Below are positions 1 to 52,973 of a DNA stretch of 52,973 nucleotides, one piece after another. This DNA is from a virus. Lineage: Duplodnaviria > Caudoviricetes. The position numbers and the translations under genes were made by a program. Below the pieces are notes generated by a model, which was not told the origin of the DNA, did not search any database, and worked only from the letters and a program-made list of their open reading frames with translations. Numbering within the stretch: position 1 is the first letter of the stretch; each line of letters begins with the position of its first letter. The stretch lies in IMG/VR virus record IMGVR_UViG_3300046777_001769, positions 1 to 52,973 of that record; one strand, written 5' to 3'.

Positions 1-3000
1 ATTATAAGTTCCTGGATTTTCTCCACCACTTAAGAAATCTCCTAGTTGATAAGTTACACTTCCATTTCCACCAATATTTGCATCAATTGCAGTAATAGTA
101 AATAATTGATAGTTGTAATTTTCGGAATTATATCCTTTTCCAGTAGAATTAACTCCTACACTAATATTTTCAATTAATACCTTATCATTTATTGCAAATG
201 GAAAAGCACTTGCAGTACTAAATCCAACTGCTAAAAAGACTGTAACGTTTTTAGTAGTCGAATTGTATGAAATTGAAGAAATTCCAACACCATTTGAATT
301 TTGAGTTGGAATAATGATCGGATCTGTATCATTAAGTCTATAAGTATTGTTTAAAATTGTAACATAATTATCTCCAAGTGAGTAGCGAAGATCTACCTCA
401 GATAAAACTTGCTTTGAATATCCATCCAAAACAACAAGTTTTGGTGAAGATATATATCCTCTTCCCACCGAAGTTATTCCTATTGAATCGAAAGAATTAA
501 GTGGTTCAATTTTTAAAATTTGGGGAAGAACTACATTAGGTCTTAAGGTAAAATCGCAGGAAAAATCAAATCCAATATTATTAAGTTTTGTTTTTTCAAC
601 TTTTCCTATTGAGTTACTGGATGCTTCTAAAATAGCACCAGTTCCATAAGATGAATTAACCGATGAAAACTTTGGAAGATTTGTGTAACTCTGTCCTTTT
701 GATAATATGTTGACTTTGGAAATAGGGCCAAACGCACTTAATGAAGTAGTTTCATATTCTAATTTCGATGAAGAATCATAAGAATAAGATTCTGGGATTT
801 TTTCTAAATTGTATGTGAATGAAGTAGAGGAAATTGATATTACTTTGTGTTTTCCATTATATCCACTAGAAGTGACTTGTATCTCATTATTTCCAATTAC
901 AGAAGAATCAATACTAACTTCTTCCTTTATTGAGGGGAGTGTATTTTCGTAAACGGGATCTAATTTATAATATAACTTTTCTGGAATATCTTTAGTTACG
1001 TTTAGTGTAACCTTTGCATTCGTATCTATACCTGTGTTTCCAGATCTTATAACTTCAAATGTATTACTGAGTTTGGATTTATCAAAAATTTGAGTATAAT
1101 TTGAATCGGTGTAGAAGTTTAATTCAAATGCAGAATATCTAACTGATCCATTAAGATATGAAAGAGAAGAATCTGATAGATCAAATGTTACGCTGGAGTT
1201 TCTATAAACTTTAATTGGTGGATTTACTGGAGATAAAGTTCCACTTGACGCTGAAGTTATATTAATAATTTCAGGATTTAAACTTATTGCACTATAATAC
1301 GAAGGGGATAATTTCACAGAATTTCTATCAAAAGTAACAATATAGTAAATTTTATTGTTACTTAATCCCCCAGAAGGAGACGCCGAGGTATAGACAATTT
1401 TTTGTCCATTTTCAAAATTGTGATCTGGAATTGTTATTATATTTGAAGCAATGTCAACATCTCCAGAAACAAAAGATCTTGGATTTACTAAAACTTTTCT
1501 ATTATCATCATTATATTTTATTGTGATTGAAGTAGAAATTCCAGGATTTACACTTACAAATACTTCATCATTGTTTGTAAGTCCATGTGTTTGTGCAGTA
1601 GAAACTGTTACAGTATTTTTTGATACTTGTCCAGAAAGTTTTGGATAATATGTTTTGAAACTATGGTATACACCTGTTCCAATCCCAGTAAAATACAAGG
1701 TACTAATTGAAGCAGTAGTTGTTGCAATTCCCACAAAAGTTCCTGTAGATCCAAGTCCAACTTTTACCGTTGATATTCCTATTAAATCATTTGTGATTTT
1801 AGCAACATAAATTGTTGATTGGTCACTAAGAGACCAAGAAGATGTTCCATTATTTGAAACAGAAATAGAACCACCACTATTAGTTGAATAAACTAAAGAA
1901 TCGCCAGTTTGTAAATTGTGGTCTGGAATATAAACTGTTCTTGTTGGAATAAAGATTTGAGTAATTCCTACTCCCGGATTTGCGAAAGATAATGTGGACC
2001 CAATTCCTACTCCAGAAATCGTACCAACACCAATAGATTCTTTTGGATTGAAATAAATTTCTTTATTTGCCTTATATCCATATGAAACAGTATCACCTGC
2101 ATTTATAGAAAATCTTCTAGAAGATTCATATAAAGCATCAGTATAACTATGTGCAGATCCAACACTACCATCAACAGATCTTAGAACTCTAATTCTAGAA
2201 GAACTTCTGTCTACGTTTAGTACTTTAATTTTTTCATTTCCAATTTGGTAAATGTCATTTTCTTTTATAGAAGAATATGAAAGATTACCTGCAACAGAAA
2301 TAAACGTAACTATACCGGTTACCCCAACTGTCCCAATACCAGAAGGATTTGCGAGAGATAATATATTTGTAGAAACACCTATAGTATACGATCCTTTTAT
2401 CAAGGATGATGTTGTGTTTAATCCCGAAATAGTAACAAGATCGGTATTTATAAGGTTATGCGGAGAGACTGATTGGATGATTAGTAAATTTTTGCTGCCT
2501 TCAAATGGATAAATTTCTGTACCGTAGATAGTAGTATTTGCAACACTAATTGAGTTTACAATTTTTCCGCCAATCCTAGAAACTTTTGAAGTGAATCCAA
2601 ATCCAGCAGTTTCATCGTTGTCAAAAATTATCTTATCATTTACTTTGTAATTAGAACCTCCAGTCACTATACCAACACTATCGATTGGACCAGGAGATGC
2701 ATATTTGATATCAATTGTTTGATCTAAATTATTTGGTAAAGATATGTAAGGATATGATGTTCCCTTTTTAAGTAAATTGTATGGAAATGTATTTCTTGCC
2801 CAAGTGGTTTTGTTTAGATCAATATCATCTTGATTGGAAAATCTGCTAAAGTTAAAATCATTAGGAGTAGATTTGAATTTATTTCCAATAATATACGGAA
2901 AAATTGGTAATCTATAATTTCCAAAAGAATTGGATGCTGTTTCATCTATAGTTGCAAAATATGCGTATGTTCCATTGGGAAAATCTGGAGTAACACAAAA

Positions 3001-6000
3001 TCTACCATTGTACTCATCTAAAACTGTATCATCGGTTACATTTTTATATTCAAAGTCTTCAACAAAGAAACCAATTGGAAATGGTGGTCTGTTTGGTAAA
3101 GGGCTAGAAATATATCCGGATTTCATTCTAGATATATTTCCTTTTCCATCTTTATTTGAAAATCCATATGGACCATATATTGGATTTCCATCATATGCCC
3201 ATCCAATTATTGGCGAATGTTTTGTCGAAGAAACTTCAATACCATTTTGTTTAATTAGATCTGGCGTACCATAAAGAATTTTTCCACCAACTTCTTTTGC
3301 GTATGTAGTTTCTCTTAATTTTCTTGGTGCATATAAATGTGTATACTGTAATTCATATTTTGAGTTTGAATTATAGAAAATAGATCCGTCATCAGTGGTT
3401 ATTTTATTAAAATACTTCGCAAAAAGATTAATAGTCCAAGATTTTAATTTTGGACTAAGTTCAGCACCAACACCCGCTGGCGATACTGTAATAAAAGTAT
3501 TATTTTGATCATATCCAGCACCACTTTCAACAATTTTAATTGAAGTAATTTGTCCATTATTCAATATAGGAGTTAAAACTGCACCCAATCCATTTCCATT
3601 AGTTAAAATATTTAAATTTGGGGGAGAATTATAATCTTTTCCTGGATTGTTAATCAAAACATCAACAATCTTTCCACTGTTGATTATAGGAACAAGTTGT
3701 GCCTCTGATCCACTACTTAAAGATACATCTGGAATTCTGTTGAAATTGATAATTTCTGAAGATCCGTATCCAACGCCATTATTTTCTAAATGAACCGAAG
3801 CAATTTCACCTCTAAAAATTGGTTGAACTACCGCTTTAAATGAAGATGATACGCCAACGTTTCCAACAATTTCAACTGTTATTTGTGGGTAGTTAAAGAA
3901 ATGAATTCCAGATCCAATCGAAGTTAATTGAATATATTGATTTGTTTGATAATAAAAATCTTTATTATCAGTACCGAAACCGACTAAAGAAAGTTTGAAA
4001 TTATTATCATCGACTTTTGTTACGTAATAATTTGTATTGTTAGTTAAACCGCCAATTGGAGAACCACTTGTGGTGTAATTAATAATTTCCCCTGACTGAT
4101 AATCGTGACTTTCGATTGTCACATATCCAATGGAAGTGTTAATTCCACTTGAACTTACAGTTTTCTTTTTATTTTGATAATTTGCTCCGGAGTCATCAAT
4201 ATTGATCGATGATATAACGGATTTTTTGTTAAAAGATTCTAAATCATGATTACCAATACCAAATGATGTAAGTGCAACCGTATTAACGCCCACTAAAGCA
4301 TCATCAAAAGTTTTATGTAATTTAACTGTAAAAGAATCTTGAACAGAAACATAATATGAGGAGTTTGTAGAAATACCACCAACTGATTGTTGTGCGTTAG
4401 TTCTGTATACTACTCTCTCAGCATTTCTAAATCTATGATAAGTAGAGAACCCAATTGTGTTGTTTGTAATATTTACAAATGCAGACTTAGATTCTGAACT
4501 AAATGATACTTTATGATCAATTAATTTCATCGATGCACTTGCTTTCGCACCAGATCCGTTTCCACCACTAATATTAATTTTTGGGGGTTCCAAATAATCA
4601 AAACCGGGGTCAATAATTCTAATTTCTTGAAGTGAACCCCTAACAGCACAATATCCTGTTGCTCCAGTTCCAACAGAATCTGATATTATCAATGTTGGTG
4701 GATTGATAACATCATATCCATCACCAGAATTTATGATGCCAATATCTTCAATTGTATTATAATAAATTTTATCCTTCGATTTATAGTTTAGTATTTCTAC
4801 GCCATTAATTAAAATACCAACAGGTCCGGGAGTTGTTTCATAATTCTTTCCATCATTAATTGGGGGATTAATTTCTCTTAAAAGTTTTTGAGATTTTAAT
4901 GTTTTTAAATAAAAATCATAGTCCTCAAACTTACTACCCGATACTGTAATTGGACTAGTAATGTTAATAAAAATTGAACCATAAAGATTAGATCTACTTT
5001 TGGCAATTTTTACACTGTTTGAATTCACTCTCTTTATAAAATATACCCCACTATCAAACAAAGACCCCTGGCTTGAACTATAATAAACAGAATCGCCGGT
5101 GTAAAACCCATGATCTTCTCCGGGACTAATAGTAAATGTATCTCCGACAAACGTTCCCGAGAAAGTTATAGTTCTATCAAAAGCATTCAATGATTGGCTA
5201 TTATAATGTGGCAAAGAGGAAGATGCTACAAGAGTTCTATCATCAATTTTGTAAACATTTTGAACATCTGTAGTCTGACTTGCTAGATATGGATATTTTG
5301 AAGAATTAACTTTAAGTAAATTTCTTTTAATCGAATAAGATTTATTTAAATTCAGAGATCCCTGTCCACTAATTTCGATAGTATTATTAGAAACTATGTT
5401 AGTGATAGATGATGGTGTTGAAATTCCATCACTTGAGATGACATTTATGTCATCACCAATCCTAAAACTATGATCAATTGATGTTACTAATCGATATGTG
5501 CCACTGACACTATCGATTAACGATATTGAAGATATATCAATTAAAGAAGATGTATTAAAAATCCAGATATTAGAAACTACAGTATCTTTTGGATTTACCC
5601 CAAGAGTTTTAATAATACCACTATCTTGATTATTATAATAGAAAGTATCGCCAATAATTTCTATATCTTTAAGGACCGAAGTAATTCTTACCTTAATAAC
5701 TTCATTTGAATTCCTATTTGAAGTTCCATAGGCATATACATTCAACCAAATATCACTTGCATCTGAGATTGATTTTGTTATATTTTGACATCCAAAAAAT
5801 TGATTTAAACTCTTTGAAGTATATGTAATAGTCCCTTGAGTTCCGTCATTATAAGTTACGGACAATTCACCTTCTAATGGAAATCCTACAGTGGAATCTA
5901 CATCTAAGGTATTGGTTCCGGCGACTACATTTCCAATAAGTTTTGTTTTAGGGTGAATTGAAAAATTGCCATAAAGAGACCCATCAACAATAATATCTTT

Positions 6001-6903
6001 ATTGTATCCTGCGTCAAAACTCAATTTATAATATATTTTATCCGATTTAGCAAAAATCTTTTCTACTCTGGATATTGGTGCATATCCCTTTGGTACATCC
6101 TTATATGCGTCCTGATATAAAGTAGATCTCTCTAGGTCATATGGACTTCCAGAAATACTTTCAACAATTAGGTCATTAGTTATTTTGTACTGAGAATCTG
6201 ATGGTTTTGTTAGATAATCTTGTGGTTTTACAATTTTGACATCTTCACCATATAATACTTTAAATAGAATTTGGAAAGAAAGATCTGTTCCTCTTGTAGA
6301 GTAAAAATCTTTTGATTGCTTTAAGAAAAGATACTTATCTAAAGAACTATAGAACTCTCTTTGCTCAAATCCAGGTGCTAATTGATATTTAATTTTTTTG
6401 AAAAATTCTTTTAAGAAAAGGGAACTTAGATTAATGACGCTTTTAGCAGTTCCATCAGTATTTTTATTACTATGATCAACAGATTCTGTTGAACTGAATA
6501 GAAGTTGATCTGGTTTATTTTGAGTATTATATGAAGTTACTCCACTAAACCCTCTTATACATCCAGTAAAAGAAGTTGGAGTTTTGCTTGTATATGTAAT
6601 AATCTCATTATCTATTTGCAATAATCCATAAGAATCAGGAAACCCTACAGTACTTGATACTGATATTGTTTCATCAAGAAAAGAAATGTCTGCAGTAAGA
6701 GTTGTTGATTCTGCATTATTCTTAATAGTATCTAATTTTAAGTACTGATCAATATTCTGAATTAAATCAGTTGAAGCACTCTGAAATTCTTGAGAAATAT
6801 AGTACTGTTTTAAAAACTCAGCAACTAATGGAAACTCCTCCCTAACATATGCTGGAAGTTGATTCTGGATGATGTTATTAAACTGAATTCTTTTTTCTGT
6901 CAT
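1..6903 (-). CDS. Very large baseplate wedge protein (gp7/VrlC-like, YHYH-type domain); 3' end outside the window
   Basis: ATG at 6903 reads MTEKRIQFNNIIQNQLPAYVREEFPLVAEFLKQYY; the same frame reads SVTYQLGDFLSGGENPGTYN at 60-1; HSPIIGWAYDGNPIYGPYGF and LDEYNGRFCVTPDFPNGTYAYF near 2.95-3.22 kb; directly follows gp6. Frame spot-checked, not read codon by codon. Confidence 0.85.
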   Translation of the reverse strand, partial: MTEKRIQFNNIIQNQLPAYVREEFPLVAEFLKQYYISQEFQSASTDLIQNIDQYLKLDTIKNNAESTTLTADISFLDETISVSSTVGFPDSYGLLQIDNEIITYTSKTPTSFTGCIRGFSGVTSYNTQNKPDQLLFSSTESVDHSNKNTDGTAKSVINLSSLFLKEFFKKIKYQLAPGFEQREFYSSLDKYLFLKQSKDFYSTRGTDLSFQILFKVLYGEDVKIVKPQDYLTKPSDSQYKITNDLIVESISGSPYDLERSTLYQDAYKDVPKGYAPISRVEKIFAKSDKIYYKLSFDAGYNKDIIVDGSLYGNFSIHPKTKLIGNVVAGTNTLDVDSTVGFPLEGELSVTYNDGTQGTITYTSKSLNQFFGCQNITKSISDASDIWLNVYAYGTSNRNSNEVIKVRITSVLKDIEIIGDTFYYNNQDSGIIKTLGVNPKDTVVSNIWIFNTSSLIDISSISLIDSVSGTYRLVTSIDHSFRIGDDINVISSDGISTPSSITNIVSNNTIEISGQGSLNLNKSYSIKRNLLKVNSSKYPYLASQTTDVQNVYKIDDRTLVASSSLPHYNSQSLNAFDRTITFSGTFVGDTFTISPGEDHGFYTGDSVYYSSSQGSLFDSGVYFIKRVNSNSVKIAKSRSNLYGSIFINITSPITVSGSKFEDYDFYLKTLKSQKLLREINPPINDGKNYETTPGPVGILINGVEILNYKSKDKIYYNTIEDIGIINSGDGYDVINPPTLIISDSVGTGATGYCAVRGSLQEIRIIDPGFDYLEPPKINISGGNGSGAKASASMKLIDHKVSFSSESKSAFVNITNNTIGFSTYHRFRNAERVVYRTNAQQSVGGISTNSSYYVSVQDSFTVKLHKTFDDALVGVNTVALTSFGIGNHDLESFNKKSVISSINIDDSGANYQNKKKTVSSSGINTSIGYVTIESHDYQSGEIINYTTSGSPIGGLTNNTNYYVTKVDDNNFKLSLVGFGTDNKDFYYQTNQYIQLTSIGSGIHFFNYPQITVEIVGNVGVSSSFKAVVQPIFRGEIASVHLENNGVGYGSSEIINFNRIPDVSLSSGSEAQLVPIINSGKIVDVLINNPGKDYNSPPNLNILTNGNGLGAVLTPILNNGQITSIKIVESGAGYDQNNTFITVSPAGVGAELSPKLKSWTINLFAKYFNKITTDDGSIFYNSNSKYELQYTHLYAPRKLRETTYAKEVGGKILYGTPDLIKQNGIEVSSTKHSPIIGWAYDGNPIYGPYGFSNKDGKGNISRMKSGYISSPLPNRPPFPIGFFVEDFEYKNVTDDTVLDEYNGRFCVTPDFPNGTYAYFATIDETASNSFGNYRLPIFPYIIGNKFKSTPNDFNFSRFSNQDDIDLNKTTWARNTFPYNLLKKGTSYPYISLPNNLDQTIDIKYASPGPIDSVGIVTGGSNYKVNDKIIFDNDETAGFGFTSKVSRIGGKIVNSISVANTTIYGTEIYPFEGSKNLLIIQSVSPHNLINTDLVTISGLNTTSSLIKGSYTIGVSTNILSLANPSGIGTVGVTGIVTFISVAGNLSYSSIKENDIYQIGNEKIKVLNVDRSSSRIRVLRSVDGSVGSAHSYTDALYESSRRFSINAGDTVSYGYKANKEIYFNPKESIGVGTISGVGIGSTLSFANPGVGITQIFIPTRTVYIPDHNLQTGDSLVYSTNSGGSISVSNNGTSSWSLSDQSTIYVAKITNDLIGISTVKVGLGSTGTFVGIATTTASISTLYFTGIGTGVYHSFKTYYPKLSGQVSKNTVTVSTAQTHGLTNNDEVFVSVNPGISTSITIKYNDDNRKVLVNPRSFVSGDVDIASNIITIPDHNFENGQKIVYTSASPSGGLSNNKIYYIVTFDRNSVKLSPSYYSAISLNPEIINITSASSGTLSPVNPPIKVYRNSSVTFDLSDSSLSYLNGSVRYSAFELNFYTDSNYTQIFDKSKLSNTFEVIRSGNTGIDTNAKVTLNVTKDIPEKLYYKLDPVYENTLPSIKEEVSIDSSVIGNNEIQVTSSGYNGKHKVISISSTSFTYNLEKIPESYSYDSSSKLEYETTSLSAFGPISKVNILSKGQSYTNLPKFSSVNSSYGTGAILEASSNSIGKVEKTKLNNIGFDFSCDFTLRPNVVLPQILKIEPLNSFDSIGITSVGRGYISSPKLVVLDGYSKQVLSEVDLRYSLGDNYVTILNNTYRLNDTDPIIIPTQNSNGVGISSISYNSTTKNVTVFLAVGFSTASAFPFAINDKVLIENISVGVNSTGKGYNSENYNYQLFTITAIDANIGGNGSVTYQLGDFLSGGENPGTYN

Positions 6904-6907
6904 TTTA

Positions 6908-8836
6908 TTATGATCTTACTAGGTTCCCGTTGCTGTAGCTTGATTTTACAATATAGTTAGATGCTGAAGGATCAAGTCCTGATGAGATTTCATCAGGAAC
7001 CATTTCAAAAACACTCTTATTAATATCTAGTTGAAGATAAAGATCCTGTAATCCAATTACATCATTGGATTGGGGAATTGCCGATATTTCAATAATCGTT
7101 TGTCCATCTTTTACCTTTCCAGATAAAATATTAATTGGGTTGAGTGTAATAATTCCTTTTTTGTAATCAATTCTACCAACATTTCTTTTGACGATTGTTG
7201 CTGTTGTTGAATTTACATTTGGAACGGTGAATAGAAAGATAGATCCTGTTGTTCTATTAGTATCTGGAATATCGGAAAGATACACAGTTTCTTGTAAATC
7301 TGAAACTCTAAATGCAGAAGATTTTATATTATATCCATCCATACTTTTGATATGAAATTCATTCCCAAAACCAATTTGATATTCCGCAAAAGTATTTAAA
7401 GCAACTCTCAAATCTCTTCTCATCTGTATCGTAGTAATATTAGAGGTCACAGATTCGTGACTATCATCTATAATTTTTAAGAATTTACTATACTTAAATC
7501 TTGCTCCATATTTATTCAGTTCTGTAGACTCCGCATACTTATTTGCGTTAGATTGAATTAAAGACGAAACATATGCAGAACTGGGAGCAAGGTTTGTATT
7601 ATAATAAACGTTTGAGATTACTTCGAGGTAGAGATATTTGAGATCTAAAATTTCTGGTATAATTCCAGCAACTGCATACTTTTTAAGATCTCTTTTAATA
7701 TTTTCTTTGATTAAATTTGGAAGAAAGTCGCCATTTCTTGGTTTAATGCTAATAAAAACTTTTCCATACTGAGGAGGAATTAACTCCTCTCCGCCAAATA
7801 CAGAAATTGACTCAGTTTCAGGATATATTTTGTTTGGAATTAAGATTTCATAGTCATTTGCGGATAATGCTCTATTTTGAGAAGCATAAATTCTAGGAGC
7901 ATACCTTTTAATCGATTCTACAGATTCAATGTTTTCCCCACCCTGAGAAATAATACCAGTTGTTAAGAGAGATATTCCAGATGTAACTGTGTATTCTACA
8001 GAATTCCTAGTATAAGTAAGTCTTCCAGAAAAACTAAACTGACTTACTCCATTACCACTATCACCATTTGATACAATATAATTTACTTCAATGTAATTAT
8101 TATTTTCTAGTTTTTTACCAAATAAAATTCCATCACCAAAAATTAATTCATATCTTTCATCTTCTATTTCCTGAATATAATAAACTTTTGAATCTTTGTT
8201 TACATCAAATACATTATCTTGAAGTCTATACTTTGTAGATGCCGTTGCTGTTATAGAATCTCTTACCTTGACTGAAATAAGTGCAGTATCGACCCCGACG
8301 TTTGGGAGAATAAATCTCTGATTTGGATTATTTGAATTATAAGTAAAATTACTATCTAATAATACCCCTTCATAAATTTGAATATCATTAAAAGATGCAA
8401 TATTATCCACAACTGGAACTGTAATATCATCTAAAATTGAAAATACAAATGATTGATTTCCAAAAGTTCCTGATGTACTAGCAACAGTACCTTTTTTTAA
8501 GGTTAGTGATGAAGGAACTGGTGTAATATTACTAGTATCTACGAAAAAACTTATTGTTGAGATTGCTGCTTTTCTTGATCTTGGAACATATCCAATATTT
8601 CTGGCAAGAGAAACAACATTTTCCCTAAGTGTTGCACTATCAATGAACACTTCATTTGCAATCATATTTGCGTTATATGAAGTGATGTAAGTGTTATATG
8701 CCAGAACATCAAGAATAGTTGAGAGATTGGATCCCTCAAAGTCATAATCAGTAAAATTTGAATTTGACTTTAGATAATCTCTAAGACTTGTTTTAATCTG
8801 GTCAAAATCCAGATTTGAAAGATTTACTAATGGCAT
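6908..8836 (-). CDS. gp6: Baseplate wedge subunit gp6
   Basis: LDFDQIK..FTDYDFEGSNLS.ILDVLAYNTY..NEVFIDSATLRENVVSLARNIGYVPRS; QNRA...DY; GKVFISIKP: T4 gp6 signature. Confidence 0.95.
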   Translation of the reverse strand: MPLVNLSNLDFDQIKTSLRDYLKSNSNFTDYDFEGSNLSTILDVLAYNTYITSYNANMIANEVFIDSATLRENVVSLARNIGYVPRSRKAAISTISFFVDTSNITPVPSSLTLKKGTVASTSGTFGNQSFVFSILDDITVPVVDNIASFNDIQIYEGVLLDSNFTYNSNNPNQRFILPNVGVDTALISVKVRDSITATASTKYRLQDNVFDVNKDSKVYYIQEIEDERYELIFGDGILFGKKLENNNYIEVNYIVSNGDSGNGVSQFSFSGRLTYTRNSVEYTVTSGISLLTTGIISQGGENIESVESIKRYAPRIYASQNRALSANDYEILIPNKIYPETESISVFGGEELIPPQYGKVFISIKPRNGDFLPNLIKENIKRDLKKYAVAGIIPEILDLKYLYLEVISNVYYNTNLAPSSAYVSSLIQSNANKYAESTELNKYGARFKYSKFLKIIDDSHESVTSNITTIQMRRDLRVALNTFAEYQIGFGNEFHIKSMDGYNIKSSAFRVSDLQETVYLSDIPDTNRTTGSIFLFTVPNVNSTTATIVKRNVGRIDYKKGIITLNPINILSGKVKDGQTIIEISAIPQSNDVIGLQDLYLQLDINKSVFEMVPDEISSGLDPSASNYIVKSSYSNGNLVRS

Positions 8837-9238
8837 TTACCTAGTAGGTTGCAGAACGAATTGTAATTGTTGCGCTGGAACATCTATACCAACAATTCTA
8901 TAGGTTATGATCACATCAAAAGCACTGTTGTCAAAATCGGGGTTCACTTGAACATCTATTAATGAAACTCTTGGCTCATAGTTTTGAATTGAATTCTCAA
9001 TTTCATCTTTTATAACGAGAGCTGAAGAACTATCTAAGTTCTCAAAAAGAGAACCACTAATTCTAGAACCAAAGTTATCATTAAAAAATTTTTCGCCAGG
9101 TAAAGTAAACACAATATTACGAATAGAGCGAGCAATTGCGTTTTCATTTTTAAGGGCAATCAGGTCATTCGTCAGAGGATTGCTCTGAAATGACATACTA
9201 ATATCTTTAAATCCCTGACTTACCCTTTGTAAAGGCAT
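8837..9238 (-). CDS. gp25: Baseplate wedge subunit gp25
   Basis: KDISMSF..NP.T.DL..LKNENAIARSIRNIV.T.PGEK.F...FGS..YEPRV: gp25 family; adjacent to gp6. Confidence 0.95.
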   Translation of the reverse strand: MPLQRVSQGFKDISMSFQSNPLTNDLIALKNENAIARSIRNIVFTLPGEKFFNDNFGSRISGSLFENLDSSSALVIKDEIENSIQNYEPRVSLIDVQVNPDFDNSAFDVIITYRIVGIDVPAQQLQFVLQPTR

Positions 9239-9264
9239 TGATTATTATAATTCTATCTTATTTA

Positions 9265-10101
9265 TTAAGGATTTTTTGATTCATAAAGAGGTTCTGTTCC
9301 ATATTCCCAATCATCATAGTCTTCATCATTGCGAATTTTTGAATGAATTTCGTTTTGATGAGCAAAATCATGTTTTTTGGAGTTCAAATCATCATTTGCA
9401 ATCTCTCTAAGTAGTTTTTGATCCATTTTGTGCTCCTGATTTGTTAAATCAGAACTTTTTACGGGGTTGCTATCCCGAATTTTTGTAATTTCGTACATAA
9501 AATCGTCAGATGTTTCAATTTTGCGACGATTTTCAACAGAATATTCGGTTAAATCAATCTCATAACCTGGATTTTTAGTAATTCTATTCTTTGTCCATGC
9601 ATCATCATACCATAGTATCTTATTATTGGGGTATGCATAGAAATTTCCATTGTCCATCTTAAAAAAATGAGCACATTTATGCTCTGGAGTCTCACTAAAA
9701 TTAGTATTCAAAGTAGATTTTGATTCCCATGACCAATCAAGCGTGAATAAGTATGTTCCTTCATTCTTTTCTCCGCGATAGTTGATAAGTTCTGCACGTA
9801 AATTAGACAATCTCGATCGAACTTGTACATCAATATAAGGAGAAAAACAATCCCACCACATACACTCCTCTAATTCTGGTACAGGTGCATCTGGTTTCCA
9901 ACAAAAGGCATGTATTGGTCTTCTTGTCCAATTAACCCCATTCTCTAAAAACGCCTCAAAGAGGGGTACGTGCTTCTCTAAGGACGCTACGGAGTGTACG
10001 TCACATAAAGTTACCTCACCATGACCTTTTTTGTGATTATAAAGAAATTCATTGCGAATATAACAAGTAATTGTCGGAAGATTGTGATTTAGATAAGACA
10101 T
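9265..10101 (-). CDS. Phage hypothetical protein, possibly a fusion with a 53-aa ORF starting at 9426
   Basis: 278-aa ORF; internal in-frame ATG at 9426 has its own GGAG Shine-Dalgarno. Confidence 0.7.
   Translation of the reverse strand: MSYLNHNLPTITCYIRNEFLYNHKKGHGEVTLCDVHSVASLEKHVPLFEAFLENGVNWTRRPIHAFCWKPDAPVPELEECMWWDCFSPYIDVQVRSRLSNLRAELINYRGEKNEGTYLFTLDWSWESKSTLNTNFSETPEHKCAHFFKMDNGNFYAYPNNKILWYDDAWTKNRITKNPGYEIDLTEYSVENRRKIETSDDFMYEITKIRDSNPVKSSDLTNQEHKMDQKLLREIANDDLNSKKHDFAHQNEIHSKIRNDEDYDDWEYGTEPLYESKNP
9427..9478 (-). promoter_or_regulatory. Candidate structured RNA leader (small pseudoknot plus SD-sequestering hairpin)
   Basis: Minus strand CGGG-ATAGCAAC-CCCG-TAAAAA-GTTCTGATTT-AAC-AAATCAGGAGC-ACAAA-ATG. 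Confidence 0.5.
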
Positions 10102-10111
10102 AATTTCTAAT

Positions 10112-10138
10112 AAAAAAGCAGGAATTTCTTCCTGCTTT
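10112..10138 (-). terminator. Intrinsic terminator
   Basis: GCAGGAA-N4-TTCCTGC hairpin followed by a T6 run on the minus strand. Confidence 0.75.
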
Positions 10139-10145
10139 ATCTATA

Positions 10146-10286
10146 TTATTTTCCTTGTCCCCGATACCTTTTTTTACGTCCATTACGAGAAGTTGCACTC
10201 AACAATGTACGAGCAGAACGTCCCTGGCGAGTTTTCTTTGGTGCTCCGGGTTCAAATATAGTCTTATTAGATCCACCTTTAGCCAT
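10146..10286 (-). CDS. Small basic protein (46 aa)
   Basis: Hand translation MAKGGSNKTIFEPGAPKKTRQGRSARTLLSATSRNGRKKRYRGQGK; GGAGG SD upstream. Confidence 0.75.
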   Translation of the reverse strand: MAKGGSNKTIFEPGAPKKTRQGRSARTLLSATSRNGRKKRYRGQGK

Positions 10287-10437
10287 AAGTTTCCTCCATT
10301 TCAATTAGATTAGGATCAATGTCCTCTCCCGAGAAATAACGCTCAGAAAAGTCTTGAAGTATCTCACTACAATCTTCTGCAGTGAGATTTGTATAAATTT
10401 TACGCCCTTTATATAAAAGATTGTAAGTTTTTTCCAT
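10279..10437 (-). CDS. Hypothetical protein (52 aa)
   Basis: Hand translation MEKTYNLLYKGRKIYTNLTAEDCSEILQDFSERYFSGEDIDPNLIEMEETYG; start coupled to the upstream stop. Confidence 0.7.
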   Translation of the reverse strand: MEKTYNLLYKGRKIYTNLTAEDCSEILQDFSERYFSGEDIDPNLIEMEETYG

Positions 10438-11204
10438 TAGATAATACGTGTCTTTTCATGTCCAACACGAATACGAGGATCGCACCAAATCTCAAAACCT
10501 TTTTCAATGGCATCAAGACAGAATGAAACATCCTCACCACACATATCTTGAACTGCACCAGATTCAAAGACTTGCATCTTAGGAGCAAACCAGGGGTACT
10601 CAAGATTTTCAAATACTCCTTTCTTAATCAACACCCACCCAAAACCTGTGTAATCTACAGTAAATGGCTTACGACGCTTACTGATCGATTCCACAGTTTC
10701 ATGGTTCATCACTCCACCATTCTTACGGAAATCATCTTCCTCTAACCAGTGTGCGACAGAAGTTGTGTGACCATCCTCAGTTGCGTACCAACCAGCGACA
10801 ATTTCACGCTCCTCTCCTTCCTGATTGAGTGCTACATCACAGAGTTGCCAGAACTTTTGAGAATCAAAAACAATATCACTATCAATCCATAGTTGATAAT
10901 CATACTCCAGTTTTCCATCCCAAGGTACTTGCTTAGGACCCCGAAGAACATTTGCTCCAAGAACCTTACAACGTGCAAAGTTCACCATTGATGAGTAATC
11001 TTGTGAAATTTGAATACTCATTCCATTTTGAACTAGATCAAAGCAAAGTTGTACAAATGCTTTTAGAAAAATAAAAGAACATCCTCGACCAGGTAAACAG
11101 AAAACAATACTCTTACCTTTCATCCTTTTTTTAATATCTTCATAGTTCCACTCCTCAGTGGTACTCTTTGGTGCTACAGTTTTAACAGTAAATCCTTTTG
11201 CCAT
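10437..11204 (-). CDS. GT-A fold glycosyltransferase-like protein
   Basis: YDYQLWIDSDIVF (DxD), TGFGWVLIKKGVFE.LEYPWF, GEDVSFC, VGHEK. Confidence 0.75.
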   Translation of the reverse strand: MAKGFTVKTVAPKSTTEEWNYEDIKKRMKGKSIVFCLPGRGCSFIFLKAFVQLCFDLVQNGMSIQISQDYSSMVNFARCKVLGANVLRGPKQVPWDGKLEYDYQLWIDSDIVFDSQKFWQLCDVALNQEGEEREIVAGWYATEDGHTTSVAHWLEEDDFRKNGGVMNHETVESISKRRKPFTVDYTGFGWVLIKKGVFENLEYPWFAPKMQVFESGAVQDMCGEDVSFCLDAIEKGFEIWCDPRIRVGHEKTRII

Positions 11205-11228
11205 AAGTTGAATAAACCTTCAAAATCA

Positions 11229-11257
11229 ATTTTATCCGTCTATTTAGTATTTGTCAA
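11229..11257 (-). promoter_or_regulatory. Sigma70-type promoter with a nested late-promoter core
   Basis: TTGACA-N17-TAAAAT with CTAAATA inside the spacer. Confidence 0.65.
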
Positions 11258-11454
11258 TGAGAAGAATCTAATACAATCTTTTTGTTCATTGTAAGTTCCT
11301 CATACGTTAAATCAACACTCTCATAACGAGTGTCTAATACATCGACAAGCATCTTCAATGTATTCCAAGTACTATTAAACTCCTCCTCTTTTAATGAATG
11401 AAATAAACACTTATCCTTTGCATATATGTGATATATTTTTTCATTTGCAGTCAT
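11254..11454 (-). CDS. Hypothetical protein
   Basis: 66-aa ORF in operon orientation. Confidence 0.65.
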   Translation of the reverse strand: MTANEKIYHIYAKDKCLFHSLKEEEFNSTWNTLKMLVDVLDTRYESVDLTYEELTMNKKIVLDSSH

Positions 11455-11485
11455 AAAAATATCTCCGGAATTTTTCTTTCAGTTT

Positions 11486-11677
11486 TTATTTCGTAACTGC
11501 ATTATATATCACAACAACACAAAAACCTAGTGCGACAAAAAAGGGGCGTGGATAACGTATCATCCATCCCGCTAAAACAACTTTCCAAAATCCCCAGTAT
11601 GGTCTATGTCTCACTTCTTTTTTCTTTTTGATGATGCTCTCTTTTGCGCTGGAGTTCTGAAAATACCCGTTGCACAA
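11486..11677 (-). CDS. Small membrane protein (start uncertain)
   Basis: Hydrophobic C-terminus PYWGFWKVVLAGWMIRYPRPFFVALGFCVVVIY. Confidence 0.45.
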   Translation of the reverse strand: MCNGYFQNSSAKESIIKKKKEVRHRPYWGFWKVVLAGWMIRYPRPFFVALGFCVVVIYNAVTK

Positions 11678-11902
11678 CTCTTATTTCTTTTATGTTTTCC
11701 TCCGAAAATCCCCCATCCATGACATGTTGCTTTCTTCTTTGGAGCCATTGTTTTACTTCCGGAAAATTTTTAAAAGTGTGATATTTATCGGTCGATTTGT
11801 CACCTCTGTAGGTTAGGGTAGTTTGCGATTTTTATAACCGCGTCGCCGCGCCGCGCTATAACAAACCGACCGCAAAACACTGCCGAACCACTATCACCAC
11901 CA

Positions 11903-11942
11903 AGCATAACATAAGTGCCCCCCAGTGTCAACCAGAGGGCAC
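11903..11942 (-). promoter_or_regulatory. Sigma70-type promoter with the -35 box in a stem-loop
   Basis: GTGCCCTCTGG-TTGACA-CTGGGGGGCAC hairpin; TTGACA-N17-TATGCT with TG extension. Confidence 0.7.
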
Positions 11943-11952
11943 ACAGTTAGTA

Positions 11953-12093
11953 TCAGAACTCGATCACATCTGCAGTGGGTTCGTTATCATAACCCTCAGA
12001 AACATTATCAGCGGTGAGTGTATCCAGGATGGACAGAATTTCGCTGCCGTTATCACATTCAGCAAGCATCGAAAGCATCACGGACTTAGACAT
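11953..12093 (-). CDS. Small acidic protein (46 aa), paralog A
   Basis: Hand translation MSKSVMLSMLAECDNGSEILSILDTLTADNVSEGYDNEPTADVIEF. Confidence 0.75.
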   Translation of the reverse strand: MSKSVMLSMLAECDNGSEILSILDTLTADNVSEGYDNEPTADVIEF

Positions 12094-12138
12094 GTTGTGT
12101 TCTTGTGTGTTAGTTAAGAGTGAATGAGTGAGTGTTGA

Positions 12139-12273
12139 TCAGTTGGCAAAGACTTCAGCACAACTATCAATACCCTCCTGCTCAATGTCAGAGACGATAA
12201 CATCGAGGATGGAAAGAATTTCATCACCAGTGTTACCTTGTGCCAGCATCGAAAGGATAACTTGCTTGGACAT
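12139..12273 (-). CDS. Small acidic protein (44 aa), paralog B
   Basis: Hand translation MSKQVILSMLAQGNTGDEILSILDVIVSDIEQEGIDSCAEVFAN. Confidence 0.75.
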   Translation of the reverse strand: MSKQVILSMLAQGNTGDEILSILDVIVSDIEQEGIDSCAEVFAN

Positions 12274-12352
12274 AATGAAGAAGAAAAGTGTAAGAAACTG
12301 TGTGTTGTGTGAGTGTCTTTATAGGGGCGCATCTCATTCCCCTTTGTTGATA

Positions 12353-12514
12353 TCAGACTGCTACATCTTCAGGCAGCAGATTTACAATGGCATCCACACC
12401 AGCGATATGCAGAGACTGTACAAATACCATCGCTTGATTGATAGTGGGGAACTCTACAGTACGCTCTACTTTGTCCCGAACGTTGGTGTAGGTGACGGTG
12501 CGAACTTGTGTCAT
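12353..12514 (-). CDS. Hypothetical protein (53 aa)
   Basis: Hand translation MTQVRTVTYTNVRDKVERTVEFPTINQAMVFVQSLHIAGVDAIVNLLPEDVAV; AC-rich leader. Confidence 0.7.
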   Translation of the reverse strand: MTQVRTVTYTNVRDKVERTVEFPTINQAMVFVQSLHIAGVDAIVNLLPEDVAV

Positions 12515-12538
12515 TTGTGTGTTAGTTAAGAGACGAAA

Positions 12539-12742
12539 TCAGGCAGCGGGCATAACACAAGCGAGCATCAGATTGAGGTTCGTTTCGTTATGCTCTGCCT
12601 CGATTTCTGTGATGTACTCAATGTTATCAATCACCTGAACATTGTGCAGACGCTCATACCAGGCATCAAACAAATCCCAACTCTTAGCGGCAAGAAGTTG
12701 GAAGGCATTTTCGATAGCGGTGTTCAGTTCGATTTGAGACAT
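12539..12742 (-). CDS. Hypothetical protein
   Basis: 67-aa ORF downstream of repeat copy at 12789. Confidence 0.7.
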   Translation of the reverse strand: MSQIELNTAIENAFQLLAAKSWDLFDAWYERLHNVQVIDNIEYITEIEAEHNETNLNLMLACVMPAA

Positions 12743-12996
12743 TTAGTGGTTTCTCTTGAGTGTTAGCGGGGCGGTGAAGTGTGCCCCTCATACTATTAGG
12801 ACACTTTCAAGGTGAGCTATTTTATCTGATGCGATCCTGAATGTCACTGAGGACCTGTAAGATCACCTCACGACTATCCTCACCGTTCTCCTCTAACTGT
12901 TGCATAACGTCTTGCAGTTGTGGTAGGATAGCGGTGGTTAATTGGGCAACACGTATAATCCTCATATCGCCCAAATGCTTATATTTTAGTGTTCTC

Positions 12997-13045
12997 ATTT
13001 TGTTAACATAAAGACCCGATTATTTATGCTTTATGTTAACAAAAT
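12997..13045. repeat. Perfect 17-bp inverted repeat enclosing a late-promoter core
   Basis: ATTTTGTTAACATAAAG (12997-13013) / CTTTATGTTAACAAAAT (13029-13045); the 15-nt loop contains CATAAATA on the minus strand. Confidence 0.85.
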
Positions 13046-13079
13046 AAAAACGCCTTATATGGTATAAATTGCTACCAAA

Positions 13080-13253
13080 TTACCATCTATCAGGTGTACT
13101 TAGGTCTTCAACGTAAGCATCACACTTCTCTGCAGGTTCCAGCTTAAACAACTTCTCCCAATCAATCTGATGCGGGTCGAAGTCACCGAACACTGATAGA
13201 TCTAGAGTAATCCTATAACGCTGCTTCTGTGCTTGACTGTATGCTACGGACAT
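13080..13253 (-). CDS. Hypothetical protein (57 aa)
   Basis: Hand translation MSVAYSQAQKQRYRITLDLSVFGDFDPHQIDWEKLFKLEPAEKCDAYVEDLSTPDRW; GGAG SD and promoter upstream. Confidence 0.8.
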   Translation of the reverse strand: MSVAYSQAQKQRYRITLDLSVFGDFDPHQIDWEKLFKLEPAEKCDAYVEDLSTPDRW

Positions 13254-13279
13254 AAGTGCGCTCCTGTGTGTATAGGGGT

Positions 13280-13308
13280 ACTATAAGACTTGTGTGCCTA
13301 GATGTCAA
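13280..13308 (-). promoter_or_regulatory. Sigma70-type promoter
   Basis: TTGACA-N17-TATAGT. Confidence 0.8.
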
Positions 13309-13380
13309 GGTCCTGGGGAGTATTTATGAGGGGTTGGTGGATTTATGCGGGGGGATTGTGGGGATTTTGTGACCGTGGGA

Positions 13381-13410
13381 TTGACAAAAGTGCGGTCCTT
13401 ATGTTATGCT
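13381..13410 (+). promoter_or_regulatory. Rightward sigma70-type promoter facing non-coding AT-rich DNA
   Basis: TTGACA-N18-TATGCT with TG extension; shares CTTATGTTATGCT with the leftward promoter at 11903. Confidence 0.6.
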
Positions 13411-13596
13411 CGCTAAGATCACAAGACCTCAGCACATTAAAAGGGTATAAAAAGGTCTCTAATTGATACGAATTCATATCATTATCACCTTTCAATAACA
13501 ATAATTATCAAGCATTTCATTCGAACGTTTATATTTAAATTGATATTTTTAATTGATTTTATTGTTTTTTTAACGATAAATCTACCAAAAGACATA

Positions 13597-13621
13597 AAAA
13601 AAGACCCCGTAAGTGGGGTCT
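13597..13621 (-). terminator. Intrinsic terminator closing the leftward early transcripts
   Basis: AGACCCC-N6-GGGGTCT hairpin followed by a T run on the minus strand. Confidence 0.8.
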
Positions 13622-13653
13622 GCCGAAGGCGAAGCGCAAGCGCCTATGTGTTA

Positions 13654-13890
13654 TCAATCAAGAGCTAATCTGTACCTTGCATAATCCTCTGCCTCAGATC
13701 TTTTCTTGAAACGTGCTTCTTCACCTTCAAATCTGAGTGGCAGATACCTATACTTCTTGCCTTCCTTAGTGATAACAGTTCTGGAGAATAGGTGTAATGA
13801 GTAACTACCTTCCTCAGTATATTCATCTTCTTTCTTGACTATGAAAGGGAGAACTTTGTTGTCGTTGAATGACTGTTTAGAGAGTAACAT
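13654..13890 (-). CDS. Hypothetical protein
   Basis: 78-aa ORF ending just before the terminator. Confidence 0.7.
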   Translation of the reverse strand: MLLSKQSFNDNKVLPFIVKKEDEYTEEGSYSLHLFSRTVITKEGKKYRYLPLRFEGEEARFKKRSEAEDYARYRLALD

Positions 13891-14354
13891 GATGAAATTA
13901 GTTGTTGATCAATTCAGCAGGACTTCCACATGATTTGTAGAACTCAACCATACGTTTTGCTTCCTCTAGTGTAGAGAAACTTTGCGTTCTCCATTGTTGT
14001 TGATAAGGCGTAAAGTAGCGGATTGTGAACATTTTAGTTTTGATTGTTGGAGTAAATAATGGTAAGCATCTTTTGGTAGTAGTTGTCTGCTTCTACCTCA
14101 CATTGATGAGACTGTGTTGCATCTTCGATCTCATATTGTTTCATACTCAGAGAGTGAATCACGTTGTCCAGAAGATCAGTTAGTGCTTCTACTTTTTGTG
14201 CGTCAGTCATTCTCGATTTCAGTCAAAAGTTCAGTAAATGCGTCGATTGCTGCTTGGTTGCAGTTATCATCTTTCAAACCTTGAATGTAATACTCAAGTG
14301 CTTCAATGAGCATCATTTGCTTCATTTCAGATTTGGAAATAAAATCAGTCATCA

Positions 14355-14672
14355 TCACTTAAGCACCATACCTTCAGTGAACGGAATTGTGTTGCCATTA
14401 TCAATCACAAACCATTCAAAGTCACGTTGAAAGATACGGGCATCATTTCCGTGAACTTTCAGAATAGAATTGAGACGTGATTTGGTGGTAGGAGTTTTAT
14501 ACCCACAGGTGTAAAGTTCAAGGAAGGTATCACCAATCGTTGCGATATGATTGCCATGAAGCATAACATATGAAGCATCACGTTCGGGCGAATAGGTAAC
14601 CTCCGTGTTCTTAGATTTCCAGTCTTGGCAATCACAAATTGCCTTGTTCATTTGGAGTTCGATCTTTCTCAT
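14355..14672 (-). CDS. Phage hypothetical protein
   Basis: 105 aa, LHGNHIA...GY.T.TTKSRLN motif; starts 18 nt after a repeat copy. Confidence 0.85.
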   Translation of the reverse strand: MRKIELQMNKAICDCQDWKSKNTEVTYSPERDASYVMLHGNHIATIGDTFLELYTCGYKTPTTKSRLNSILKVHGNDARIFQRDFEWFVIDNGNTIPFTEGMVLK

Positions 14673-14727
14673 GGTTGGAAGTGTTGTGGTTATACTACTA
14701 GGACACTTTGGAGGTGAGCTATTTTAA

Positions 14728-14937
14728 TCAGGCAGTGATTGCAGTCTCTAGATTAACCTCACGAGTGTCCAGGATAGCATAATCAAAACCCTCATTCTCT
14801 TCTAGATGCTTTTGATAAGCAACAGCAGTAGAGAAGCAATCAAACAGGCGAAGGGAATCGAAGTTCTGACCTTCATAATCCCAACCACCAATCACAGCAT
14901 AGACTTTAGACATTTGGGACATTTGGGAAGCGTTCAT
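14728..14937 (-). CDS. Hypothetical protein (single-gene unit between repeats)
   Basis: ORF exactly fills the interval between copies at 14691 and 14935. Confidence 0.8.
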   Translation of the reverse strand: MNASQMSQMSKVYAVIGGWDYEGQNFDSLRLFDCFSTAVAYQKHLEENEGFDYAILDTREVNLETAITA

Positions 14938-15249
14938 ACTACTAGGACACTTTGGAGGTGAGCTATTTTAATCACACTGAATCATTGGTCCTTGAACATC
15001 ACAAAACTCTAAAAGAAAGTAGTCTACTGTGATGCCAAGTTCATTTGCAAACTGTAGATTTTCCTGGTATTGTTCTTGTGTAAGAACATAGAAATCAGTC
15101 TCAATCATTGGGTGAAATAATGTCAGCTACTGTGTGCAATGTGTTGGCAGTGATGTTACGAACTCCAGGTGATAGGATCATCGCAACAATGAAAATGAGT
15201 GTAATTGTTCTCACTTTGTCAGGTGACTTGAATGTTAGTCTCTTTGCCA

Positions 15250-15462
15250 TCAGTTAATGACATCATACTGCAGAGATTTGATACACCAACCAGTGTTGTT
15301 AGTGATCACATCGGCAAGACATTCTTCGCCATCAGGTGAATCCCACAGACAAGATTTGGTCTCTTGAATGATCTCATCTTTCTCCTCTTGAGTGAGATCT
15401 TCATAGTCGAAATCAAACTCAATTTCAGTTACTTTGTAATAGTTCATTGTGGTTGTGCTCAT
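15250..15462 (-). CDS. Small acidic protein, paralog of 16633-16833
   Basis: VTEIEFDF...IT..TGWCIKS motif shared. Confidence 0.8.
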   Translation of the reverse strand: MSTTTMNYYKVTEIEFDFDYEDLTQEEKDEIIQETKSCLWDSPDGEECLADVITNNTGWCIKSLQYDVIN

Positions 15463-15492
15463 ACTACTAGGACACTTTGGAGGTGAGCTATT

Positions 15493-15681
15493 TTAACTCA
15501 ACTCGATGTTCCAGTCAACATCTGCAGTAAGATTGACCCAAAAGTGATTCTTACAGTTTGCAGAGGTGAGAAACACTTTGTCTCCGCAATGTTGCTCTAC
15601 AATACATTCCTGATTGCGGTTCATTAAGTTACAGAAACGATTGTGTGCTTTCTTACTTTTGGGTGTTACAAATGCAGTCAT
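15493..15681 (-). CDS. Hypothetical protein, related to 42787-42990
   Basis: V.PKSKKA.NRF.N.M....VEQ.....F..S.N....FW shared; its stop lies inside the repeat. Confidence 0.75.
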   Translation of the reverse strand: MTAFVTPKSKKAHNRFCNLMNRNQECIVEQHCGDKVFLTSANCKNHFWVNLTADVDWNIELS

Positions 15682-15771
15682 TCTTTGTTATTGAGGTATT
15701 GAATCAAAAGGACATTTGCTGCTCCGAAAGTATAAGCAACAAGGACAAGAATACCCGTTAGCATAATTTTA

Positions 15772-15954
15772 TCAGTTACCGAAGAAAGCATCAAACTCGT
15801 CTGCAATCTGATCAATTAGTTCATCAGTTGCATCAAGGTCAAAAAGGCAGCAAACAAAATCTACACAATCATTCAGATCTGTGTGATTGTTGCACATAAA
15901 CTCCAGAAGTGCAGGAGTGATGTCGGTTTGGAAGTCGAAAGAGGTGTTGGTCAT
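15772..15954 (-). CDS. Hypothetical acidic protein
   Basis: 60 aa; first ATG supplied by the repeat. Confidence 0.7.
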   Translation of the reverse strand: MTNTSFDFQTDITPALLEFMCNNHTDLNDCVDFVCCLFDLDATDELIDQIADEFDAFFGN

Positions 15955-16001
15955 ACTACTAGGACACTTTGGAGGTGAGCTATTTTAATTCAAAGTCAGT
16001 T

Positions 16002-16364
16002 TCAGTTACGCATCAGTGAAAGTGCTTCATCCTCGCTGATGCTACCCTCAGGCAGTTCTACAATCCGAGCACAGTCAATCGCATCAGCAAAGTTATCAAA
16101 CTGTGCAAAGGTTTTCTGATTACCACACCAGCAACCTTTGTACTCATAGAACATTGCTTCTACAGAGAATACATCTCCCTTTGTTTTAGAATCTACACTG
16201 TGCTTGATATACACTTTACCGTCATATCGTGTGTACTTATCAAACATATTGCTCTTGAAAGTACGGGCGAAATCAGCGATAGACTCAGCAGTGAGATTGA
16301 TATTCTGAGCGAACAGATTTGCGTAGTGAACAGACATTTTAGTGGTTTCAGTGGAAGTGCTCAT
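16002..16364 (-). CDS. Hypothetical protein
   Basis: 120 aa; single gene between two repeats. Confidence 0.8.
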   Translation of the reverse strand: MSTSTETTKMSVHYANLFAQNINLTAESIADFARTFKSNMFDKYTRYDGKVYIKHSVDSKTKGDVFSVEAMFYEYKGCWCGNQKTFAQFDNFADAIDCARIVELPEGSISEDEALSLMRN

Positions 16365-16632
16365 ACTACTAGGACACTTTGGAGGTGAGTAACTTTAATT
16401 GGGTGTTTATTGTGTTACACTTTTTTGAGCGAAGTTAGGAAGGGAAATCATTAGTTTTACTGAACTTTGAGTTGGTGAACTTGAACGTCGCAATACTGAG
16501 AATCTTTGTAATCCTCATTGTATTCTTGTTTCATTTCCTCTGCGCGACGATTTGCGTCTTCTTCGTTAGCATACAAACCATAAAGTTCATCGGGTTCGTA
16601 TTCATCAAGACGGGCATAAACACCGTAAACAA

Positions 16633-16833
16633 TCATTTCAGAACGTGACGATAATCAATGGATTTGATACACCAACCTGTTGCACATGTGATCTCTTCAA
16701 CTAGATCATCTTCATCATCTGCTTCCCAAATCATACCGATAGTTTCATCGGTAATGTTACTAAACTCATGCTCGGGAAAGTCATCATCTTCATCAAAATC
16801 AAACTCGATTGCAGTAACTTGGAAAAGCATCAT
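16633..16833 (-). CDS. Small acidic protein, paralog of 15250-15462
   Basis: VTAIEFDF...ITCATGWCIKSIDY. Confidence 0.8.
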   Translation of the reverse strand: MMLFQVTAIEFDFDEDDDFPEHEFSNITDETIGMIWEADDEDDLVEEITCATGWCIKSIDYRHVLK

Positions 16834-16963
16834 TTGCAGTAGTTAAGGTTTACTTGGCAGAACTGATCTGCCTGTTGTTCTTGATACTCATTGGTCGTTG
16901 CGTGTGCAATCAAACCAAAGCGAAGACCGAGTGCTAGAGTAGCAATCAAAAAAGCAATTCGCA

Positions 16964-17230
16964 TCAAACTGCACCTGCCATAAAGTTGTATTCTTGCACC
17001 AGGTTAATGTTATCACCAGTGATCACATAATCCATTGCAAGACGCTCATCAATCTCGCGTTGTGCATCTTTTTTGGTCAGACACTTTTGAGAGATGGTAT
17101 CAATACCCTTCCAAGAAAGAACCTTGAGAGTATAGTTGGAACAATCCTCAATGGGATAGAAACCAACAATCATTGTACCATCTTTAGACTGGAGAGTAGG
17201 AAACTCGATCATGGTTTGTGAAGTGCTCAT
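16964..17230 (-). CDS. Hypothetical protein
   Basis: 88 aa; begins in a repeat copy. Confidence 0.75.
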   Translation of the reverse strand: MSTSQTMIEFPTLQSKDGTMIVGFYPIEDCSNYTLKVLSWKGIDTISQKCLTKKDAQREIDERLAMDYVITGDNINLVQEYNFMAGAV

Positions 17231-17264
17231 ACTACTAGGACACTTTGGAGGTGAGCTATTTTAA

Positions 17265-17408
17265 TCACTTGAAACTTACGTTGACACCAACAACTTTTGC
17301 CTTAGGATTTCGTGCCAATGCAGTTTCACGGGCATCTTGTGGGTTGGTTGCTTGTACTTCTTCCTTGAAGACTTTACCACCAACGTATAGATCAACAATG
17401 TACTTCAT
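17265..17408 (-). CDS. Hypothetical protein (47 aa)
   Basis: Hand translation MKYIVDLYVGGKVFKEEVQATNPQDARETALARNPKAKVVGVNVSFK; TGA abuts the repeat. Confidence 0.75.
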   Translation of the reverse strand: MKYIVDLYVGGKVFKEEVQATNPQDARETALARNPKAKVVGVNVSFK

Positions 17409-17599
17409 AGTGTTTGAAACGGTTGTGCTTCTTTGATGTTAGAATTGAAAAACTTTTGAAAGATAGAATCAATCACAGGATACCATTCCTCGTTTGCACT
17501 TGGGTATCCACATTCTCGTGCTTGATTGAGAAACTTAAGGATGCAAGTTTCCTCATTAGCAGTGAACTCAACTCGATTGAAAGTGTAACCGTCAGTCAT
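17405..17599 (-). CDS. Hypothetical protein
   Basis: 64 aa; ATGA overlap with the next gene. Confidence 0.7.
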   Translation of the reverse strand: MTDGYTFNRVEFTANEETCILKFLNQARECGYPSANEEWYPVIDSIFQKFFNSNIKEAQPFQTL

Positions 17600-17938
17600 A
17601 CATTTTCATCTCCCATATCAAAACAACACTGCTCATAACCTTCATCATACATTGCTTGGGCAAACTCAAGAATAAGAGAAGGAGTTACTTTCCAGTTTCT
17701 AATATCATCTTCATCACGAAGACAGAATTTGAACTTTTCGGCAAGTTGTAGGATTTGTTCTTCAGTCATAATCAAACAGGGGTAACTTCAACAGAACGGA
17801 TAAGATTTGTGCGATCTTGTGCTAGATAATCATCAGCGATTTTACCACAAGATGAACGAGATTGGATGATCTTTTCTTCATACAGGTTCTCATCTTCATC
17901 AGGAACCCAATACTCAATCAGAAGGCGATAGTTTTTCA

Positions 17939-18187
17939 TCAGTAGTGTGCCTCAGAGGTGTCAAGAACTTCGCTGTACTTAGCGATACCATCATAGCAAC
18001 GCTTTGCCATTTCAGAATCACCTTCAGCAACGTAACCTTTCAGAAACTCAAAGCAGTATTTGATACGCTGCTCAGGAGTAACTTTAGCGAGTTGTTGTTG
18101 CTTACGCTCATAAGCGGCGTTGTAGGCAAACATTTCACGATCTTCGAGGGAGATGTTGTGAAACTTGCGGTCGGTAGTGTTGGTCAT
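17939..18187 (-). CDS. Hypothetical protein
   Basis: 82 aa; first ATG supplied by the repeat. Confidence 0.75.
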   Translation of the reverse strand: MTNTTDRKFHNISLEDREMFAYNAAYERKQQQLAKVTPEQRIKYCFEFLKGYVAEGDSEMAKRCYDGIAKYSEVLDTSEAHY

Positions 18188-18228
18188 ACTACTAGGACAC
18201 TTTGGAGGTGAGCTATTTTAATTGCCCG

Positions 18229-18483
18229 TTACCACGTTCCTCTTTGGACGTGAATGTTGCGGATTTCGTTGTAAATAAACTGTTTTAGTTTGTTGTCGTC
18301 AGTATTATCAAAAGCATAATAAAGACGATTGAGGTACTCATCTTGTGTGGCACCTATGTTACCATCACCACCAATCTCATTGAGTGAAGAACCTGCGACA
18401 ACTTTTGATTTGCCAAAGTTACCAGACACACGCCCAGTTGTTCTCAGTTTGGGTTTGATCTTGGAGAGATTTGAGCTAGTCAT
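18229..18483 (-). CDS. Hypothetical protein
   Basis: 84 aa; ATGA overlap with the upstream gene. Confidence 0.75.
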   Translation of the reverse strand: MTSSNLSKIKPKLRTTGRVSGNFGKSKVVAGSSLNEIGGDGNIGATQDEYLNRLYYAFDNTDDNKLKQFIYNEIRNIHVQRGTW

Positions 18484-18740
18484 CGTGCTACAATGTCAAG
18501 AGTTTCCAACAGCATCATCGAAAGTTCCATCTGGTTCTCATCATCAACCACGGGAATGTTTGTCTCTACAAACTCACTAATCAGTTGAGCAAAAAGTTCA
18601 GTTGTGCGCTCATCTGTGAATAGAGCAGTGGCAAGTTCATTCTTGAACCCATCACGCAGAAGTTTGAGCGACTTTGTGACAGTCATTTCTTTGATTTGTT
18701 CATCGTAAGTCATTTCAGTGTCGTACATTGTGTTACTCAT
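18480..18740 (-). CDS. Hypothetical protein
   Basis: ORF-track 18480-18773; likely start MSNTMYD at 18740 (ATGA overlap). Confidence 0.7.
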   Translation of the reverse strand: MSNTMYDTEMTYDEQIKEMTVTKSLKLLRDGFKNELATALFTDERTTELFAQLISEFVETNIPVVDDENQMELSMMLLETLDIVAR

Positions 18741-19168
18741 TTTGCGTACATATATCCGGATGCCCAATCGCAATTCTCCAAAACATATTCACGATCTTTA
18801 ATCAATCGCAAATCGTAGCGAACTCCTTTGGCAGGAGATTTCCAACTGGAACTCTTATACATCTCACCAGTATTCTTGTCGATGAAGCAGTGTACTGACC
18901 TGCTACCACCACCATCAATCATCACAACTTTGTGATACTTTTTACCAGTCTCAATGGTATAATCAATGTCCGTTTTACCAGACTTGAGTTCATCAATCTT
19001 GAGAAGATGATGCTCTACACTTTCACCAAGTTCAACAGAACGCTGATGACCACGAATAGCATACTGACGATAGTTGTCTTTCAGTGCTTCAATCAGCATG
19101 TGAGTGTACTTGAGTACATTCTCTGCAATAGTTTGTTTTGCTTGTGCTTGCATTGTAGTTGTGCTCAT
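18737..19168 (-). CDS. Phage hypothetical protein
   Basis: GKKYHKV...SVHCFIDK.TG..YK..SWK.PAKGVRY motif familiar from T4-like phages. Confidence 0.85.
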   Translation of the reverse strand: MSTTTMQAQAKQTIAENVLKYTHMLIEALKDNYRQYAIRGHQRSVELGESVEHHLLKIDELKSGKTDIDYTIETGKKYHKVVMIDGGGSRSVHCFIDKNTGEMYKSSSWKSPAKGVRYDLRLIKDREYVLENCDWASGYMYAK

Positions 19169-19202
19169 ACTACTAGGACACTTTGGAGGTGAGCTATTTT
19201 AA

Positions 19203-20123
19203 TCATCCCCAACTCTTTGCCATCGTGAAGTTGGCATGAGAGAATGTCTCACGATCCACTACCTTGAACGATCCAAACTTGTTGTGGATGACATAACCTT
19301 CGTGGAAGGAATCAATACCATTGATAGAACATTCAATGTCGTCAAGTTCGTGAATGAACAGGAACAAATCATCCTTGATAGACTTCACCAACTTCCACAA
19401 ACGGATCAAGTTCTTATCACAATCACATTTTTCTGCAATTTCATCTTCATCAATGACCCTTTGCTCCCTGATGCAGGCATTTAACTCTTTTTTGATTTGT
19501 GATGCCTTGCGATCAGACACAAACTCACATAGGGTGCTCATTTGCTTGGCAAACTTACACACATCTTCCAAATCTTCACGATAAGGGTTCAGAGACACCT
19601 CAGGTTGCACAAACAGAACAGTCTTAGTGCTCACAAACTTGCTAGTGATAGGATGTGCTACCATCTCAGGCAGTTTGTCACCAGTGTAGTAAGTATGAGG
19701 GCAAATGATAATCTCCTGCCGCACAATCTCAGGGAACTTGTAGGTAATCGTATTGGGCATAAATGTATCCAACCCTTTACCAAAACCAATCCAATCACCC
19801 TGATACACTTTCTTAGTGCGAGGCAGAAACTCCAGGCAATAGATAAGGATTTGTGCTACGCGAGGTTGACCACCAAAATGCTCAAATACATCATCCTCAT
19901 TATAGCAAAGGCGAATCTTTTGCTTGTTAAATGCTGCTTTGGTGCAAACAAAAAACTTACCATTCTCAGGATTAGTGCCCCACACAACAGCAGGAGCACC
20001 ATCCATCTTTACGCTGATAAAACTATCAACTTCAGAGAACCAATCAAGAACAGAAAGATCACCATTCAAGATACAATCTTCGGGGTGTTCAATGTGTTTG
20101 TTTTGCATTGGTTTCTTACTCAT
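19203..20123 (-). CDS. DUF6267-like protein with KxDG motif
   Basis: HIEHPED, VKMDGAPAVVWG, FFVCTK, VYQGD, PNTITY, HEGYV, KVVDR..FS.ANF. Confidence 0.75.
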   Translation of the reverse strand: MSKKPMQNKHIEHPEDCILNGDLSVLDWFSEVDSFISVKMDGAPAVVWGTNPENGKFFVCTKAAFNKQKIRLCYNEDDVFEHFGGQPRVAQILIYCLEFLPRTKKVYQGDWIGFGKGLDTFMPNTITYKFPEIVRQEIIICPHTYYTGDKLPEMVAHPITSKFVSTKTVLFVQPEVSLNPYREDLEDVCKFAKQMSTLCEFVSDRKASQIKKELNACIREQRVIDEDEIAEKCDCDKNLIRLWKLVKSIKDDLFLFIHELDDIECSINGIDSFHEGYVIHNKFGSFKVVDRETFSHANFTMAKSWG

Positions 20124-20161
20124 ACTACTAGGACAGTTTGGAGGTGAGCTATTTTATTAGA

Positions 20162-20407
20162 TCAAACTTCTGCCAGTTTGATGAGGCGATTGCGAATGTC
20201 AAACAATTCCATTTCATCCAAATCTGCAGCATCTAAATCTACAGGTGCAAACTCCTCTAGATTTACACTACCATCAGAATAGATGGGGGCATAGTACAAC
20301 TCATCGCCATCTTCTTGTGACAGAGTGTAGACACAACCGTGATTGGTGGAAGTAACAAAAATCATTGGAGTTTCACGAACAAAAGTACAATAAAGGAGCA
20401 CAAGCAT
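20162..20407 (-). CDS. Hypothetical protein (start possibly at the internal MIFVTS)
   Basis: Acidic ORF ending 4 nt before a repeat. Confidence 0.65.
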   Translation of the reverse strand: MLVLLYCTFVRETPMIFVTSTNHGCVYTLSQEDGDELYYAPIYSDGSVNLEEFAPVDLDAADLDEMELFDIRNRLIKLAEV

Positions 20408-20434
20408 AAAAGCAAGTGCTCCTGTGGCAGTTTA

Positions 20435-20704
20435 TCAAGCGGAACGACGCTTGCGAGTTTTGGTAACAGTAGCAGGTACAACTTGAGGTTGATCCACTAC
20501 AACAGCAGGAGAAAGTTGTGCTTTACTGAACTCAATCAGCATGTCAACAAACTTCAGAAACTGAAGAGTTGCAGAGCGAACTTTCTCACTTCCATTGTTC
20601 TCATTGAAGGAACGAATGAAGAATTGAGATACACCGACAACAACAGCAGCGATAGTAGCAATGTTGCGGACGAGAGTATCAACGAACTTCCAGTAAAAAG
20701 TCAT
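20435..20704 (-). CDS. Hypothetical membrane-anchored protein
   Basis: IATIAAVVVGV hydrophobic segment, basic tail. Confidence 0.7.
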   Translation of the reverse strand: MTFYWKFVDTLVRNIATIAAVVVGVSQFFIRSFNENNGSEKVRSATLQFLKFVDMLIEFSKAQLSPAVVVDQPQVVPATVTKTRKRRSA

Positions 20705-20772
20705 GGTTTAGGTTAGAAACTTCTGTGAGGTGCGACCCTCACACTACTAGGACACTTTGGAGGTGAGCTATT

Positions 20773-21579
20773 TTAATTTGTCTCGTAGTTTGTAATGTAA
20801 AGATGCTTCACTTTTGCTCCACTGTGATCCTTATCCTTACCAAATCGTTGGGCATAAGCAAAGTCCTTTTCAATAATGTTAAAGTCTTTGTAACTCTCAC
20901 GATAAAACTCATGGTCAGAATGAATAATCATCCATTTTGCTTTTGTTGCTTTCAGGCAACCTAAAAGGTCTTCATGTAGACTTGAACCACCATCGCCCTG
21001 AGTGTAACCAAGTCGCTCAAGATAGGGTGGATCAATGAACACAAAGTCATCTGCATTGATTTCACCAAACAGATCCACAAATGACCCGTATCTGAATACA
21101 CATCTCTTACTCAAGAAATTGTGATGATCAGGAGACAAATTACAAGAAAATCGTTTATAGTGACCAAAGGGCACATTAAACTCACCTTTGGCATTGTATC
21201 TTTCCATTCCCGAAAAGCACAACTGTCGCACAATAATGTATGATAATGCTCTCTGAAGTGGATCTACACAATCCCACGGTTGATTGATTGCCTCTCGTGC
21301 AGCATAAAACTCCTTCTCAAGATCATCATGCTCCAGTCCTTTGATACAGTCAACCTTCACCTGCAGTTGAGGATAAAGTTCCTCATTTGCAACCACAGAG
21401 TATAAGTTAATGACATCGCGGTTGATGTCACTCATCAGAGCAGGATAACCCAGCCCAAATGATACTGCAGCACCTCCACAGAAAGGTTCTACAACCCTTG
21501 AAAACTGTGAAGGTGCTAGTTGTTTGATGAGTGGCAATTCTTTACTCTTGCCACCCTGGTATTTTACGATTGGTTTCAT
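20773..21579 (-). CDS. DNA N6-adenine methyltransferase (Dam/D12 class)
   Basis: KYQGGK, VEPFCGGAAV (motif I), RYNAKGEFNVPFG, FVFIDPPY (motif IV). Confidence 0.93.
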   Translation of the reverse strand: MKPIVKYQGGKSKELPLIKQLAPSQFSRVVEPFCGGAAVSFGLGYPALMSDINRDVINLYSVVANEELYPQLQVKVDCIKGLEHDDLEKEFYAAREAINQPWDCVDPLQRALSYIIVRQLCFSGMERYNAKGEFNVPFGHYKRFSCNLSPDHHNFLSKRCVFRYGSFVDLFGEINADDFVFIDPPYLERLGYTQGDGGSSLHEDLLGCLKATKAKWMIIHSDHEFYRESYKDFNIIEKDFAYAQRFGKDKDHSGAKVKHLYITNYETN

Positions 21580-21601
21580 AGGTTACTCAATCTTTCTTTT
21601 A

Positions 21602-21610
21602 ATTATAGCA
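21602..21610 (-). promoter_or_regulatory. Extended -10 promoter for the methyltransferase
   Basis: TGCTATAAT immediately after the nuclease stop codon. Confidence 0.6.
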
Positions 21611-22171
21611 TCAAAGACCCATTTCTTCAAGGATAGGAGCAACAACTTCACGGAGGAAGGTAAAGTATTCTTCGGAAGTGAAAGGTGCTTGAATGGTCTC
21701 AATCATCCAATTTACACCATAAACTTCCACACCCTTGTTGTTATACTTGGTTTTTTCTTTCTTGCTAACTTCTGCAACAACGGGGACAAAATACCCCGAC
21801 TTTACATCAACACCAAGAACACTGGTAATGTCCTTGATCTTCTCGTTAGATGCACGAACTTTCTCACTATCAAAGTTGAGATTGCACTTGCTTTCGAGAT
21901 ACCAAGTCTCATCAATTCGGAACAGATGATCAATTTGACGAGTGCGACCATTCACATCAATCAGATTGCTTTCTTCAATGAGGTTTTGTGCCACCAGACT
22001 GTCACTAATAACAGTATTCCAGAATTGCTCAATTCGCTCACCGAAAGCAATCAAAATAGACTGCGGAGAAACACGATCATCAAGACCAAGTGCCTGAAGA
22101 ATGTAAGATTCAGTCTTCTTAGGTTTGATAGAAAGAACCAACGGAAGCAGGTTGTCTTCTAGGTAGGTCAT
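21611..22171 (-). CDS. Putative PD-(D/E)XK restriction-like endonuclease
   Basis: FGERIE helix, then RQIDHLF...WYLESKCN (D...ExK); adjacent to the methyltransferase. Confidence 0.65.
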   Translation of the reverse strand: MTYLEDNLLPLVLSIKPKKTESYILQALGLDDRVSPQSILIAFGERIEQFWNTVISDSLVAQNLIEESNLIDVNGRTRQIDHLFRIDETWYLESKCNLNFDSEKVRASNEKIKDITSVLGVDVKSGYFVPVVAEVSKKEKTKYNNKGVEVYGVNWMIETIQAPFTSEEYFTFLREVVAPILEEMGL

Positions 22172-22216
22172 TTGTTGGATGCTTATACTATGAGTACAGT
22201 TTGGAGGTGATCTATT

Positions 22217-22456
22217 TTAATTCACAGGAAGTTTTGCCATTGACTTACCTTTTTTGTGATCGGTGATATATTTTCTTGCTGAACTTTCAGTCCTACAAAG
22301 TTTATCAAGTTGTTGACCATTGTGAATGATGAGATACTGATTTCCATAAGGAATGGCAGCATAAGTATCCTTGAACATCGTAAATGCTTCTTTCATTATA
22401 CTTTCAAAAAAATAGTGGTTTTGATTGCAGCGGATGACCCATAGGGTCTGTGACAT
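22217..22456 (-). CDS. Hypothetical protein (start probably at MKEAF, 22398)
   Basis: YAAIPYGNQYLIIHNGQQL; stop inside a repeat. Confidence 0.65.
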   Translation of the reverse strand: MSQTLWVIRCNQNHYFFESIMKEAFTMFKDTYAAIPYGNQYLIIHNGQQLDKLCRTESSARKYITDHKKGKSMAKLPVN

Positions 22457-22504
22457 AGAATTGCAGAAAAATCGGGGTTTTGACCCCTATCCCTGGTGGG
22501 GGCG

Positions 22505-23749
22505 TCACCGCCGCACCACACTGATAGCGGGTTCGCCCTTCTGGAAGATCGTATCAACCACAGACTGCACAGCGCGTGCGGTGCTGATACCAACCTTGCT
22601 GTAGACTGGGATGCAAACCAGACCGAACGATTTGGTATACTGACCCAGGTTGCCAGGTTGGATACTGCCATCGCGCAGACCTTTGGCATCATCGTGATGC
22701 AAACGGATGCAACGTCCGATCGTCTGACTGATGCCAATGAAGTCCATGTTACGCAGGAAAAGAACTGCTTCCAGACCGCTCACATTGATACCTTCAGCGA
22801 GGATACTGTGGTGTAGAACAACGAATTTCTTATCGTTATCCTTACCCCAGGCAGATAGGGTGTCGAAGAATACTTCACGGTTCACTTTCTTGCCATCAAT
22901 CACAGCACCAGTCTTGGCAGTAATATACATCCAAGAGTAACCACGTTGCTCTAGTTCAAAGCAGAAATCAGTTTCAGACACAAGAGACACGATTTGCTTG
23001 GTTGCCTTAGCACAAATCAGAATCTTACCGACCTTGTTGTCATCAATGGTTTCCAGCAGGTTAGCAGCATCGCGGTCGAAGTTAGTCTGCTTACCTTGTA
23101 CCATTTCCAGTTGCTTGACGATCACTTTAGGAGGAACAATGTACCCACCTTCGACTAACTCAGGAGCTGGGACTTTGCAGATTACCTGACCATAAACAGC
23201 AGCATCATTCATCCCAGGTTTGCCAGTAGCGAGGGAATGTTTGGGAGTTGCAGTAAAGAAGTAGCAGCGACGTGCGTTAGCAGCAAAGTGCTCAGTTGCA
23301 GGGAAAAAGTGACGCTGAACACTGTTATGTGCCTCATCAAAGTAGATCGTATCCACATCAATTCCTGCCACTTGAAGACGCGACAGAGAGTTGTAAGTGG
23401 TTACAATCAAGCGATGATTGTCAGCATTGGCATCAACCCAGCGACGAATCTCATAGGGACGAGTAGAAGACTCGTGATGCGTCTCTCCCGAGTGGATATG
23501 GAAAACCTTTGCGTTGGTAATAAACTCCAGGAACTCAGAAGACAGTTGCTCAGCGAGCAAGATGCGGGGAGCAACAACAACAATGGTCTGCGGAGTTTCA
23601 GACTGCAACTCACGCAGAGCATCTGAAATCATAGTCAAAGTTTTTCCCGCTCCAGTTGGTTTAATCAACTGTCCTTTATTATGCTTCGCCATAGCATCAA
23701 GACCACGTTGCTGATGTGGGCGAAGTTGGATTTGCATTGGAATCATCAT
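22505..23749 (-). CDS. Superfamily 2 DEAH helicase (type III Res-like)
   Basis: LRPHQ, PTGAGKT (Walker A), DEAH, TAT, LAEGINV, QTIGRCIR. Confidence 0.92.
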   Translation of the reverse strand: MMIPMQIQLRPHQQRGLDAMAKHNKGQLIKPTGAGKTLTMISDALRELQSETPQTIVVVAPRILLAEQLSSEFLEFITNAKVFHIHSGETHHESSTRPYEIRRWVDANADNHRLIVTTYNSLSRLQVAGIDVDTIYFDEAHNSVQRHFFPATEHFAANARRCYFFTATPKHSLATGKPGMNDAAVYGQVICKVPAPELVEGGYIVPPKVIVKQLEMVQGKQTNFDRDAANLLETIDDNKVGKILICAKATKQIVSLVSETDFCFELEQRGYSWMYITAKTGAVIDGKKVNREVFFDTLSAWGKDNDKKFVVLHHSILAEGINVSGLEAVLFLRNMDFIGISQTIGRCIRLHHDDAKGLRDGSIQPGNLGQYTKSFGLVCIPVYSKVGISTARAVQSVVDTIFQKGEPAISVVRR

Positions 23750-23781
23750 CTAGTATTAGGACACTTCAGAGGTGAGTAACT

Positions 23782-23979
23782 TTAATTCGCCTTCTTATAG
23801 TAGTTCAGTTTATCAATCACACCTTGCATTGTAGCACGATTGTACCCATTCGCAAAGGATGGACTTCTCTCAGTTTCAGGATTAGAACTGAAATCAACAT
23901 TCTTGGAGACATTAACACCCTCTTGGAGAAGGCGAATGACATCATCAAAGACAAAATCAGGGATTTGAATGTAATTCAT
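23782..23979 (-). CDS. Hypothetical protein
   Basis: C-terminal part (MNYIQIPD) of ORF-track 23782-24135; the upstream part crosses a promoter element. Confidence 0.65.
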   Translation of the reverse strand: MNYIQIPDFVFDDVIRLLQEGVNVSKNVDFSSNPETERSPSFANGYNRATMQGVIDKLNYYKKAN

Positions 23980-24007
23980 TGCTTTCAGTGGTTTGATAGG
24001 TAAAGAC

Positions 24008-24063
24008 AAAATAGCACGCTTACAGGCGACTGTGGAGCGTGCTGGTGGGCAGTTAATCAACCG
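24008..24063 (-). promoter_or_regulatory. Stem-loop early promoter element (dyad box + hairpin + -10)
   Basis: CGGTT-GATT-AACTGCCCAC, AGCACGCT...AGCGTGCT hairpin, TGCTATTTT. Confidence 0.6.
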
Positions 24064-24274
24064 CGAACATTTCATCAAACAACCAATCACCAGAACGCTC
24101 TTTTTCTTCCCATACTTTGTTAGCGTTCTCAGCAATCATTGCTTGCTCAATCTTCATATCAAGGGCAGATTTGGTCATGAACCAGTTACCGTTGCGGTCT
24201 TGCCAAAGCATAATGTTTTGAGTGTTGTCCTTATACTACTAGGACACTTTGGAGGTGAGTAACTTTAATTGGTC

Positions 24275-24952
24275 TCAACTCCCTGATGCTTGTGCTGCTG
24301 CTTTTGCTTTTGCTCTCATACGAACAGCAACAGCATTACTCCACTTTCCACCATCTGCTTCGTATTCTCTACGCATTTGTGCAAGAATCTCAGTAGCAGA
24401 TTTCTTAGTTTTTTGTGCTGCTTGAGTTTTCTCTCTATTTCTAGCAGCATCTCTCTCCTGACGTGTCATAGGAGCACCAGTTTCTGTTTTCCACTGTCTG
24501 CGTGGTTTTGCTGCTGGTTTCTTTTCTTGTTGTGGTTTAGCTTGAGCGATTGCTTGTGATGCAGTCTTTGGTTGTTCTTTACCACTTTCTTTTGCTTTAC
24601 GCTCAAGATATGCTTTACGCTGTCTCTCTTTAGCAGTCATTGCAGCACTTCCTTGAGTTCCTGCAGTTCCAGGTTTCAATGCTGTTGCACCTGCTCCTCT
24701 TCCAGGTGCAGGTGCTGAAGATCCTCTTTGCTGACCAACATCTTTGCGTGTCTTATAAGCAACTGGTTCAGTTTTACCACCACCAACTGCTTTTACTCTG
24801 CGTCTTTCAGGAGCAGTCTTTTTGCGCTCTTTACCTATTCTACCACCTGCACCAGTTTTGATAATGGAAGCACCACCGCCCCAACCAAGTTTACTAGCAG
24901 CATCAGCATCAGATGCTTCGCAAAGTGACATAAACTCCTGAAAACTACGCAT
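24275..24952 (-). CDS. Basic low-complexity protein, putative internal head protein
   Basis: N-terminus MRSFQEFMSLCE resembles the T4 capsid targeting sequence MKTYQEFIAE; CTAAATA late core near 24979. Confidence 0.65.
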   Translation of the reverse strand: MRSFQEFMSLCEASDADAASKLGWGGGASIIKTGAGGRIGKERKKTAPERRRVKAVGGGKTEPVAYKTRKDVGQQRGSSAPAPGRGAGATALKPGTAGTQGSAAMTAKERQRKAYLERKAKESGKEQPKTASQAIAQAKPQQEKKPAAKPRRQWKTETGAPMTRQERDAARNREKTQAAQKTKKSATEILAQMRREYEADGGKWSNAVAVRMRAKAKAAAQASGS

Positions 24953-24981
24953 TGTTCTATCTAAACACTACTTTTTAGTAT

Positions 24982-25182
24982 TTAGAACTCTTCTTCCTTT
25001 GCTTTATATGCACCTTTGAATACACGTCCTTCAGCATAAAATTGCTTCACACGTTCACGTCGGGTAGCAAGTAGGAGATCATATTCTTCTTGTTGCTGTT
25101 TAGTGAACTTAAAATCTTGCTTCCTCCAAGCATCTTTCAGTTCACGAATGTGAGGAAGCACGTTAGGGATTTGTTCAATCAT
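24982..25182 (-). CDS. Hypothetical protein
   Basis: 66-aa ORF. Confidence 0.7.
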   Translation of the reverse strand: MIEQIPNVLPHIRELKDAWRKQDFKFTKQQQEEYDLLLATRRERVKQFYAEGRVFKGAYKAKEEEF

Positions 25183-25186
25183 TTGT

Positions 25187-25378
25187 TCAGGATACAGTAG
25201 AATTGTGATCGGTGGGGGTTTCTGTAGACACTTGCTTAGGTGTCACACGAACATTGTAAGGAGAATAATAAAACCGCTTGAAGGCAGTAACAACAATAAC
25301 AAACGCTGAAATGACACCAACCAAACCAAGGATGGTAACAGCATCGCCTCCAAAAGTATAAGTTTCAGGCATAATCAA
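25187..25378 (-). CDS. Small membrane protein
   Basis: One hydrophobic helix VTILGLVGVISAFVIVVTAF. Confidence 0.7.
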   Translation of the reverse strand: MIMPETYTFGGDAVTILGLVGVISAFVIVVTAFKRFYYSPYNVRVTPKQVSTETPTDHNSTVS

Positions 25379-25592
25379 TAATCATAGTTTCCGTTAAGGT
25401 ATTCATTCACATCAAACTTGGTGTGAACATTGGGGAAAAGTCGGTCATCATCTTCCCCATCAGAGAGAAACTCATTCATCTCTTCAACAAAATCAAAGGT
25501 AGAAAAGTCTTCAATTTGAATGTCGTCGAAGCAGTCCATAATTTGTTTCTTGCCTACATTACTAGGACACTTTGAAGGTGAGCTATTTTAAT

Positions 25593-26171
25593 TCAACGAG
25601 AAAGTATTGCTCTCATTTCTGCTCTTTTCTGTGCTTGTTGTGCTCTTGCCTCCGCGCCAAGTTCTTGATGAACATGTTTAATTTGTGCAGTTTTTTGTGC
25701 TGCTTGTCGCATTGCCACTTGCTTACTATAAAGATTTGGCTTCATATGCGGAGTTTGCTCTGTTTGCAACTCTCTCTTAATTTCCCTTTTTAGAGTTTCT
25801 CTTTCGGAAGATGCTTGTTGCTTCTCTCTTTGAGATGCTTTATAGTCTGCAACTTTTTGTTTATATGCTTGCATTTGCCCAAATTGTCTTTGTCGAAGAT
25901 CTTGTCTTCTTTGTTCTAGATCTTCATCAATCTTTTTGACAGATTTTGCTAGTTTCTTTATTCTATCAGTTACTGCCTTGCCTCCACTACGCTTCACAAT
26001 CAACTTATCAACTTCTTTCTTTTTCGGTTTACCCATTGGACCATCATAACGCTGAAGAGTATAGGAAATATTCCCTTCACTATCTCTCTTGTAAGTTCCA
26101 GGAACTGCATGTGGAGGAGTATCAGGTTTCTTACCCTCGCAGATTTGATAAAACTCTCTGAATGTTAGCAT
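25593..26171 (-). CDS. Basic coiled-coil protein, putative internal head protein
   Basis: N-terminus MLTFREFYQICE (CTS-like). Confidence 0.65.
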   Translation of the reverse strand: MLTFREFYQICEGKKPDTPPHAVPGTYKRDSEGNISYTLQRYDGPMGKPKKKEVDKLIVKRSGGKAVTDRIKKLAKSVKKIDEDLEQRRQDLRQRQFGQMQAYKQKVADYKASQREKQQASSERETLKREIKRELQTEQTPHMKPNLYSKQVAMRQAAQKTAQIKHVHQELGAEARAQQAQKRAEMRAILSR

Positions 26172-26172
26172 T

Positions 26173-26819
26173 TTATCCTAATTCTCCCATTGCTTTTTGC
26201 TTACGAAGTTTCTTGGGGTTCTTCGTCTTGTCTGCAGAGAAGTTATCATCATTCTCATTATCAGGATCTACAGCACTACGATGTCTCGTGCGTCTTTCTT
26301 CATCATCCAGGTTTGAACGCATTCTCTTTGCTTCATCTGGAGAATATCTTCTACCACTGTTATACCATTCCTTACCTACATGACCTCTCTTCACAGCATC
26401 AGCACGAGTAGCAGACGCTTTTGCTTTTTTACGATTTGCCTTGAAATCTTTCATCGTCATACCTTCAGCAATCATAATACTCTCTCTCCACTCTTCACTC
26501 ATATTCACCATAATTGCAGATGCTGCCTCTTCAGTTTCAGCATATCCTTCATCAAGAAGATGTGAGAGGATGATGTCGTAAATATCTACTTGTTCTTTTT
26601 GCTCTTTTCTTTTTTCAATCTTTTTCATTCCTCGTTTAGCACCCTCAAATCTTTTAGATAGAGTTTTTTTATCTCCTCTAACAAATGCTCCCACAGCAGA
26701 AGCAGCATTTTTGCCGCATAAGATTGCGTTTTTTGTGGAGTATCTAATACTTCATCAAGTTGATTACTAACAACTTCCAAATATGCTTCTTGAAGATTGC
26801 GAATGTCTTGAGCGTCCAT
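26173..26819 (-). pseudogene. Late gene split by a 1-nt frameshift (ORFs 26625-26819 and 26173-26694)
   Basis: Adding one A to the A5 run at 26708-26712 joins MDAQDIRNLQEAYLEV...YAAK to NAASAVGAFVRGDK...; TATAAATA at 26840-26847. May be an assembly error. Confidence 0.6.
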
Positions 26820-26848
26820 GTTACGAATAACTTTTTAGATATTTATAT

Positions 26849-27139
26849 TCACTCAAACTCAAGGGTCTTATTTGAGTATTTGACTGATGGAGTTTCATAC
26901 TCTGGAATAGTAGAAGTTTCCACAAATACTTCAATCTTCGTCTCATCATTCCAGTGACGAATTACACCAGCGACAATAAAAGCATTGGTAATCAAATACG
27001 TTGCAAAAATAAAAGTTCGGATAAGGGCAACCTTATCCGATTCACGATCACATTTACTTGCTTTTTCACCTAATGCTTTCGCCCACCAACGCCAAGCACT
27101 CTTGTTCTTCTTCATATCTTGATTTTCTTGATCTAACAT
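26849..27139 (-). CDS. Membrane protein
   Basis: WRWWAKALGEKA..D.VA.IRT + hydrophobic helix + IRHW. Confidence 0.75.
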   Translation of the reverse strand: MLDQENQDMKKNKSAWRWWAKALGEKASKCDRESDKVALIRTFIFATYLITNAFIVAGVIRHWNDETKIEVFVETSTIPEYETPSVKYSNKTLEFE

Positions 27140-27341
27140 ACTTCAACTGTTTCCAATCTTCTTTGTAACAAACTACAAGCAATCTTTCATTCTTATGAAT
27201 AGGACAACATTCATAGTTTTCTTCATCTTTAGGGCGAACAACATATTCAATCGTTATGTATTCATCATCCCTAAAATAAACCCAACCCTCAACACCTTTT
27301 GTCCATTCAACATAATCATTGACTTGTGGTTTGTATGTCAT
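27066..27341 (-). CDS. Hypothetical protein
   Basis: MTYKPQVNDYVEW..EGWVYF; ATGA overlap with the upstream gene. Confidence 0.7.
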   Translation of the reverse strand: MTYKPQVNDYVEWTKGVEGWVYFRDDEYITIEYVVRPKDEENYECCPIHKNERLLVVCYKEDWKQLKYVRSRKSRYEEEQECLALVGESIR

Positions 27342-27697
27342 ACAAAGAACGCATCTAATGGGGACTGCTTGATGGGCATTGTAGTGTAATTTCGCGTTTC
27401 CTTGATATTTACACAAGCACCAATGGTTTTACTATTGATGGGGGCGAAATACTCTCTGGTTTTGGTATTGTAGAAGGAGTGTATAGTTCTGGTTGGAACA
27501 CCATTATTATAGACAAACTTGCGAGTGTTGCATAACCAAATACTGACAACATTTCGCTTGAACTCTTCACACTCATAATAGTATCCTTCAGGGGCAGAAT
27601 AGGGGAGAGGCGGAACTTCAACAGTCATAGAACTTGTCACGCGACATGTACTCAATTTGTTTTTGCAGTTGTGAGATTTCGTGTTCTTGTTCTGCAA
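27338..27697 (-). CDS. Hypothetical protein (start probably at MTVEVP, 27628)
   Basis: APEGYYY...VSIWL...FYNTKT..YFAPINSK. Confidence 0.7.
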   Translation of the reverse strand: MQNKNTKSHNCKNKLSTCRVTSSMTVEVPPLPYSAPEGYYYECEEFKRNVVSIWLCNTRKFVYNNGVPTRTIHSFYNTKTREYFAPINSKTIGACVNIKETRNYTTMPIKQSPLDAFFV

Positions 27698-27784
27698 TTT
27701 TACTTTGCAGTTGTTCGATACGTTCTTGATACTGTTTCTTCAAATCAAACACCATCTTATTGGTGTGAGTAACGTGATTAGTCA

Positions 27785-28027
27785 TCAGGTTGTAAAGGAT
27801 TCGACTACGCCAGATTCTACATCCTCGGCAAGAGCATAAGTTCTTGCGCTTAACACATTTTCACGAAGAGTTGTGTAATGCTGCTCATAGAAGTTCCCAT
27901 CATCTTCTGCAGAAATCAGATCGAAACACTCATTGTCGTTTTCAGCAATAACATTCCAAAGTCCACCATATTCACTGGAGGGAAAAGGGATGTAATGGTC
28001 AACGATGTAAAGAAACTTTTGTGCCAT
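27785..28027 (-). CDS. Hypothetical protein
   Basis: 80 aa; TTGACG-N17-TACAAT promoter at 28051-28079. Confidence 0.75.
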   Translation of the reverse strand: MAQKFLYIVDHYIPFPSSEYGGLWNVIAENDNECFDLISAEDDGNFYEQHYTTLRENVLSARTYALAEDVESGVVESFTT

Positions 28028-28564
28028 TTTTATTCGTAAATTACCTCTTAATTGTAGTAGTTTTCGTCGCCTTCGTCAAGATTATTTTGGTCAGCAGCAA
28101 AGATAAATGCTGCACCGATTGTAAGTAGAGAACCCAGTCCCATTCCAAGTAGAAAAGTCATCAATAAAACTCCGCCAAGTAGTAGTCAACGGGAACTTCA
28201 AGTTTAGCTGCTTCCCGTTCAACTTCTTTCCAGAACTCTTCTGCTACTTTGTTCATTTCTGCTTGTTTAATGAGATCACGAAGTTTTTTAGAAATCATTT
28301 TAGTTAAAATGCGATTCGTTTTTTGGTCGAATTACCTTAAAATAGTAGGTAAGTATCAATAATACTAATACTACCAACATAAGGTAGGTAAAGACACCAA
28401 CTGCAAGCGTCATTTAATCTCAGCAGAGGGAGGTTTCTTTAGATTATCTATCGCTTTAGAACGATAGTAGGCATCATAAAGACTTTCATCACGCTGGATT
28501 AGAAAGATATTCCAACCAAGAATGACTGCAAAACCAATCAATCCAGCAACAATGTATTTGCGGT

Positions 28565-28969
28565 TCATTTGTTCATTTGAAGTGTAGGGACAGGCATACC
28601 ACCTTCGGTAGGAACGTAGATCGTCACGTTACCTTTATTAGATCCTTCTTCCAGACCAGTGATGTAAAGATACTGGAGATACTCACGGTTATCTTTCAGA
28701 CTATCACCGATAATTTGGTTTGCTTTGGCAACACCAGTAGCACGGATGATTTCAGCATCAGCAAGTTGCTGAGCACTATCTTTCTTTGCTTGTGCTTCCA
28801 ACACTGCTACCTGTCGGGTATATTCTGCTTTCTGAAGTTCTGCTTTACCAGCAAGAGATTGTTGCCATACGTTGTATTGAGGACCACCAATAAAGAGGAT
28901 ACCACCAATGAAGAACACACCAGCAATAAAGAGAATAGCAGGAGGGTCAATAAATCCGTTTTGTTTCAT
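28565..28969 (-). CDS. Membrane protein with band-7/SPFH-like coiled coil
   Basis: TM helix, then EAQAK..A...ADAEIIRA.GVAKANQIIG.SL...YLQY. Confidence 0.7.
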   Translation of the reverse strand: MKQNGFIDPPAILFIAGVFFIGGILFIGGPQYNVWQQSLAGKAELQKAEYTRQVAVLEAQAKKDSAQQLADAEIIRATGVAKANQIIGDSLKDNREYLQYLYITGLEEGSNKGNVTIYVPTEGGMPVPTLQMNK

Positions 28970-29169
28970 TTTGTAGATACTCCAGAGTTCTTAAAGATAA
29001 GATTGGCAAGAGCGATGATAGCAAAGTTCTGCCAGAAGGTCAAAGATACATTAAACCAAGACAAAATAAGTCCAAGCAACCATGCCTCAAAGAATAGACT
29101 TACTGTTACAATAATAACAGCACCAAAGACAACACCAAGAGCAGTAGGAATATCAGTAGTAGGTTTCAT
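28966..29169 (-). CDS. Small membrane protein
   Basis: Mostly hydrophobic 67 aa. Confidence 0.7.
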   Translation of the reverse strand: MKPTTDIPTALGVVFGAVIIVTVSLFFEAWLLGLILSWFNVSLTFWQNFAIIALANLIFKNSGVSTK

Positions 29170-29172
29170 AGA

Positions 29173-29583
29173 TCAAACAGCAAGAGCAGCAGAGGGGATT
29201 TCAACTTCTTTTACAAGATCGGGGTGAACATCACCGTGAAGATCATAACACACCCACTCACCATTGGTAAAGAGGTAAGCATATTCTTCACCATTACACA
29301 GATACTCATTCAGGTTAGCATCATGGCGAGGAGGGCAATCTTCACCACGCTGAGAGTAATACTCGGGTCCATAAACACCCTTTACAGCACTATCATCCCA
29401 GCGATCATCAGTCCAGCAGGAACTCATATCGCCACCATCAATCAGTTCTTCAGCAAGAGAACGTGAGTTGTAGTGAGTGTTCAGAATACGACCCAACCAT
29501 TCGGGATAACCATCCCAGTGGTGATACGCAGAAAGAATAGAACCATCTTTGAGTTCAAGACCAATTCGTGCTCGGGTTGCCAT
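29173..29583 (-). CDS. Phage hypothetical protein
   Basis: MATRARIG...YHHWDGYP..LG..L...EEYAYLF motif; follows the repeat at 29598. Confidence 0.85.
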   Translation of the reverse strand: MATRARIGLELKDGSILSAYHHWDGYPEWLGRILNTHYNSRSLAEELIDGGDMSSCWTDDRWDDSAVKGVYGPEYYSQRGEDCPPRHDANLNEYLCNGEEYAYLFTNGEWVCYDLHGDVHPDLVKEVEIPSAALAV

Positions 29584-29893
29584 TTGAGTGTTGTGCTTAC
29601 ATTACTAGAACACTTTGGAGGTGAGCTATTTTAATTCAACCACCCTTTTCTCTCAAACTACGCACAAGATACTCAGTAAACTCTTCCATTTTTTCTGGAA
29701 CTACAGCAGCAGGTCGCTCATTGATTGCATTTTTGAGTGCTGTCATTTCTTTCCATTCTTCATCAGTAAGTTTTTGATGTTTGCCCGATGAAAGAGTCAT
29801 AAATTTGCTCCCGTGATTATGTCCATATCCTAACAGTATTTAAGGGAGATGTGCTGTTTCTTAATATTCTCTTTGGGATTGATTAACAGTTCT

Positions 29894-30127
29894 TTACGAA
29901 TTAAAAAACGTACCAAATCCACCTCTTTCATCTCCAAAACCTTTCATTCTGTCCTCCAATTTATCAAGAAGTTGATCAGTCTTAATTAGAGTATCAATTC
30001 GACAAATCATTTCAGAAATCTCACGCGAAACAAAAGGTTTCTCTTGACGTGCAGAATATGCTAAAGCATTTCGTAGATTTGCTTCTGCCTCCTTCAAACT
30101 TTGTTCTACAGATTCACTCAGGGCCAT
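29894..30127 (-). CDS. Hypothetical protein
   Basis: MALSESVEQSLKEAEANLRNALAYSARQE. Confidence 0.75.
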   Translation of the reverse strand: MALSESVEQSLKEAEANLRNALAYSARQEKPFVSREISEMICRIDTLIKTDQLLDKLEDRMKGFGDERGGFGTFFNS

Positions 30128-30713
30128 TTACTTTCCTCATTTCAAAACTACCATCTCCACGATCAATCCATTCTACAGTATCACCTTCATTAAGTTCAGC
30201 AACTTCAAGCAAATCATCAGGCAATTCAATATAACATTCTCCAGTCAGTCCATCAACTTGAACAGGAAGTTGCCATTTTACAACTTTATCTTCTTTTGTG
30301 TTGCAGTAATCATGAACAAAGACATCACCATCCTCACTTACATAAACTGGAGGACCTTCGACATCTGTTTTAGTCCAGAAATCATCCCAAGCACCTTTAC
30401 ATTCTGGTGATGGATCATCTTTATCACAACTCAACACTCCATTTAGATAATCCTGATATTTGTTACTGTCAATACCACTATTCAAAAGTGCAAGAAGTTC
30501 ATATGCTTCAGATGTTTTCTGTTTATATGTGTAGTAGTTTTCTTTTACCACACCAACAATCACATCATAGATTTCCTTAGGTGTTGCTTCACCTGCAGAC
30601 ATTGCATCGTGCATCCAATTCTCAAGATTTTTAAGAGAATACTTTTTGTAATCAAAGTCAGTCATTTCTTGGTTTGGGTTTAGAACAGTCGTGACAGTAA
30701 TAGGAGAAACCAT
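30114..30713 (-). CDS. Protein with C-terminal AbrB/MazE-like domain (start probably 30666)
   Basis: GECYIELPDDLLEVAELNEGDTVEWIDRGDGSFEMRKV. Confidence 0.65.
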   Translation of the reverse strand: MVSPITVTTVLNPNQEMTDFDYKKYSLKNLENWMHDAMSAGEATPKEIYDVIVGVVKENYYTYKQKTSEAYELLALLNSGIDSNKYQDYLNGVLSCDKDDPSPECKGAWDDFWTKTDVEGPPVYVSEDGDVFVHDYCNTKEDKVVKWQLPVQVDGLTGECYIELPDDLLEVAELNEGDTVEWIDRGDGSFEMRKVNGPE

Positions 30714-30775
30714 CTCGGAAGTATTTTACCACTTGATAGTGGTCTTTGTCAAGTGGTTTTTCCACTCCACATTTA

Positions 30776-30976
30776 TCACAAATCCTTGTCTTTCTTGATG
30801 GACTTTCGGATACGCTTGAGTTCTTTGAGTTCCATCTTAATATTTTTGTAAGCAGTGTCAGCATCAATCTTATCTCCAAGTTCAAGTGCAATGATAATTT
30901 CTACTCTTGTGCCAAAGTGTGCTAATGCGCGTTCGAATGAGTCAAGTTCATACATCTTTTTTACTCCAGTTCTCAA
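30776..30976 (-). CDS. Hypothetical protein
   Basis: MYELDSFERALAHFGTRVEIIIALELGDKI. Confidence 0.7.
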   Translation of the reverse strand: MRTGVKKMYELDSFERALAHFGTRVEIIIALELGDKIDADTAYKNIKMELKELKRIRKSIKKDKDL

Positions 30977-31184
30977 GAGTTAGAATATCTATGCGGGCAT
31001 CAACTGCATCAATAGAATTGGAGAGTTCATAGAAACAATTACTATTTTCCACACTCTCTGCTTCAAGTGCTTCAATGCGCTCTTGCAACTCAATTAGTTT
31101 GGAATAAACATCTTCAGTATTTGGTTTTTCATTAGGAGAAACAAACCACTTAATAAACTTTTTAATCATTATCAAGAAGTCCAA
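30948..31184 (-). CDS. Hypothetical coiled-coil protein
   Basis: 78-aa ORF. Confidence 0.6.
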   Translation of the reverse strand: MDFLIMIKKFIKWFVSPNEKPNTEDVYSKLIELQERIEALEAESVENSNCFYELSNSIDAVDARIDILTLENWSKKDV

Positions 31185-31637
31185 CAGATTTCAAGTAACG
31201 CCTGTATGACATAAAACGCCCCAAAGATGGTTGTCCTGGAGCATTTAGTTGATGACTAATCTCGCAATAACACAGCCACTCGTACCAGGGAGTAGTCTTA
31301 TCAAGAACATGATAAGGATATTCTACAGTAGTTCTTTCCAAAATTCCTCTCCTTTTTGTAATGCTAATACGACAGTTGTATGTTCTCTTGCGTGTCGTTC
31401 GAGGTCTTTATCTTGAAAGCAAATGTTAGACCTTTCTACAGCACAACGAAAGATATTTGCCCAGAACTGTTGATTAGGTGTTAGACGCATTTTCATTCTT
31501 CAGATCTGGATGTGGAGCATACAGAGGACCAGGATAGTTGCCAGCAAAGTTTGTAAGTTCCTTAACTGCTTTTACAGTCTCTTCTGTCTCAACCCATTCC
31601 CACGAGTTTCCATTTTTATCTACAAAATTGCGAATAG

Positions 31638-31847
31638 TCATAGTTTTCCTCCAACTTCTCCTTCATATGTGATTATATCATCACTCCAACCTTCTTGCAA
31701 CCCTTTAAGGTAATATCTTGTAGCCCTGATGCACTCTTCTTCAGTTAGTGATGTGATAATACCTTTTCCATCAGGATAATGTGATTGCCAGGTGCCCCAA
31801 CTTTTTTGCTCAATATAGAAAGCATTTTCATCATAACTTTTTTTCAT
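31638..31847 (-). CDS. Hypothetical protein
   Basis: 69 aa ending YEGEVGGKL. Confidence 0.7.
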   Translation of the reverse strand: MKKSYDENAFYIEQKSWGTWQSHYPDGKGIITSLTEEECIRATRYYLKGLQEGWSDDIITYEGEVGGKL

Positions 31848-31863
31848 ATTTTTTTATAGCAAT

Positions 31864-32592
31864 TTAGTTAATTCTAATTCGTAAAGAGGTATCAATACCT
31901 CTATAATTTTGGTAGTTTGATAATCCACCTGGAGTTGATATATGTCCAGTCACAAGACATTTCCATCTTTGTGCCGCAACTTTTTTACCTGCTTTTTTTG
32001 AGACCTCTTTTCTTTCTTCTTCAGTTAAAGAAAAACAACCTTTTTTTAAAAGATACGATTTTTCTCCACCTTTTCTTCCAACTTCACTTTTCTGCTCCGC
32101 ATTATATGCGAATATACCTTTTCTCTTTTCAATATTTTCTCTTAATGTTTTTTTGCCCAACTGTTGAATATGTCCCGTTTCCACATTTACAATTCCACCC
32201 ATTTTTCCAAATTTACTTCTTTGTTCGGATGTGAGTGAAAATATTCCTGTATTATTTTCACGGTGTTTTTTTCCAGTAACACTACCTCCAATTTTTCCCG
32301 CTTTACTACAAGTATCTAATGAAAAAAATCCGCCACAATTTGCGTTTAAACACCATTTATCAGTATTATAAACTGGTTTTATCAATCTTCTCTCAATTTT
32401 AGAAGCATCCTCACGACTACTAAAAGTTTCTAATATCTGTTTCTTTGGCGTATAGAGTTCCCAACACCATTTGTTTGTTATAGGAGAACCCCAATATTCC
32501 TCATCATACACTTTTTCTTCGTGTATTCCATAATAGTAATAAGGAACCTCTTCAAAGGTAATTTTATATGTGTATATTCTTGGAGAATACAT
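31864..32592 (-). CDS. GIY-YIG-like (Seg-type) homing endonuclease
   Basis: IYTYKITF....YYYGIH......YWGS, E.RLI, LN; repeated G.KGG modules in the C-terminal half. Confidence 0.75.
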   Translation of the reverse strand: MYSPRIYTYKITFEEVPYYYYGIHEEKVYDEEYWGSPITNKWCWELYTPKKQILETFSSREDASKIERRLIKPVYNTDKWCLNANCGGFFSLDTCSKAGKIGGSVTGKKHRENNTGIFSLTSEQRSKFGKMGGIVNVETGHIQQLGKKTLRENIEKRKGIFAYNAEQKSEVGRKGGEKSYLLKKGCFSLTEEERKEVSKKAGKKVAAQRWKCLVTGHISTPGGLSNYQNYRGIDTSLRIRIN

Positions 32593-32631
32593 AACTCTGC
32601 TCTTTAGTTGACTGCATTAATATTTATAATG

Positions 32632-32688
32632 CAAAGGAGAGGATTTCTCCTCTCCAACCTGTAGAGATTGCAGTCAACTTCAGGCATC
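32632..32688 (-). ncRNA. Candidate ~55-nt small RNA antisense to the nuclease leader (copy 1)
   Basis: AATAAATA (32691-32698), CCTG-AAGTTGACTGCAATCTCTA-CAGG, hairpin GGAGAGGA-GAAA-TCCTCTCC-TTT, then TATAAATA (32621-32628). Confidence 0.55.
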
Positions 32689-32981
32689 ATTATTTATTCA
32701 TAATGACTTAGTTGCCTCCGCAATTCTACTTTTGTGCTGATCAAATTTCTATATAAAAATTTTTGATACTCATTACCTTCCAAGAGTTTTGTAAGATTAT
32801 CAATCTGCATTAGAGCAAGAATGAGTTTTGTTTTATTATCCATTGCTATTCAATTTTTGAATATATTCATCAATTGCGTTAATAAAGTCTTCTTCGGTCC
32901 AGTCGTTGAAAATACTTTCCTCAGGAGAATTCTCATCCCAGGAGATAGTGAGCGATCCGTCTTCATTTTCAGTTACCTGTA

Positions 32982-33299
32982 TCATTTTTTAGACTTTGTA
33001 GAGCGAGCAGTGTTTCTAGTGGAATCCACGCTGGGTTTTCTTTTGCGAACTGCACTTGTACTTCCGTCACTTTTTGGTTTAGGTTTTTGTTCCACACTTC
33101 TCGTGTGTTTTTTACTGGGCTCAGGGGGTTTTCCATCACGATAATCAATTTTAAGAGTTCTCTTATCCAGTTTATACCTTTCTAGATATTTGTCAAGGTG
33201 TTCCTGACACTCAAACCAACAGACTGTACTGTTTTTCTTTTCACCAAACTCAAGTCTATATCCAAACTTTTCATATGGAAATAGTTCAGTAGAAATCAT
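32982..33299 (-). CDS. Hypothetical protein
   Basis: FPYEKFGYRLE...CWFECQEHLDKYLERYKL. Confidence 0.7.
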   Translation of the reverse strand: MISTELFPYEKFGYRLEFGEKKNSTVCWFECQEHLDKYLERYKLDKRTLKIDYRDGKPPEPSKKHTRSVEQKPKPKSDGSTSAVRKRKPSVDSTRNTARSTKSKK

Positions 33300-33682
33300 C
33301 GCGTTATGTGTTCAAAATCTTGTACTTTTCCGTGCTTAAAATGTATCATACATCTAGGCCAATCTTCCCACTCCCCATCCCAAGTTGCTGGATAAACTTC
33401 CACATAATCAGTCACATAGCAGGGTTCTACCTTACCATGTTTTCCTGTTGGTATCCACTCAAAGTTAAAAATTTTTCTTTTTGGGTCTGTTTCATAACGC
33501 TCATCATCCTCTTTGATATCTTCAAAAGTATGAGTTTCTCTATGAGTGATTTCATACAAGCATCCATCAGGTGCAATCCAATAACTACACATTGCACAAG
33601 CAAGTCCTTTAGTTTGCATTGGTACATTAGTGAATTGTTCTCCCAAATCATAAGAAGAACGAATGTCGTCATATAGTCCCAT
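33296..33682 (-). CDS. Phage hypothetical protein
   Basis: MGLYDDI...QTKGL...YWI.PDG.L...F.HGK. Confidence 0.75.
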   Translation of the reverse strand: MGLYDDIRSSYDLGEQFTNVPMQTKGLACAMCSYWIAPDGCLYEITHRETHTFEDIKEDDERYETDPKRKIFNFEWIPTGKHGKVEPCYVTDYVEVYPATWDGEWEDWPRCMIHFKHGKVQDFEHITR

Positions 33683-33823
33683 TATTTTTCTCCAAGTTTA
33701 ACAGGAAACTCTTCATCACTCAAATCATCATGCAGTAATTTAGCAAAGATTTCATATGCGGGTTGCCTTGTTTCAATCGCAGAAGATGTGGCAACAGTCC
33801 ACATAATCCTCAACTGAAACTTA

Positions 33824-34177
33824 TCAGGTAAGGTCTTCATCAGGTAACCTCTCATTCAAATCTACTTCAATATCACCAACAAGGTCATCAAGTTTATCAA
33901 TCATATCTTGCGTGAATGGAACTGTTTCCACTTTACCACTCATCACATCATCAGCAAGTTTTCGTATGTGTTCAAGAAAACCTTTATCTAAGGTATCATC
34001 ATAACACAGTGACCCCCAGAACCATTCATAACATTCTTCATAAGGGTCATCATACCACATAAGAGCATAATCCTTATAGTTTCCAGTCATCAAGTCCCGC
34101 CAGATGCGAAAATTACCTCCGATTGTTTGGAACCAGGATGGAATTAAATATGTGAAAATGTATTCAAGCCAAGTCAT
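33824..34177 (-). CDS. Hypothetical protein
   Basis: 117-aa ORF in a tightly packed run. Confidence 0.7.
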   Translation of the reverse strand: MTWLEYIFTYLIPSWFQTIGGNFRIWRDLMTGNYKDYALMWYDDPYEECYEWFWGSLCYDDTLDKGFLEHIRKLADDVMSGKVETVPFTQDMIDKLDDLVGDIEVDLNERLPDEDLT

Positions 34178-34359
34178 TAGAGGTAATGCGGTTTTTCTGA
34201 ATCAAAAACATACCACTTTGCGTCTTTCATATCAAGACACATTCGTACAGTTTCGTGCTCTCTGTGTTCTCTATCTGTGCCTTTGTATAAGGTTCGTCTT
34301 TGGTAAGCATTACACCAGACATTATAGTAGATTTTAGATTTCTCGTTCATTTGGGACAA
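34177..34359 (-). CDS. Hypothetical protein
   Basis: 60 aa, coupled to neighbours. Confidence 0.6.
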   Translation of the reverse strand: MSQMNEKSKIYYNVWCNAYQRRTLYKGTDREHREHETVRMCLDMKDAKWYVFDSEKPHYL

Positions 34360-34610
34360 TATAGGAAGTATTTGTATTCAGCAAGTGTTCCATAATGCCA
34401 CTGAATTATATCACAGTCTTTATAGGTTCCAACCACCTTAGTATCCTGTTTAGTGTCCTGTTTAGTATCTGGCACACTATCTCCCCATGAGATGAAAGAT
34501 ATGATAAGAATTATAATACCAACAGTAGAAATGATAAATGCAAATCCACGCATAAACTCTCTAAGTGCTTTTTTATCATCTTCAATCATTTTCTGTCCCC
34601 CAAAGTTCAT
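34347..34610 (-). CDS. Membrane protein
   Basis: TM helix; DTKQ tandem repeat. Confidence 0.65.
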   Translation of the reverse strand: MNFGGQKMIEDDKKALREFMRGFAFIISTVGIIILIISFISWGDSVPDTKQDTKQDTKVVGTYKDCDIIQWHYGTLAEYKYFLYCPK

Positions 34611-34947
34611 CCCAAGGTGCTGGTTTATTCATAATTTCCCTAAGCCTTTCTACTTTCTTAGGGTCTGGTGGATTATTGATTGCTTCCATCAGAGTATTAT
34701 ATGCTTCTTCTGAAACATAAATGACTGGTGGTTTTTGGTCTAACCTCAATTTTCGTTCGGGTGAAATAGTGATGTTGTAAGCATCATCATAAGGATAGAT
34801 ATATTCCATATACCATCCTAGGGATAAACCTTCCCAAAACTCATCGTATCCCCATTCATCACCATCATTATAACAATCCAGACAGTTCCAGAAGTTATGG
34901 AAACCATCAAGAAAAAGTTCAAGTTTTGTTGGATTTTCAAACCTCAT
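34582..34947 (-). CDS. Hypothetical protein
   Basis: 121 aa; ATGA overlap. Confidence 0.7.
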   Translation of the reverse strand: MRFENPTKLELFLDGFHNFWNCLDCYNDGDEWGYDEFWEGLSLGWYMEYIYPYDDAYNITISPERKLRLDQKPPVIYVSEEAYNTLMEAINNPPDPKKVERLREIMNKPAPWDELWGTEND

Positions 34948-35129
34948 GGTGTCTCATCGCTCCAATAATAACGTAGTTTATCGCCATCAGCAGAAATGTT
35001 CAGGTGATAGATTTTATCATCTTCGGTATACACACCAATCCAAAGTGTGCGTTCATTCATACTTTCCAGGTGAAACATTTGAATGTCTTGAAGCACAATC
35101 TCATCAGGGTTTTCAGTAAATCTACTCAT
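34944..35129 (-). CDS. Hypothetical protein
   Basis: 61 aa, FHLESM....WIG. Confidence 0.65.
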   Translation of the reverse strand: MSRFTENPDEIVLQDIQMFHLESMNERTLWIGVYTEDDKIYHLNISADGDKLRYYWSDETP

Positions 35130-35274
35130 TCTGCATCCTCATAAGCTTCCTGAACCATCTCTGCGATTTCCATTATTTCTGCCTTAAATTTTGGTGTTGA
35201 TGTCTTTGAGACCTCATCATAGAACAGAGTAAGGGCAGTCGTCAATAGAACCAGTTGGCGTTTTGTGAAGTCCA

Positions 35275-36114
35275 TTATGAGAAGTTATAGTGAACACGAG
35301 TGTAGAAATCTTTGAAACAACTCTTATTGAGGAGCTTCATCATCGCTGGAGGAATGTAGTATGAATATTCACTGAAGAAGTCTTCTTTACTGAGAAATCT
35401 GAGACCATGAAGATACCAAGTACCAAACTGCTCGTGGAATGCTCTCACAGCACGATATTGTTTAGAGTTAACAGGCACATACTTATTCTCGCCACTAAAG
35501 TCATCACCATATGGAGTTGCTTGTGTCATCATAACACACACAGTTTGACCTTCACCAGTGCCGAAGTATTCGGAAACCATATACACCCAGTGTTCATCTA
35601 CTGGAAATACATCACGATGATACTTCTGCTCATATTCTTTCATACAAGCATCAGCAACCAGTTGAAAGTTTTCTTTCTTCTTTGCTTGTAGTTCTTCAAT
35701 CAGTTCTTCATGTTCAATCTTACGAAGTTCTTTAAGATCATCGGAATACTTGTCGATACCAGCAATAGCAGTTTGAATTGCTTGTAAATTCATTTTTTCA
35801 AGTAGTTCCTCTCTTTCAATCGCAGCAAGTTCTTTTAGAGCATCACCATTTTCAGCATAGAGTTTTTCTACTGCTTCCCATGCTTTGTTCACTGCCTCTC
35901 TTTTTTCAGCAATTTCCAACATTTCTTCGTGCGTAAGATTTTCAAGAACAAGGTCTTTTGCAGCATCTTCCATTTTTTTCATATCCTGTTTGTAGATAAG
36001 TTCTTTCAACCTCTGTTTACCATATTCCGTTAATTCGTGTTTTTTGTTGCGGAGTTCTTCTACTTCCTCTTGTGTGAGATTGACCCACGGCATATCTTCA
36101 TTCATCGTTCCCAA
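35275..36114 (-). CDS. Hypothetical protein with coiled-coil N-terminal half
   Basis: 279-aa ORF. Confidence 0.75.
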   Translation of the reverse strand: MGTMNEDMPWVNLTQEEVEELRNKKHELTEYGKQRLKELIYKQDMKKMEDAAKDLVLENLTHEEMLEIAEKREAVNKAWEAVEKLYAENGDALKELAAIEREELLEKMNLQAIQTAIAGIDKYSDDLKELRKIEHEELIEELQAKKKENFQLVADACMKEYEQKYHRDVFPVDEHWVYMVSEYFGTGEGQTVCVMMTQATPYGDDFSGENKYVPVNSKQYRAVRAFHEQFGTWYLHGLRFLSKEDFFSEYSYYIPPAMMKLLNKSCFKDFYTRVHYNFS

Positions 36115-36284
36115 GCATAAGATTTTAGAAATTCATTATCTCTTTCAAGTGTTTCAATTTTATCATACAAATCATCAATAATTTCAATCAAGGCATCATA
36201 ATCAATCGTTTCAATTGTTCTACCATCCTCCATATCCTCATAGTAGGAATATTGGAGTTGTTGTTTTAAGTTTCGTTTAGTCAT
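36102..36284 (-). CDS. Hypothetical protein
   Basis: 60 aa; ATGA overlap. Confidence 0.6.
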   Translation of the reverse strand: MTKRNLKQQLQYSYYEDMEDGRTIETIDYDALIEIIDDLYDKIETLERDNEFLKSYAWER

Positions 36285-37006
36285 CGTTTGTTCCTCAATT
36301 TAGATTTGATTTTGGTGAGGCAGTCATTATAACCATCCACAAGGTCAATTACAGAAACATTCTGGGTTCCTTCGTGTGATTGCTCACGAGGAAGCCAAAG
36401 TTGTATCTGGTCTATAAGGTCATCAATCGCAGTTTTCATATCCCAATCTTCTCTTGTTGTGAATACATCACACCACCAACGAGTAATGAGTTCTTCCAGA
36501 GTTTTACCCATTTCAAACTTCAAAAAGTCTGGTGGATTTTCCTCCCACTTCTTCAGCATTTTATTCACAACTTCATCAGTGATACGATAAGGAGGATTAT
36601 CTTTCTCATCCCACTCTACTTCATCATACTCGGGAGGGTCATCAACTGGAACTGCTTTTGGTTGTGTTGATTGATAACCACGAAGAAAAGCATCCCACTT
36701 TGCATTTTCACTTGAAGTACTACCTGAAGGATATTCCCCATAACATCTTTTGTATGCTTCCTCTGCTGGTGATTTTTGTTTAGGATAAGCATCTTTGAGT
36801 TTATCAAAAAACTCTTTTGTTTCTTCACAATATTCAACATACTTATCAAGCATGTGAAATTCGTCAAGTGTGAGTTCAAGTGTGAATTTTTCAGTCATTT
36901 TAATTTCAAGTTGAGTTTCAGGACATTTGGTTCCAAGAGTTGGAGGAGTTGGAGGAGAAATACGAAATGTTTCCTCACCATTTTTGTAGTAGATTATATC
37001 ACTCAT
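36281..37006 (-). CDS. Hypothetical protein
   Basis: 241-aa ORF. Confidence 0.75.
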   Translation of the reverse strand: MSDIIYYKNGEETFRISPPTPPTLGTKCPETQLEIKMTEKFTLELTLDEFHMLDKYVEYCEETKEFFDKLKDAYPKQKSPAEEAYKRCYGEYPSGSTSSENAKWDAFLRGYQSTQPKAVPVDDPPEYDEVEWDEKDNPPYRITDEVVNKMLKKWEENPPDFLKFEMGKTLEELITRWWCDVFTTREDWDMKTAIDDLIDQIQLWLPREQSHEGTQNVSVIDLVDGYNDCLTKIKSKLRNKR

Positions 37007-37250
37007 TATCAGTAAGTCCTACTTCCTCTTCCAGTTTAGCATAGTTTGCCGCTTCCCAACCAGCCACAAAAGATGCGTGTATCCAACCATATAGAACATC
37101 TTCACGGGTCTTTTCGTCTTCTACTTTACAGTCCCCATAAAACCATTCTGAACGAAAAGTATAAGGACTATAAAAGTCATTAAACCACTTTACAAAAGCA
37201 TCCTCTGCTTCATCGTGAAAGTTCCAGTTGTTGGTTGGATGTTTAGTCAT
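36999..37250 (-). CDS. Hypothetical protein
   Basis: MTKHPTNNWNF portion of ORF-track 36999-37340. Confidence 0.6.
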   Translation of the reverse strand: MTKHPTNNWNFHDEAEDAFVKWFNDFYSPYTFRSEWFYGDCKVEDEKTREDVLYGWIHASFVAGWEAANYAKLEEEVGLTDNE

Positions 37251-37425
37251 AAGGTTGCTGTGGGTCTTTCTTCCAGATATCAGTATAGCACAACCATCGC
37301 TCTTCGTGTGGCGACATTTCTGCTGTCCAATGATATCCATTCATATCAATCGCATCAAGATAATGAATGCGTGTCTTTGGGTCAATCACTCGTGTGATAC
37401 TTTTGAATTTTACTCGTTCAGTCAT
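37243..37425 (-). CDS. Hypothetical protein
   Basis: 60 aa; overlapping start and stop. Confidence 0.65.
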   Translation of the reverse strand: MTERVKFKSITRVIDPKTRIHYLDAIDMNGYHWTAEMSPHEERWLCYTDIWKKDPQQPYD

Positions 37426-37645
37426 TTTCTTTCATACAAGGGTATTCAAACTTTTCACCAATACATTCTAACATAGTGCGGGCAAAGGTAATCTCACCAT
37501 AAGCACAACCATCTTCAAAGGCATCATCATAACTACCAGCACTTGGAGTATAATCATCTCCAAATAGACCTTCATAGCAGTGTTTTACCTCTGCTACTTC
37601 TTTGAGAACCTTGAGGAGAAGTGTGAGTTTTTCTTCGTTAGTCAT
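37418..37645 (-). CDS. Hypothetical protein
   Basis: 75 aa. Confidence 0.65.
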   Translation of the reverse strand: MTNEEKLTLLLKVLKEVAEVKHCYEGLFGDDYTPSAGSYDDAFEDGCAYGEITFARTMLECIGEKFEYPCMKEND

Positions 37646-37971
37646 TTTACTCCAAGTTGTTTGAGTTCGTCTTCAGTTAGATTAGCAAGGTCTTTCTTGA
37701 GTTGTTGAAGTTTTCGTTCCTTTGCTTTTGCTTTCTCTTCCTTTTCTTTCTCCAGTTGTTTTACTCGTTTATTATACTCTTTGTCGTTTTCTTCCCGATG
37801 CTTGTAGAGATAATACTCTACAACACCATCATAATCAACATATTCAATATCAATACCTTCCCAACCAGCATCTAATTCTGCTTGAAGTGAAGAAATAATA
37901 CTTTCAAGAGTTCCTTCAAAATTTTCCCAATACCTTTGAGTTTCTTTGACTTGAATTCGTTTGATAGTCAT
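37642..37971 (-). CDS. Hypothetical protein
   Basis: 109 aa, charged C-terminus. Confidence 0.7.
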   Translation of the reverse strand: MTIKRIQVKETQRYWENFEGTLESIISSLQAELDAGWEGIDIEYVDYDGVVEYYLYKHREENDKEYNKRVKQLEKEKEEKAKAKERKLQQLKKDLANLTEDELKQLGVK

Positions 37972-38183
37972 TTCAGTTCCTCCAGTTCATTCGCAAGTGC
38001 CTCCAATTCATCAGCATTCACAAAAGCATTTCCATAATCATCAACATACTTGAGTTCTTCTACAACTTTACGAAGAGTAGCAACAGCAATTACATTTGGA
38101 TGAGATGGTTCCATATCACCCCAGTCCCACCACACTTGATGAATAGCATCTGCGACTGCTTGTGCCTCTTTAGTCATTTTCAT
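37968..38183 (-). CDS. Hypothetical protein
   Basis: 71 aa; resembles 38598 and 39649 ORFs. Confidence 0.65.
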   Translation of the reverse strand: MKMTKEAQAVADAIHQVWWDWGDMEPSHPNVIAVATLRKVVEELKYVDDYGNAFVNADELEALANELEELK

Positions 38184-38184
38184 T

Positions 38185-38415
38185 TCATTCCCCTTTCAAT
38201 TGACGGATTTCACTTTCCAGTTCGTAAATGCGGTTATTCATTTCTTTGAGAAACATAATCAACGAACGACTACAAATGGTTTCTCCATTATCTTCTGAAA
38301 GATCTGAGATAAGTACAGTCATTCCAACACCGTGAGAAAACATTTCTTTTGCGTATTCTTTGGGATATTGAATGCTATAAGACATATCTGGAATAGTTTT
38401 TTCAAAGAGGGTCAT
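38185..38415 (-). CDS. Hypothetical protein
   Basis: MTLFEKTIP portion of ORF-track 38185-38454, behind a promoter element. Confidence 0.6.
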   Translation of the reverse strand: MTLFEKTIPDMSYSIQYPKEYAKEMFSHGVGMTVLISDLSEDNGETICSRSLIMFLKEMNNRIYELESEIRQLKGE

Positions 38416-38440
38416 AAGAGGTGTCTGTGTGTATGAGAGT

Positions 38441-38498
38441 ATCATACCACCCACAGAACCCCACAGAGCATCCCCTGTTCCAGTTCGTCAAGTGTCCT
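38441..38498 (-). promoter_or_regulatory. Early promoter element with dyad box
   Basis: GGACACTT-GACG-AACTGGAAC ... TGGTATGAT. Confidence 0.6.
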
Positions 38499-38597
38499 CA
38501 AAACCTATTCACATAAACCTCAAAGGTTATTTTGTTCCACTCATTATATCCATTTCCATACTCATACTGGATACTTGTTGTGCTCTGTTTTTTGTAC

Positions 38598-38831
38598 TCA
38601 TAATGCCTCCACTTCATCAGCAATTTCACGCAACACAGATACGGGGTCTTCAAGTTCACCCCAATCGGTGCAAAGACGGTCTGCGGCAGAACGGAGAACG
38701 GCAGCAACGACTCTCTGCCTATCCCCACTTTTAGGACGCAGAGTGAATTCCATAGTAGCATCTACAATTTCTTGTGCTCTAGTTGTCACTATTCCTCCTA
38801 TACCAACTAAGGTCTCTTGGTTTTGTATCAA
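38598..38831 (-). CDS. Hypothetical protein (TTRAQE family)
   Basis: TTRAQE...VAAVL..AA shared with 39649-39843. Confidence 0.65.
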   Translation of the reverse strand: MIQNQETLVGIGGIVTTRAQEIVDATMEFTLRPKSGDRQRVVAAVLRSAADRLCTDWGELEDPVSVLREIADEVEAL

Positions 38832-39048
38832 TTATACTACAATCAAATTGAAATCGTTTGTATCGTATAAAACCCCCAAACAAATGACTTGAACCAATAC
38901 TTAACTGAATTGCTGGGAGTAAATCATCACATCCATAATCATCCCACTGGACTGTAATATCAAGTAGAGCAAACTTTTGGAATCTAAGGACTTGGAAAAA
39001 CCATTCCTTTCCAAAATCCTCATAAGTTTCATAATCAAAGAGTTTCAT
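38779..39048 (-). CDS. Hypothetical protein, paralog of 39380-39652
   Basis: DFGKEWF...DDYG...QLSIG...F.FD. Confidence 0.7.
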   Translation of the reverse strand: MKLFDYETYEDFGKEWFFQVLRFQKFALLDITVQWDDYGCDDLLPAIQLSIGSSHLFGGFIRYKRFQFDCSIIDTKPRDLSWYRRNSDN

Positions 39049-39383
39049 ACTCCGTCTCCAGTTTCATTCCACTCATCCATACGAGTAGCAAGGTCTTCAC
39101 ACTCTTTCCAGTGTTTCTCCACTTCTTTTACACGCCACATAAAACTATCCTCTCCGTGGTCTCCACTATACAGATAATCAATATGCCTCATGATCTCTGC
39201 CATCTTACGCATCTTGAGAAGTTGTTTCCTCAAATACTTGAGAGTTTCTGGTGAAAAATTGGGAGCATACTCATAGTCATCTAGTTTTTTGTTGTTGTTT
39301 TGGATTTCTACTTCCAACTCATCAGCAAACTGTGCTACCTTGTAGTAATCGTAACCACAGTTGCCAAAATGTCCGCCGCTCAT
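39045..39383 (-). CDS. Phage hypothetical protein
   Basis: MSGGHF...IDYLYSGDHGEDSF. Confidence 0.75.
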   Translation of the reverse strand: MSGGHFGNCGYDYYKVAQFADELEVEIQNNNKKLDDYEYAPNFSPETLKYLRKQLLKMRKMAEIMRHIDYLYSGDHGEDSFMWRVKEVEKHWKECEDLATRMDEWNETGDGV

Positions 39384-39652
39384 GCTACTTGACTCCCAGA
39401 ATCATAAAACAACTCATCACGCCAGTTACGACCAGCAATATCAAAAGTGAAACCCACTCGTCCAATAGAGAATAGAACTGATAAGAGTCTACCGTACCCC
39501 ATACTCATTTGAAAATAAGGACATTCAATCCACTTACCATATTCACCATAATCAATGGCAGCCTGAAGAAGTGAATATCGTTTTCCAGTACAAAGAGTCA
39601 TATAATACTCTTTTCCATAATCGTTTCTTACACCAAACTGAATTATCTTCAT
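39380..39652 (-). CDS. Hypothetical protein, paralog of 38779-39048
   Basis: DYGKEYY...GEYG...QMSMG...FTFD. Confidence 0.7.
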   Translation of the reverse strand: MKIIQFGVRNDYGKEYYMTLCTGKRYSLLQAAIDYGEYGKWIECPYFQMSMGYGRLLSVLFSIGRVGFTFDIAGRNWRDELFYDSGSQVA

Positions 39653-39843
39653 TGGTTTAGTTCCTCTGCGAGTTGTAGCATATCGCTTTTATCCAGAACA
39701 ATCCTACCGTCTTGTGCATTATAAGATTGAATATTTTCTGCAGCAATAAAAAGAATTGCTGCCACAAGCTTCTCTTCAGTATCGGCACCATTATTTCGAT
39801 GTTCCCATACTGCATTCATAAACTCTTGTGCTCTAGTAGTCAT
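39649..39843 (-). CDS. Hypothetical protein (TTRAQE family)
   Basis: 64 aa. Confidence 0.65.
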   Translation of the reverse strand: MTTRAQEFMNAVWEHRNNGADTEEKLVAAILFIAAENIQSYNAQDGRIVLDKSDMLQLAEELNQ

Positions 39844-40391
39844 TGTACTTTACCGTGAATATGACAATCAGCATTAACCCACTTGCGTTCTTCGGGCATT
39901 TCTTCATTATCCATTACAGGACACTTGCAACCTTTTTCAACTGCTTCAGGAGATCCAGGAACAACACCATTCCATTCTTGATAAGTCATCGCATCCATTT
40001 CCTCATCAGTATATTGAGGATTATCAGGTTGTTCAAGACGTGACAGTTTTGCTTTTAGGTCATAAATTTCATCCTGCATCTCACGAAATTCTTTAGAATA
40101 TTCTTCAGAAAGTTTGAGTTCAAACTCTTCAGCAACCTTTTTCATTTCTTCTTCACTACGCATATCATTAAATGCAAGCGAACAAGCACCTTTCATAATA
40201 CCGATTTCATTGTGCCCCATTGTGCGGGCAACAGTTCCAAAGAAACGGAAGAGTTGAATGGTGTTAATGTCTTCGCAGGGAATCTCAAAAGTATAATGCT
40301 CTTCTGGAAGAGTTTCATCATCATAGATTCCAGATGAATAACTTGGAGTCCATTCGGTATCAAAAGAAACTTTGAGGCGTGCTTTGTACAT
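39840..40391 (-). CDS. Hypothetical protein with C-terminal Cys/His motif
   Basis: PGSPEAVEKGCKCPVMDN...CHIHG. Confidence 0.75.
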   Translation of the reverse strand: MYKARLKVSFDTEWTPSYSSGIYDDETLPEEHYTFEIPCEDINTIQLFRFFGTVARTMGHNEIGIMKGACSLAFNDMRSEEEMKKVAEEFELKLSEEYSKEFREMQDEIYDLKAKLSRLEQPDNPQYTDEEMDAMTYQEWNGVVPGSPEAVEKGCKCPVMDNEEMPEERKWVNADCHIHGKVQ

Positions 40392-40413
40392 AGTGAAGGT
40401 GTTTCAATACAGA

Positions 40414-40471
40414 TACTATAAAACCCTTGACTGCGAAAGTCAAGGGTCAGTGGACAGTTCAAAAACTGTAC
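40414..40471 (-). promoter_or_regulatory. Stem-loop early promoter element
   Basis: GTACAGTT-TTTG-AACTGTCCAC, 25-bp hairpin ACCCTTGACT-N5-AGTCAAGGGT, TATAGT. Confidence 0.75.
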
Positions 40472-40950
40472 TCTTGCCACTCATCAATAGAAGTATTACT
40501 TAAGACAAACTGCATTTTATTATAAGGTGCTCTCGGTTTTCTTATTAGTTTCATACCAGTTTGTTCTAAAAAAGTATGACCTTTTTTAGTATTACAAGAA
40601 CTACAGGCAACTACAAGATTTTCCCAAGTATCTTCACCCCCACGACATCTTGGAATAACGTGGTCAATCGTAAGTCTTTTTGTTGCACCACAATACTGAC
40701 AAGTATGATTATCTCTTTTATAAATCATTGCTCTTGATGGTTTTTGAGCAATAATTTTAGAAAGAGGGACTTTCACATAATCCAAAAGACGAATAACACG
40801 ATTTGATAGAACTTGTGCTTTCTCTTTTAGAAGTAAAACAATTGCTCTTTTCCAGCTTGTAATATTAAGAGGTTCAAAAGAAGAATTTAATACTAAAACT
40901 GTTGTATTTGGTTGTATTTCAATTTTAGTCATACCTTTTAAGAGGTTCAC
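40459..40950 (-). CDS. HNH endonuclease
   Basis: LVLN...PL, RDNHTCQYCG, LTIDHVIPR.RGG.DTWENLV.ACSSCNTKKG. Confidence 0.92.
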   Translation of the reverse strand: MNLLKGMTKIEIQPNTTVLVLNSSFEPLNITSWKRAIVLLLKEKAQVLSNRVIRLLDYVKVPLSKIIAQKPSRAMIYKRDNHTCQYCGATKRLTIDHVIPRCRGGEDTWENLVVACSSCNTKKGHTFLEQTGMKLIRKPRAPYNKMQFVLSNTSIDEWQEYSF

Positions 40951-40951
40951 A

Positions 40952-41170
40952 TTAATATCTATAGCAAGGAACTCTTACTCTTTCTCTCCAATATCTCACG
41001 TATCCAGGGTTCAATCTGTCACCAGGAACATATTCTTCGCGATAAACAATTTCAGTGCATATTGGTTCTCTATAATAAACTCTTGGTTCAAAAGGTTCCC
41101 AAAACTCTTTCCAAGTTATGGCATTTGCAGGAAGAGTGATAAATGGTAGAAGTAAAAGAAAATATTTCAT
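40952..41170 (-). CDS. Small exported protein
   Basis: Signal peptide-like MKYFLLLLPFITLPANA. Confidence 0.7.
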   Translation of the reverse strand: MKYFLLLLPFITLPANAITWKEFWEPFEPRVYYREPICTEIVYREEYVPGDRLNPGYVRYWRERVRVPCYRY

Positions 41171-41487
41171 CAGTCACGTTGTCTCCAATCGTCTGGTTTA
41201 TCTCCAGTGAAGAAATCAATAATATCATCAGCACCATTAAATCCAGTGCGATGATTTGATGGATCTGGATCACCTAAATCCAATGCGTTCATAAAGTCAT
41301 CTAAACTTCCTTCTTGCATATCAGGATTTGCAGCGCGGCGTCTTGCTTGTCTCAAAAGTGTTGCAGCACTTCGATTTGCTTTTGCAAGTTTTTCTGCCCA
41401 TATCATTTCTGACAGTTCAACACTTTCACCTTTTACAATCTTATTACAAATCTCTTCTAATCTCAACCGATACTGCGTGGAGAGCAT
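41170..41487 (-). CDS. Phage hypothetical protein
   Basis: MLSTQYRLRLE.IC.KI...MIWAEKLAKAN...DWRQRD. Confidence 0.8.
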   Translation of the reverse strand: MLSTQYRLRLEEICNKIVKGESVELSEMIWAEKLAKANRSAATLLRQARRRAANPDMQEGSLDDFMNALDLGDPDPSNHRTGFNGADDIIDFFTGDKPDDWRQRD

Positions 41488-41507
41488 ATGTATTATTCAG
41501 ATAATGA

Positions 41508-41747
41508 TTATTTATTTCTTGATTCTAACTCTTTCATTAACTCCTTTGCAAGTTGATTTGAGCGTTTCCACATCAAATACTTTACAATAGGATTTGCTGG
41601 ATTATGAACAATCCACCACTTTGTCTTTTCGTATTGAACTCTTGCTAGTTGAGTGAGCATATAAAATGCCCTCGCTACGGATTGATCAGTAACAATCAAG
41701 TAAGCAATACAAAAGAAAATCGTAAGATATATGTATGTAGAACTCAT
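41508..41747 (-). CDS. Small membrane protein
   Basis: N-terminal hydrophobic helix. Confidence 0.7.
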   Translation of the reverse strand: MSSTYIYLTIFFCIAYLIVTDQSVARAFYMLTQLARVQYEKTKWWIVHNPANPIVKYLMWKRSNQLAKELMKELESRNK

Positions 41748-42128
41748 TGCCTCAGTGTTTTGATATACTGTAATACTTGTTCACGAACTGCCATGAGTTC
41801 ATTGTAACACTTTTGATTGTGAGCACAGTTACGAAGTTCAGGATCAGGTTTCAATACACTTTCCTCAAAAAGAGTTAGTCCTCGATTCCATTTGTCAATT
41901 TGAGTTTCTTCAGTCATTTTTTACTACTTTAACGGGACAAGAGGGGACAACTTTTCGGATTTCGTGAATGATTTCAGTTCTTTGAAGTTCGGTCAATCCT
42001 ACAACTTTAGTAAGACGATGAATTAAATTCAATGCATCGCTGCAGCTGATAATGGTTGCAGTGAGAAGTACAACCATAGTTTTCTCCTATTCTACTACTA
42101 TTTAAGGTAGTTCATAAAATGTTAATAA

Positions 42129-42500
42129 TTAGTCCCAACTCACGTTTTCTAAAAGAACTCCAGGCATCACTATTGTCCAACCTGTCCCACCCATTTTATA
42201 TTCCCATTTGTATTCATATTTGTTGTGACTATCCCAAGTTACAAATCCCTTTTCTTTATCAAAACGCGATTTAATAGTTAGTGCAAAGCGATTAGAAAAG
42301 ATATTACGAGTACGTAGAGCACCATTCGGTTCTCGTGTCTCAATCACTACACAAGTATCATCATAAAATTCTTGATCTTTTTCAATTCCACATGCAGTTT
42401 CATAGCGGAATGGACGATATGTTTCCTGTGCAAAAACAGGAGAAGAAAAGAACAGTGCAGCAAGAACAATCAGTTTTTTCATCCAACAACCCTCCAACAA
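42129..42500 (-). CDS. Exported protein
   Basis: Signal peptide-like MKKLIVLAALFFSSPVFA. Confidence 0.7.
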   Translation of the reverse strand: MLEGCWMKKLIVLAALFFSSPVFAQETYRPFRYETACGIEKDQEFYDDTCVVIETREPNGALRTRNIFSNRFALTIKSRFDKEKGFVTWDSHNKYEYKWEYKMGGTGWTIVMPGVLLENVSWD

Positions 42501-42790
42501 ACGACAGCGTTACCTTTTTTTACAGACTGAATGTGTGCAAAAGCAGCATAAGACAAATCTAGATCAGCATGAGAATACGGTCCGCGATCATTAACACGAA
42601 CGATAACTTGTTTGCCGTTATCTTGATTGGTTACCCGTATGCGTGAACCCATAGGTAGATAAGGATGAGCTGCAGTCCAAGAATAAGCATCAAACCGCTC
42701 ACCGTTCGCAGTAACTTTTCCATGAAATCCGTCTCCTACTCCATAATATGTAGAAATTCCACAAGTCAGTGCAGCAATCAATCCAATCAT
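42479..42790 (-). CDS. rlpA: RlpA-family (double-psi beta-barrel) lytic transglycosylase
   Basis: YYG...FHGKVTANGERFD...TAAHPYLPMGS.IRVTN..NGK.V.VRVNDRGPY...DLS.AAF. Confidence 0.9.
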   Translation of the reverse strand: MIGLIAALTCGISTYYGVGDGFHGKVTANGERFDAYSWTAAHPYLPMGSRIRVTNQDNGKQVIVRVNDRGPYSHADLDLSYAAFAHIQSVKKGNAVVCWRVVG

Positions 42791-42990
42791 TTAATCACCT
42801 CCCAATGAGGGTCGTTCTGTTTATTCATCCAAAAGCAGTAACGACGATTGATAGAAACAACAAAGAACTGCGTGTCATTTTCTTGTTCCACTTCCATTGC
42901 GTGAAGAGAATCCATAATGTTTTTAAAACGATTGACTGCTTTCTTAGATTTTGGTTGAACGTTGATGAGTTTTTTCTTGGTTTTCATCAT
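42787..42990 (-). CDS. Hypothetical protein, related to 15493-15681
   Basis: VQPKSKKAVNRFKNIM...VEQ...FW. Confidence 0.7.
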   Translation of the reverse strand: MMKTKKKLINVQPKSKKAVNRFKNIMDSLHAMEVEQENDTQFFVVSINRRYCFWMNKQNDPHWEVIK

Positions 42991-43017
42991 TTTTTCATTT
43001 ACTTAGTAATCATAGCA

Positions 43018-43215
43018 CTAATTTTTCTCTTCGGGACTTTGATGTGACACTTTTTTAAGTGGTTTAACAACGTTATGCCAGTACCATTTACTATATTCGT
43101 TTCTTTTTTCTTTATTTTGATCCCTACCACGTTTCCATAACTCTTTTAGATAATCTTTATTTTCTTCTTTCCATTTTTTAATTTTATTTTGATTGTTTGC
43201 TCTCCATTCTTTCAT
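43018..43215 (-). CDS. Basic repeat-like ORF, possible frameshifted tail of the GIY-YIG nuclease
   Basis: KEWRANN..KKWKEENKD; in the -1 frame, overlapping the nuclease stop. Confidence 0.55.
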   Translation of the reverse strand: MKEWRANNQNKIKKWKEENKDYLKELWKRGRDQNKEKRNEYSKWYWHNVVKPLKKVSHQSPEEKN

Positions 43216-43631
43216 ATATTCTTTTTTCTTTTTGCCTCTCTTTTTTCTTCTTCTGTAAAATATTTTTTATTATGTCTGATATCAGTTCTATTTTTAGCAG
43301 CAATACTTTGTTTCTTTTTTGTTTCTTCTGATGGACTAAATCCTCTCACTCCTTCACCACCTACTGTAGAGTTATATCCATTATTGTAAGTGTCATAATA
43401 ATCAATATAAAAAATTTCCTGTTCATTTAAAAAATTAACATCATATTCTTCTATAATTCCATAGATAAACAAACTCCATCCATATTTTCTCACAGCACGA
43501 TAAAATTTATTATCAATACCTTTTTTACAATGTAGTTTATGTTGCGCCTTTCTTTTTCTTTCAACTATTGTTTGCCCTATGTATTTTTTACCCGTAGGAA
43601 TACAATGATAGCAGTAAATTACTCCTTTCAT
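43212..43631 (-). CDS. GIY-YIG homing endonuclease
   Basis: MKGVIYCY.....KKYIGQT...R, FYRAVRKYGW, E.FYI, GYN.T.GG, SEETKKK.S (NUMOD3-like); ATG at 43631 preferred over TTG at 43652. Confidence 0.88.
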   Translation of the reverse strand: MKGVIYCYHCIPTGKKYIGQTIVERKRKAQHKLHCKKGIDNKFYRAVRKYGWSLFIYGIIEEYDVNFLNEQEIFYIDYYDTYNNGYNSTVGGEGVRGFSPSEETKKKQSIAAKNRTDIRHNKKYFTEEEKREAKRKKNI

Positions 43632-43665
43632 TTCTACTCTATTGAACCGCAAAAATATTTATATT

Positions 43666-43717
43666 AAAAAGGAGGGACTTTCACCCTCCTCCTGAAGATT
43701 GCGGTTCAACAGGTAAT
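43666..43717 (-). ncRNA. Candidate ~50-nt small RNA antisense to the nuclease leader (copy 2)
   Basis: CTAAATA (43720-43726), CCTG-TTGAACCGCAATCTT-CAGG, hairpin GGAGGG-TGAAAGT-CCCTCC-TTTTT, then TATAAATA (43656-43663). Confidence 0.55.
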
Positions 43718-43779
43718 AGTATTTAGAGTATCTTTAATATATTCTTTTCAACCTCCACAAAGGTCATTGTACAGAGTTA

Positions 43780-44205
43780 TCAGAGTGATGTCAAGTAGTC
43801 AAGATACTCATTAAAGAGTACTTCTTCCATTTGGAATGCTTGATGTTCCCAGGGTTGATCTTCATAGTCCGTCTGAGAGAAGTCTATGCCCCTCCAGTAC
43901 CTCTTTCCATACTTATCCTTTAGAGCACCCATAACGTGCTGATAAACGTGCCAGAGTTCGTGCAGGAGGGTTCTGGTGTAATGGTCAACATCCATTCGAT
44001 TGTGTAATTCAATCTCAAAGGATCTTGGACGATAATCACAATCAGCAACTCCTACCCAACCATAAACACCATCTCTCAACATTCCACGATGATTAACTAC
44101 AATTTCAAGTTTGTGCTTAGGTAAGTGCTTGTCAATAAACCAAGTTACAATGTCCTCACAACGACGCTTGCTATAGTTGTACCCACTGATGTATAATGTA
44201 AGCAT
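43780..44205 (-). CDS. HExxH zinc metallopeptidase-like protein
   Basis: TLLHELWHVYQH ... PWEHQA. Confidence 0.75.
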   Translation of the reverse strand: MLTLYISGYNYSKRRCEDIVTWFIDKHLPKHKLEIVVNHRGMLRDGVYGWVGVADCDYRPRSFEIELHNRMDVDHYTRTLLHELWHVYQHVMGALKDKYGKRYWRGIDFSQTDYEDQPWEHQAFQMEEVLFNEYLDYLTSL

Positions 44206-44330
44206 CAGAATAGTGCCTTTAATGCTGCTTCGGATACTTTAACACCCCAGTGGATCACCCAGATAAAGGATGTGACAAAAATCAATCTGTCTAGGTTGGA
44301 ATACCTCATCGGTTTTCGTGTGTCTCCACC

Positions 44331-44388
44331 TACTATAAAACCTTCCAGGTCGGTTCTGGAAGGTCAGTGGACAGTTTTTGAACCGTCT
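44331..44388 (-). promoter_or_regulatory. Stem-loop early promoter element
   Basis: GACGGTT-CAAA-AACTGTCCAC, 25-bp hairpin ACCTTCCAG-N7-CTGGAAGGT, TATAGT. Confidence 0.75.
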
Positions 44389-45106
44389 ATCTTGACATAT
44401 CGTTTGCACAGTGTGATCTTTGACCATCAGCTAGAACATAGTGAAAAAAGATCTGATGATAATAAAGTCCTTCTTTTTCTACTCTCTTACCATACCAAGT
44501 TCTCTTATATTCTGTGGGCATTGGATCTCTCCAATGAGGTCTTTCACATCCTTTATAAATCATCCCATCGCCAGCACCAAGAACTACAGAACGATTTTCA
44601 CCTCTTTTTGTGATGGTTGTTTTTTTCTCATCTTCATAAATGTCTGGAGTTTTAATCCAAATAGGCCAAGGTTCTTCAAGATTTGTACTGATATGAGTTG
44701 TTACTGAAATTTCACAAGCATCACGATCTGCATGTCTTGTTAATTCTTGTCCTGGAAAATAAAAACGATCATAATAATATGTATTATAAAGTTTCTTACC
44801 AATAAGTTTTTCTAATTTTAAACGAATACCCGAATGAATTGAACGATATTGTGGATGCCAATAACAAGCAAGAGATCCTTCTACTTGCATTTCCAATTCT
44901 TGATATGTAAATTGATCTAACCGTTTTCCCCAATAGTTAATCTGTCCCCGTTGTTCTGGAACATCGCGATAAAGTTCTTTTGGATCCCATAGATTTTTTA
45001 CAACCAAGTATCCATCTTTTTCAAACTGTTCATTATTTGTTTTTGAAGTTCCAGTGTTTTTCCTCTCTTGGTAGAAGAGTTGCTCCTCTGTCATTTGCTC
45101 TGCCAT
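44387..45106 (-). CDS. 2OG-Fe(II) oxygenase
   Basis: RHADRDACEISVT (HxD), GDGMIYKG..PHWR, QIFFHYV; likely start MAEQ at 45106. Confidence 0.8.
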   Translation of the reverse strand: MAEQMTEEQLFYQERKNTGTSKTNNEQFEKDGYLVVKNLWDPKELYRDVPEQRGQINYWGKRLDQFTYQELEMQVEGSLACYWHPQYRSIHSGIRLKLEKLIGKKLYNTYYYDRFYFPGQELTRHADRDACEISVTTHISTNLEEPWPIWIKTPDIYEDEKKTTITKRGENRSVVLGAGDGMIYKGCERPHWRDPMPTEYKRTWYGKRVEKEGLYYHQIFFHYVLADGQRSHCANDMSR

Positions 45107-45107
45107 A

Positions 45108-45728
45108 TCACTTCCAACGCGAACCGCATACCCACCCAACCAAACTCTTACGGGTTCCTTTAGTTACTTTAAGGACACGATGTTGAGTTCTTGAATCAAA
45201 TACAATTACAGTTCCTCTTTTTCTTGGAGCAAAATAAGACTTACCATCCTCCGCAAGAAGTTGAAGATTTCCTCCCTCATAATCATCAGGATCTGAAAGT
45301 TGAACAACAAAAGAAAGTTTTCTTACAAGTTCAAGATTTTCATTTAGATAATCTTGTGCTCTTCCTTCGTGATGATTTCCAACAGATACTGGTTTATATT
45401 GTCCGGCAATACCTGCATCATTGTGCCACCCATAAAACTCACCAACATCATATTGAGTGAACTGCATACTTTCACCGTCAATATTTCTTATATCATAAAG
45501 AAAGTTTTCACGATTTGCTCTTTCAATATAATGCCAAACAAATCCTGCAGTCCAATGATTTGTTGGAACCCAAGCATTTTTTGAATTTCTTTTATCGCGA
45601 TTGAGAGCATCTCCCATTAGTTTGGAGTCTCCCATTTGTTGTTGGAAATTATCTGTTAAATCTTCTTCGATTGTTTCTATAATTTTTTCTGGAATATCAG
45701 AAAAATACCAGATTGATTGGAATGCCAA
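45108..45728 (-). CDS. 2OG-Fe(II) oxygenase (prolyl-4-hydroxylase/PKHD-like)
   Basis: WHND, RKLSFVVQLSDPDDYEGG, VFDS...HRV..VTKGTRKSLVGW. Confidence 0.9.
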   Translation of the reverse strand: MAFQSIWYFSDIPEKIIETIEEDLTDNFQQQMGDSKLMGDALNRDKRNSKNAWVPTNHWTAGFVWHYIERANRENFLYDIRNIDGESMQFTQYDVGEFYGWHNDAGIAGQYKPVSVGNHHEGRAQDYLNENLELVRKLSFVVQLSDPDDYEGGNLQLLAEDGKSYFAPRKRGTVIVFDSRTQHRVLKVTKGTRKSLVGWVCGSRWK

Positions 45729-45812
45729 ATTTCAATCTCCTTATAATCTATTCGTCACCATTATATATTCAATAAAATAACTCTTCATAAATAAAAAAAT
45801 ATAAGAAATGTC

Positions 45813-46397
45813 ATGAGTGAATTTATAAGGAAAGGTTGGTATTACCTTCCAAAAATTATCACAAAAGAAGAAGCAATAGAAATAAAATACAAAAATTTAA
45901 TGGGAGCAGTGAGAGATCTTGGAGGATTAAAAACTCACTTTGATCCTGAAAGAGGAAACGTATTAACTTGTTATGCTCCTCCCGCTGCTGCTTTTGTAAT
46001 GAAAAGAATACAACCAGTTTTAGAAGAACTTTTGGGAGAAGAACTTATTCCTTCTTACTGGTTCTCTACAACCTATCATAATAAAGGATGGATGAACTGT
46101 CATACTGATAGACCATCATGTGAAGTATCAGTCACGATGAACATTTGTGGTGATGCTGCTTGGCCAATTAAACTTAAAGACCTAGAAGGAAATAAACAAT
46201 CAGTTGTAACTCCTTCTGGAGATGGTGTTGCATACTTAGGAATGACTGTGCCTCATTGGAGAAGTCCTATGAGAAGTCATGATAATGACAGATTTATGCA
46301 GTTATTCTTACACTTTGTAAGAAAGAATGGACCTTGCGCCGAATATGCTTATGATAAAAATCAAAAGTGTTATGATTTATTAAATCATATTCAATAA
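45813..46397 (+). CDS. 2OG-Fe(II) oxygenase (only credible plus-strand gene)
   Basis: CHTDRPSCEVSVT, GDGVAY.G..PHWR, QLFLHFV; CATAAATA at 45786-45793. Confidence 0.85.
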   Translation: MSEFIRKGWYYLPKIITKEEAIEIKYKNLMGAVRDLGGLKTHFDPERGNVLTCYAPPAAAFVMKRIQPVLEELLGEELIPSYWFSTTYHNKGWMNCHTDRPSCEVSVTMNICGDAAWPIKLKDLEGNKQSVVTPSGDGVAYLGMTVPHWRSPMRSHDNDRFMQLFLHFVRKNGPCAEYAYDKNQKCYDLLNHIQ

Positions 46398-47050
46398 ACC
46401 TCTATGCCATATTTCTCAGAGATTTCTTTATCAACTTCTTCTTTTGTCTTAAATCCTTTAACTCTCATCCAGGTAACAAGGCTATAACGATTACCTGAAA
46501 TTACTGGTTCTACCATATGTGTATACCATCTAGAAGATGGGAAGCATACAAGCAATCCTGGTTCTGGTTTAATCTTAATTCTTAAATCTGGGAAAGAAAA
46601 GTAACCACCCTCAAAATCATCGTTTAGAAATAAAACAGTAGACAAATCTCTGTCTATTGTTTTTTTCCATATCTTAGTTCCATCTGGATTTGTCCACAAA
46701 CCTTCTCCGTCATTGTGAGGTTTATAGTGTCCTCCTGGACTATAACAAAGTAATTGTGGTTCTTCACTATCTCTTACTTCAAATTTATAAAATGGATTGA
46801 TAACATTTTTTACAATGTTATCAAGTAAATCTTTGACTTGAGGGTAGACTGGAAGTAAATCAGCACACTCAACGTCTCTAACTGATTTATCTATTTTTGA
46901 TTCTCTTTGTCTTGTCTTATCACTTCTTTCGGCATCAAAAACAGACATTCTCTCCTTATGAGATTTTCTCATATAGTCTGTTAAAAACTTCAACCCTTCG
47001 GGGGTAACTACTTTTGGTTGAATTAAAACATTAGCAAGAATATCATTCAT
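46391..47050 (-). CDS. 2OG-Fe(II) oxygenase (prolyl-4-hydroxylase-like)
   Basis: PHND, LSTVLFLNDDFEGG.F.F, FPS..YTH.VEPV.SG.RYSLVTW. Confidence 0.9.
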   Translation of the reverse strand: MNDILANVLIQPKVVTPEGLKFLTDYMRKSHKERMSVFDAERSDKTRQRESKIDKSVRDVECADLLPVYPQVKDLLDNIVKNVINPFYKFEVRDSEEPQLLCYSPGGHYKPHNDGEGLWTNPDGTKIWKKTIDRDLSTVLFLNDDFEGGYFSFPDLRIKIKPEPGLLVCFPSSRWYTHMVEPVISGNRYSLVTWMRVKGFKTKEEVDKEISEKYGIEVY

Positions 47051-47077
47051 ATCAGATATTATTTGTATATTTGGTAT

Positions 47078-47752
47078 TTAGTTTGAGTTTGAGACTCCTG
47101 TTGAACTTGCCCTACTCGTTGGTAAACTGCCAATATTAGTTGAAGTTTCGTCAGAAAAATTAAGTCTATCAAGGTTAGCAACATTTCCACCTGGATTTGA
47201 ACCACCAGCAAAATACCCATTAAAACTACCAGAAATTGCCGAAAGACTTTGCCTTAGTATCAGTAAATTTTTTCCAGGGTTACTTACAGTTTCATTGGAG
47301 AAATCAAGTCTTGTAATTGTATTGAGAAAAACTAATGGAGGTGTATATCCACCACCAAAGTATCCATAAGAATTACTCGAAACTGCTGATAATCCAGTTC
47401 TTGATGTAGGTAAATCTTTTCCTGGATTACTTATATTTTCATTAGAGAAATCAAGTCTTGTAATTGTGTTAATAAATGGTGGAGAATATCCACCACCAAA
47501 GTATCCATAAGAACTACTTGAAACTGTTGCCGCACCATCTCTTACTGATGGTAAATTCTTTCCAGGAGCACTTACGGTTTCATTAGAGAAATCAAGTCTT
47601 GTAATTGTGCTAACCCGTGTTGGATTACCACCACCACCAAAATATCCATAAGTACCACTTTCGGGCCAACTTGCAAAGTTATTTGACTCTACGTTTGTTA
47701 CTTGTTTTTCATAAACAGAATTTAATCCAAAAGTGTCTCCTACAAAAGGCAT
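47078..47752 (-). CDS. Kelch-like repeat protein (4 repeats)
   Basis: Repeated YGYFGGG...TITRLDFSNETVSNPGKNLP..R. Confidence 0.85.
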   Translation of the reverse strand: MPFVGDTFGLNSVYEKQVTNVESNNFASWPESGTYGYFGGGGNPTRVSTITRLDFSNETVSAPGKNLPSVRDGAATVSSSSYGYFGGGYSPPFINTITRLDFSNENISNPGKDLPTSRTGLSAVSSNSYGYFGGGYTPPLVFLNTITRLDFSNETVSNPGKNLLILRQSLSAISGSFNGYFAGGSNPGGNVANLDRLNFSDETSTNIGSLPTSRASSTGVSNSN

Positions 47753-47757
47753 CGGAT

Positions 47758-48597
47758 TTACTCTACTTTAAGGTCTGGGTTGAATAATGACTCTGGAATT
47801 TGCTTTTGTGCTTGCTCTTCAACACCACGAAGAAGTTGTTGATCCATACCTGTAATTTCTTCAATACCAGAAGCAACTGCTTGCTGAAGACTATTTAAGA
47901 AATCAAGAGGATTATTTGGATCACCAAAACTTCTCTTAGTGCGATTTACGTCATCAGGTAATACTGTAGGAGCACTTGCACGACGCATAGAACGAATATT
48001 ACCAGCATTTACACCAGTTCTTGCAGCAAGCAAATCATCCAGAGATTGATTTGCAAGTCTGCGTTCCCAATAGTTTGGTTGGTCTTCGTTATATTGGTCT
48101 CTTGAAACCAACTTACCACCATTCAGTTCAATCAAACGATTAATCAGTTTATCAAAACATTCAAGTTCTTCAACTGCTGCTTTGAAACCACGATTGAGTC
48201 CTTCAAGCATACGATGGAAATGAAACTCGTCAATATCATACCAAGAAAGTTCTTCACCACCTTGACGTGTCTTCCACCAGATTGGTTGTGTCTTATCTTT
48301 TCCGTCCCACTTATAATGAAACTCTCTTGCTGCTCTTTTTGCTTCAATCACTTGCTGAAGAAGTCCTTCAGCTACACTTCTACGGTTAATGAGTGCCGCT
48401 TTAAATGCTGATGGGATTGTGAAGTTGTCGTGAATAATAAACTTCTCAATCTGAAAATCTGAACGACCTTGTGCAAGTTCTGTTTCACTTTCTTCCCAAC
48501 GAGTTGCCTCTTGAAGAACCTTCAACATAAACTCATTACTATCATCTAAAACTTCTTTAGATGTCGCAAGTGCAATTGCTTCATAATTGTTAGACAT
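47758..48597 (-). CDS. Hypothetical helical protein
   Basis: 279 aa; GRSDFQIEKFII, YWERRLA.Q, TGVNAGNI.SM. Confidence 0.8.
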   Translation of the reverse strand: MSNNYEAIALATSKEVLDDSNEFMLKVLQEATRWEESETELAQGRSDFQIEKFIIHDNFTIPSAFKAALINRRSVAEGLLQQVIEAKRAAREFHYKWDGKDKTQPIWWKTRQGGEELSWYDIDEFHFHRMLEGLNRGFKAAVEELECFDKLINRLIELNGGKLVSRDQYNEDQPNYWERRLANQSLDDLLAARTGVNAGNIRSMRRASAPTVLPDDVNRTKRSFGDPNNPLDFLNSLQQAVASGIEEITGMDQQLLRGVEEQAQKQIPESLFNPDLKVE

Positions 48598-48634
48598 ACT
48601 TATCCAAATCTATTAATAGTATTGTCTTTATTTA

Positions 48635-50338
48635 TTAAGAATACCTTTGAGTTACTGCAAGAGATAATCTTTCATCAGCAACTTCTTTTCCCCACTTCTT
48701 ACAAAAGTGTAAGTACAACTGTTCAGTTCTTCTATCTTTTTCTTCTGTGGTTTCGTGATCTAATGTTCTGTGGGAGAAGTGTAGAAGAAAGGACTTGGGA
48801 TTAAACTTCGTTTCAATACCAAGTTGTTCTGCTCTTAAAGTATAATCAATATCTTCTCCACCACCTAGTCCAAATTCCTCATCTAATAATCCGACCTTTG
48901 AACTGACTTCAAAAGGAACATAAAAACAATAAAAGGCTTTAATTAGATTTGCAGGAATGTCTTGCTTGTTAGATGTGATATGTTGGGATAACTCATTCAA
49001 TTGTTCTTCTTTACCATTAAACTCTTCAAGTTGCATTTCTGGTTTTAGTCCACCAACTTGTAGGTGTTGATTGCACAAAGGAACTGAAATACTATTAGGG
49101 TCACCAAGATTTTGGTTCCAGTTCTTTGTAAATGCAATATCATTATTCAGACCAACGAAATCAGCACCGTCCATAAGTGCTTGTTTAAGAATAAAGTTCA
49201 TATTCTCGGCAAATGACTTTGGTGATGAGTTTGAAATGATTGTTAAATTCTCATAGTCTTGAGTGAATGTTTTATCATTATCAATCAAGAAGAACTTATC
49301 TTGTTCTCTAAAAATACTATTTCTGAAGAATGTGTCTAAAGCAAGGTGAGTGTACTTTTCAGAACACTTCATATTCACCATACAATAATACTTTGGACGA
49401 CTTACTGTTTGTGATTGAATATCATTAATCAGTTTTTCCCATACTGCTGCAATTTTCTTCCAATCATAAGTTTCTTTTGTGATTTGTGAGAGTTCTTTTG
49501 TCGCAGCATAAAAAGTCTCTGGTTCCTTATCAAAGAAATCAAAGCATCTTGAAAGTTCTTGTGCAAACTCATTGATGAACTTAGGAGATGGATCCCAACC
49601 AACAGGAGTATTCTTTCCAGTCATTGGAATATACTTACCTCGATTAAAGGAAATCTCACTCAGTGCTCCTATATCACTTGTGATTGGATAGCAACCACAA
49701 ACCATAGCCTCCGCCAGAGACACGCAAAAGGTCTCCTCCCAGACGTTAGGGTGTACAAAGAATGCCGCATCCTGGATATGAGGTAACAGTGCTTCACGGT
49801 CAATACAAGGGGAGTATTCAACACCAGGAAGAGACTTCAGTTCTTCAATTGCTTCTAAGTGTTCTGGGATTTTAAAGTGCTGTTCGTATTGTTCTCCATA
49901 AAGATTATGAGAAGAAAATACTTTCAACTTTGCATCTGGATGATTTTTAATGACTTGTTTCCAGATTTTTGGAAGTGGTGCGATACCCTTATGTGGTCCA
50001 GAAAAGAAAATCGCAGTCTTTGATTTTGGTGTTTTGAGATTAAAAATATTCGCAACACCATTCGGAATGACTACAATCTTATCTGCTGGTGCTCGGTTGT
50101 ATTTGATATATTGTTCTGCTTCCCAGTTTGATACACAGACAATCTTATCAATCTGTGATACAAGTTCTGGAAGTCTTAAGAGTTGTGGTTGGTCACAATT
50201 GTCATGTGCCCAAAGAATTTTATGTTGCTTATCTGATTGTGCTAAAACTTCTATACTTCTTGAAACTTCAACATTATTTGGGAATTGATAATATTGATTA
50301 AGATAATAAAAAGAACTTTCAGTTGCTCCAGACTTCAT
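48635..50338 (-). CDS. Two-domain glycosyltransferase (GT4-like + GT2-like)
   Basis: GATE, VIPNG, EETFCVSLAEAMVCGCYPITSDIGAL (GT-B); LNND, VGLLDEEF..GGEDIDY.LR (GT-A). Confidence 0.9.
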   Translation of the reverse strand: MKSGATESSFYYLNQYYQFPNNVEVSRSIEVLAQSDKQHKILWAHDNCDQPQLLRLPELVSQIDKIVCVSNWEAEQYIKYNRAPADKIVVIPNGVANIFNLKTPKSKTAIFFSGPHKGIAPLPKIWKQVIKNHPDAKLKVFSSHNLYGEQYEQHFKIPEHLEAIEELKSLPGVEYSPCIDREALLPHIQDAAFFVHPNVWEETFCVSLAEAMVCGCYPITSDIGALSEISFNRGKYIPMTGKNTPVGWDPSPKFINEFAQELSRCFDFFDKEPETFYAATKELSQITKETYDWKKIAAVWEKLINDIQSQTVSRPKYYCMVNMKCSEKYTHLALDTFFRNSIFREQDKFFLIDNDKTFTQDYENLTIISNSSPKSFAENMNFILKQALMDGADFVGLNNDIAFTKNWNQNLGDPNSISVPLCNQHLQVGGLKPEMQLEEFNGKEEQLNELSQHITSNKQDIPANLIKAFYCFYVPFEVSSKVGLLDEEFGLGGGEDIDYTLRAEQLGIETKFNPKSFLLHFSHRTLDHETTEEKDRRTEQLYLHFCKKWGKEVADERLSLAVTQRYS

Positions 50339-50362
50339 ATCAAAATGATGTAGTTGTTTTAT

Positions 50363-52228
50363 TTAGTTTGAGTTTGAAACTGCTGCCATTCTACTTCTTG
50401 CCGAAGGTAAATTATTTCCAGGGTTACTTATTGTTTCACTGGAAAAATCAAGTCTTGATATTGTGCTTATGTAATTTGCGGCATTTGGTGGAGTAAGGAA
50501 ACCACCACCAAAATAACCATAAAAACTACTTGAAGTTCCGGATGAAGTCATGTTTGATGTTGGTAAATTTTTTCCTGGATTACTTACAGTTTCATTAGTA
50601 AAATCAATTCTTGATATTAGATTAGTAAAATTATCACCGCCACCAAAATATCCATAAGAATTACTTGAAGTTGTTCCCATTCTTCTTCTTTCTGATGGTA
50701 AAGTTTTTCCGGGATCACTTATTGTTTGATTTGAAAAATCAAGTCTTGTTACAGTACTATAAAGGTAAGGAGGATTGCCAGGAAACGCATATCCCCCACC
50801 AAAATACCCATAAGAATTGCTTGATACTACACCACAATCCCATCTTGATGGTGATATGGTATTTACGGGAAGACTTACATTTTCTGTTGAAAAATCAAGT
50901 CTTATAACTGTATTTGAACCATTACCAACAATATATCCATAAGAATTGCTTGAAGTGCCATCTATATCTCTCGTTGACCCTGGTAGTCTTTTTCCAGGGT
51001 CACTTATTGTTTGGTTTGAAAAATCAAGTCTTACTATATTTGATAAAGAAGGTGGAGTATTATTAAATCCACCGGCAAAATATCCATAAAAATTATTTGA
51101 TACTGCTCCTAACCTACATCTATTTGATGGAAAATTATTTCCGGGATTACTTACAGTTTCACTAGAGAAATCAAGTCTCAATATAGTAGAAAAGGATGTA
51201 GTTGGGTTATTGAATGGAGAACCAGAATCTGTACCACCACCAAAGTATCCATAAGTCTTAGCACCACGATAGACTGATGCTCCTCCTGAGGTTGCTGCCA
51301 CCGATCTTATGGTTACTGGTAAATTGTTTCCGGGATTACTTACTGATTCACTTGAAAAATCAAGTCTTGAAATAGTATTCATATTTCCAAATTGATCCGC
51401 ACCTCCACCAAAATATCCATAAGAATTGCTTGAGGTTGCTGCCAATCCATATCTTGCTGTAGGTAAATTTCTTCCTGGATTACTTACAGTTTCATTAGTG
51501 AAATCAAATCTTGTAATGGTATTAATCTCAAACGGAAATGTGTATCCACCACCAAAATAACCATAAGAAGTATTTGAGACTGCTGCAGAAGTTGATCTTG
51601 CCGTTGGTAAATTTTTTCCTGGATTACTTATTGTTTCATTAGAAAAATCAATTCGTGTAATTGTATTAATTGACGGTGGACCTCCGCCACCAAAATAACC
51701 ATAAGAACTGGTCGAAATTGTTGATATATAAGCTCTTGCTGATGGTAAATTTTTTCCAGGGTCACTTAAAGTTTCACTTGAAAAATCAAGTCTGCTGATA
51801 GTACTAAAATTAGAAGGAGTTGGAGTATTTCCACCACCAAAATATCCATATAAACTACTTGAGATTGCTCCCAATGCAAGTCTTGCTGTAGGTAAGTTTT
51901 TTCCAGGACCACTTACCGTTTCATTAGAAAAATCAATCCTTGAAATAGTATTAATACTCCCTAATGGTGTACTGCCACCGCCGTAGTACCCATATAAATT
52001 GTTTGAGACTGTTGCAGAAGTATGTATTGTATTAGGTAATTTATTTCCAGGGTCACTTGTAATTTCATTAAAAAAATCAAGTCTTATGAAGTTGGATGAA
52101 GTTGCACCTGGTAGCAATCCACCACCAAAGTATCCATAAGTGCTATATTCTGGCCAACTTGCAAAGTTATTATTTGCAATATTTTTTACTTGTTCCGACT
52201 TAACTTCTTTAAGTGAAAATATTGACAT
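50363..52228 (-). CDS. Kelch-like repeat protein (12 repeats, probable double beta-propeller)
   Basis: Twelve ~47-aa YGY-G units in two groups of six with a linker. Confidence 0.88.
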   Translation of the reverse strand: MSIFSLKEVKSEQVKNIANNNFASWPEYSTYGYFGGGLLPGATSSNFIRLDFFNEITSDPGNKLPNTIHTSATVSNNLYGYYGGGSTPLGSINTISRIDFSNETVSGPGKNLPTARLALGAISSSLYGYFGGGNTPTPSNFSTISRLDFSSETLSDPGKNLPSARAYISTISTSSYGYFGGGGPPSINTITRIDFSNETISNPGKNLPTARSTSAAVSNTSYGYFGGGYTFPFEINTITRFDFTNETVSNPGRNLPTARYGLAATSSNSYGYFGGGADQFGNMNTISRLDFSSESVSNPGNNLPVTIRSVAATSGGASVYRGAKTYGYFGGGTDSGSPFNNPTTSFSTILRLDFSSETVSNPGNNFPSNRCRLGAVSNNFYGYFAGGFNNTPPSLSNIVRLDFSNQTISDPGKRLPGSTRDIDGTSSNSYGYIVGNGSNTVIRLDFSTENVSLPVNTISPSRWDCGVVSSNSYGYFGGGYAFPGNPPYLYSTVTRLDFSNQTISDPGKTLPSERRRMGTTSSNSYGYFGGGDNFTNLISRIDFTNETVSNPGKNLPTSNMTSSGTSSSFYGYFGGGFLTPPNAANYISTISRLDFSSETISNPGNNLPSARSRMAAVSNSN

Positions 52229-52973
52229 CTACAATCCGAAGATAGAATAACTTTGAGTTCTCTTTTTCCAGAACTCCATATGATTATATTTATTGATTAC
52301 ATACTCACTTAAGAACTTTGTGTTATCACGATGTATTTTTTCAACCTTATTTCTCACAGTATGCATATTTTCTAAACGATAAACCTCATCATTCTCATCA
52401 CACTTTGGTTTTACATTTTCAAAACTATGAGTAAATCTTGGAAGTTCTAAGAAGTCATAAATGCGATTAAGTTCTTGTTGAGGATTATTTACTAAATCGT
52501 CATATTCAACTAATAGCAAATACTTATCATTACCCTTACGAAATGCTTCTGAAAGTGCATAATACGATTGACCAATAATACCCTGTGGAGACATTAAGTA
52601 ATCTGCACGATTATCGTTATTAATCTCCATACCATTAGCAATAAGTGCTTCGTCAATAAAAGAAGTTGTTTTTGAATGATAAACAAGGTTTAGAAATGAA
52701 GAGATAATATCTTGAATATCTCTTACTGGACATATAATCTTTGGTTCTTTTGTAATATAATCTTGAATGTGTTGGATTTGATTAACCCAACCTCTAGATT
52801 TATCAATAATGATATTTTGTTGGGTGTTAAAATAATAGTTTTCTGGAATGGAAGATAGGACTTTATGTGCTCCTTCTGGATTTGGTGTTGCTTTATATTG
52901 TTCTGATTGATATAAAAGATATTCTTCTGTGTAATGTATTGTATCTAAAAGTGGAGAATTTGTGGATGCGTGT
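52229..52973 (-). CDS. Sulfotransferase family protein, 5' end outside the window
   Basis: Frame open to the window end: HASTNSPLLD...IIDKSRGW...PKIICPVRDIQDIISSF...LVEYDDLV.NP...L.RIYDFL. Confidence 0.8.
   Translation of the reverse strand, partial: HASTNSPLLDTIHYTEEYLLYQSEQYKATPNPEGAHKVLSSIPENYYFNTQQNIIIDKSRGWVNQIQHIQDYITKEPKIICPVRDIQDIISSFLNLVYHSKTTSFIDEALIANGMEINNDNRADYLMSPQGIIGQSYYALSEAFRKGNDKYLLLVEYDDLVNNPQQELNRIYDFLELPRFTHSFENVKPKCDENDEVYRLENMHTVRNKVEKIHRDNTKFLSEYVINKYNHMEFWKKRTQSYSIFGL

Follow-up and report, generated by a model that had tools for sequence, protein, structure and literature searches.

A reiterated intergenic element, probably a promoter, leader and start-codon cassette, punctuates gene units in T4-like cyanophages

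What is the function of a sequence that recurs 16 times along one strand of a phage genome, each time where one gene stops and another begins? It could start transcription, act within the RNA, bind a regulator or provide a site for the exchange of genes. The locus lies in a 52,973-nucleotide stretch of viral DNA (IMG/VR record IMGVR_UViG_3300046777_001769, hereafter the window), whose first-pass annotation proposed that a 37-bp repeat is both a promoter and a recombination site. A literature search, with supplements and Doron et al. (2016) outside its scope, returned no description of this element.

The array and its genomic setting

The window holds part of a freshwater phage genome whose baseplate gene identifies it as that of a T4-like cyanomyovirus (Kyanoviridae). 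The open reading frame list places all genes on the minus strand. The array lies upstream of this context gene:

6908-8836, minus strand: gp6 baseplate wedge

A repeat search (family D3) recovered 16 co-oriented copies between 12789 and 29634 as 37-base units, from 12789-12825 to 29598-29634, which bears out the array as first described, within the same limits. Start-to-start spacing ranges from 244 to 4043 bases, in agreement with units of about 0.2 to 4.0 kb. A 24-base core with at most 3 mismatches gave 14 matches in the window versus 0 in 100 dinucleotide shuffles, and a 20-base core with at most 5 substitutions matched exactly the 16 copies and nothing else in the window. In the direction of transcription, the copies are:

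29598-29634, minus strand: copy 1, first along transcription; right variant lacking the ATG; gene start about 18 nt downstream
25555-25591, minus strand: copy 2; right variant lacking the ATG
24232-24268, minus strand: copy 3; left variant GTTAC
23749-23785, minus strand: copy 4, the most diverged (63% identity to the reference copy), before the helicase; left variant GTTAC
22184-22220, minus strand: copy 5, before the unit of the phrog_26553 protein and the methyltransferase
20740-20776, minus strand: copy 6; GTG replaces ATG; a short GC hairpin follows
20121-20157, minus strand: copy 7, before the DUF6267 gene; in-frame ATG and a second ATG 15 nt downstream
19166-19202, minus strand: copy 8, at the DUF6267/DUF7717 junction, where phage Bellamy has a sigma-70-like promoter repeat
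18185-18221, minus strand: copy 9; its own ATG is the sole nearby start
17228-17264, minus strand: copy 10; 94% identity to the reference copy
16362-16398, minus strand: copy 11, with the 'foreign' left variant GTTAC; heads the mobile single-gene unit 16002-16364
15952-15988, minus strand: copy 12; its own ATG is the sole nearby start
15460-15496, minus strand: copy 13
14935-14971, minus strand: copy 14, the reference copy of family D3
14691-14727, minus strand: copy 15; ATA replaces ATG
12789-12825, minus strand: copy 16, the last; diverged; a GC hairpin follows

The genes between copies had been described as heterogeneous, and domain matches confirmed the methyltransferase and the helicase among them. 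Adjacent genes within one unit frequently overlap by 1-4 bases. The cargo includes:

22505-23749, minus strand: superfamily-2 DNA helicase
21611-22171, minus strand: phrog_26553 protein, from a family without assigned function
20773-21579, minus strand: D12-class N6-adenine DNA methyltransferase
19203-20123, minus strand: DUF6267 protein, a single-gene unit
18737-19168, minus strand: DUF7717 protein
16002-16364, minus strand: 120-aa protein matching no family, a single-gene unit with differing neighbourhoods in relatives
14355-14672, minus strand: Kyanoviridae Gp96-family protein

We found the same element in 62 further uncultured viral contigs, which together with the window provide 346 distinct copies, and diverged yet alignable versions in the cultured phages SynMITS9220M01, S-SM2 and P-TIM68. 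In these cultured phages (genome sizes 190-197 kb), the copies occur only in one syntenic early-type region of 9-15 kb in front of the baseplate genes, with 10-13 forward copies per region. Across the window and 70 loci, all 437 of 437 element copies are co-oriented with the genes. The array region is most likely the variable early-type region of a T4-like cyanophage group (Kyanoviridae).

Anatomy and conservation of the element

We number the element on the gene strand, with position 1 as the first T of its TTAA end. The conserved block runs from -1 to 41 (about 43 bases), carries 1-2 bits per position over the 346 distinct copies and is nearly invariant at positions 10-25. It begins at or just past the stop codon of the preceding gene, and positions 2-4 themselves spell TAA. 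As first noticed in the window, the minus-strand frames ending at 15493, 20773, 22217 and 23782 stop at this TAA, and those ending at 14728, 17265 and 19203 abut the element in the open reading frame list. Over the wider set, the commonest stops of the upstream frame are at the TAA (146 cases) and 2-3 bases ahead of the element (104 cases).

A clade-specific upstream half (about positions 6-17) is followed by an invariant AAAG core. The upstream half reads GTTACTCACC in the window and SynMITS9220M01, a G-run in S-SM2 and GTTAGTTACC in P-TIM68, and all four share the downstream half. Two -10-like hexamers are present: [T/C]AAAGT at 18-23, with C at position 18 in 70% of this clade's copies, and TAGTAT at 31-36. 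An ATG occupies positions 35-37 in 59% of copies, with an A/C-rich leader beyond it. The total length is that of a promoter, a leader and a start codon, and the claim that 37 nt of identity exceeds the needs of a promoter does not stand.

The start codon and its reading frame

The proposal that the element supplies an in-frame ATG in at least eight cases was upheld by open reading frames starting at 14937, 15462, 15954, 16364, 17230, 18187, 19168 and 20123. Where the element has its ATG, the downstream frame is in phase with it in 166 of 192 cases, and a second ATG within 36 nt is in phase in 103 of 114. When the ATG is absent, downstream frames divide 53/20/48 over the three phases; in 142 such copies, the start lies 14-21 nt further downstream, in any frame. 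The element's ATG is therefore read, and its reading frame is under constraint.

Promoter activity and alternative functions

We infer that the element combines promoter, leader and start codon in one reiterated cassette and also provides homology for ordinary recombination, a reading to which we assign a probability of about 0.6. Each small gene unit would be headed by one such expression cassette. Transcription by host RNA polymerase most likely begins within the element, with a preferred start near position 30 via the hexamer at 18-23, and the transcript would then include the ATG and a short unstructured leader. Inside the units, the overlaps of 1-4 bases would permit translational coupling.

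Phage Bellamy carries a different repeat at two junctions orthologous to window elements, with TG plus TATATT or TATTAT and a similar A/C-rich leader, which argues for a promoter. Its -10-to-ATG spacing is 22-32 nt, compared to 26-32 nt here from hexamer 18-23 to the second ATG. We also count for a promoter that no terminator-like hairpin abuts a copy. In P-TIM68, an AAGGA lies 8 nt before the ATG in 7 of 13 copies, within the leader predicted from a start near position 30.

Other observations count against this reading. At 16-18 nt upstream of the left hexamer, TTGACA-like sequences show no enrichment, and the sequences 17 nt upstream of either candidate -10 match a -35 poorly; in a simple promoter scan, the left end of the element was paired with a -35-like hexamer in only 6 of 16 copies. 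The prevalent C at position 18 is unfavorable, and a plain sigma-70 promoter would rarely keep the stretch between -35 and -10 nearly invariant. The two candidate hexamers are indistinguishable, and if transcription began after 31-36, the RNA would lack the element's ATG. Separately, the left end loosely resembles the TATAAAT(A)-type box of T4 late promoters, as that box is summarized in the literature; the resemblance is absent in S-SM2, and we rejected this candidate.

Could the element instead act in RNA only, as an intercistronic signal of long early transcripts without promoter activity? Such a signal could be a start or standby site for translation, the target of a translational regulator or a place where the RNA is processed. 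The exact filling of the stop-to-start gap fits such a role, as do the missing canonical -35 and the absence of terminators between units, and the frame constraint indicates that the element is transcribed and its ATG seen by ribosomes. The central three pairs covary between clades (CGC/GCG in S-SM2, CAC/GTG here), and roughly half the copies of S-SM2 show G-T intermediates, a pattern that would fit RNA pairing. However, the working start lies at no constant distance (0 or 14-21 nt, and 17-20 nt in P-TIM68 with its own AAGGA), a variation that a single fixed geometry of ribosome binding would hardly allow. The first-pass dyad, TAG-ct-CAC-N7-GTG-tc-CTA, is present in the window variant but is not conserved: the variant most frequent among relatives lacks its outer arm (82% of the 346 copies have T at position 8, and 82% have A at position 9), and the pairing is not kept in P-TIM68. 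Using RNA parameters, three copies folded no better than shuffles (z of -0.34, +0.19 and -0.39), and neither did the 7-pair GC stem of S-SM2, which has a central mismatch. Together with the evident sigma-70-type repeat of Bellamy at orthologous junctions, these results make an RNA-only role unlikely.

It is somewhat more doubtful that the main role of the element is that of an operator, through which a sequence-specific DNA-binding protein encoded by the phage would turn the entire region on or off; the clade-specific upstream half would be its recognition site. The near-invariance of positions 10-25 exceeds what contacts with RNA polymerase explain, the upstream half varies by clade while the downstream half is shared, and variants are uniform within each genome. 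According to the portion of a review that covers these phages, cyanomyoviruses have neither motA nor asiA, and it is unclear how they regulate early and middle transcription. Against an operator, gene conversion explains the within-genome uniformity equally well, and our search for a candidate factor found none: an 80-aa protein (27785-28027) is shared by S-SM2, SynMITS9220M01 and P-TIM68, but S-SCSM2R, whose repeat is of the Bellamy type, has it too.

A broader and speculative reading, which we consider unlikely, is that the element defines a dedicated regulon of this cyanomyovirus group. A putative phage-encoded transcription factor would read the upstream half in place of -35 recognition, the downstream half would be a polymerase and leader module, and recombination between copies would keep the regulon coherent during cargo turnover. 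Such a factor might, with equally little confidence, be equivalent in function to T4 MotA, a protein absent from these phages.

Recombination between copies and mobility of units

All 76 copies with the left variant ATAGC belong to 16 loci, in which GTTAC is limited to 11 copies; the remaining loci have 314 GTTAC copies and 0 ATAGC copies. Both variants are found at orthologous junctions, and left and right variants are seen in each of the four combinations. Variant copies thus segregate by genome and not by position, and this three-base variant is homogenized within genomes. Selection by a co-evolving binding factor could be an alternative cause of this concerted evolution.

Whole units also move. 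The unit 16002-16364 has different neighbors in relatives, and homology stops at the outer edges of its two flanking elements. The joints at the copies at 16401 and 24294, seen in assembled contigs, are ambiguous. The expectation that gene gain, loss and reordering in relatives would break at the repeat held for clear whole-unit examples, but many breakpoints fall at element-less junctions. In the window, neighbor conservation is 0.31 at the 15 element junctions, compared to 0.48 at 32 element-less junctions of the array (P = 0.17) and 0.62 at 14 junctions outside it (P = 0.049). Over all contigs, the difference between element and element-less junctions vanishes after de-duplication (P = 0.2). 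Breakpoints are thus at most weakly enriched at elements, which we count against our preferred explanation. Of the proposed dual role, the promoter-like position and the gain, loss and reordering of whole units stand, and the specificity of breakpoints does not.

As a mechanism, we infer that copies with about 40 bases of near identity in direct orientation are used as crossover points by the phage's own homologous recombination. Such crossovers would homogenize the copies and would insert, delete and reorder whole units. The tyrosine recombinase family (PF00589) had 0 matches in the window and the complete genomes of S-SM2 and SynMITS9220M01, compared to 14 of 14 control genomes, and the serine family (PF00239) had 0 matches in the same three records, compared to 12 of 14 controls. 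The first-pass view that no recombinase is visible, and that homologous recombination is therefore the simplest driver, is upheld for the records searched. Moving units of single genes or small gene groups bounded by the element would also suit an integron-like cassette system with a dedicated site for site-specific recombination. This reading is very improbable given the missing recombinases in these three records, the absence of a stable hairpin under RNA parameters, the start codon and leader inside the element and the many breakpoints elsewhere.

Implications

The element marks unit boundaries, bears putative expression signals and shows traces of recombination between copies, and it is strongly conserved and easily recognized in three cultured phage-host systems (P-TIM68, S-SM2 and SynMITS9220M01). 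It thereby offers a concrete handle on two questions: how cyanophages time early and middle genes without MotA and AsiA, described as unresolved in the review's treatment, and how the variable regions of T4-like cyanophages turn over, for which the S-PM2 study rejected PeSLs in its account of that region (PMC4503421). If it truly has promoter activity, the element would be a compact natural expression cassette for picocyanobacteria and a marker with which to annotate the early regions of metagenomic cyanophage contigs and their true start codons.

Comparison with known systems

The closest parallels are the promoter-early stem-loop (PeSL) cassettes of the T4-type phages RB49/phi1, T4/PST and KVP40/nt-1, as outlined in PMC2839356 and PMC4122927. 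Both are short conserved cassettes in intergenic gaps of T4-like hyperplastic regions, co-oriented with genes and ending at the start codon. Both are denser where gene content varies, are tied to insertions, deletions and replacements, and are thought to act via the phage's own recombination, needing <50 bp of homology. PeSLs have a strong sigma-70-like early promoter (-35, 17 nt, -10) beside a stem-loop terminator, whereas our element has -10-like hexamers without a near-consensus -35 and, in this clade, no stem-loop. Also unlike PeSLs, as those accounts describe them, the element lacks a Shine-Dalgarno sequence, has far higher identity between copies and across phages, and holds its ATG inside the conserved block. 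Mini-circles formed by recombination between neighboring copies are reported for PeSLs; the element is known from assembled sequence. In cyanophage S-PM2, PeSLs are described as too few to account for the variable region (PMC4503421).

Halovirus HF2 likewise has reiterated, promoter-bearing repeats between its genes, 29 and 58 bp long. It is an archaeal virus, its promoters are archaeal and the repeat sequence is unrelated to ours; the abstract makes no claim of cassette shuffling (PMC8707807). The start-associated sequences of Cluster K mycobacteriophages, as presented in PMC3203893, resemble our element more closely: they are asymmetric, lie in one orientation in the non-structural part of the genome only, directly precede mostly ATG starts of unrelated gene families, sometimes contain upstream stops and have a subcluster-specific extension of unknown function. 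However, they are 13 bp long and hold a ribosome-binding AGGAG 3-7 bp before the start. No AGGAG-type motif occurs on the gene strand of the window element, whose start is inside the element or 14-21 nt beyond. Cluster A stoperators are also many asymmetric sites in short intergenic gaps with one orientation to transcription; by the accounts in PMC9283540 and PMC3203893, they are 13-bp sites at which a temperate phage's immunity repressor stops elongation. The window phage is instead lytic-type and T4-like, and no integrase (PF00589) was found in it.

Integron attC repeats bound single-gene cassettes in one orientation and depend on an integrase and a folded hairpin site. Our element shares the bounding of single-gene cassettes in one orientation; unlike attC, it has neither integrase nor folded hairpin and instead carries putative expression signals of its own.

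Copies and anatomy of the repeated element

A repeat search found 16 co-oriented copies of the 37-bp element (12789-29634, minus strand), with start-to-start spacings of 244 to 4043 bases. A 24-base core, allowing up to 3 mismatches, matched 14 times in the window and in none of 100 dinucleotide-preserving shuffles; a 20-base core, allowing up to 5 substitutions, recovered those 16 copies and no further one in the window. The search and the shuffles thus confirm the 16-copy repeat reported in the first-pass annotation. Because all the genes are on the minus strand, the element has to be read as the reverse complement of the version originally described. With numbering along the gene strand, and the first T of the TTAA end as position 1, there is a TAA at positions 2-4, an invariant AAAG at 19-22, TAGTAT at 31-36 and an ATG at 35-37 that shares its frame with the TAA. 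The stretch 3′ of this ATG is A/C-rich (A 38%, C 36%, G 11% and T 15%). The ORF list bears out the stop and start codons that had been placed at the element.

Directly after the elements at 12825 and 20776, short GC-rich inverted repeats (12760-12790 and 20700-20740, minus) replace the A/C-rich leader. Within the region, terminator-like hairpins are strongest at two sites (13602-13621 and 27017-27040, minus), which lie inside the two longest units, away from elements. At a gene junction within a unit, 38 nt (17591-17628) are 97% identical to positions 9260-9297 of S-PM2, which fall inside the S-PM2 'ORFanage', linked to freshwater phages in an excerpt of the S-PM2 study (PMC4503421). Searches for Rfam families and for tRNAs found none.

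Source phage and genome region

The record, which at 52,973 bases is the whole IMG/VR entry, is estimated to be 20% complete, and all its long ORFs are on the minus strand. The array occupies a block of small genes upstream of the following baseplate genes.

Baseplate genes of the window
1-6903, minus strand: gp7-like baseplate wedge protein of over 2,300 aa, cut off by the contig end
6908-8836, minus strand: gp6 baseplate wedge
8837-9238: gp25 homologue

The window comes from a T4-like cyanomyovirus of fresh water. Its gp6 is closest to those of two Kyanoviridae isolates, S-SM2 (76% amino acid identity) and Bellamy (74%), and at least half of the array's sampled words are present in 19 DNA runs from 15 studies, labelled as freshwater, lake-water or aquatic metagenomes. 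Residues 1212-1323 of the gp7-like protein form a YHYH domain. An otherwise syntenic block located just upstream of the array is split by a homing-endonuclease-like gene (phrog_314; 31864-32592, minus) that has no counterpart in related contigs. Two further genes (47078-47752 and 50363-52228, minus) consist of a unit of about 147 nt (49 aa) repeated 13-16 times in tandem. Their products, of which the 621-aa one matches phrog_19111 (function unknown), are probably fibre or surface proteins rich in repeats.

The element in related phages

Exact matches to the 20-base core were found in 62 other viral contigs, in 70 stretches altogether. Together with the window, these stretches hold 437 copies (up to 5 substitutions), which lie on one strand only at each locus. 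Across 346 distinct copies with flanks, positions -1 to 41 carry about 1-2 bits each, while conservation falls past position 41 and is almost nil upstream of the element.

By blastn, the window's exact repeat was found in no GenBank phage or isolate; cultured relatives were reached only through the S-SM2 version and local pattern searches. The syntenic region of S-SM2 has 11 copies, in which the downstream half is the same position for position and the upstream half contains a G-run. SynMITS9220M01 has about 13 copies that combine an upstream half as in the window with an S-SM2-like downstream half, and the version in P-TIM68, present in 13 copies, is richer in AT. In these complete genomes, all copies are forward and confined to 42.7-57.1 kb (S-SM2), 36.3-50.0 kb (SynMITS9220M01) and 47.1-56.1 kb (P-TIM68). 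Bellamy has zero copies.

Two proteins, of 80 aa (27785-28027) and 225 aa (24275-24952), have counterparts in S-SM2 and SynMITS9220M01 but not in Bellamy. We considered both as candidate element-binding factors and dropped them, as neither matched a known DNA-binding family and the 80-aa protein is also present in S-SCSM2R, a phage without the element.

Start codon and leader

Among 322 distinct copies whose downstream sequence was long enough, 194 have the ATG; 192 of these precede an ORF of at least 150 nt, which is in frame with the ATG in 166. For 121 ATG-less copies, the downstream ORF frames are distributed 53/20/48. Of 114 ATG-bearing copies with another ATG in the next 36 nt, 103 have it in frame, and the distances peak at +15. 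Where the element lacks an ATG (142 copies), the first one mostly comes 14-21 nt further on, in any frame. This frame constraint indicates that the element is present in the mRNA and that its ATG either is the start codon or must keep frame with it. The DUF6267 gene starts at the element ATG in S-SM2 and SynMITS9220M01; in the window, the homologous Met is the second ATG. The element also contains CACCTCC, which we take to be the anti-Shine-Dalgarno core of 16S rRNA; it is missing from the S-SM2 and P-TIM68 versions and is therefore probably incidental.

Probable promoter function

The imperfect dyad described in the first-pass annotation does not account for why the repeat is conserved: the main variant lacks the outer arm, the inner pairing is lost in P-TIM68, and three window copies fold no better than shuffled sequences (minimum free energy z-scores of -0.34, +0.19 and -0.39).

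The element probably acts as a promoter, and its position and orientation are suitable for one. The region resembles the clustered early genes described for cyanophages in the portion of the literature consulted, and two TAnnnT-like hexamers are retained across clades. The hexamer at 31-36 reads TAGTAT, TAGTGT or TAATGT. The hexamer at 18-23 reads CAAAGT in the window's clade (21% of copies have T at position 18), TAAAGT in SynMITS9220M01, TAAAGC/T in S-SM2 and TAAATT in P-TIM68. However, there is no canonical -35, and a -35 box is not enriched upstream of the left hexamer; the element lacks a TG extension, most copies of the window's clade have C at position 18, the sequence upstream of the -10 is almost invariant, and a simple scan gave 45 promoter-like sites against 40.7 expected. 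By eye, the element has no match to the published consensus of the Pho box or the NtcA box.

A different repeat, unrelated to the element, occupies the same genome region in Bellamy and S-SCSM2R. It consists of a GC stem-loop, TG, TATATT or TATTAT, a common 11-mer, an A/C-rich leader and ATG, and looks like a true PeSL-type (promoter-early stem-loop) cassette in marine cyanophages.

Copies of the Bellamy-type repeat
8489, 11036, 17701 and 18712: Bellamy (L081)
five copies: S-SCSM2R (L083)

Two of the Bellamy copies stand before homologues of genes that follow elements in the window (29173-29583 and 18737-19168). Of the two hexamers, 18-23 is preferred over 31-36, and transcription would then start near position 30. 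With this choice, the ATG would be transcribed, and the distance from -10 to the second ATG (26-32 nt) would resemble that from -10 to ATG in Bellamy (22-32 nt); the AAGGA of 7 of 13 P-TIM68 copies would also fall within the leader.

Movement of units and probable recombination

The left-end variants GTTAC and ATAGC differ at three positions. All 76 ATAGC copies are in 16 loci, where GTTAC occurs just 11 times; the 314 other GTTAC copies are all at loci free of ATAGC. Both variants are nevertheless found at orthologous junctions, such as before DUF6267 (7 vs 28), and their segregation by locus therefore indicates that copies are homogenised within a lineage. All four combinations of left and right variants are present (233, 39, 39 and 25).

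When the contigs are written as strings of gene families, the backbone is collinear, with slots that vary and units reordered at elements. The single-gene unit 16002-16364 adjoins different units in four related contigs (L026, L054, L061 and L064); its homology begins 1-9 bases before position 1, and in four of five contigs it extends some 40 bases into the following element before it stops. In the window, it carries GTTAC inside an ATAGC array, and it is missing from L019 and L037, contigs of the same ATAGC lineage. These features fit acquisition of the unit as a cassette, through a crossover in the AT-rich left end of the element.

Breakpoints, however, seem only weakly enriched at elements. 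Leaving out junctions with fewer than three informative contigs, and with genes called as simple ATG-start ORFs and families built by single-linkage blastp, neighbour conservation was 0.31 at the window's 15 element junctions. Against this value, the 32 array junctions that have no element scored 0.48 (p = 0.17), and 14 junctions beyond the array scored 0.62 (p = 0.049). Over all contigs, the values were 0.25 vs 0.41 per instance, with no difference after de-duplication (p = 0.2). That no recombinase was visible in the window stands after widening the search, as no tyrosine or serine recombinase was found in the window, S-SM2 or SynMITS9220M01.

Four public runs were covered, all as assembled contigs. 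The DNA contigs end inside repeats, an assembly effect. Two joints in one run link copies 16401/24294 and 24064/16358, with short sides and extra letters, and may derive from a relative or from mis-assembly. Assembled contigs from an RNA-library run contain 7% of the sampled words and, being only 90-95% alike, come from relatives; none spans an element. The original interpretation of the repeat as both promoter and recombination site is supported in part.

Comparison with known systems

Our literature search found no description of the element, and because cultured carriers exist, the finding is directly testable. Other short repeats occur in two further phages. In the freshwater cyanophage S-SRM01, the 10-mer TCTCGACGAG occurs 11 times in three tight intergenic clusters.

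Clusters of TCTCGACGAG in S-SRM01 (L086)
17836-17996
20430-20518
23173-23271

In S-B05 (L085), a 14-mer (2076, 3434, 4727, 8066 and 9757) follows five genes, starting right at the stop codon or just past it, 9-13 nt before the next ATG and ahead of tail-fibre-like genes; it resembles a late-promoter box given in the consulted part of a review.

In the sections consulted, the PeSLs of T4-type phages are described as conserved promoter-bearing cassettes in hyperplastic regions that serve as linkers for modular shuffling (PMC2839356, PMC4122927). The passages seen of the S-PM2 study consider PeSLs and judge them too sparse in S-PM2 (PMC4503421). The element is also like the start-associated sequences of Cluster K mycobacteriophages in its position and its clade-specific extension, as far as these are covered in the excerpt consulted (PMC3203893). 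It would work like a PeSL, but it has no stem-loop and its putative promoter does not follow the sigma-70 consensus, and we therefore regard it as a variant of the PeSL rather than a member of that class.

Follow-up and report, generated by a model that had tools for sequence, protein, structure and literature searches.

Two sites upstream of nuclease genes in the window, by which we mean the whole 52,973-nucleotide stretch of viral DNA analysed here, are copies of one conserved cassette of 100-120 nt (typically ~105 bases). Read towards the gene, the cassette opens with a late-promoter-like NNTAAATA motif (P1), which is separated by 6 nt from a 5' hairpin bearing the anti-leader arm; next come an intrinsic terminator and a perfect TATAAATA (P2), and then the leader and the ATG. 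We consider it likely that, taken together, the cassette is a portable module controlling the expression of homing-endonuclease genes in T4-like cyanomyoviruses, most of them from fresh water, and that its core is the known T4-type lock (the logic of I-TevI, segB and Aeh1 mobE) with added parts. The sequence-only reading had placed both elements on the minus strand, and its coordinates and sequence features were exact; the 11-nt loop/leader complementarity that it described is present in both, but the pairing exceeds 11 nt and covers the ribosome-binding region.

In element 1 (minus strand throughout), P1 (AATAAATA, 32698-32691), a late-promoter-like motif conserved across cassettes, overlaps the TAA stop (32696-32694) of an upstream ORF of 49 aa (32694..32843). 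The 5' hairpin GCCUG...CAGGU (32657..32685; predicted P1 start G32685) bears the anti-leader arm and includes CCTG (32684-32681), the exact 11-mer AGTTGACTGCA of the arm (32679-32669) and CAGG (32661-32658). It is followed by the hairpin GGAGAGGA-GAAA-TCCTCTCC (32655-32636) and then TTT, an intrinsic-terminator-like structure with 8 pairs and a GAAA loop (32633..32655), and the predicted short RNA (32685-32633) is 53 nt long. The inner late promoter P2 (TATAAATA, 32628-32621; predicted start G32615) precedes the leader of nuclease 1 (32593..32616), in which the arm target TGCAGTCAACT occupies 32616-32606, with the ATG (32592) 13 nt past it. In the predicted read-through fold the arm-leader pairing runs on across AAAGAGCAGAG to the AUG, at -44.8 kcal/mol (z -6.06), a value that 0 of 200 shuffles equalled. 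Depth was zero across 31934-32867 in the RNA run, which covered contigs only.

Element 2, also on the minus strand, has the same order. Its P1 (TCTAAATA, 43727-43720) is one base from the published cyanophage consensus NATAAATA, and the 5' hairpin CCUG...CAGG (43691..43714; predicted P1 start A43714), which carries the anti-leader arm, comprises CCTG (43713-43710), the arm TTGAACCGCAA (43709-43699) and CAGG (43694-43691). The terminator-like hairpin AGGAGGG-UGAAAGU-CCCUCCU with its U run (43666..43690; a GGAGGG..CCCTCC core, then TTTTT) closes a predicted short RNA of 49 nt (43714-43666). P2, the inner late promoter (TATAAATA, 43663-43656; predicted start G43650), is followed by the leader of nuclease 2 (43632..43652), containing the arm target TTGCGGTTCAA (43652-43642), and by the ATG at 43631, 10 nt past the target. 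The predicted read-through helix extends across AUAGAGUAG, and the fold (-42.2 kcal/mol, z -5.23) was likewise equalled by 0 of 200 shuffles. Apart from these two sites, a late-type motif lies in a hairpin loop at 12991-13051, where the hairpin is predicted to sequester the start codon of a non-nuclease gene (z -6.76); as modelled, it follows the same logic elsewhere in the same phage.

A covariance-model search of the kind proposed in the sequence-only reading recovered 101 distinct cassettes with one model (E down to 5.5e-14) from IMG/VR contigs and cultured freshwater cyanophages, and found both loop/leader covariation and co-occurrence with nuclease genes; S-SRM01 carries six cassettes and B3 three. 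A regular-expression parse covered 69 loci of nuclease 1 relatives, four pattern loci and the two window elements; of these 75 upstream regions, 72 contained the full cassette, and P2 equals TATAAATA in 69 of the 72; the covariance model recovered all three missed regions, namely L125 without P1, a degenerate case (L184) and one with a mis-called start (L119). Among loci of nuclease 2 relatives, the cassette was present in 38/38 with a best-segment identity of 43-81% (L205-L242) and in 0/21 with weaker or partial matches (L243-L263). Of four marine cyanomyoviruses tested, S-PM2, MA10 and P-SSM2 had no match to the cassette model and Syn9 had only a weak, non-cassette match, which limits the generality of the cassette; the marine S-B05 has the arm, TATAAATA and leader hairpin in the absence of P1.

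The genes behind the cassette are diverse. Nuclease 2 (139 aa, 43212..43631, minus strand) is a GIY-YIG-type homing endonuclease matching phrog_314, phrog_7168 and phrog_5123 (E 6.6e-18 for the last), with a GIY-YIG Pfam match (E 4.5e-4) under the curated cut-off. Nuclease 1 (242 aa, 31864..32592, minus strand) has a GIY-YIG-like N-terminus, no match to Pfam and a sole PHROG match, to phrog_314 'homing endonuclease' (E 1e-9); thus, where the sequence-only reading had called both nucleases GIY-YIG, the assignment stands for nuclease 2 and is only probable for nuclease 1. Homologs of nuclease 1 include S-SRM01 gp091 and S-PM2p181; the S-PM2 relative is not F-CphI but the hypothetical protein adjoining it. 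Across the collection, cassettes precede homing-endonuclease-like genes from at least four PHROG families, and 14 of 17 representative downstream ORFs match PHROGs annotated as homing, HNH or Endo VII endonucleases. In four large phage records an ORF directly follows the cassette in 13/13 cases; seven of these ORFs gave a nuclease-type match in Pfam or PHROG, and the remaining six, none of which matches a Pfam family, begin with nuclease 1's conserved N-terminal motif. The suggestion that the module is portable is borne out by its presence ahead of nucleases from several families and by 13 pairs in which cassettes at least 90% identical stand ahead of proteins less than 35% identical.

The long-range helix and the terminator covary, and each arm is specific for its own leader. 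From 61 cassettes aligned with MAFFT (unfitted), RNAalifold recovered the long-range helix, and 11 of its 12 pairs show compensatory changes. On the unfitted alignment, 89.3% of cells in the long-range helix and terminator were paired, compared with 69.7% in shuffles (0/500 as high) and 34-52% in slid controls; both-side-changed cells numbered 247 against 80.9 in shuffles, and both-side changes occurred in 17/21 pairs. The model-fitted alignment of all 101 distinct cassettes, which is biased toward the structure, gave 96.4% paired cells and both-side changes in 21/21 pairs. Many of the pairs are G-U (for example, 36 at pair 15/183), which fit an RNA of the cassette strand only. The covariation that the sequence-only reading had drawn from two elements extends to 56 distinct arm strings among the 101 cassettes, each arm matched to its own leader. 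Mean predicted duplex energy was -23.8 kcal/mol for an arm with its own leader, -11.0 with other leaders and -8.7 for shuffled arms; the own leader ranked first for 39 of 61 arms, and for the others just 1-3 foreign leaders scored better. In every case the helix stops at the ribosome-binding region. The leader has no canonical Shine-Dalgarno sequence and the paired motif varies (AGAG, AAAG or AGAA), so sequestration of the ribosome-binding site is argued here from position (-9 to -30).

These features suggest a lock acting in cis. The arm just 5' of the terminator complements the nuclease leader from the P2 start site to the ribosome-binding region. Transcripts arriving from upstream would mostly be halted at the putative terminator, and in those that read through, the arm would fold onto the leader and block translation. 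Transcripts begun at TATAAATA between the arms would be arm-free and the only translatable ones, so that the nuclease would be made late only and at a low level. We infer the use of the motifs as promoters, termination at the hairpin and the translation block by pairing. Such a lock accounts for both arms as well as for the terminator and the inner promoter, with no need of a trans-acting RNA; however, a terminator within the loop would already limit read-through, making a purely cis lock partly redundant. The core mechanism by itself explains neither the conserved P1 motif nor the 5' hairpin, which competes with the long-range helix. Probably, P1, the covarying 5' hairpin and the terminator are an add-on that yields a discrete RNA, 49 and 53 nt long in the window. 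We lean towards the view that such a short RNA is made, and regard its repressing in trans as a more tentative proposal. Evidence for the discrete 50-55 nt RNA envisaged in the sequence-only reading is indirect, consisting of the P1 core (at least 99/101), the covarying terminator and the predicted lengths.

A possible alternative, somewhat less than evenly probable in our judgement and compatible with the cis lock, makes a trans-acting small RNA the main function: an active P1 would produce a discrete, stable 49/53-nt RNA displaying the anti-leader in a loop, which would act as an antitoxin-like, allele-specific repressor by pairing with the late mRNA at its 5' end and ribosome-binding region. 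The TAAATA core of P1 is present at each position in 99-101 of 101 cassettes, its spacing is a constant 6 nt, T stands at -1 in 98/101 and a purine at +1 in 101/101, and 82/101 fit the cyanomyovirus late consensus NATAAATA, as given in the part of its source consulted (PMC2984593). Yet P1 is never held to TATAAATA as P2 is, its first base being free and its second C in 19/101, element 2 included. The stop codon of the upstream gene falls inside P1 or the 6-nt spacer in 54/93 cases, and at most 2 nt before P1 in 15 more, so the conservation may partly be coding punctuation; against this, the middle A of the core, needless for stop codons, is kept in 100/101, whereas the base after the 8-mer, required by a second stop codon, is A in just 80/101. 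The 5'-terminal hairpin begins at nt 1-3 in 99/99 folds and covaries: its stem was 85.4% paired on the unfitted alignment (81.3% in shuffles) with 26 both-side-changed cells against 14.1 (0/500 shuffles as high), and 80.7% paired on alignment A4 (74.7% in shuffles); slid controls gave 9-54%. The 5' strand, its local partner and the leader form a three-way match. This hairpin could, however, serve only to shield the arm from the variable sequence upstream; a natural variant, L125, retains the rest of the cassette in the absence of P1, and marine S-B05 also does without P1. When the short RNA is paired with the late mRNA, the predicted net gain across 99 cassettes has a median of -14.0 kcal/mol, and element 1's late mRNA is predicted to have an unpaired 5' end. 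The predicted energies separate cognate from crossed pairs in the window (-16.6 and -15.1 against -6.2 and -4.1), and by the same measure the six S-SRM01 cassettes are orthogonal to one another (-12.6 to -15.7 on the diagonal, 0 to -8.5 off it), but drift and compensation under a pure cis mechanism can also yield orthogonal arms.

It is improbable that the cassette is plain punctuation, with the hairpin as the terminator of the upstream unit, TATAAATA as the nuclease promoter and the arm-leader match, functionless as RNA, as the by-product of a DNA palindrome such as a protein operator or the junction of a recombination or homing event. Cassette boundaries do coincide with gene ends, reassortment of cassettes among nucleases would fit a recombination junction, and I-TevI, according to the portion of a review used here, represses itself through a DNA operator overlapping its late promoter (PMC2988022). 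However, near-identical nuclease N-termini can follow different arms and one arm type can precede unrelated nucleases, which makes a nuclease-specific operator unlikely. The pairing is also maintained through G-U, mismatched in DNA and on the opposite strand, and the both-side changes on the unfitted alignment and the fixed end of the helix at the ribosome-binding region likewise speak against a palindrome. That two unrelated intergenic regions, each with a terminator and a late promoter, resemble each other by chance has a negligible probability. An 11-nt inverted repeat alone is unremarkable, given 35 inverted pairs of at least 10 nt at a spacing of at most 150 nt in the window, whose inverted-repeat listing holds those of both elements (I20, 11 nt, 100%; I9, 14 nt, 93%), and Syn9 shows a terminator flanked by two late motifs, with no complementary arms. 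Chance is nonetheless refuted by the shuffle and slide controls, by the 101 homologous cassettes and by the model scan of the window, which matched just these two sites at E up to 10. The scaffold CCTG-N5-14-GCAATCT occurs twice in the window against 0.20 expected, and two of the four TATAAATA copies there, all on the minus strand, belong to the two elements.

Short regulatory RNAs can reportedly be made by early termination, as with StxS. In type I toxin-antitoxin systems, a small RNA that has a promoter and a terminator of its own pairs with the leader of an adjacent mRNA for a harmful protein, which the short cassette RNA, if it exists, would resemble in promoter, terminator and leader pairing. 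The cassette differs in that its target is a nuclease instead of a small membrane peptide, its RNA gene would lie in tandem on the same strand instead of antisense or divergent, and, known here from sequence alone, it implies neither a stability difference nor an addiction logic. In cyanophage S-PM2, CfrI (annotated in NC_006820) is a ~225-nt antisense RNA linking psbA and the F-CphI homing endonuclease gene; as described in the sections drawn on, it too is a phage non-coding RNA of suspected regulatory role tied to a homing endonuclease gene in a cyanomyovirus, but it lies on the opposite strand and overlaps coding sequences, whereas the proposed cassette RNA lies upstream on the same strand and is complementary via an inverted repeat (PMC2984593). 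S-PM2 is also among the phages with no match to the cassette model. Closer are the hairpins that Dassa et al. (2009) described upstream of free-standing endonuclease genes at 'fractured gene' loci in ocean and Lake Gatun metagenomes: these are environmental cyanophage-like loci, the hairpins precede different endonuclease families (GIY-YIG, Vsr-like), and 10 of 15 contain TATAAATA (PMC2677866). The excerpted text mentions no in-loop terminator, second upstream promoter motif, 5' hairpin, covariation analysis or small RNA, and, compared by text description, some of those hairpins may belong to the same cassette family (PMC2677866).

The closest relatives of the core mechanism are the hairpins controlling homing endonuclease genes in T4-like phages (I-TevI, I-TevII, I-TevIII and segB, and mobE of Aeromonas phage Aeh1), for which the reviewed passages describe a sequestered leader, a late promoter located in the loop, and terminators (PMC2988022). 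As in the cassette, the translation initiation region of incoming transcripts pairs with sequence further upstream, TATAAATA between the arms gives late transcripts with no inhibitory arm, and terminators provide extra control in some cases (PMC2988022). As reviewed in those passages, the T4 cases are individual simple hairpins, whereas here one homologous cassette, with many arm alleles and up to six copies per genome, serves several nuclease families, its loop contains a complete intrinsic terminator, its 5' arm lies within its own covarying hairpin, and 6 nt 5' of that hairpin lies another promoter motif of the late type (PMC2988022). New relative to the T4-type lock are thus the built-in terminator, the covarying 5' hairpin and the almost invariant upstream late-promoter motif.

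Each of the two nuclease genes is preceded by a minus-strand control element, and the layout described for both in the sequence-only reading was borne out at the sequence level. Before nuclease 1 (31864..32592), element 1 opens with a late-promoter-like upstream motif, AATAAATA (32698-32691), which contains the TAA stop of a 49-aa ORF (32694..32843), and continues after a 6-nt spacer into a 5' hairpin, GCCUG...CAGGU (32685-32657), that encloses the anti-leader arm AGTTGACTGCA (32679-32669). There follow a terminator hairpin of 8 bp with a GNRA loop and a TTT run (32655-32633), with which the terminator scan agrees, the inner late promoter TATAAATA (32628-32621), the leader target complementary to the arm, TGCAGTCAACT (32616-32606), and the ATG (32592). 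Element 2, before nuclease 2 (43212..43631), consists of the upstream motif TCTAAATA (43727-43720), a 5' hairpin CCUG...CAGG (43713-43691) enclosing the arm TTGAACCGCAA (43709-43699), a terminator-like GGAGGG/CCCUCC hairpin with a U run ending at 43666, the inner late promoter TATAAATA (43663-43656), the target TTGCGGTTCAA (43652-43642) and the ATG (43631). Aligned with each other, the two elements have a mean column identity of 77%. The inner promoter is predicted to start at the G of a conserved TGC at the beginning of the target, presuming T4 spacing.

The arm-leader helix dominates the predicted folds of read-through RNA in both elements, at -44.8 kcal/mol for element 1 (z -6.06) and -42.2 kcal/mol for element 2 (z -5.23), and none of 200 shuffles folded as well in either case. 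The 11-nt arm-leader match noted earlier is exactly complementary, but in these predicted folds the pairing is longer, running on through a purine-rich stretch that precedes the AUG. An 11-nt inverted repeat is unremarkable in a window with 35 inverted pairs, and TATAAATA occurs four times in the 53 kb, always on the minus strand and twice within the elements; what is remarkable is the combination of features, not the inverted repeat by itself.

Several other minus-strand sites in the window, which spans the IMG/VR record in full, drew our attention. A third TATAAATA (26847-26840) has a small ACTCAA/TTGAGT hairpin before it and an ATG 22 nt after it, with a 6-nt CTTGAG/CTCAAG complementarity to codons 3-5 that may be due to chance. 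At 12991-13051, a 23-bp hairpin (-26.4 kcal/mol, z -6.76, 0/200 shuffles as good) carries CATAAATA in its loop and, in its 3' arm, the AUG of an ORF (12822..12998; 58 aa, family unknown); with neither a terminator nor a second upstream motif, it is the classical T4-type late promoter in a hairpin, in plain form and at a non-nuclease gene. About 50 nt upstream of element 2 lies a sigma-70-like TTGACA-17-TACAAT (11/12; 43794-43766), the best in a 16-kb scan whose overall yield was not above shuffles (56 found vs 50.5 expected); if it were used early, transcripts would enter the arm and terminator of element 2 directly.

Nuclease 2 (139 aa) matches phrog_314 (4.8e-21), phrog_5123, 'homing endonuclease with GIY-YIG motif' (E 6.6e-18), and PF01541 at E 4.5e-4 (20.9 bits, under the 22.6-bit cut-off), and on these profile matches it is probably a GIY-YIG-type homing endonuclease, as had been proposed for both genes. 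For nuclease 1 (242 aa) that assignment extends as far as phrog_314 (E 1e-9), matched over the same profile region as in nuclease 2; it had no Pfam match, and its relatives' profile had no match among PDB sequences. Its N-terminus, IYxYxI...YYYYG, is invariant across 41 relatives, and its AlphaFold model has a low-confidence N-terminal domain (mean pLDDT 68.3). Among cultured phages, its relatives are hypothetical proteins, encoded by the freshwater Synechococcus phages S-SRM01 (47%) and B3/B23 (42%), and the phages with relatives are Kyanoviridae. We rejected homology of nuclease 1 to F-CphI, the S-PM2 match being an adjoining hypothetical protein ORF.

To assemble the family, a loose pattern scan of IMG/VR yielded 117 loci, mostly noise; five had a downstream late motif and four were true cassettes, each with its own distinct arm matched to its own leader. 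Relatives of nuclease 1 contributed 71 fetched loci, 69 of them with sufficient upstream DNA, and these 69, the four pattern loci and the two window elements gave 75 regions. The architecture NNTAAATA, 54-77 nt, NNTAAATA, a leader of 22-30 nt and ATG could be parsed in 72 of the 75, with TATAAATA between the arms in 69/72. A covariance model recovered the three unparsed regions (loci L119, L125 and L184), L125 being without the upstream motif and L184 degenerate. Among nuclease-2 relatives, the cassette abuts the ATG in 38/38 loci with a best-segment identity of 43-81% (L205-L242) and occurs in 0/21 weaker or partial matches (L243-L263).

The covariance model, R1, was built from the unfitted MAFFT alignment and run over whole phage records, a search of the kind that the sequence-only reading had suggested. 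S-SRM01 has six cassettes, B3 three, and two complete-looking IMG/VR genomes three and one. Over all sources, the distinct cassettes total 101. Within the window R1 returned elements 1 and 2 only, even at E up to 10, and in the marine phages S-PM2, S-B05, MA10 and P-SSM2 it had zero matches. A weak match in Syn9 (E 0.06) was discarded as not a cassette, complementary arms being absent on inspection. Marine S-B05 (1270-1360 of the fetched locus, MK799832.1) has a simpler arm/TATAAATA/leader hairpin before its nuclease-1 homolog, in which an upstream CAGGGGT arm is complementary to an ACCCCTG leader; it has no upstream TAAATA motif and is not detected by R1. Some fetched stretches hold more than one cassette: L181 has three within 3.6 kb (129-238, 1384-1491, 3494-3593), and L116, L132, L161 and L222 have two each, a clustering that suggests tandem arrays of homing-nuclease genes.

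A near-identity DNA search of cultured phages with both loci gave no match. Rfam 15 gave none at gathering score across the whole window and, at E up to 1 over 32400-43950, an unrelated snoRNA model only (36295-36389). We found no empty site: among the listed contig joints (from X20 and three DNA runs), none skips either nuclease cassette, and one DNA contig joint from 32568 to 43656 (side 20) probably reflects the similarity of the two cassettes to each other. The RNA runs listed were X20 (share 0.06) and X21 (0.00); from contigs only, X20 has zero depth over 31934-32867 and a depth below 1 on element 2.

The arm-leader helix covaries across this family. RNAalifold, applied to the unfitted alignment of 61 cassettes, returned the long-range helix with compensatory changes in 11 of its 12 pairs. 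Taking this helix and the terminator together in the same alignment, 89.3% of cells were paired, compared with 69.7% in column shuffles (0/500 as high) and 34-52% in slid controls, and cells changed on both sides numbered 247, against 80.9 in shuffles. Two column pairs that adjoin the ribosome-binding region illustrate the pattern: 15/127 is CG in 41 cassettes and UA in 20, with none broken, and 16/125 is CG in 48 and UA in 10, with three broken. A model-fitted alignment of 101 cassettes, which is biased toward the structure, gave 96.4% paired with both-side changes in 21/21 pairs. The frequent G-U pairs in these alignments point to selection on the RNA of the cassette strand.

The arms are also specific to their own leaders. 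Mean predicted duplex energy was -23.8 kcal/mol with the own leader, -11.0 with other leaders and -8.7 for shuffled arms; the own leader ranked first for 39 of 61 arms, the remaining arms being beaten by one to three other leaders. The 101 cassettes contain 56 distinct arm strings. Thus the covariation originally read from two differing 11-mers holds family-wide, against shuffles and in own-leader energies alike.

The cassette accompanies nuclease genes of several kinds. In the four large records it is directly followed by an ORF in 13/13 cases, seven of which have a nuclease-type Pfam or PHROG match (NUMOD3-repeat GIY-like; Endo VII/HNH-like, phrog_1035 at 7.4e-10; HNH-type, phrog_655 at 3.8e-27), while the remaining six have nuclease 1's conserved motif at their N-terminus and match no Pfam family. 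Fourteen of 17 representative downstream ORFs match PHROGs annotated as homing, HNH or Endo VII endonuclease; two others are cut by the locus end, and one matches an unknown-function PHROG only. Of 99 pairs of cassettes with 90% identity or more, 13 are followed by proteins that share less than 35%, as in L130 and L194, whose cassettes are 99% and proteins 23% identical; cassette and nuclease gene therefore reassort. The suggestion of a portable module is thus upheld, for a cassette common to at least four endonuclease families.

The six cassettes of S-SRM01 (NC_070963.1; 48433-48538, 51247-51350, 55959-56061, 62406-62517, 192421-192522 and 17953-18055) mark six homing-nuclease-like genes. Here gp091 is annotated 'hypothetical protein', gp114, a NUMOD3-repeat protein, is annotated 'translation initiation factor 2', and gp075 and gp297 have annotated starts that fall within the cassette, before the ATG that it predicts.

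Three conserved features exceed the known T4 type of control: a terminator in the loop, a 5' hairpin and the upstream motif. The stem of the in-loop intrinsic terminator covaries, with both-side changes in 5/7 pairs of the unfitted alignment. A hairpin starting at nt 1-3 appeared in 99/99 folds of the segment between the promoter motifs (median 8 pairs, -5.7 kcal/mol), and its stem covaries modestly: in the unfitted alignment 85.4% of cells are paired vs 81.3% in shuffles, with 26 both-side-changed cells vs 14.1 (0/500 as high), and in alignment A4 80.7% vs 74.7%, with slid controls at 9-54%. The two strands of this stem and the leader change together (5' strand/local partner/leader: GCCU/CAGG/AGAGC; GCUU/AAGC/AAAGC; GUCU/(G/A)GAC/AGAAU). 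A pairing of an AAUCU loop with AGAUU after the hairpin was dropped, AGAUU being present without AAUCU by eye, for example in L137. As for the upstream motif, each position of TAAATA is kept in 99-101 of 101 cassettes, the base at -1 is T in 98, and the predicted +1 is always a purine (101/101); the motif's first base is free, and its second base is A (82 cassettes) or C (19). The published cyanomyovirus late consensus is NATAAATA (PMC2984593).

Together, the terminator, 5' hairpin and upstream motif predict a discrete short RNA of 48-62 nt (61 folds; 53 nt in element 1 and 49 nt in element 2). Its pairing with late nuclease mRNA is favourable by thermodynamic prediction (median net gain -14.0 kcal/mol); in the window, predicted trans pairing is -16.6 and -15.1 kcal/mol for cognate and -6.2 and -4.1 for crossed combinations, and by the same kind of energies the six S-SRM01 cassettes are mutually orthogonal. 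We lean towards such an RNA being made; that it also represses in trans we regard as a possibility, on balance a doubtful one. The most general version, in which every homing-nuclease cassette of the lineage encodes a late, tandem, same-strand anti-leader RNA serving as an allele-specific trans antidote that caps nuclease translation, strikes us as rather unlikely. Orthogonal arm alleles and cassette reassortment would then reflect selection on RNA-nuclease pairing and, in a bolder extension, the same RNA would silence the same-allele nuclease of a co-infecting phage.

Some features of the upstream motif weaken the small-RNA reading. In 54 of 93 cassettes the long ORF upstream has its stop codon within the motif or the spacer (30 at the TAA of NNTAAATA and 23 four bases later), and in 15 more the stop lies 1-2 nt before the motif; the motif is therefore also coding punctuation; moreover, L125 and S-B05 are variants without it. 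A pure stop-codon role is nevertheless disfavoured, as the middle A is kept in 100/101 cassettes, compared with only 80/101 for the second-stop base A, and the motif is intact even where the upstream ORF ends elsewhere. A guide-RNA role, with the arm directed at DNA elsewhere, was also considered and set aside. The window has no second occurrence of arm 1; of arm 2 (ATGAACCGCAA) it has two extra 1-mismatch copies in sense orientation (15614-15624 and 28558-28568, minus strand), both in apparent coding sequence and judged to be chance, with four matches in the window vs 0.94 expected and 1/100 shuffles giving as many.

Homing endonucleases behave selfishly and may harm their carrier genome, and their restraint by phages is known from few T4-family cases. 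Here, one homologous mobile regulatory cassette is common to at least four endonuclease families, with more than 50 covarying 'address' alleles and up to six copies per genome; control elements are thus mobile as whole units and reassort separately from the nuclease genes. The family is a natural, ready-made set of orthogonal leader/anti-leader pairs, and its covariance model flags homing-nuclease genes left 'hypothetical' in databases, such as gp091, as well as gp114. A trans-acting RNA, if true, would be of high interest and could be tested in culture, with S-SRM01 on Synechococcus sp. KCZYC6; if real, the RNA would give homing endonucleases their first known small-RNA antidote, as far as our literature searches show. 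What these searches did find is the cis hairpin type and CfrI, the antisense RNA of S-PM2; they gave no description of the cassette, its terminator-in-loop form, the upstream motif or the small RNA, although Supplementary Figure S4 of PMC2677866 may show related motifs. In the S-SRM01 paper the words 'promoter', 'terminator' and 'small RNA' occur nowhere.

The best-supported function of the cassette is quite probably a cis lock, in which upstream and read-through transcripts would be silenced by pairing of the arm with the translation initiation region, and the nuclease would be expressed late from the inner promoter, on transcripts without the 5' arm. Promoter use, termination and translational block in the cassette are what we infer, and we take this function because the cassette is built like the controls described for genes of T4 and Aeh1. 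For I-TevI, I-TevII, I-TevIII and segB of T4 and mobE of Aeh1, PMC2988022 describes a stable structure that hides the ribosome-binding site when transcription comes from promoters further upstream; transcripts from a late promoter inside the structure are unable to form it. Hairpins before GIY-YIG and Vsr-like endonuclease genes at metagenomic loci, many with TATAAATA and with two conserved, mutually complementary motifs, were reported by Dassa et al. (PMC2677866). Our cassettes resemble I-TevI, segB and mobE in that the upstream arm pairs in silico with the initiation region (predicted folds, covariation and cognate energies), that both window elements and 69/72 cassettes have a late promoter between their arms, and that the regulated genes are homing endonucleases by PHROG and Pfam, in T4-like phages. 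Type I antitoxins form a family with antisense or divergent gene arrangements and small toxic peptides as targets; in contrast, the cassettes are arranged in tandem on the same strand, and their targets are nucleases of 139-361 aa. The cassette is thus an elaborated, portable form of a control type already known, to which the terminator in the loop, the 5' hairpin and the upstream motif are additions.
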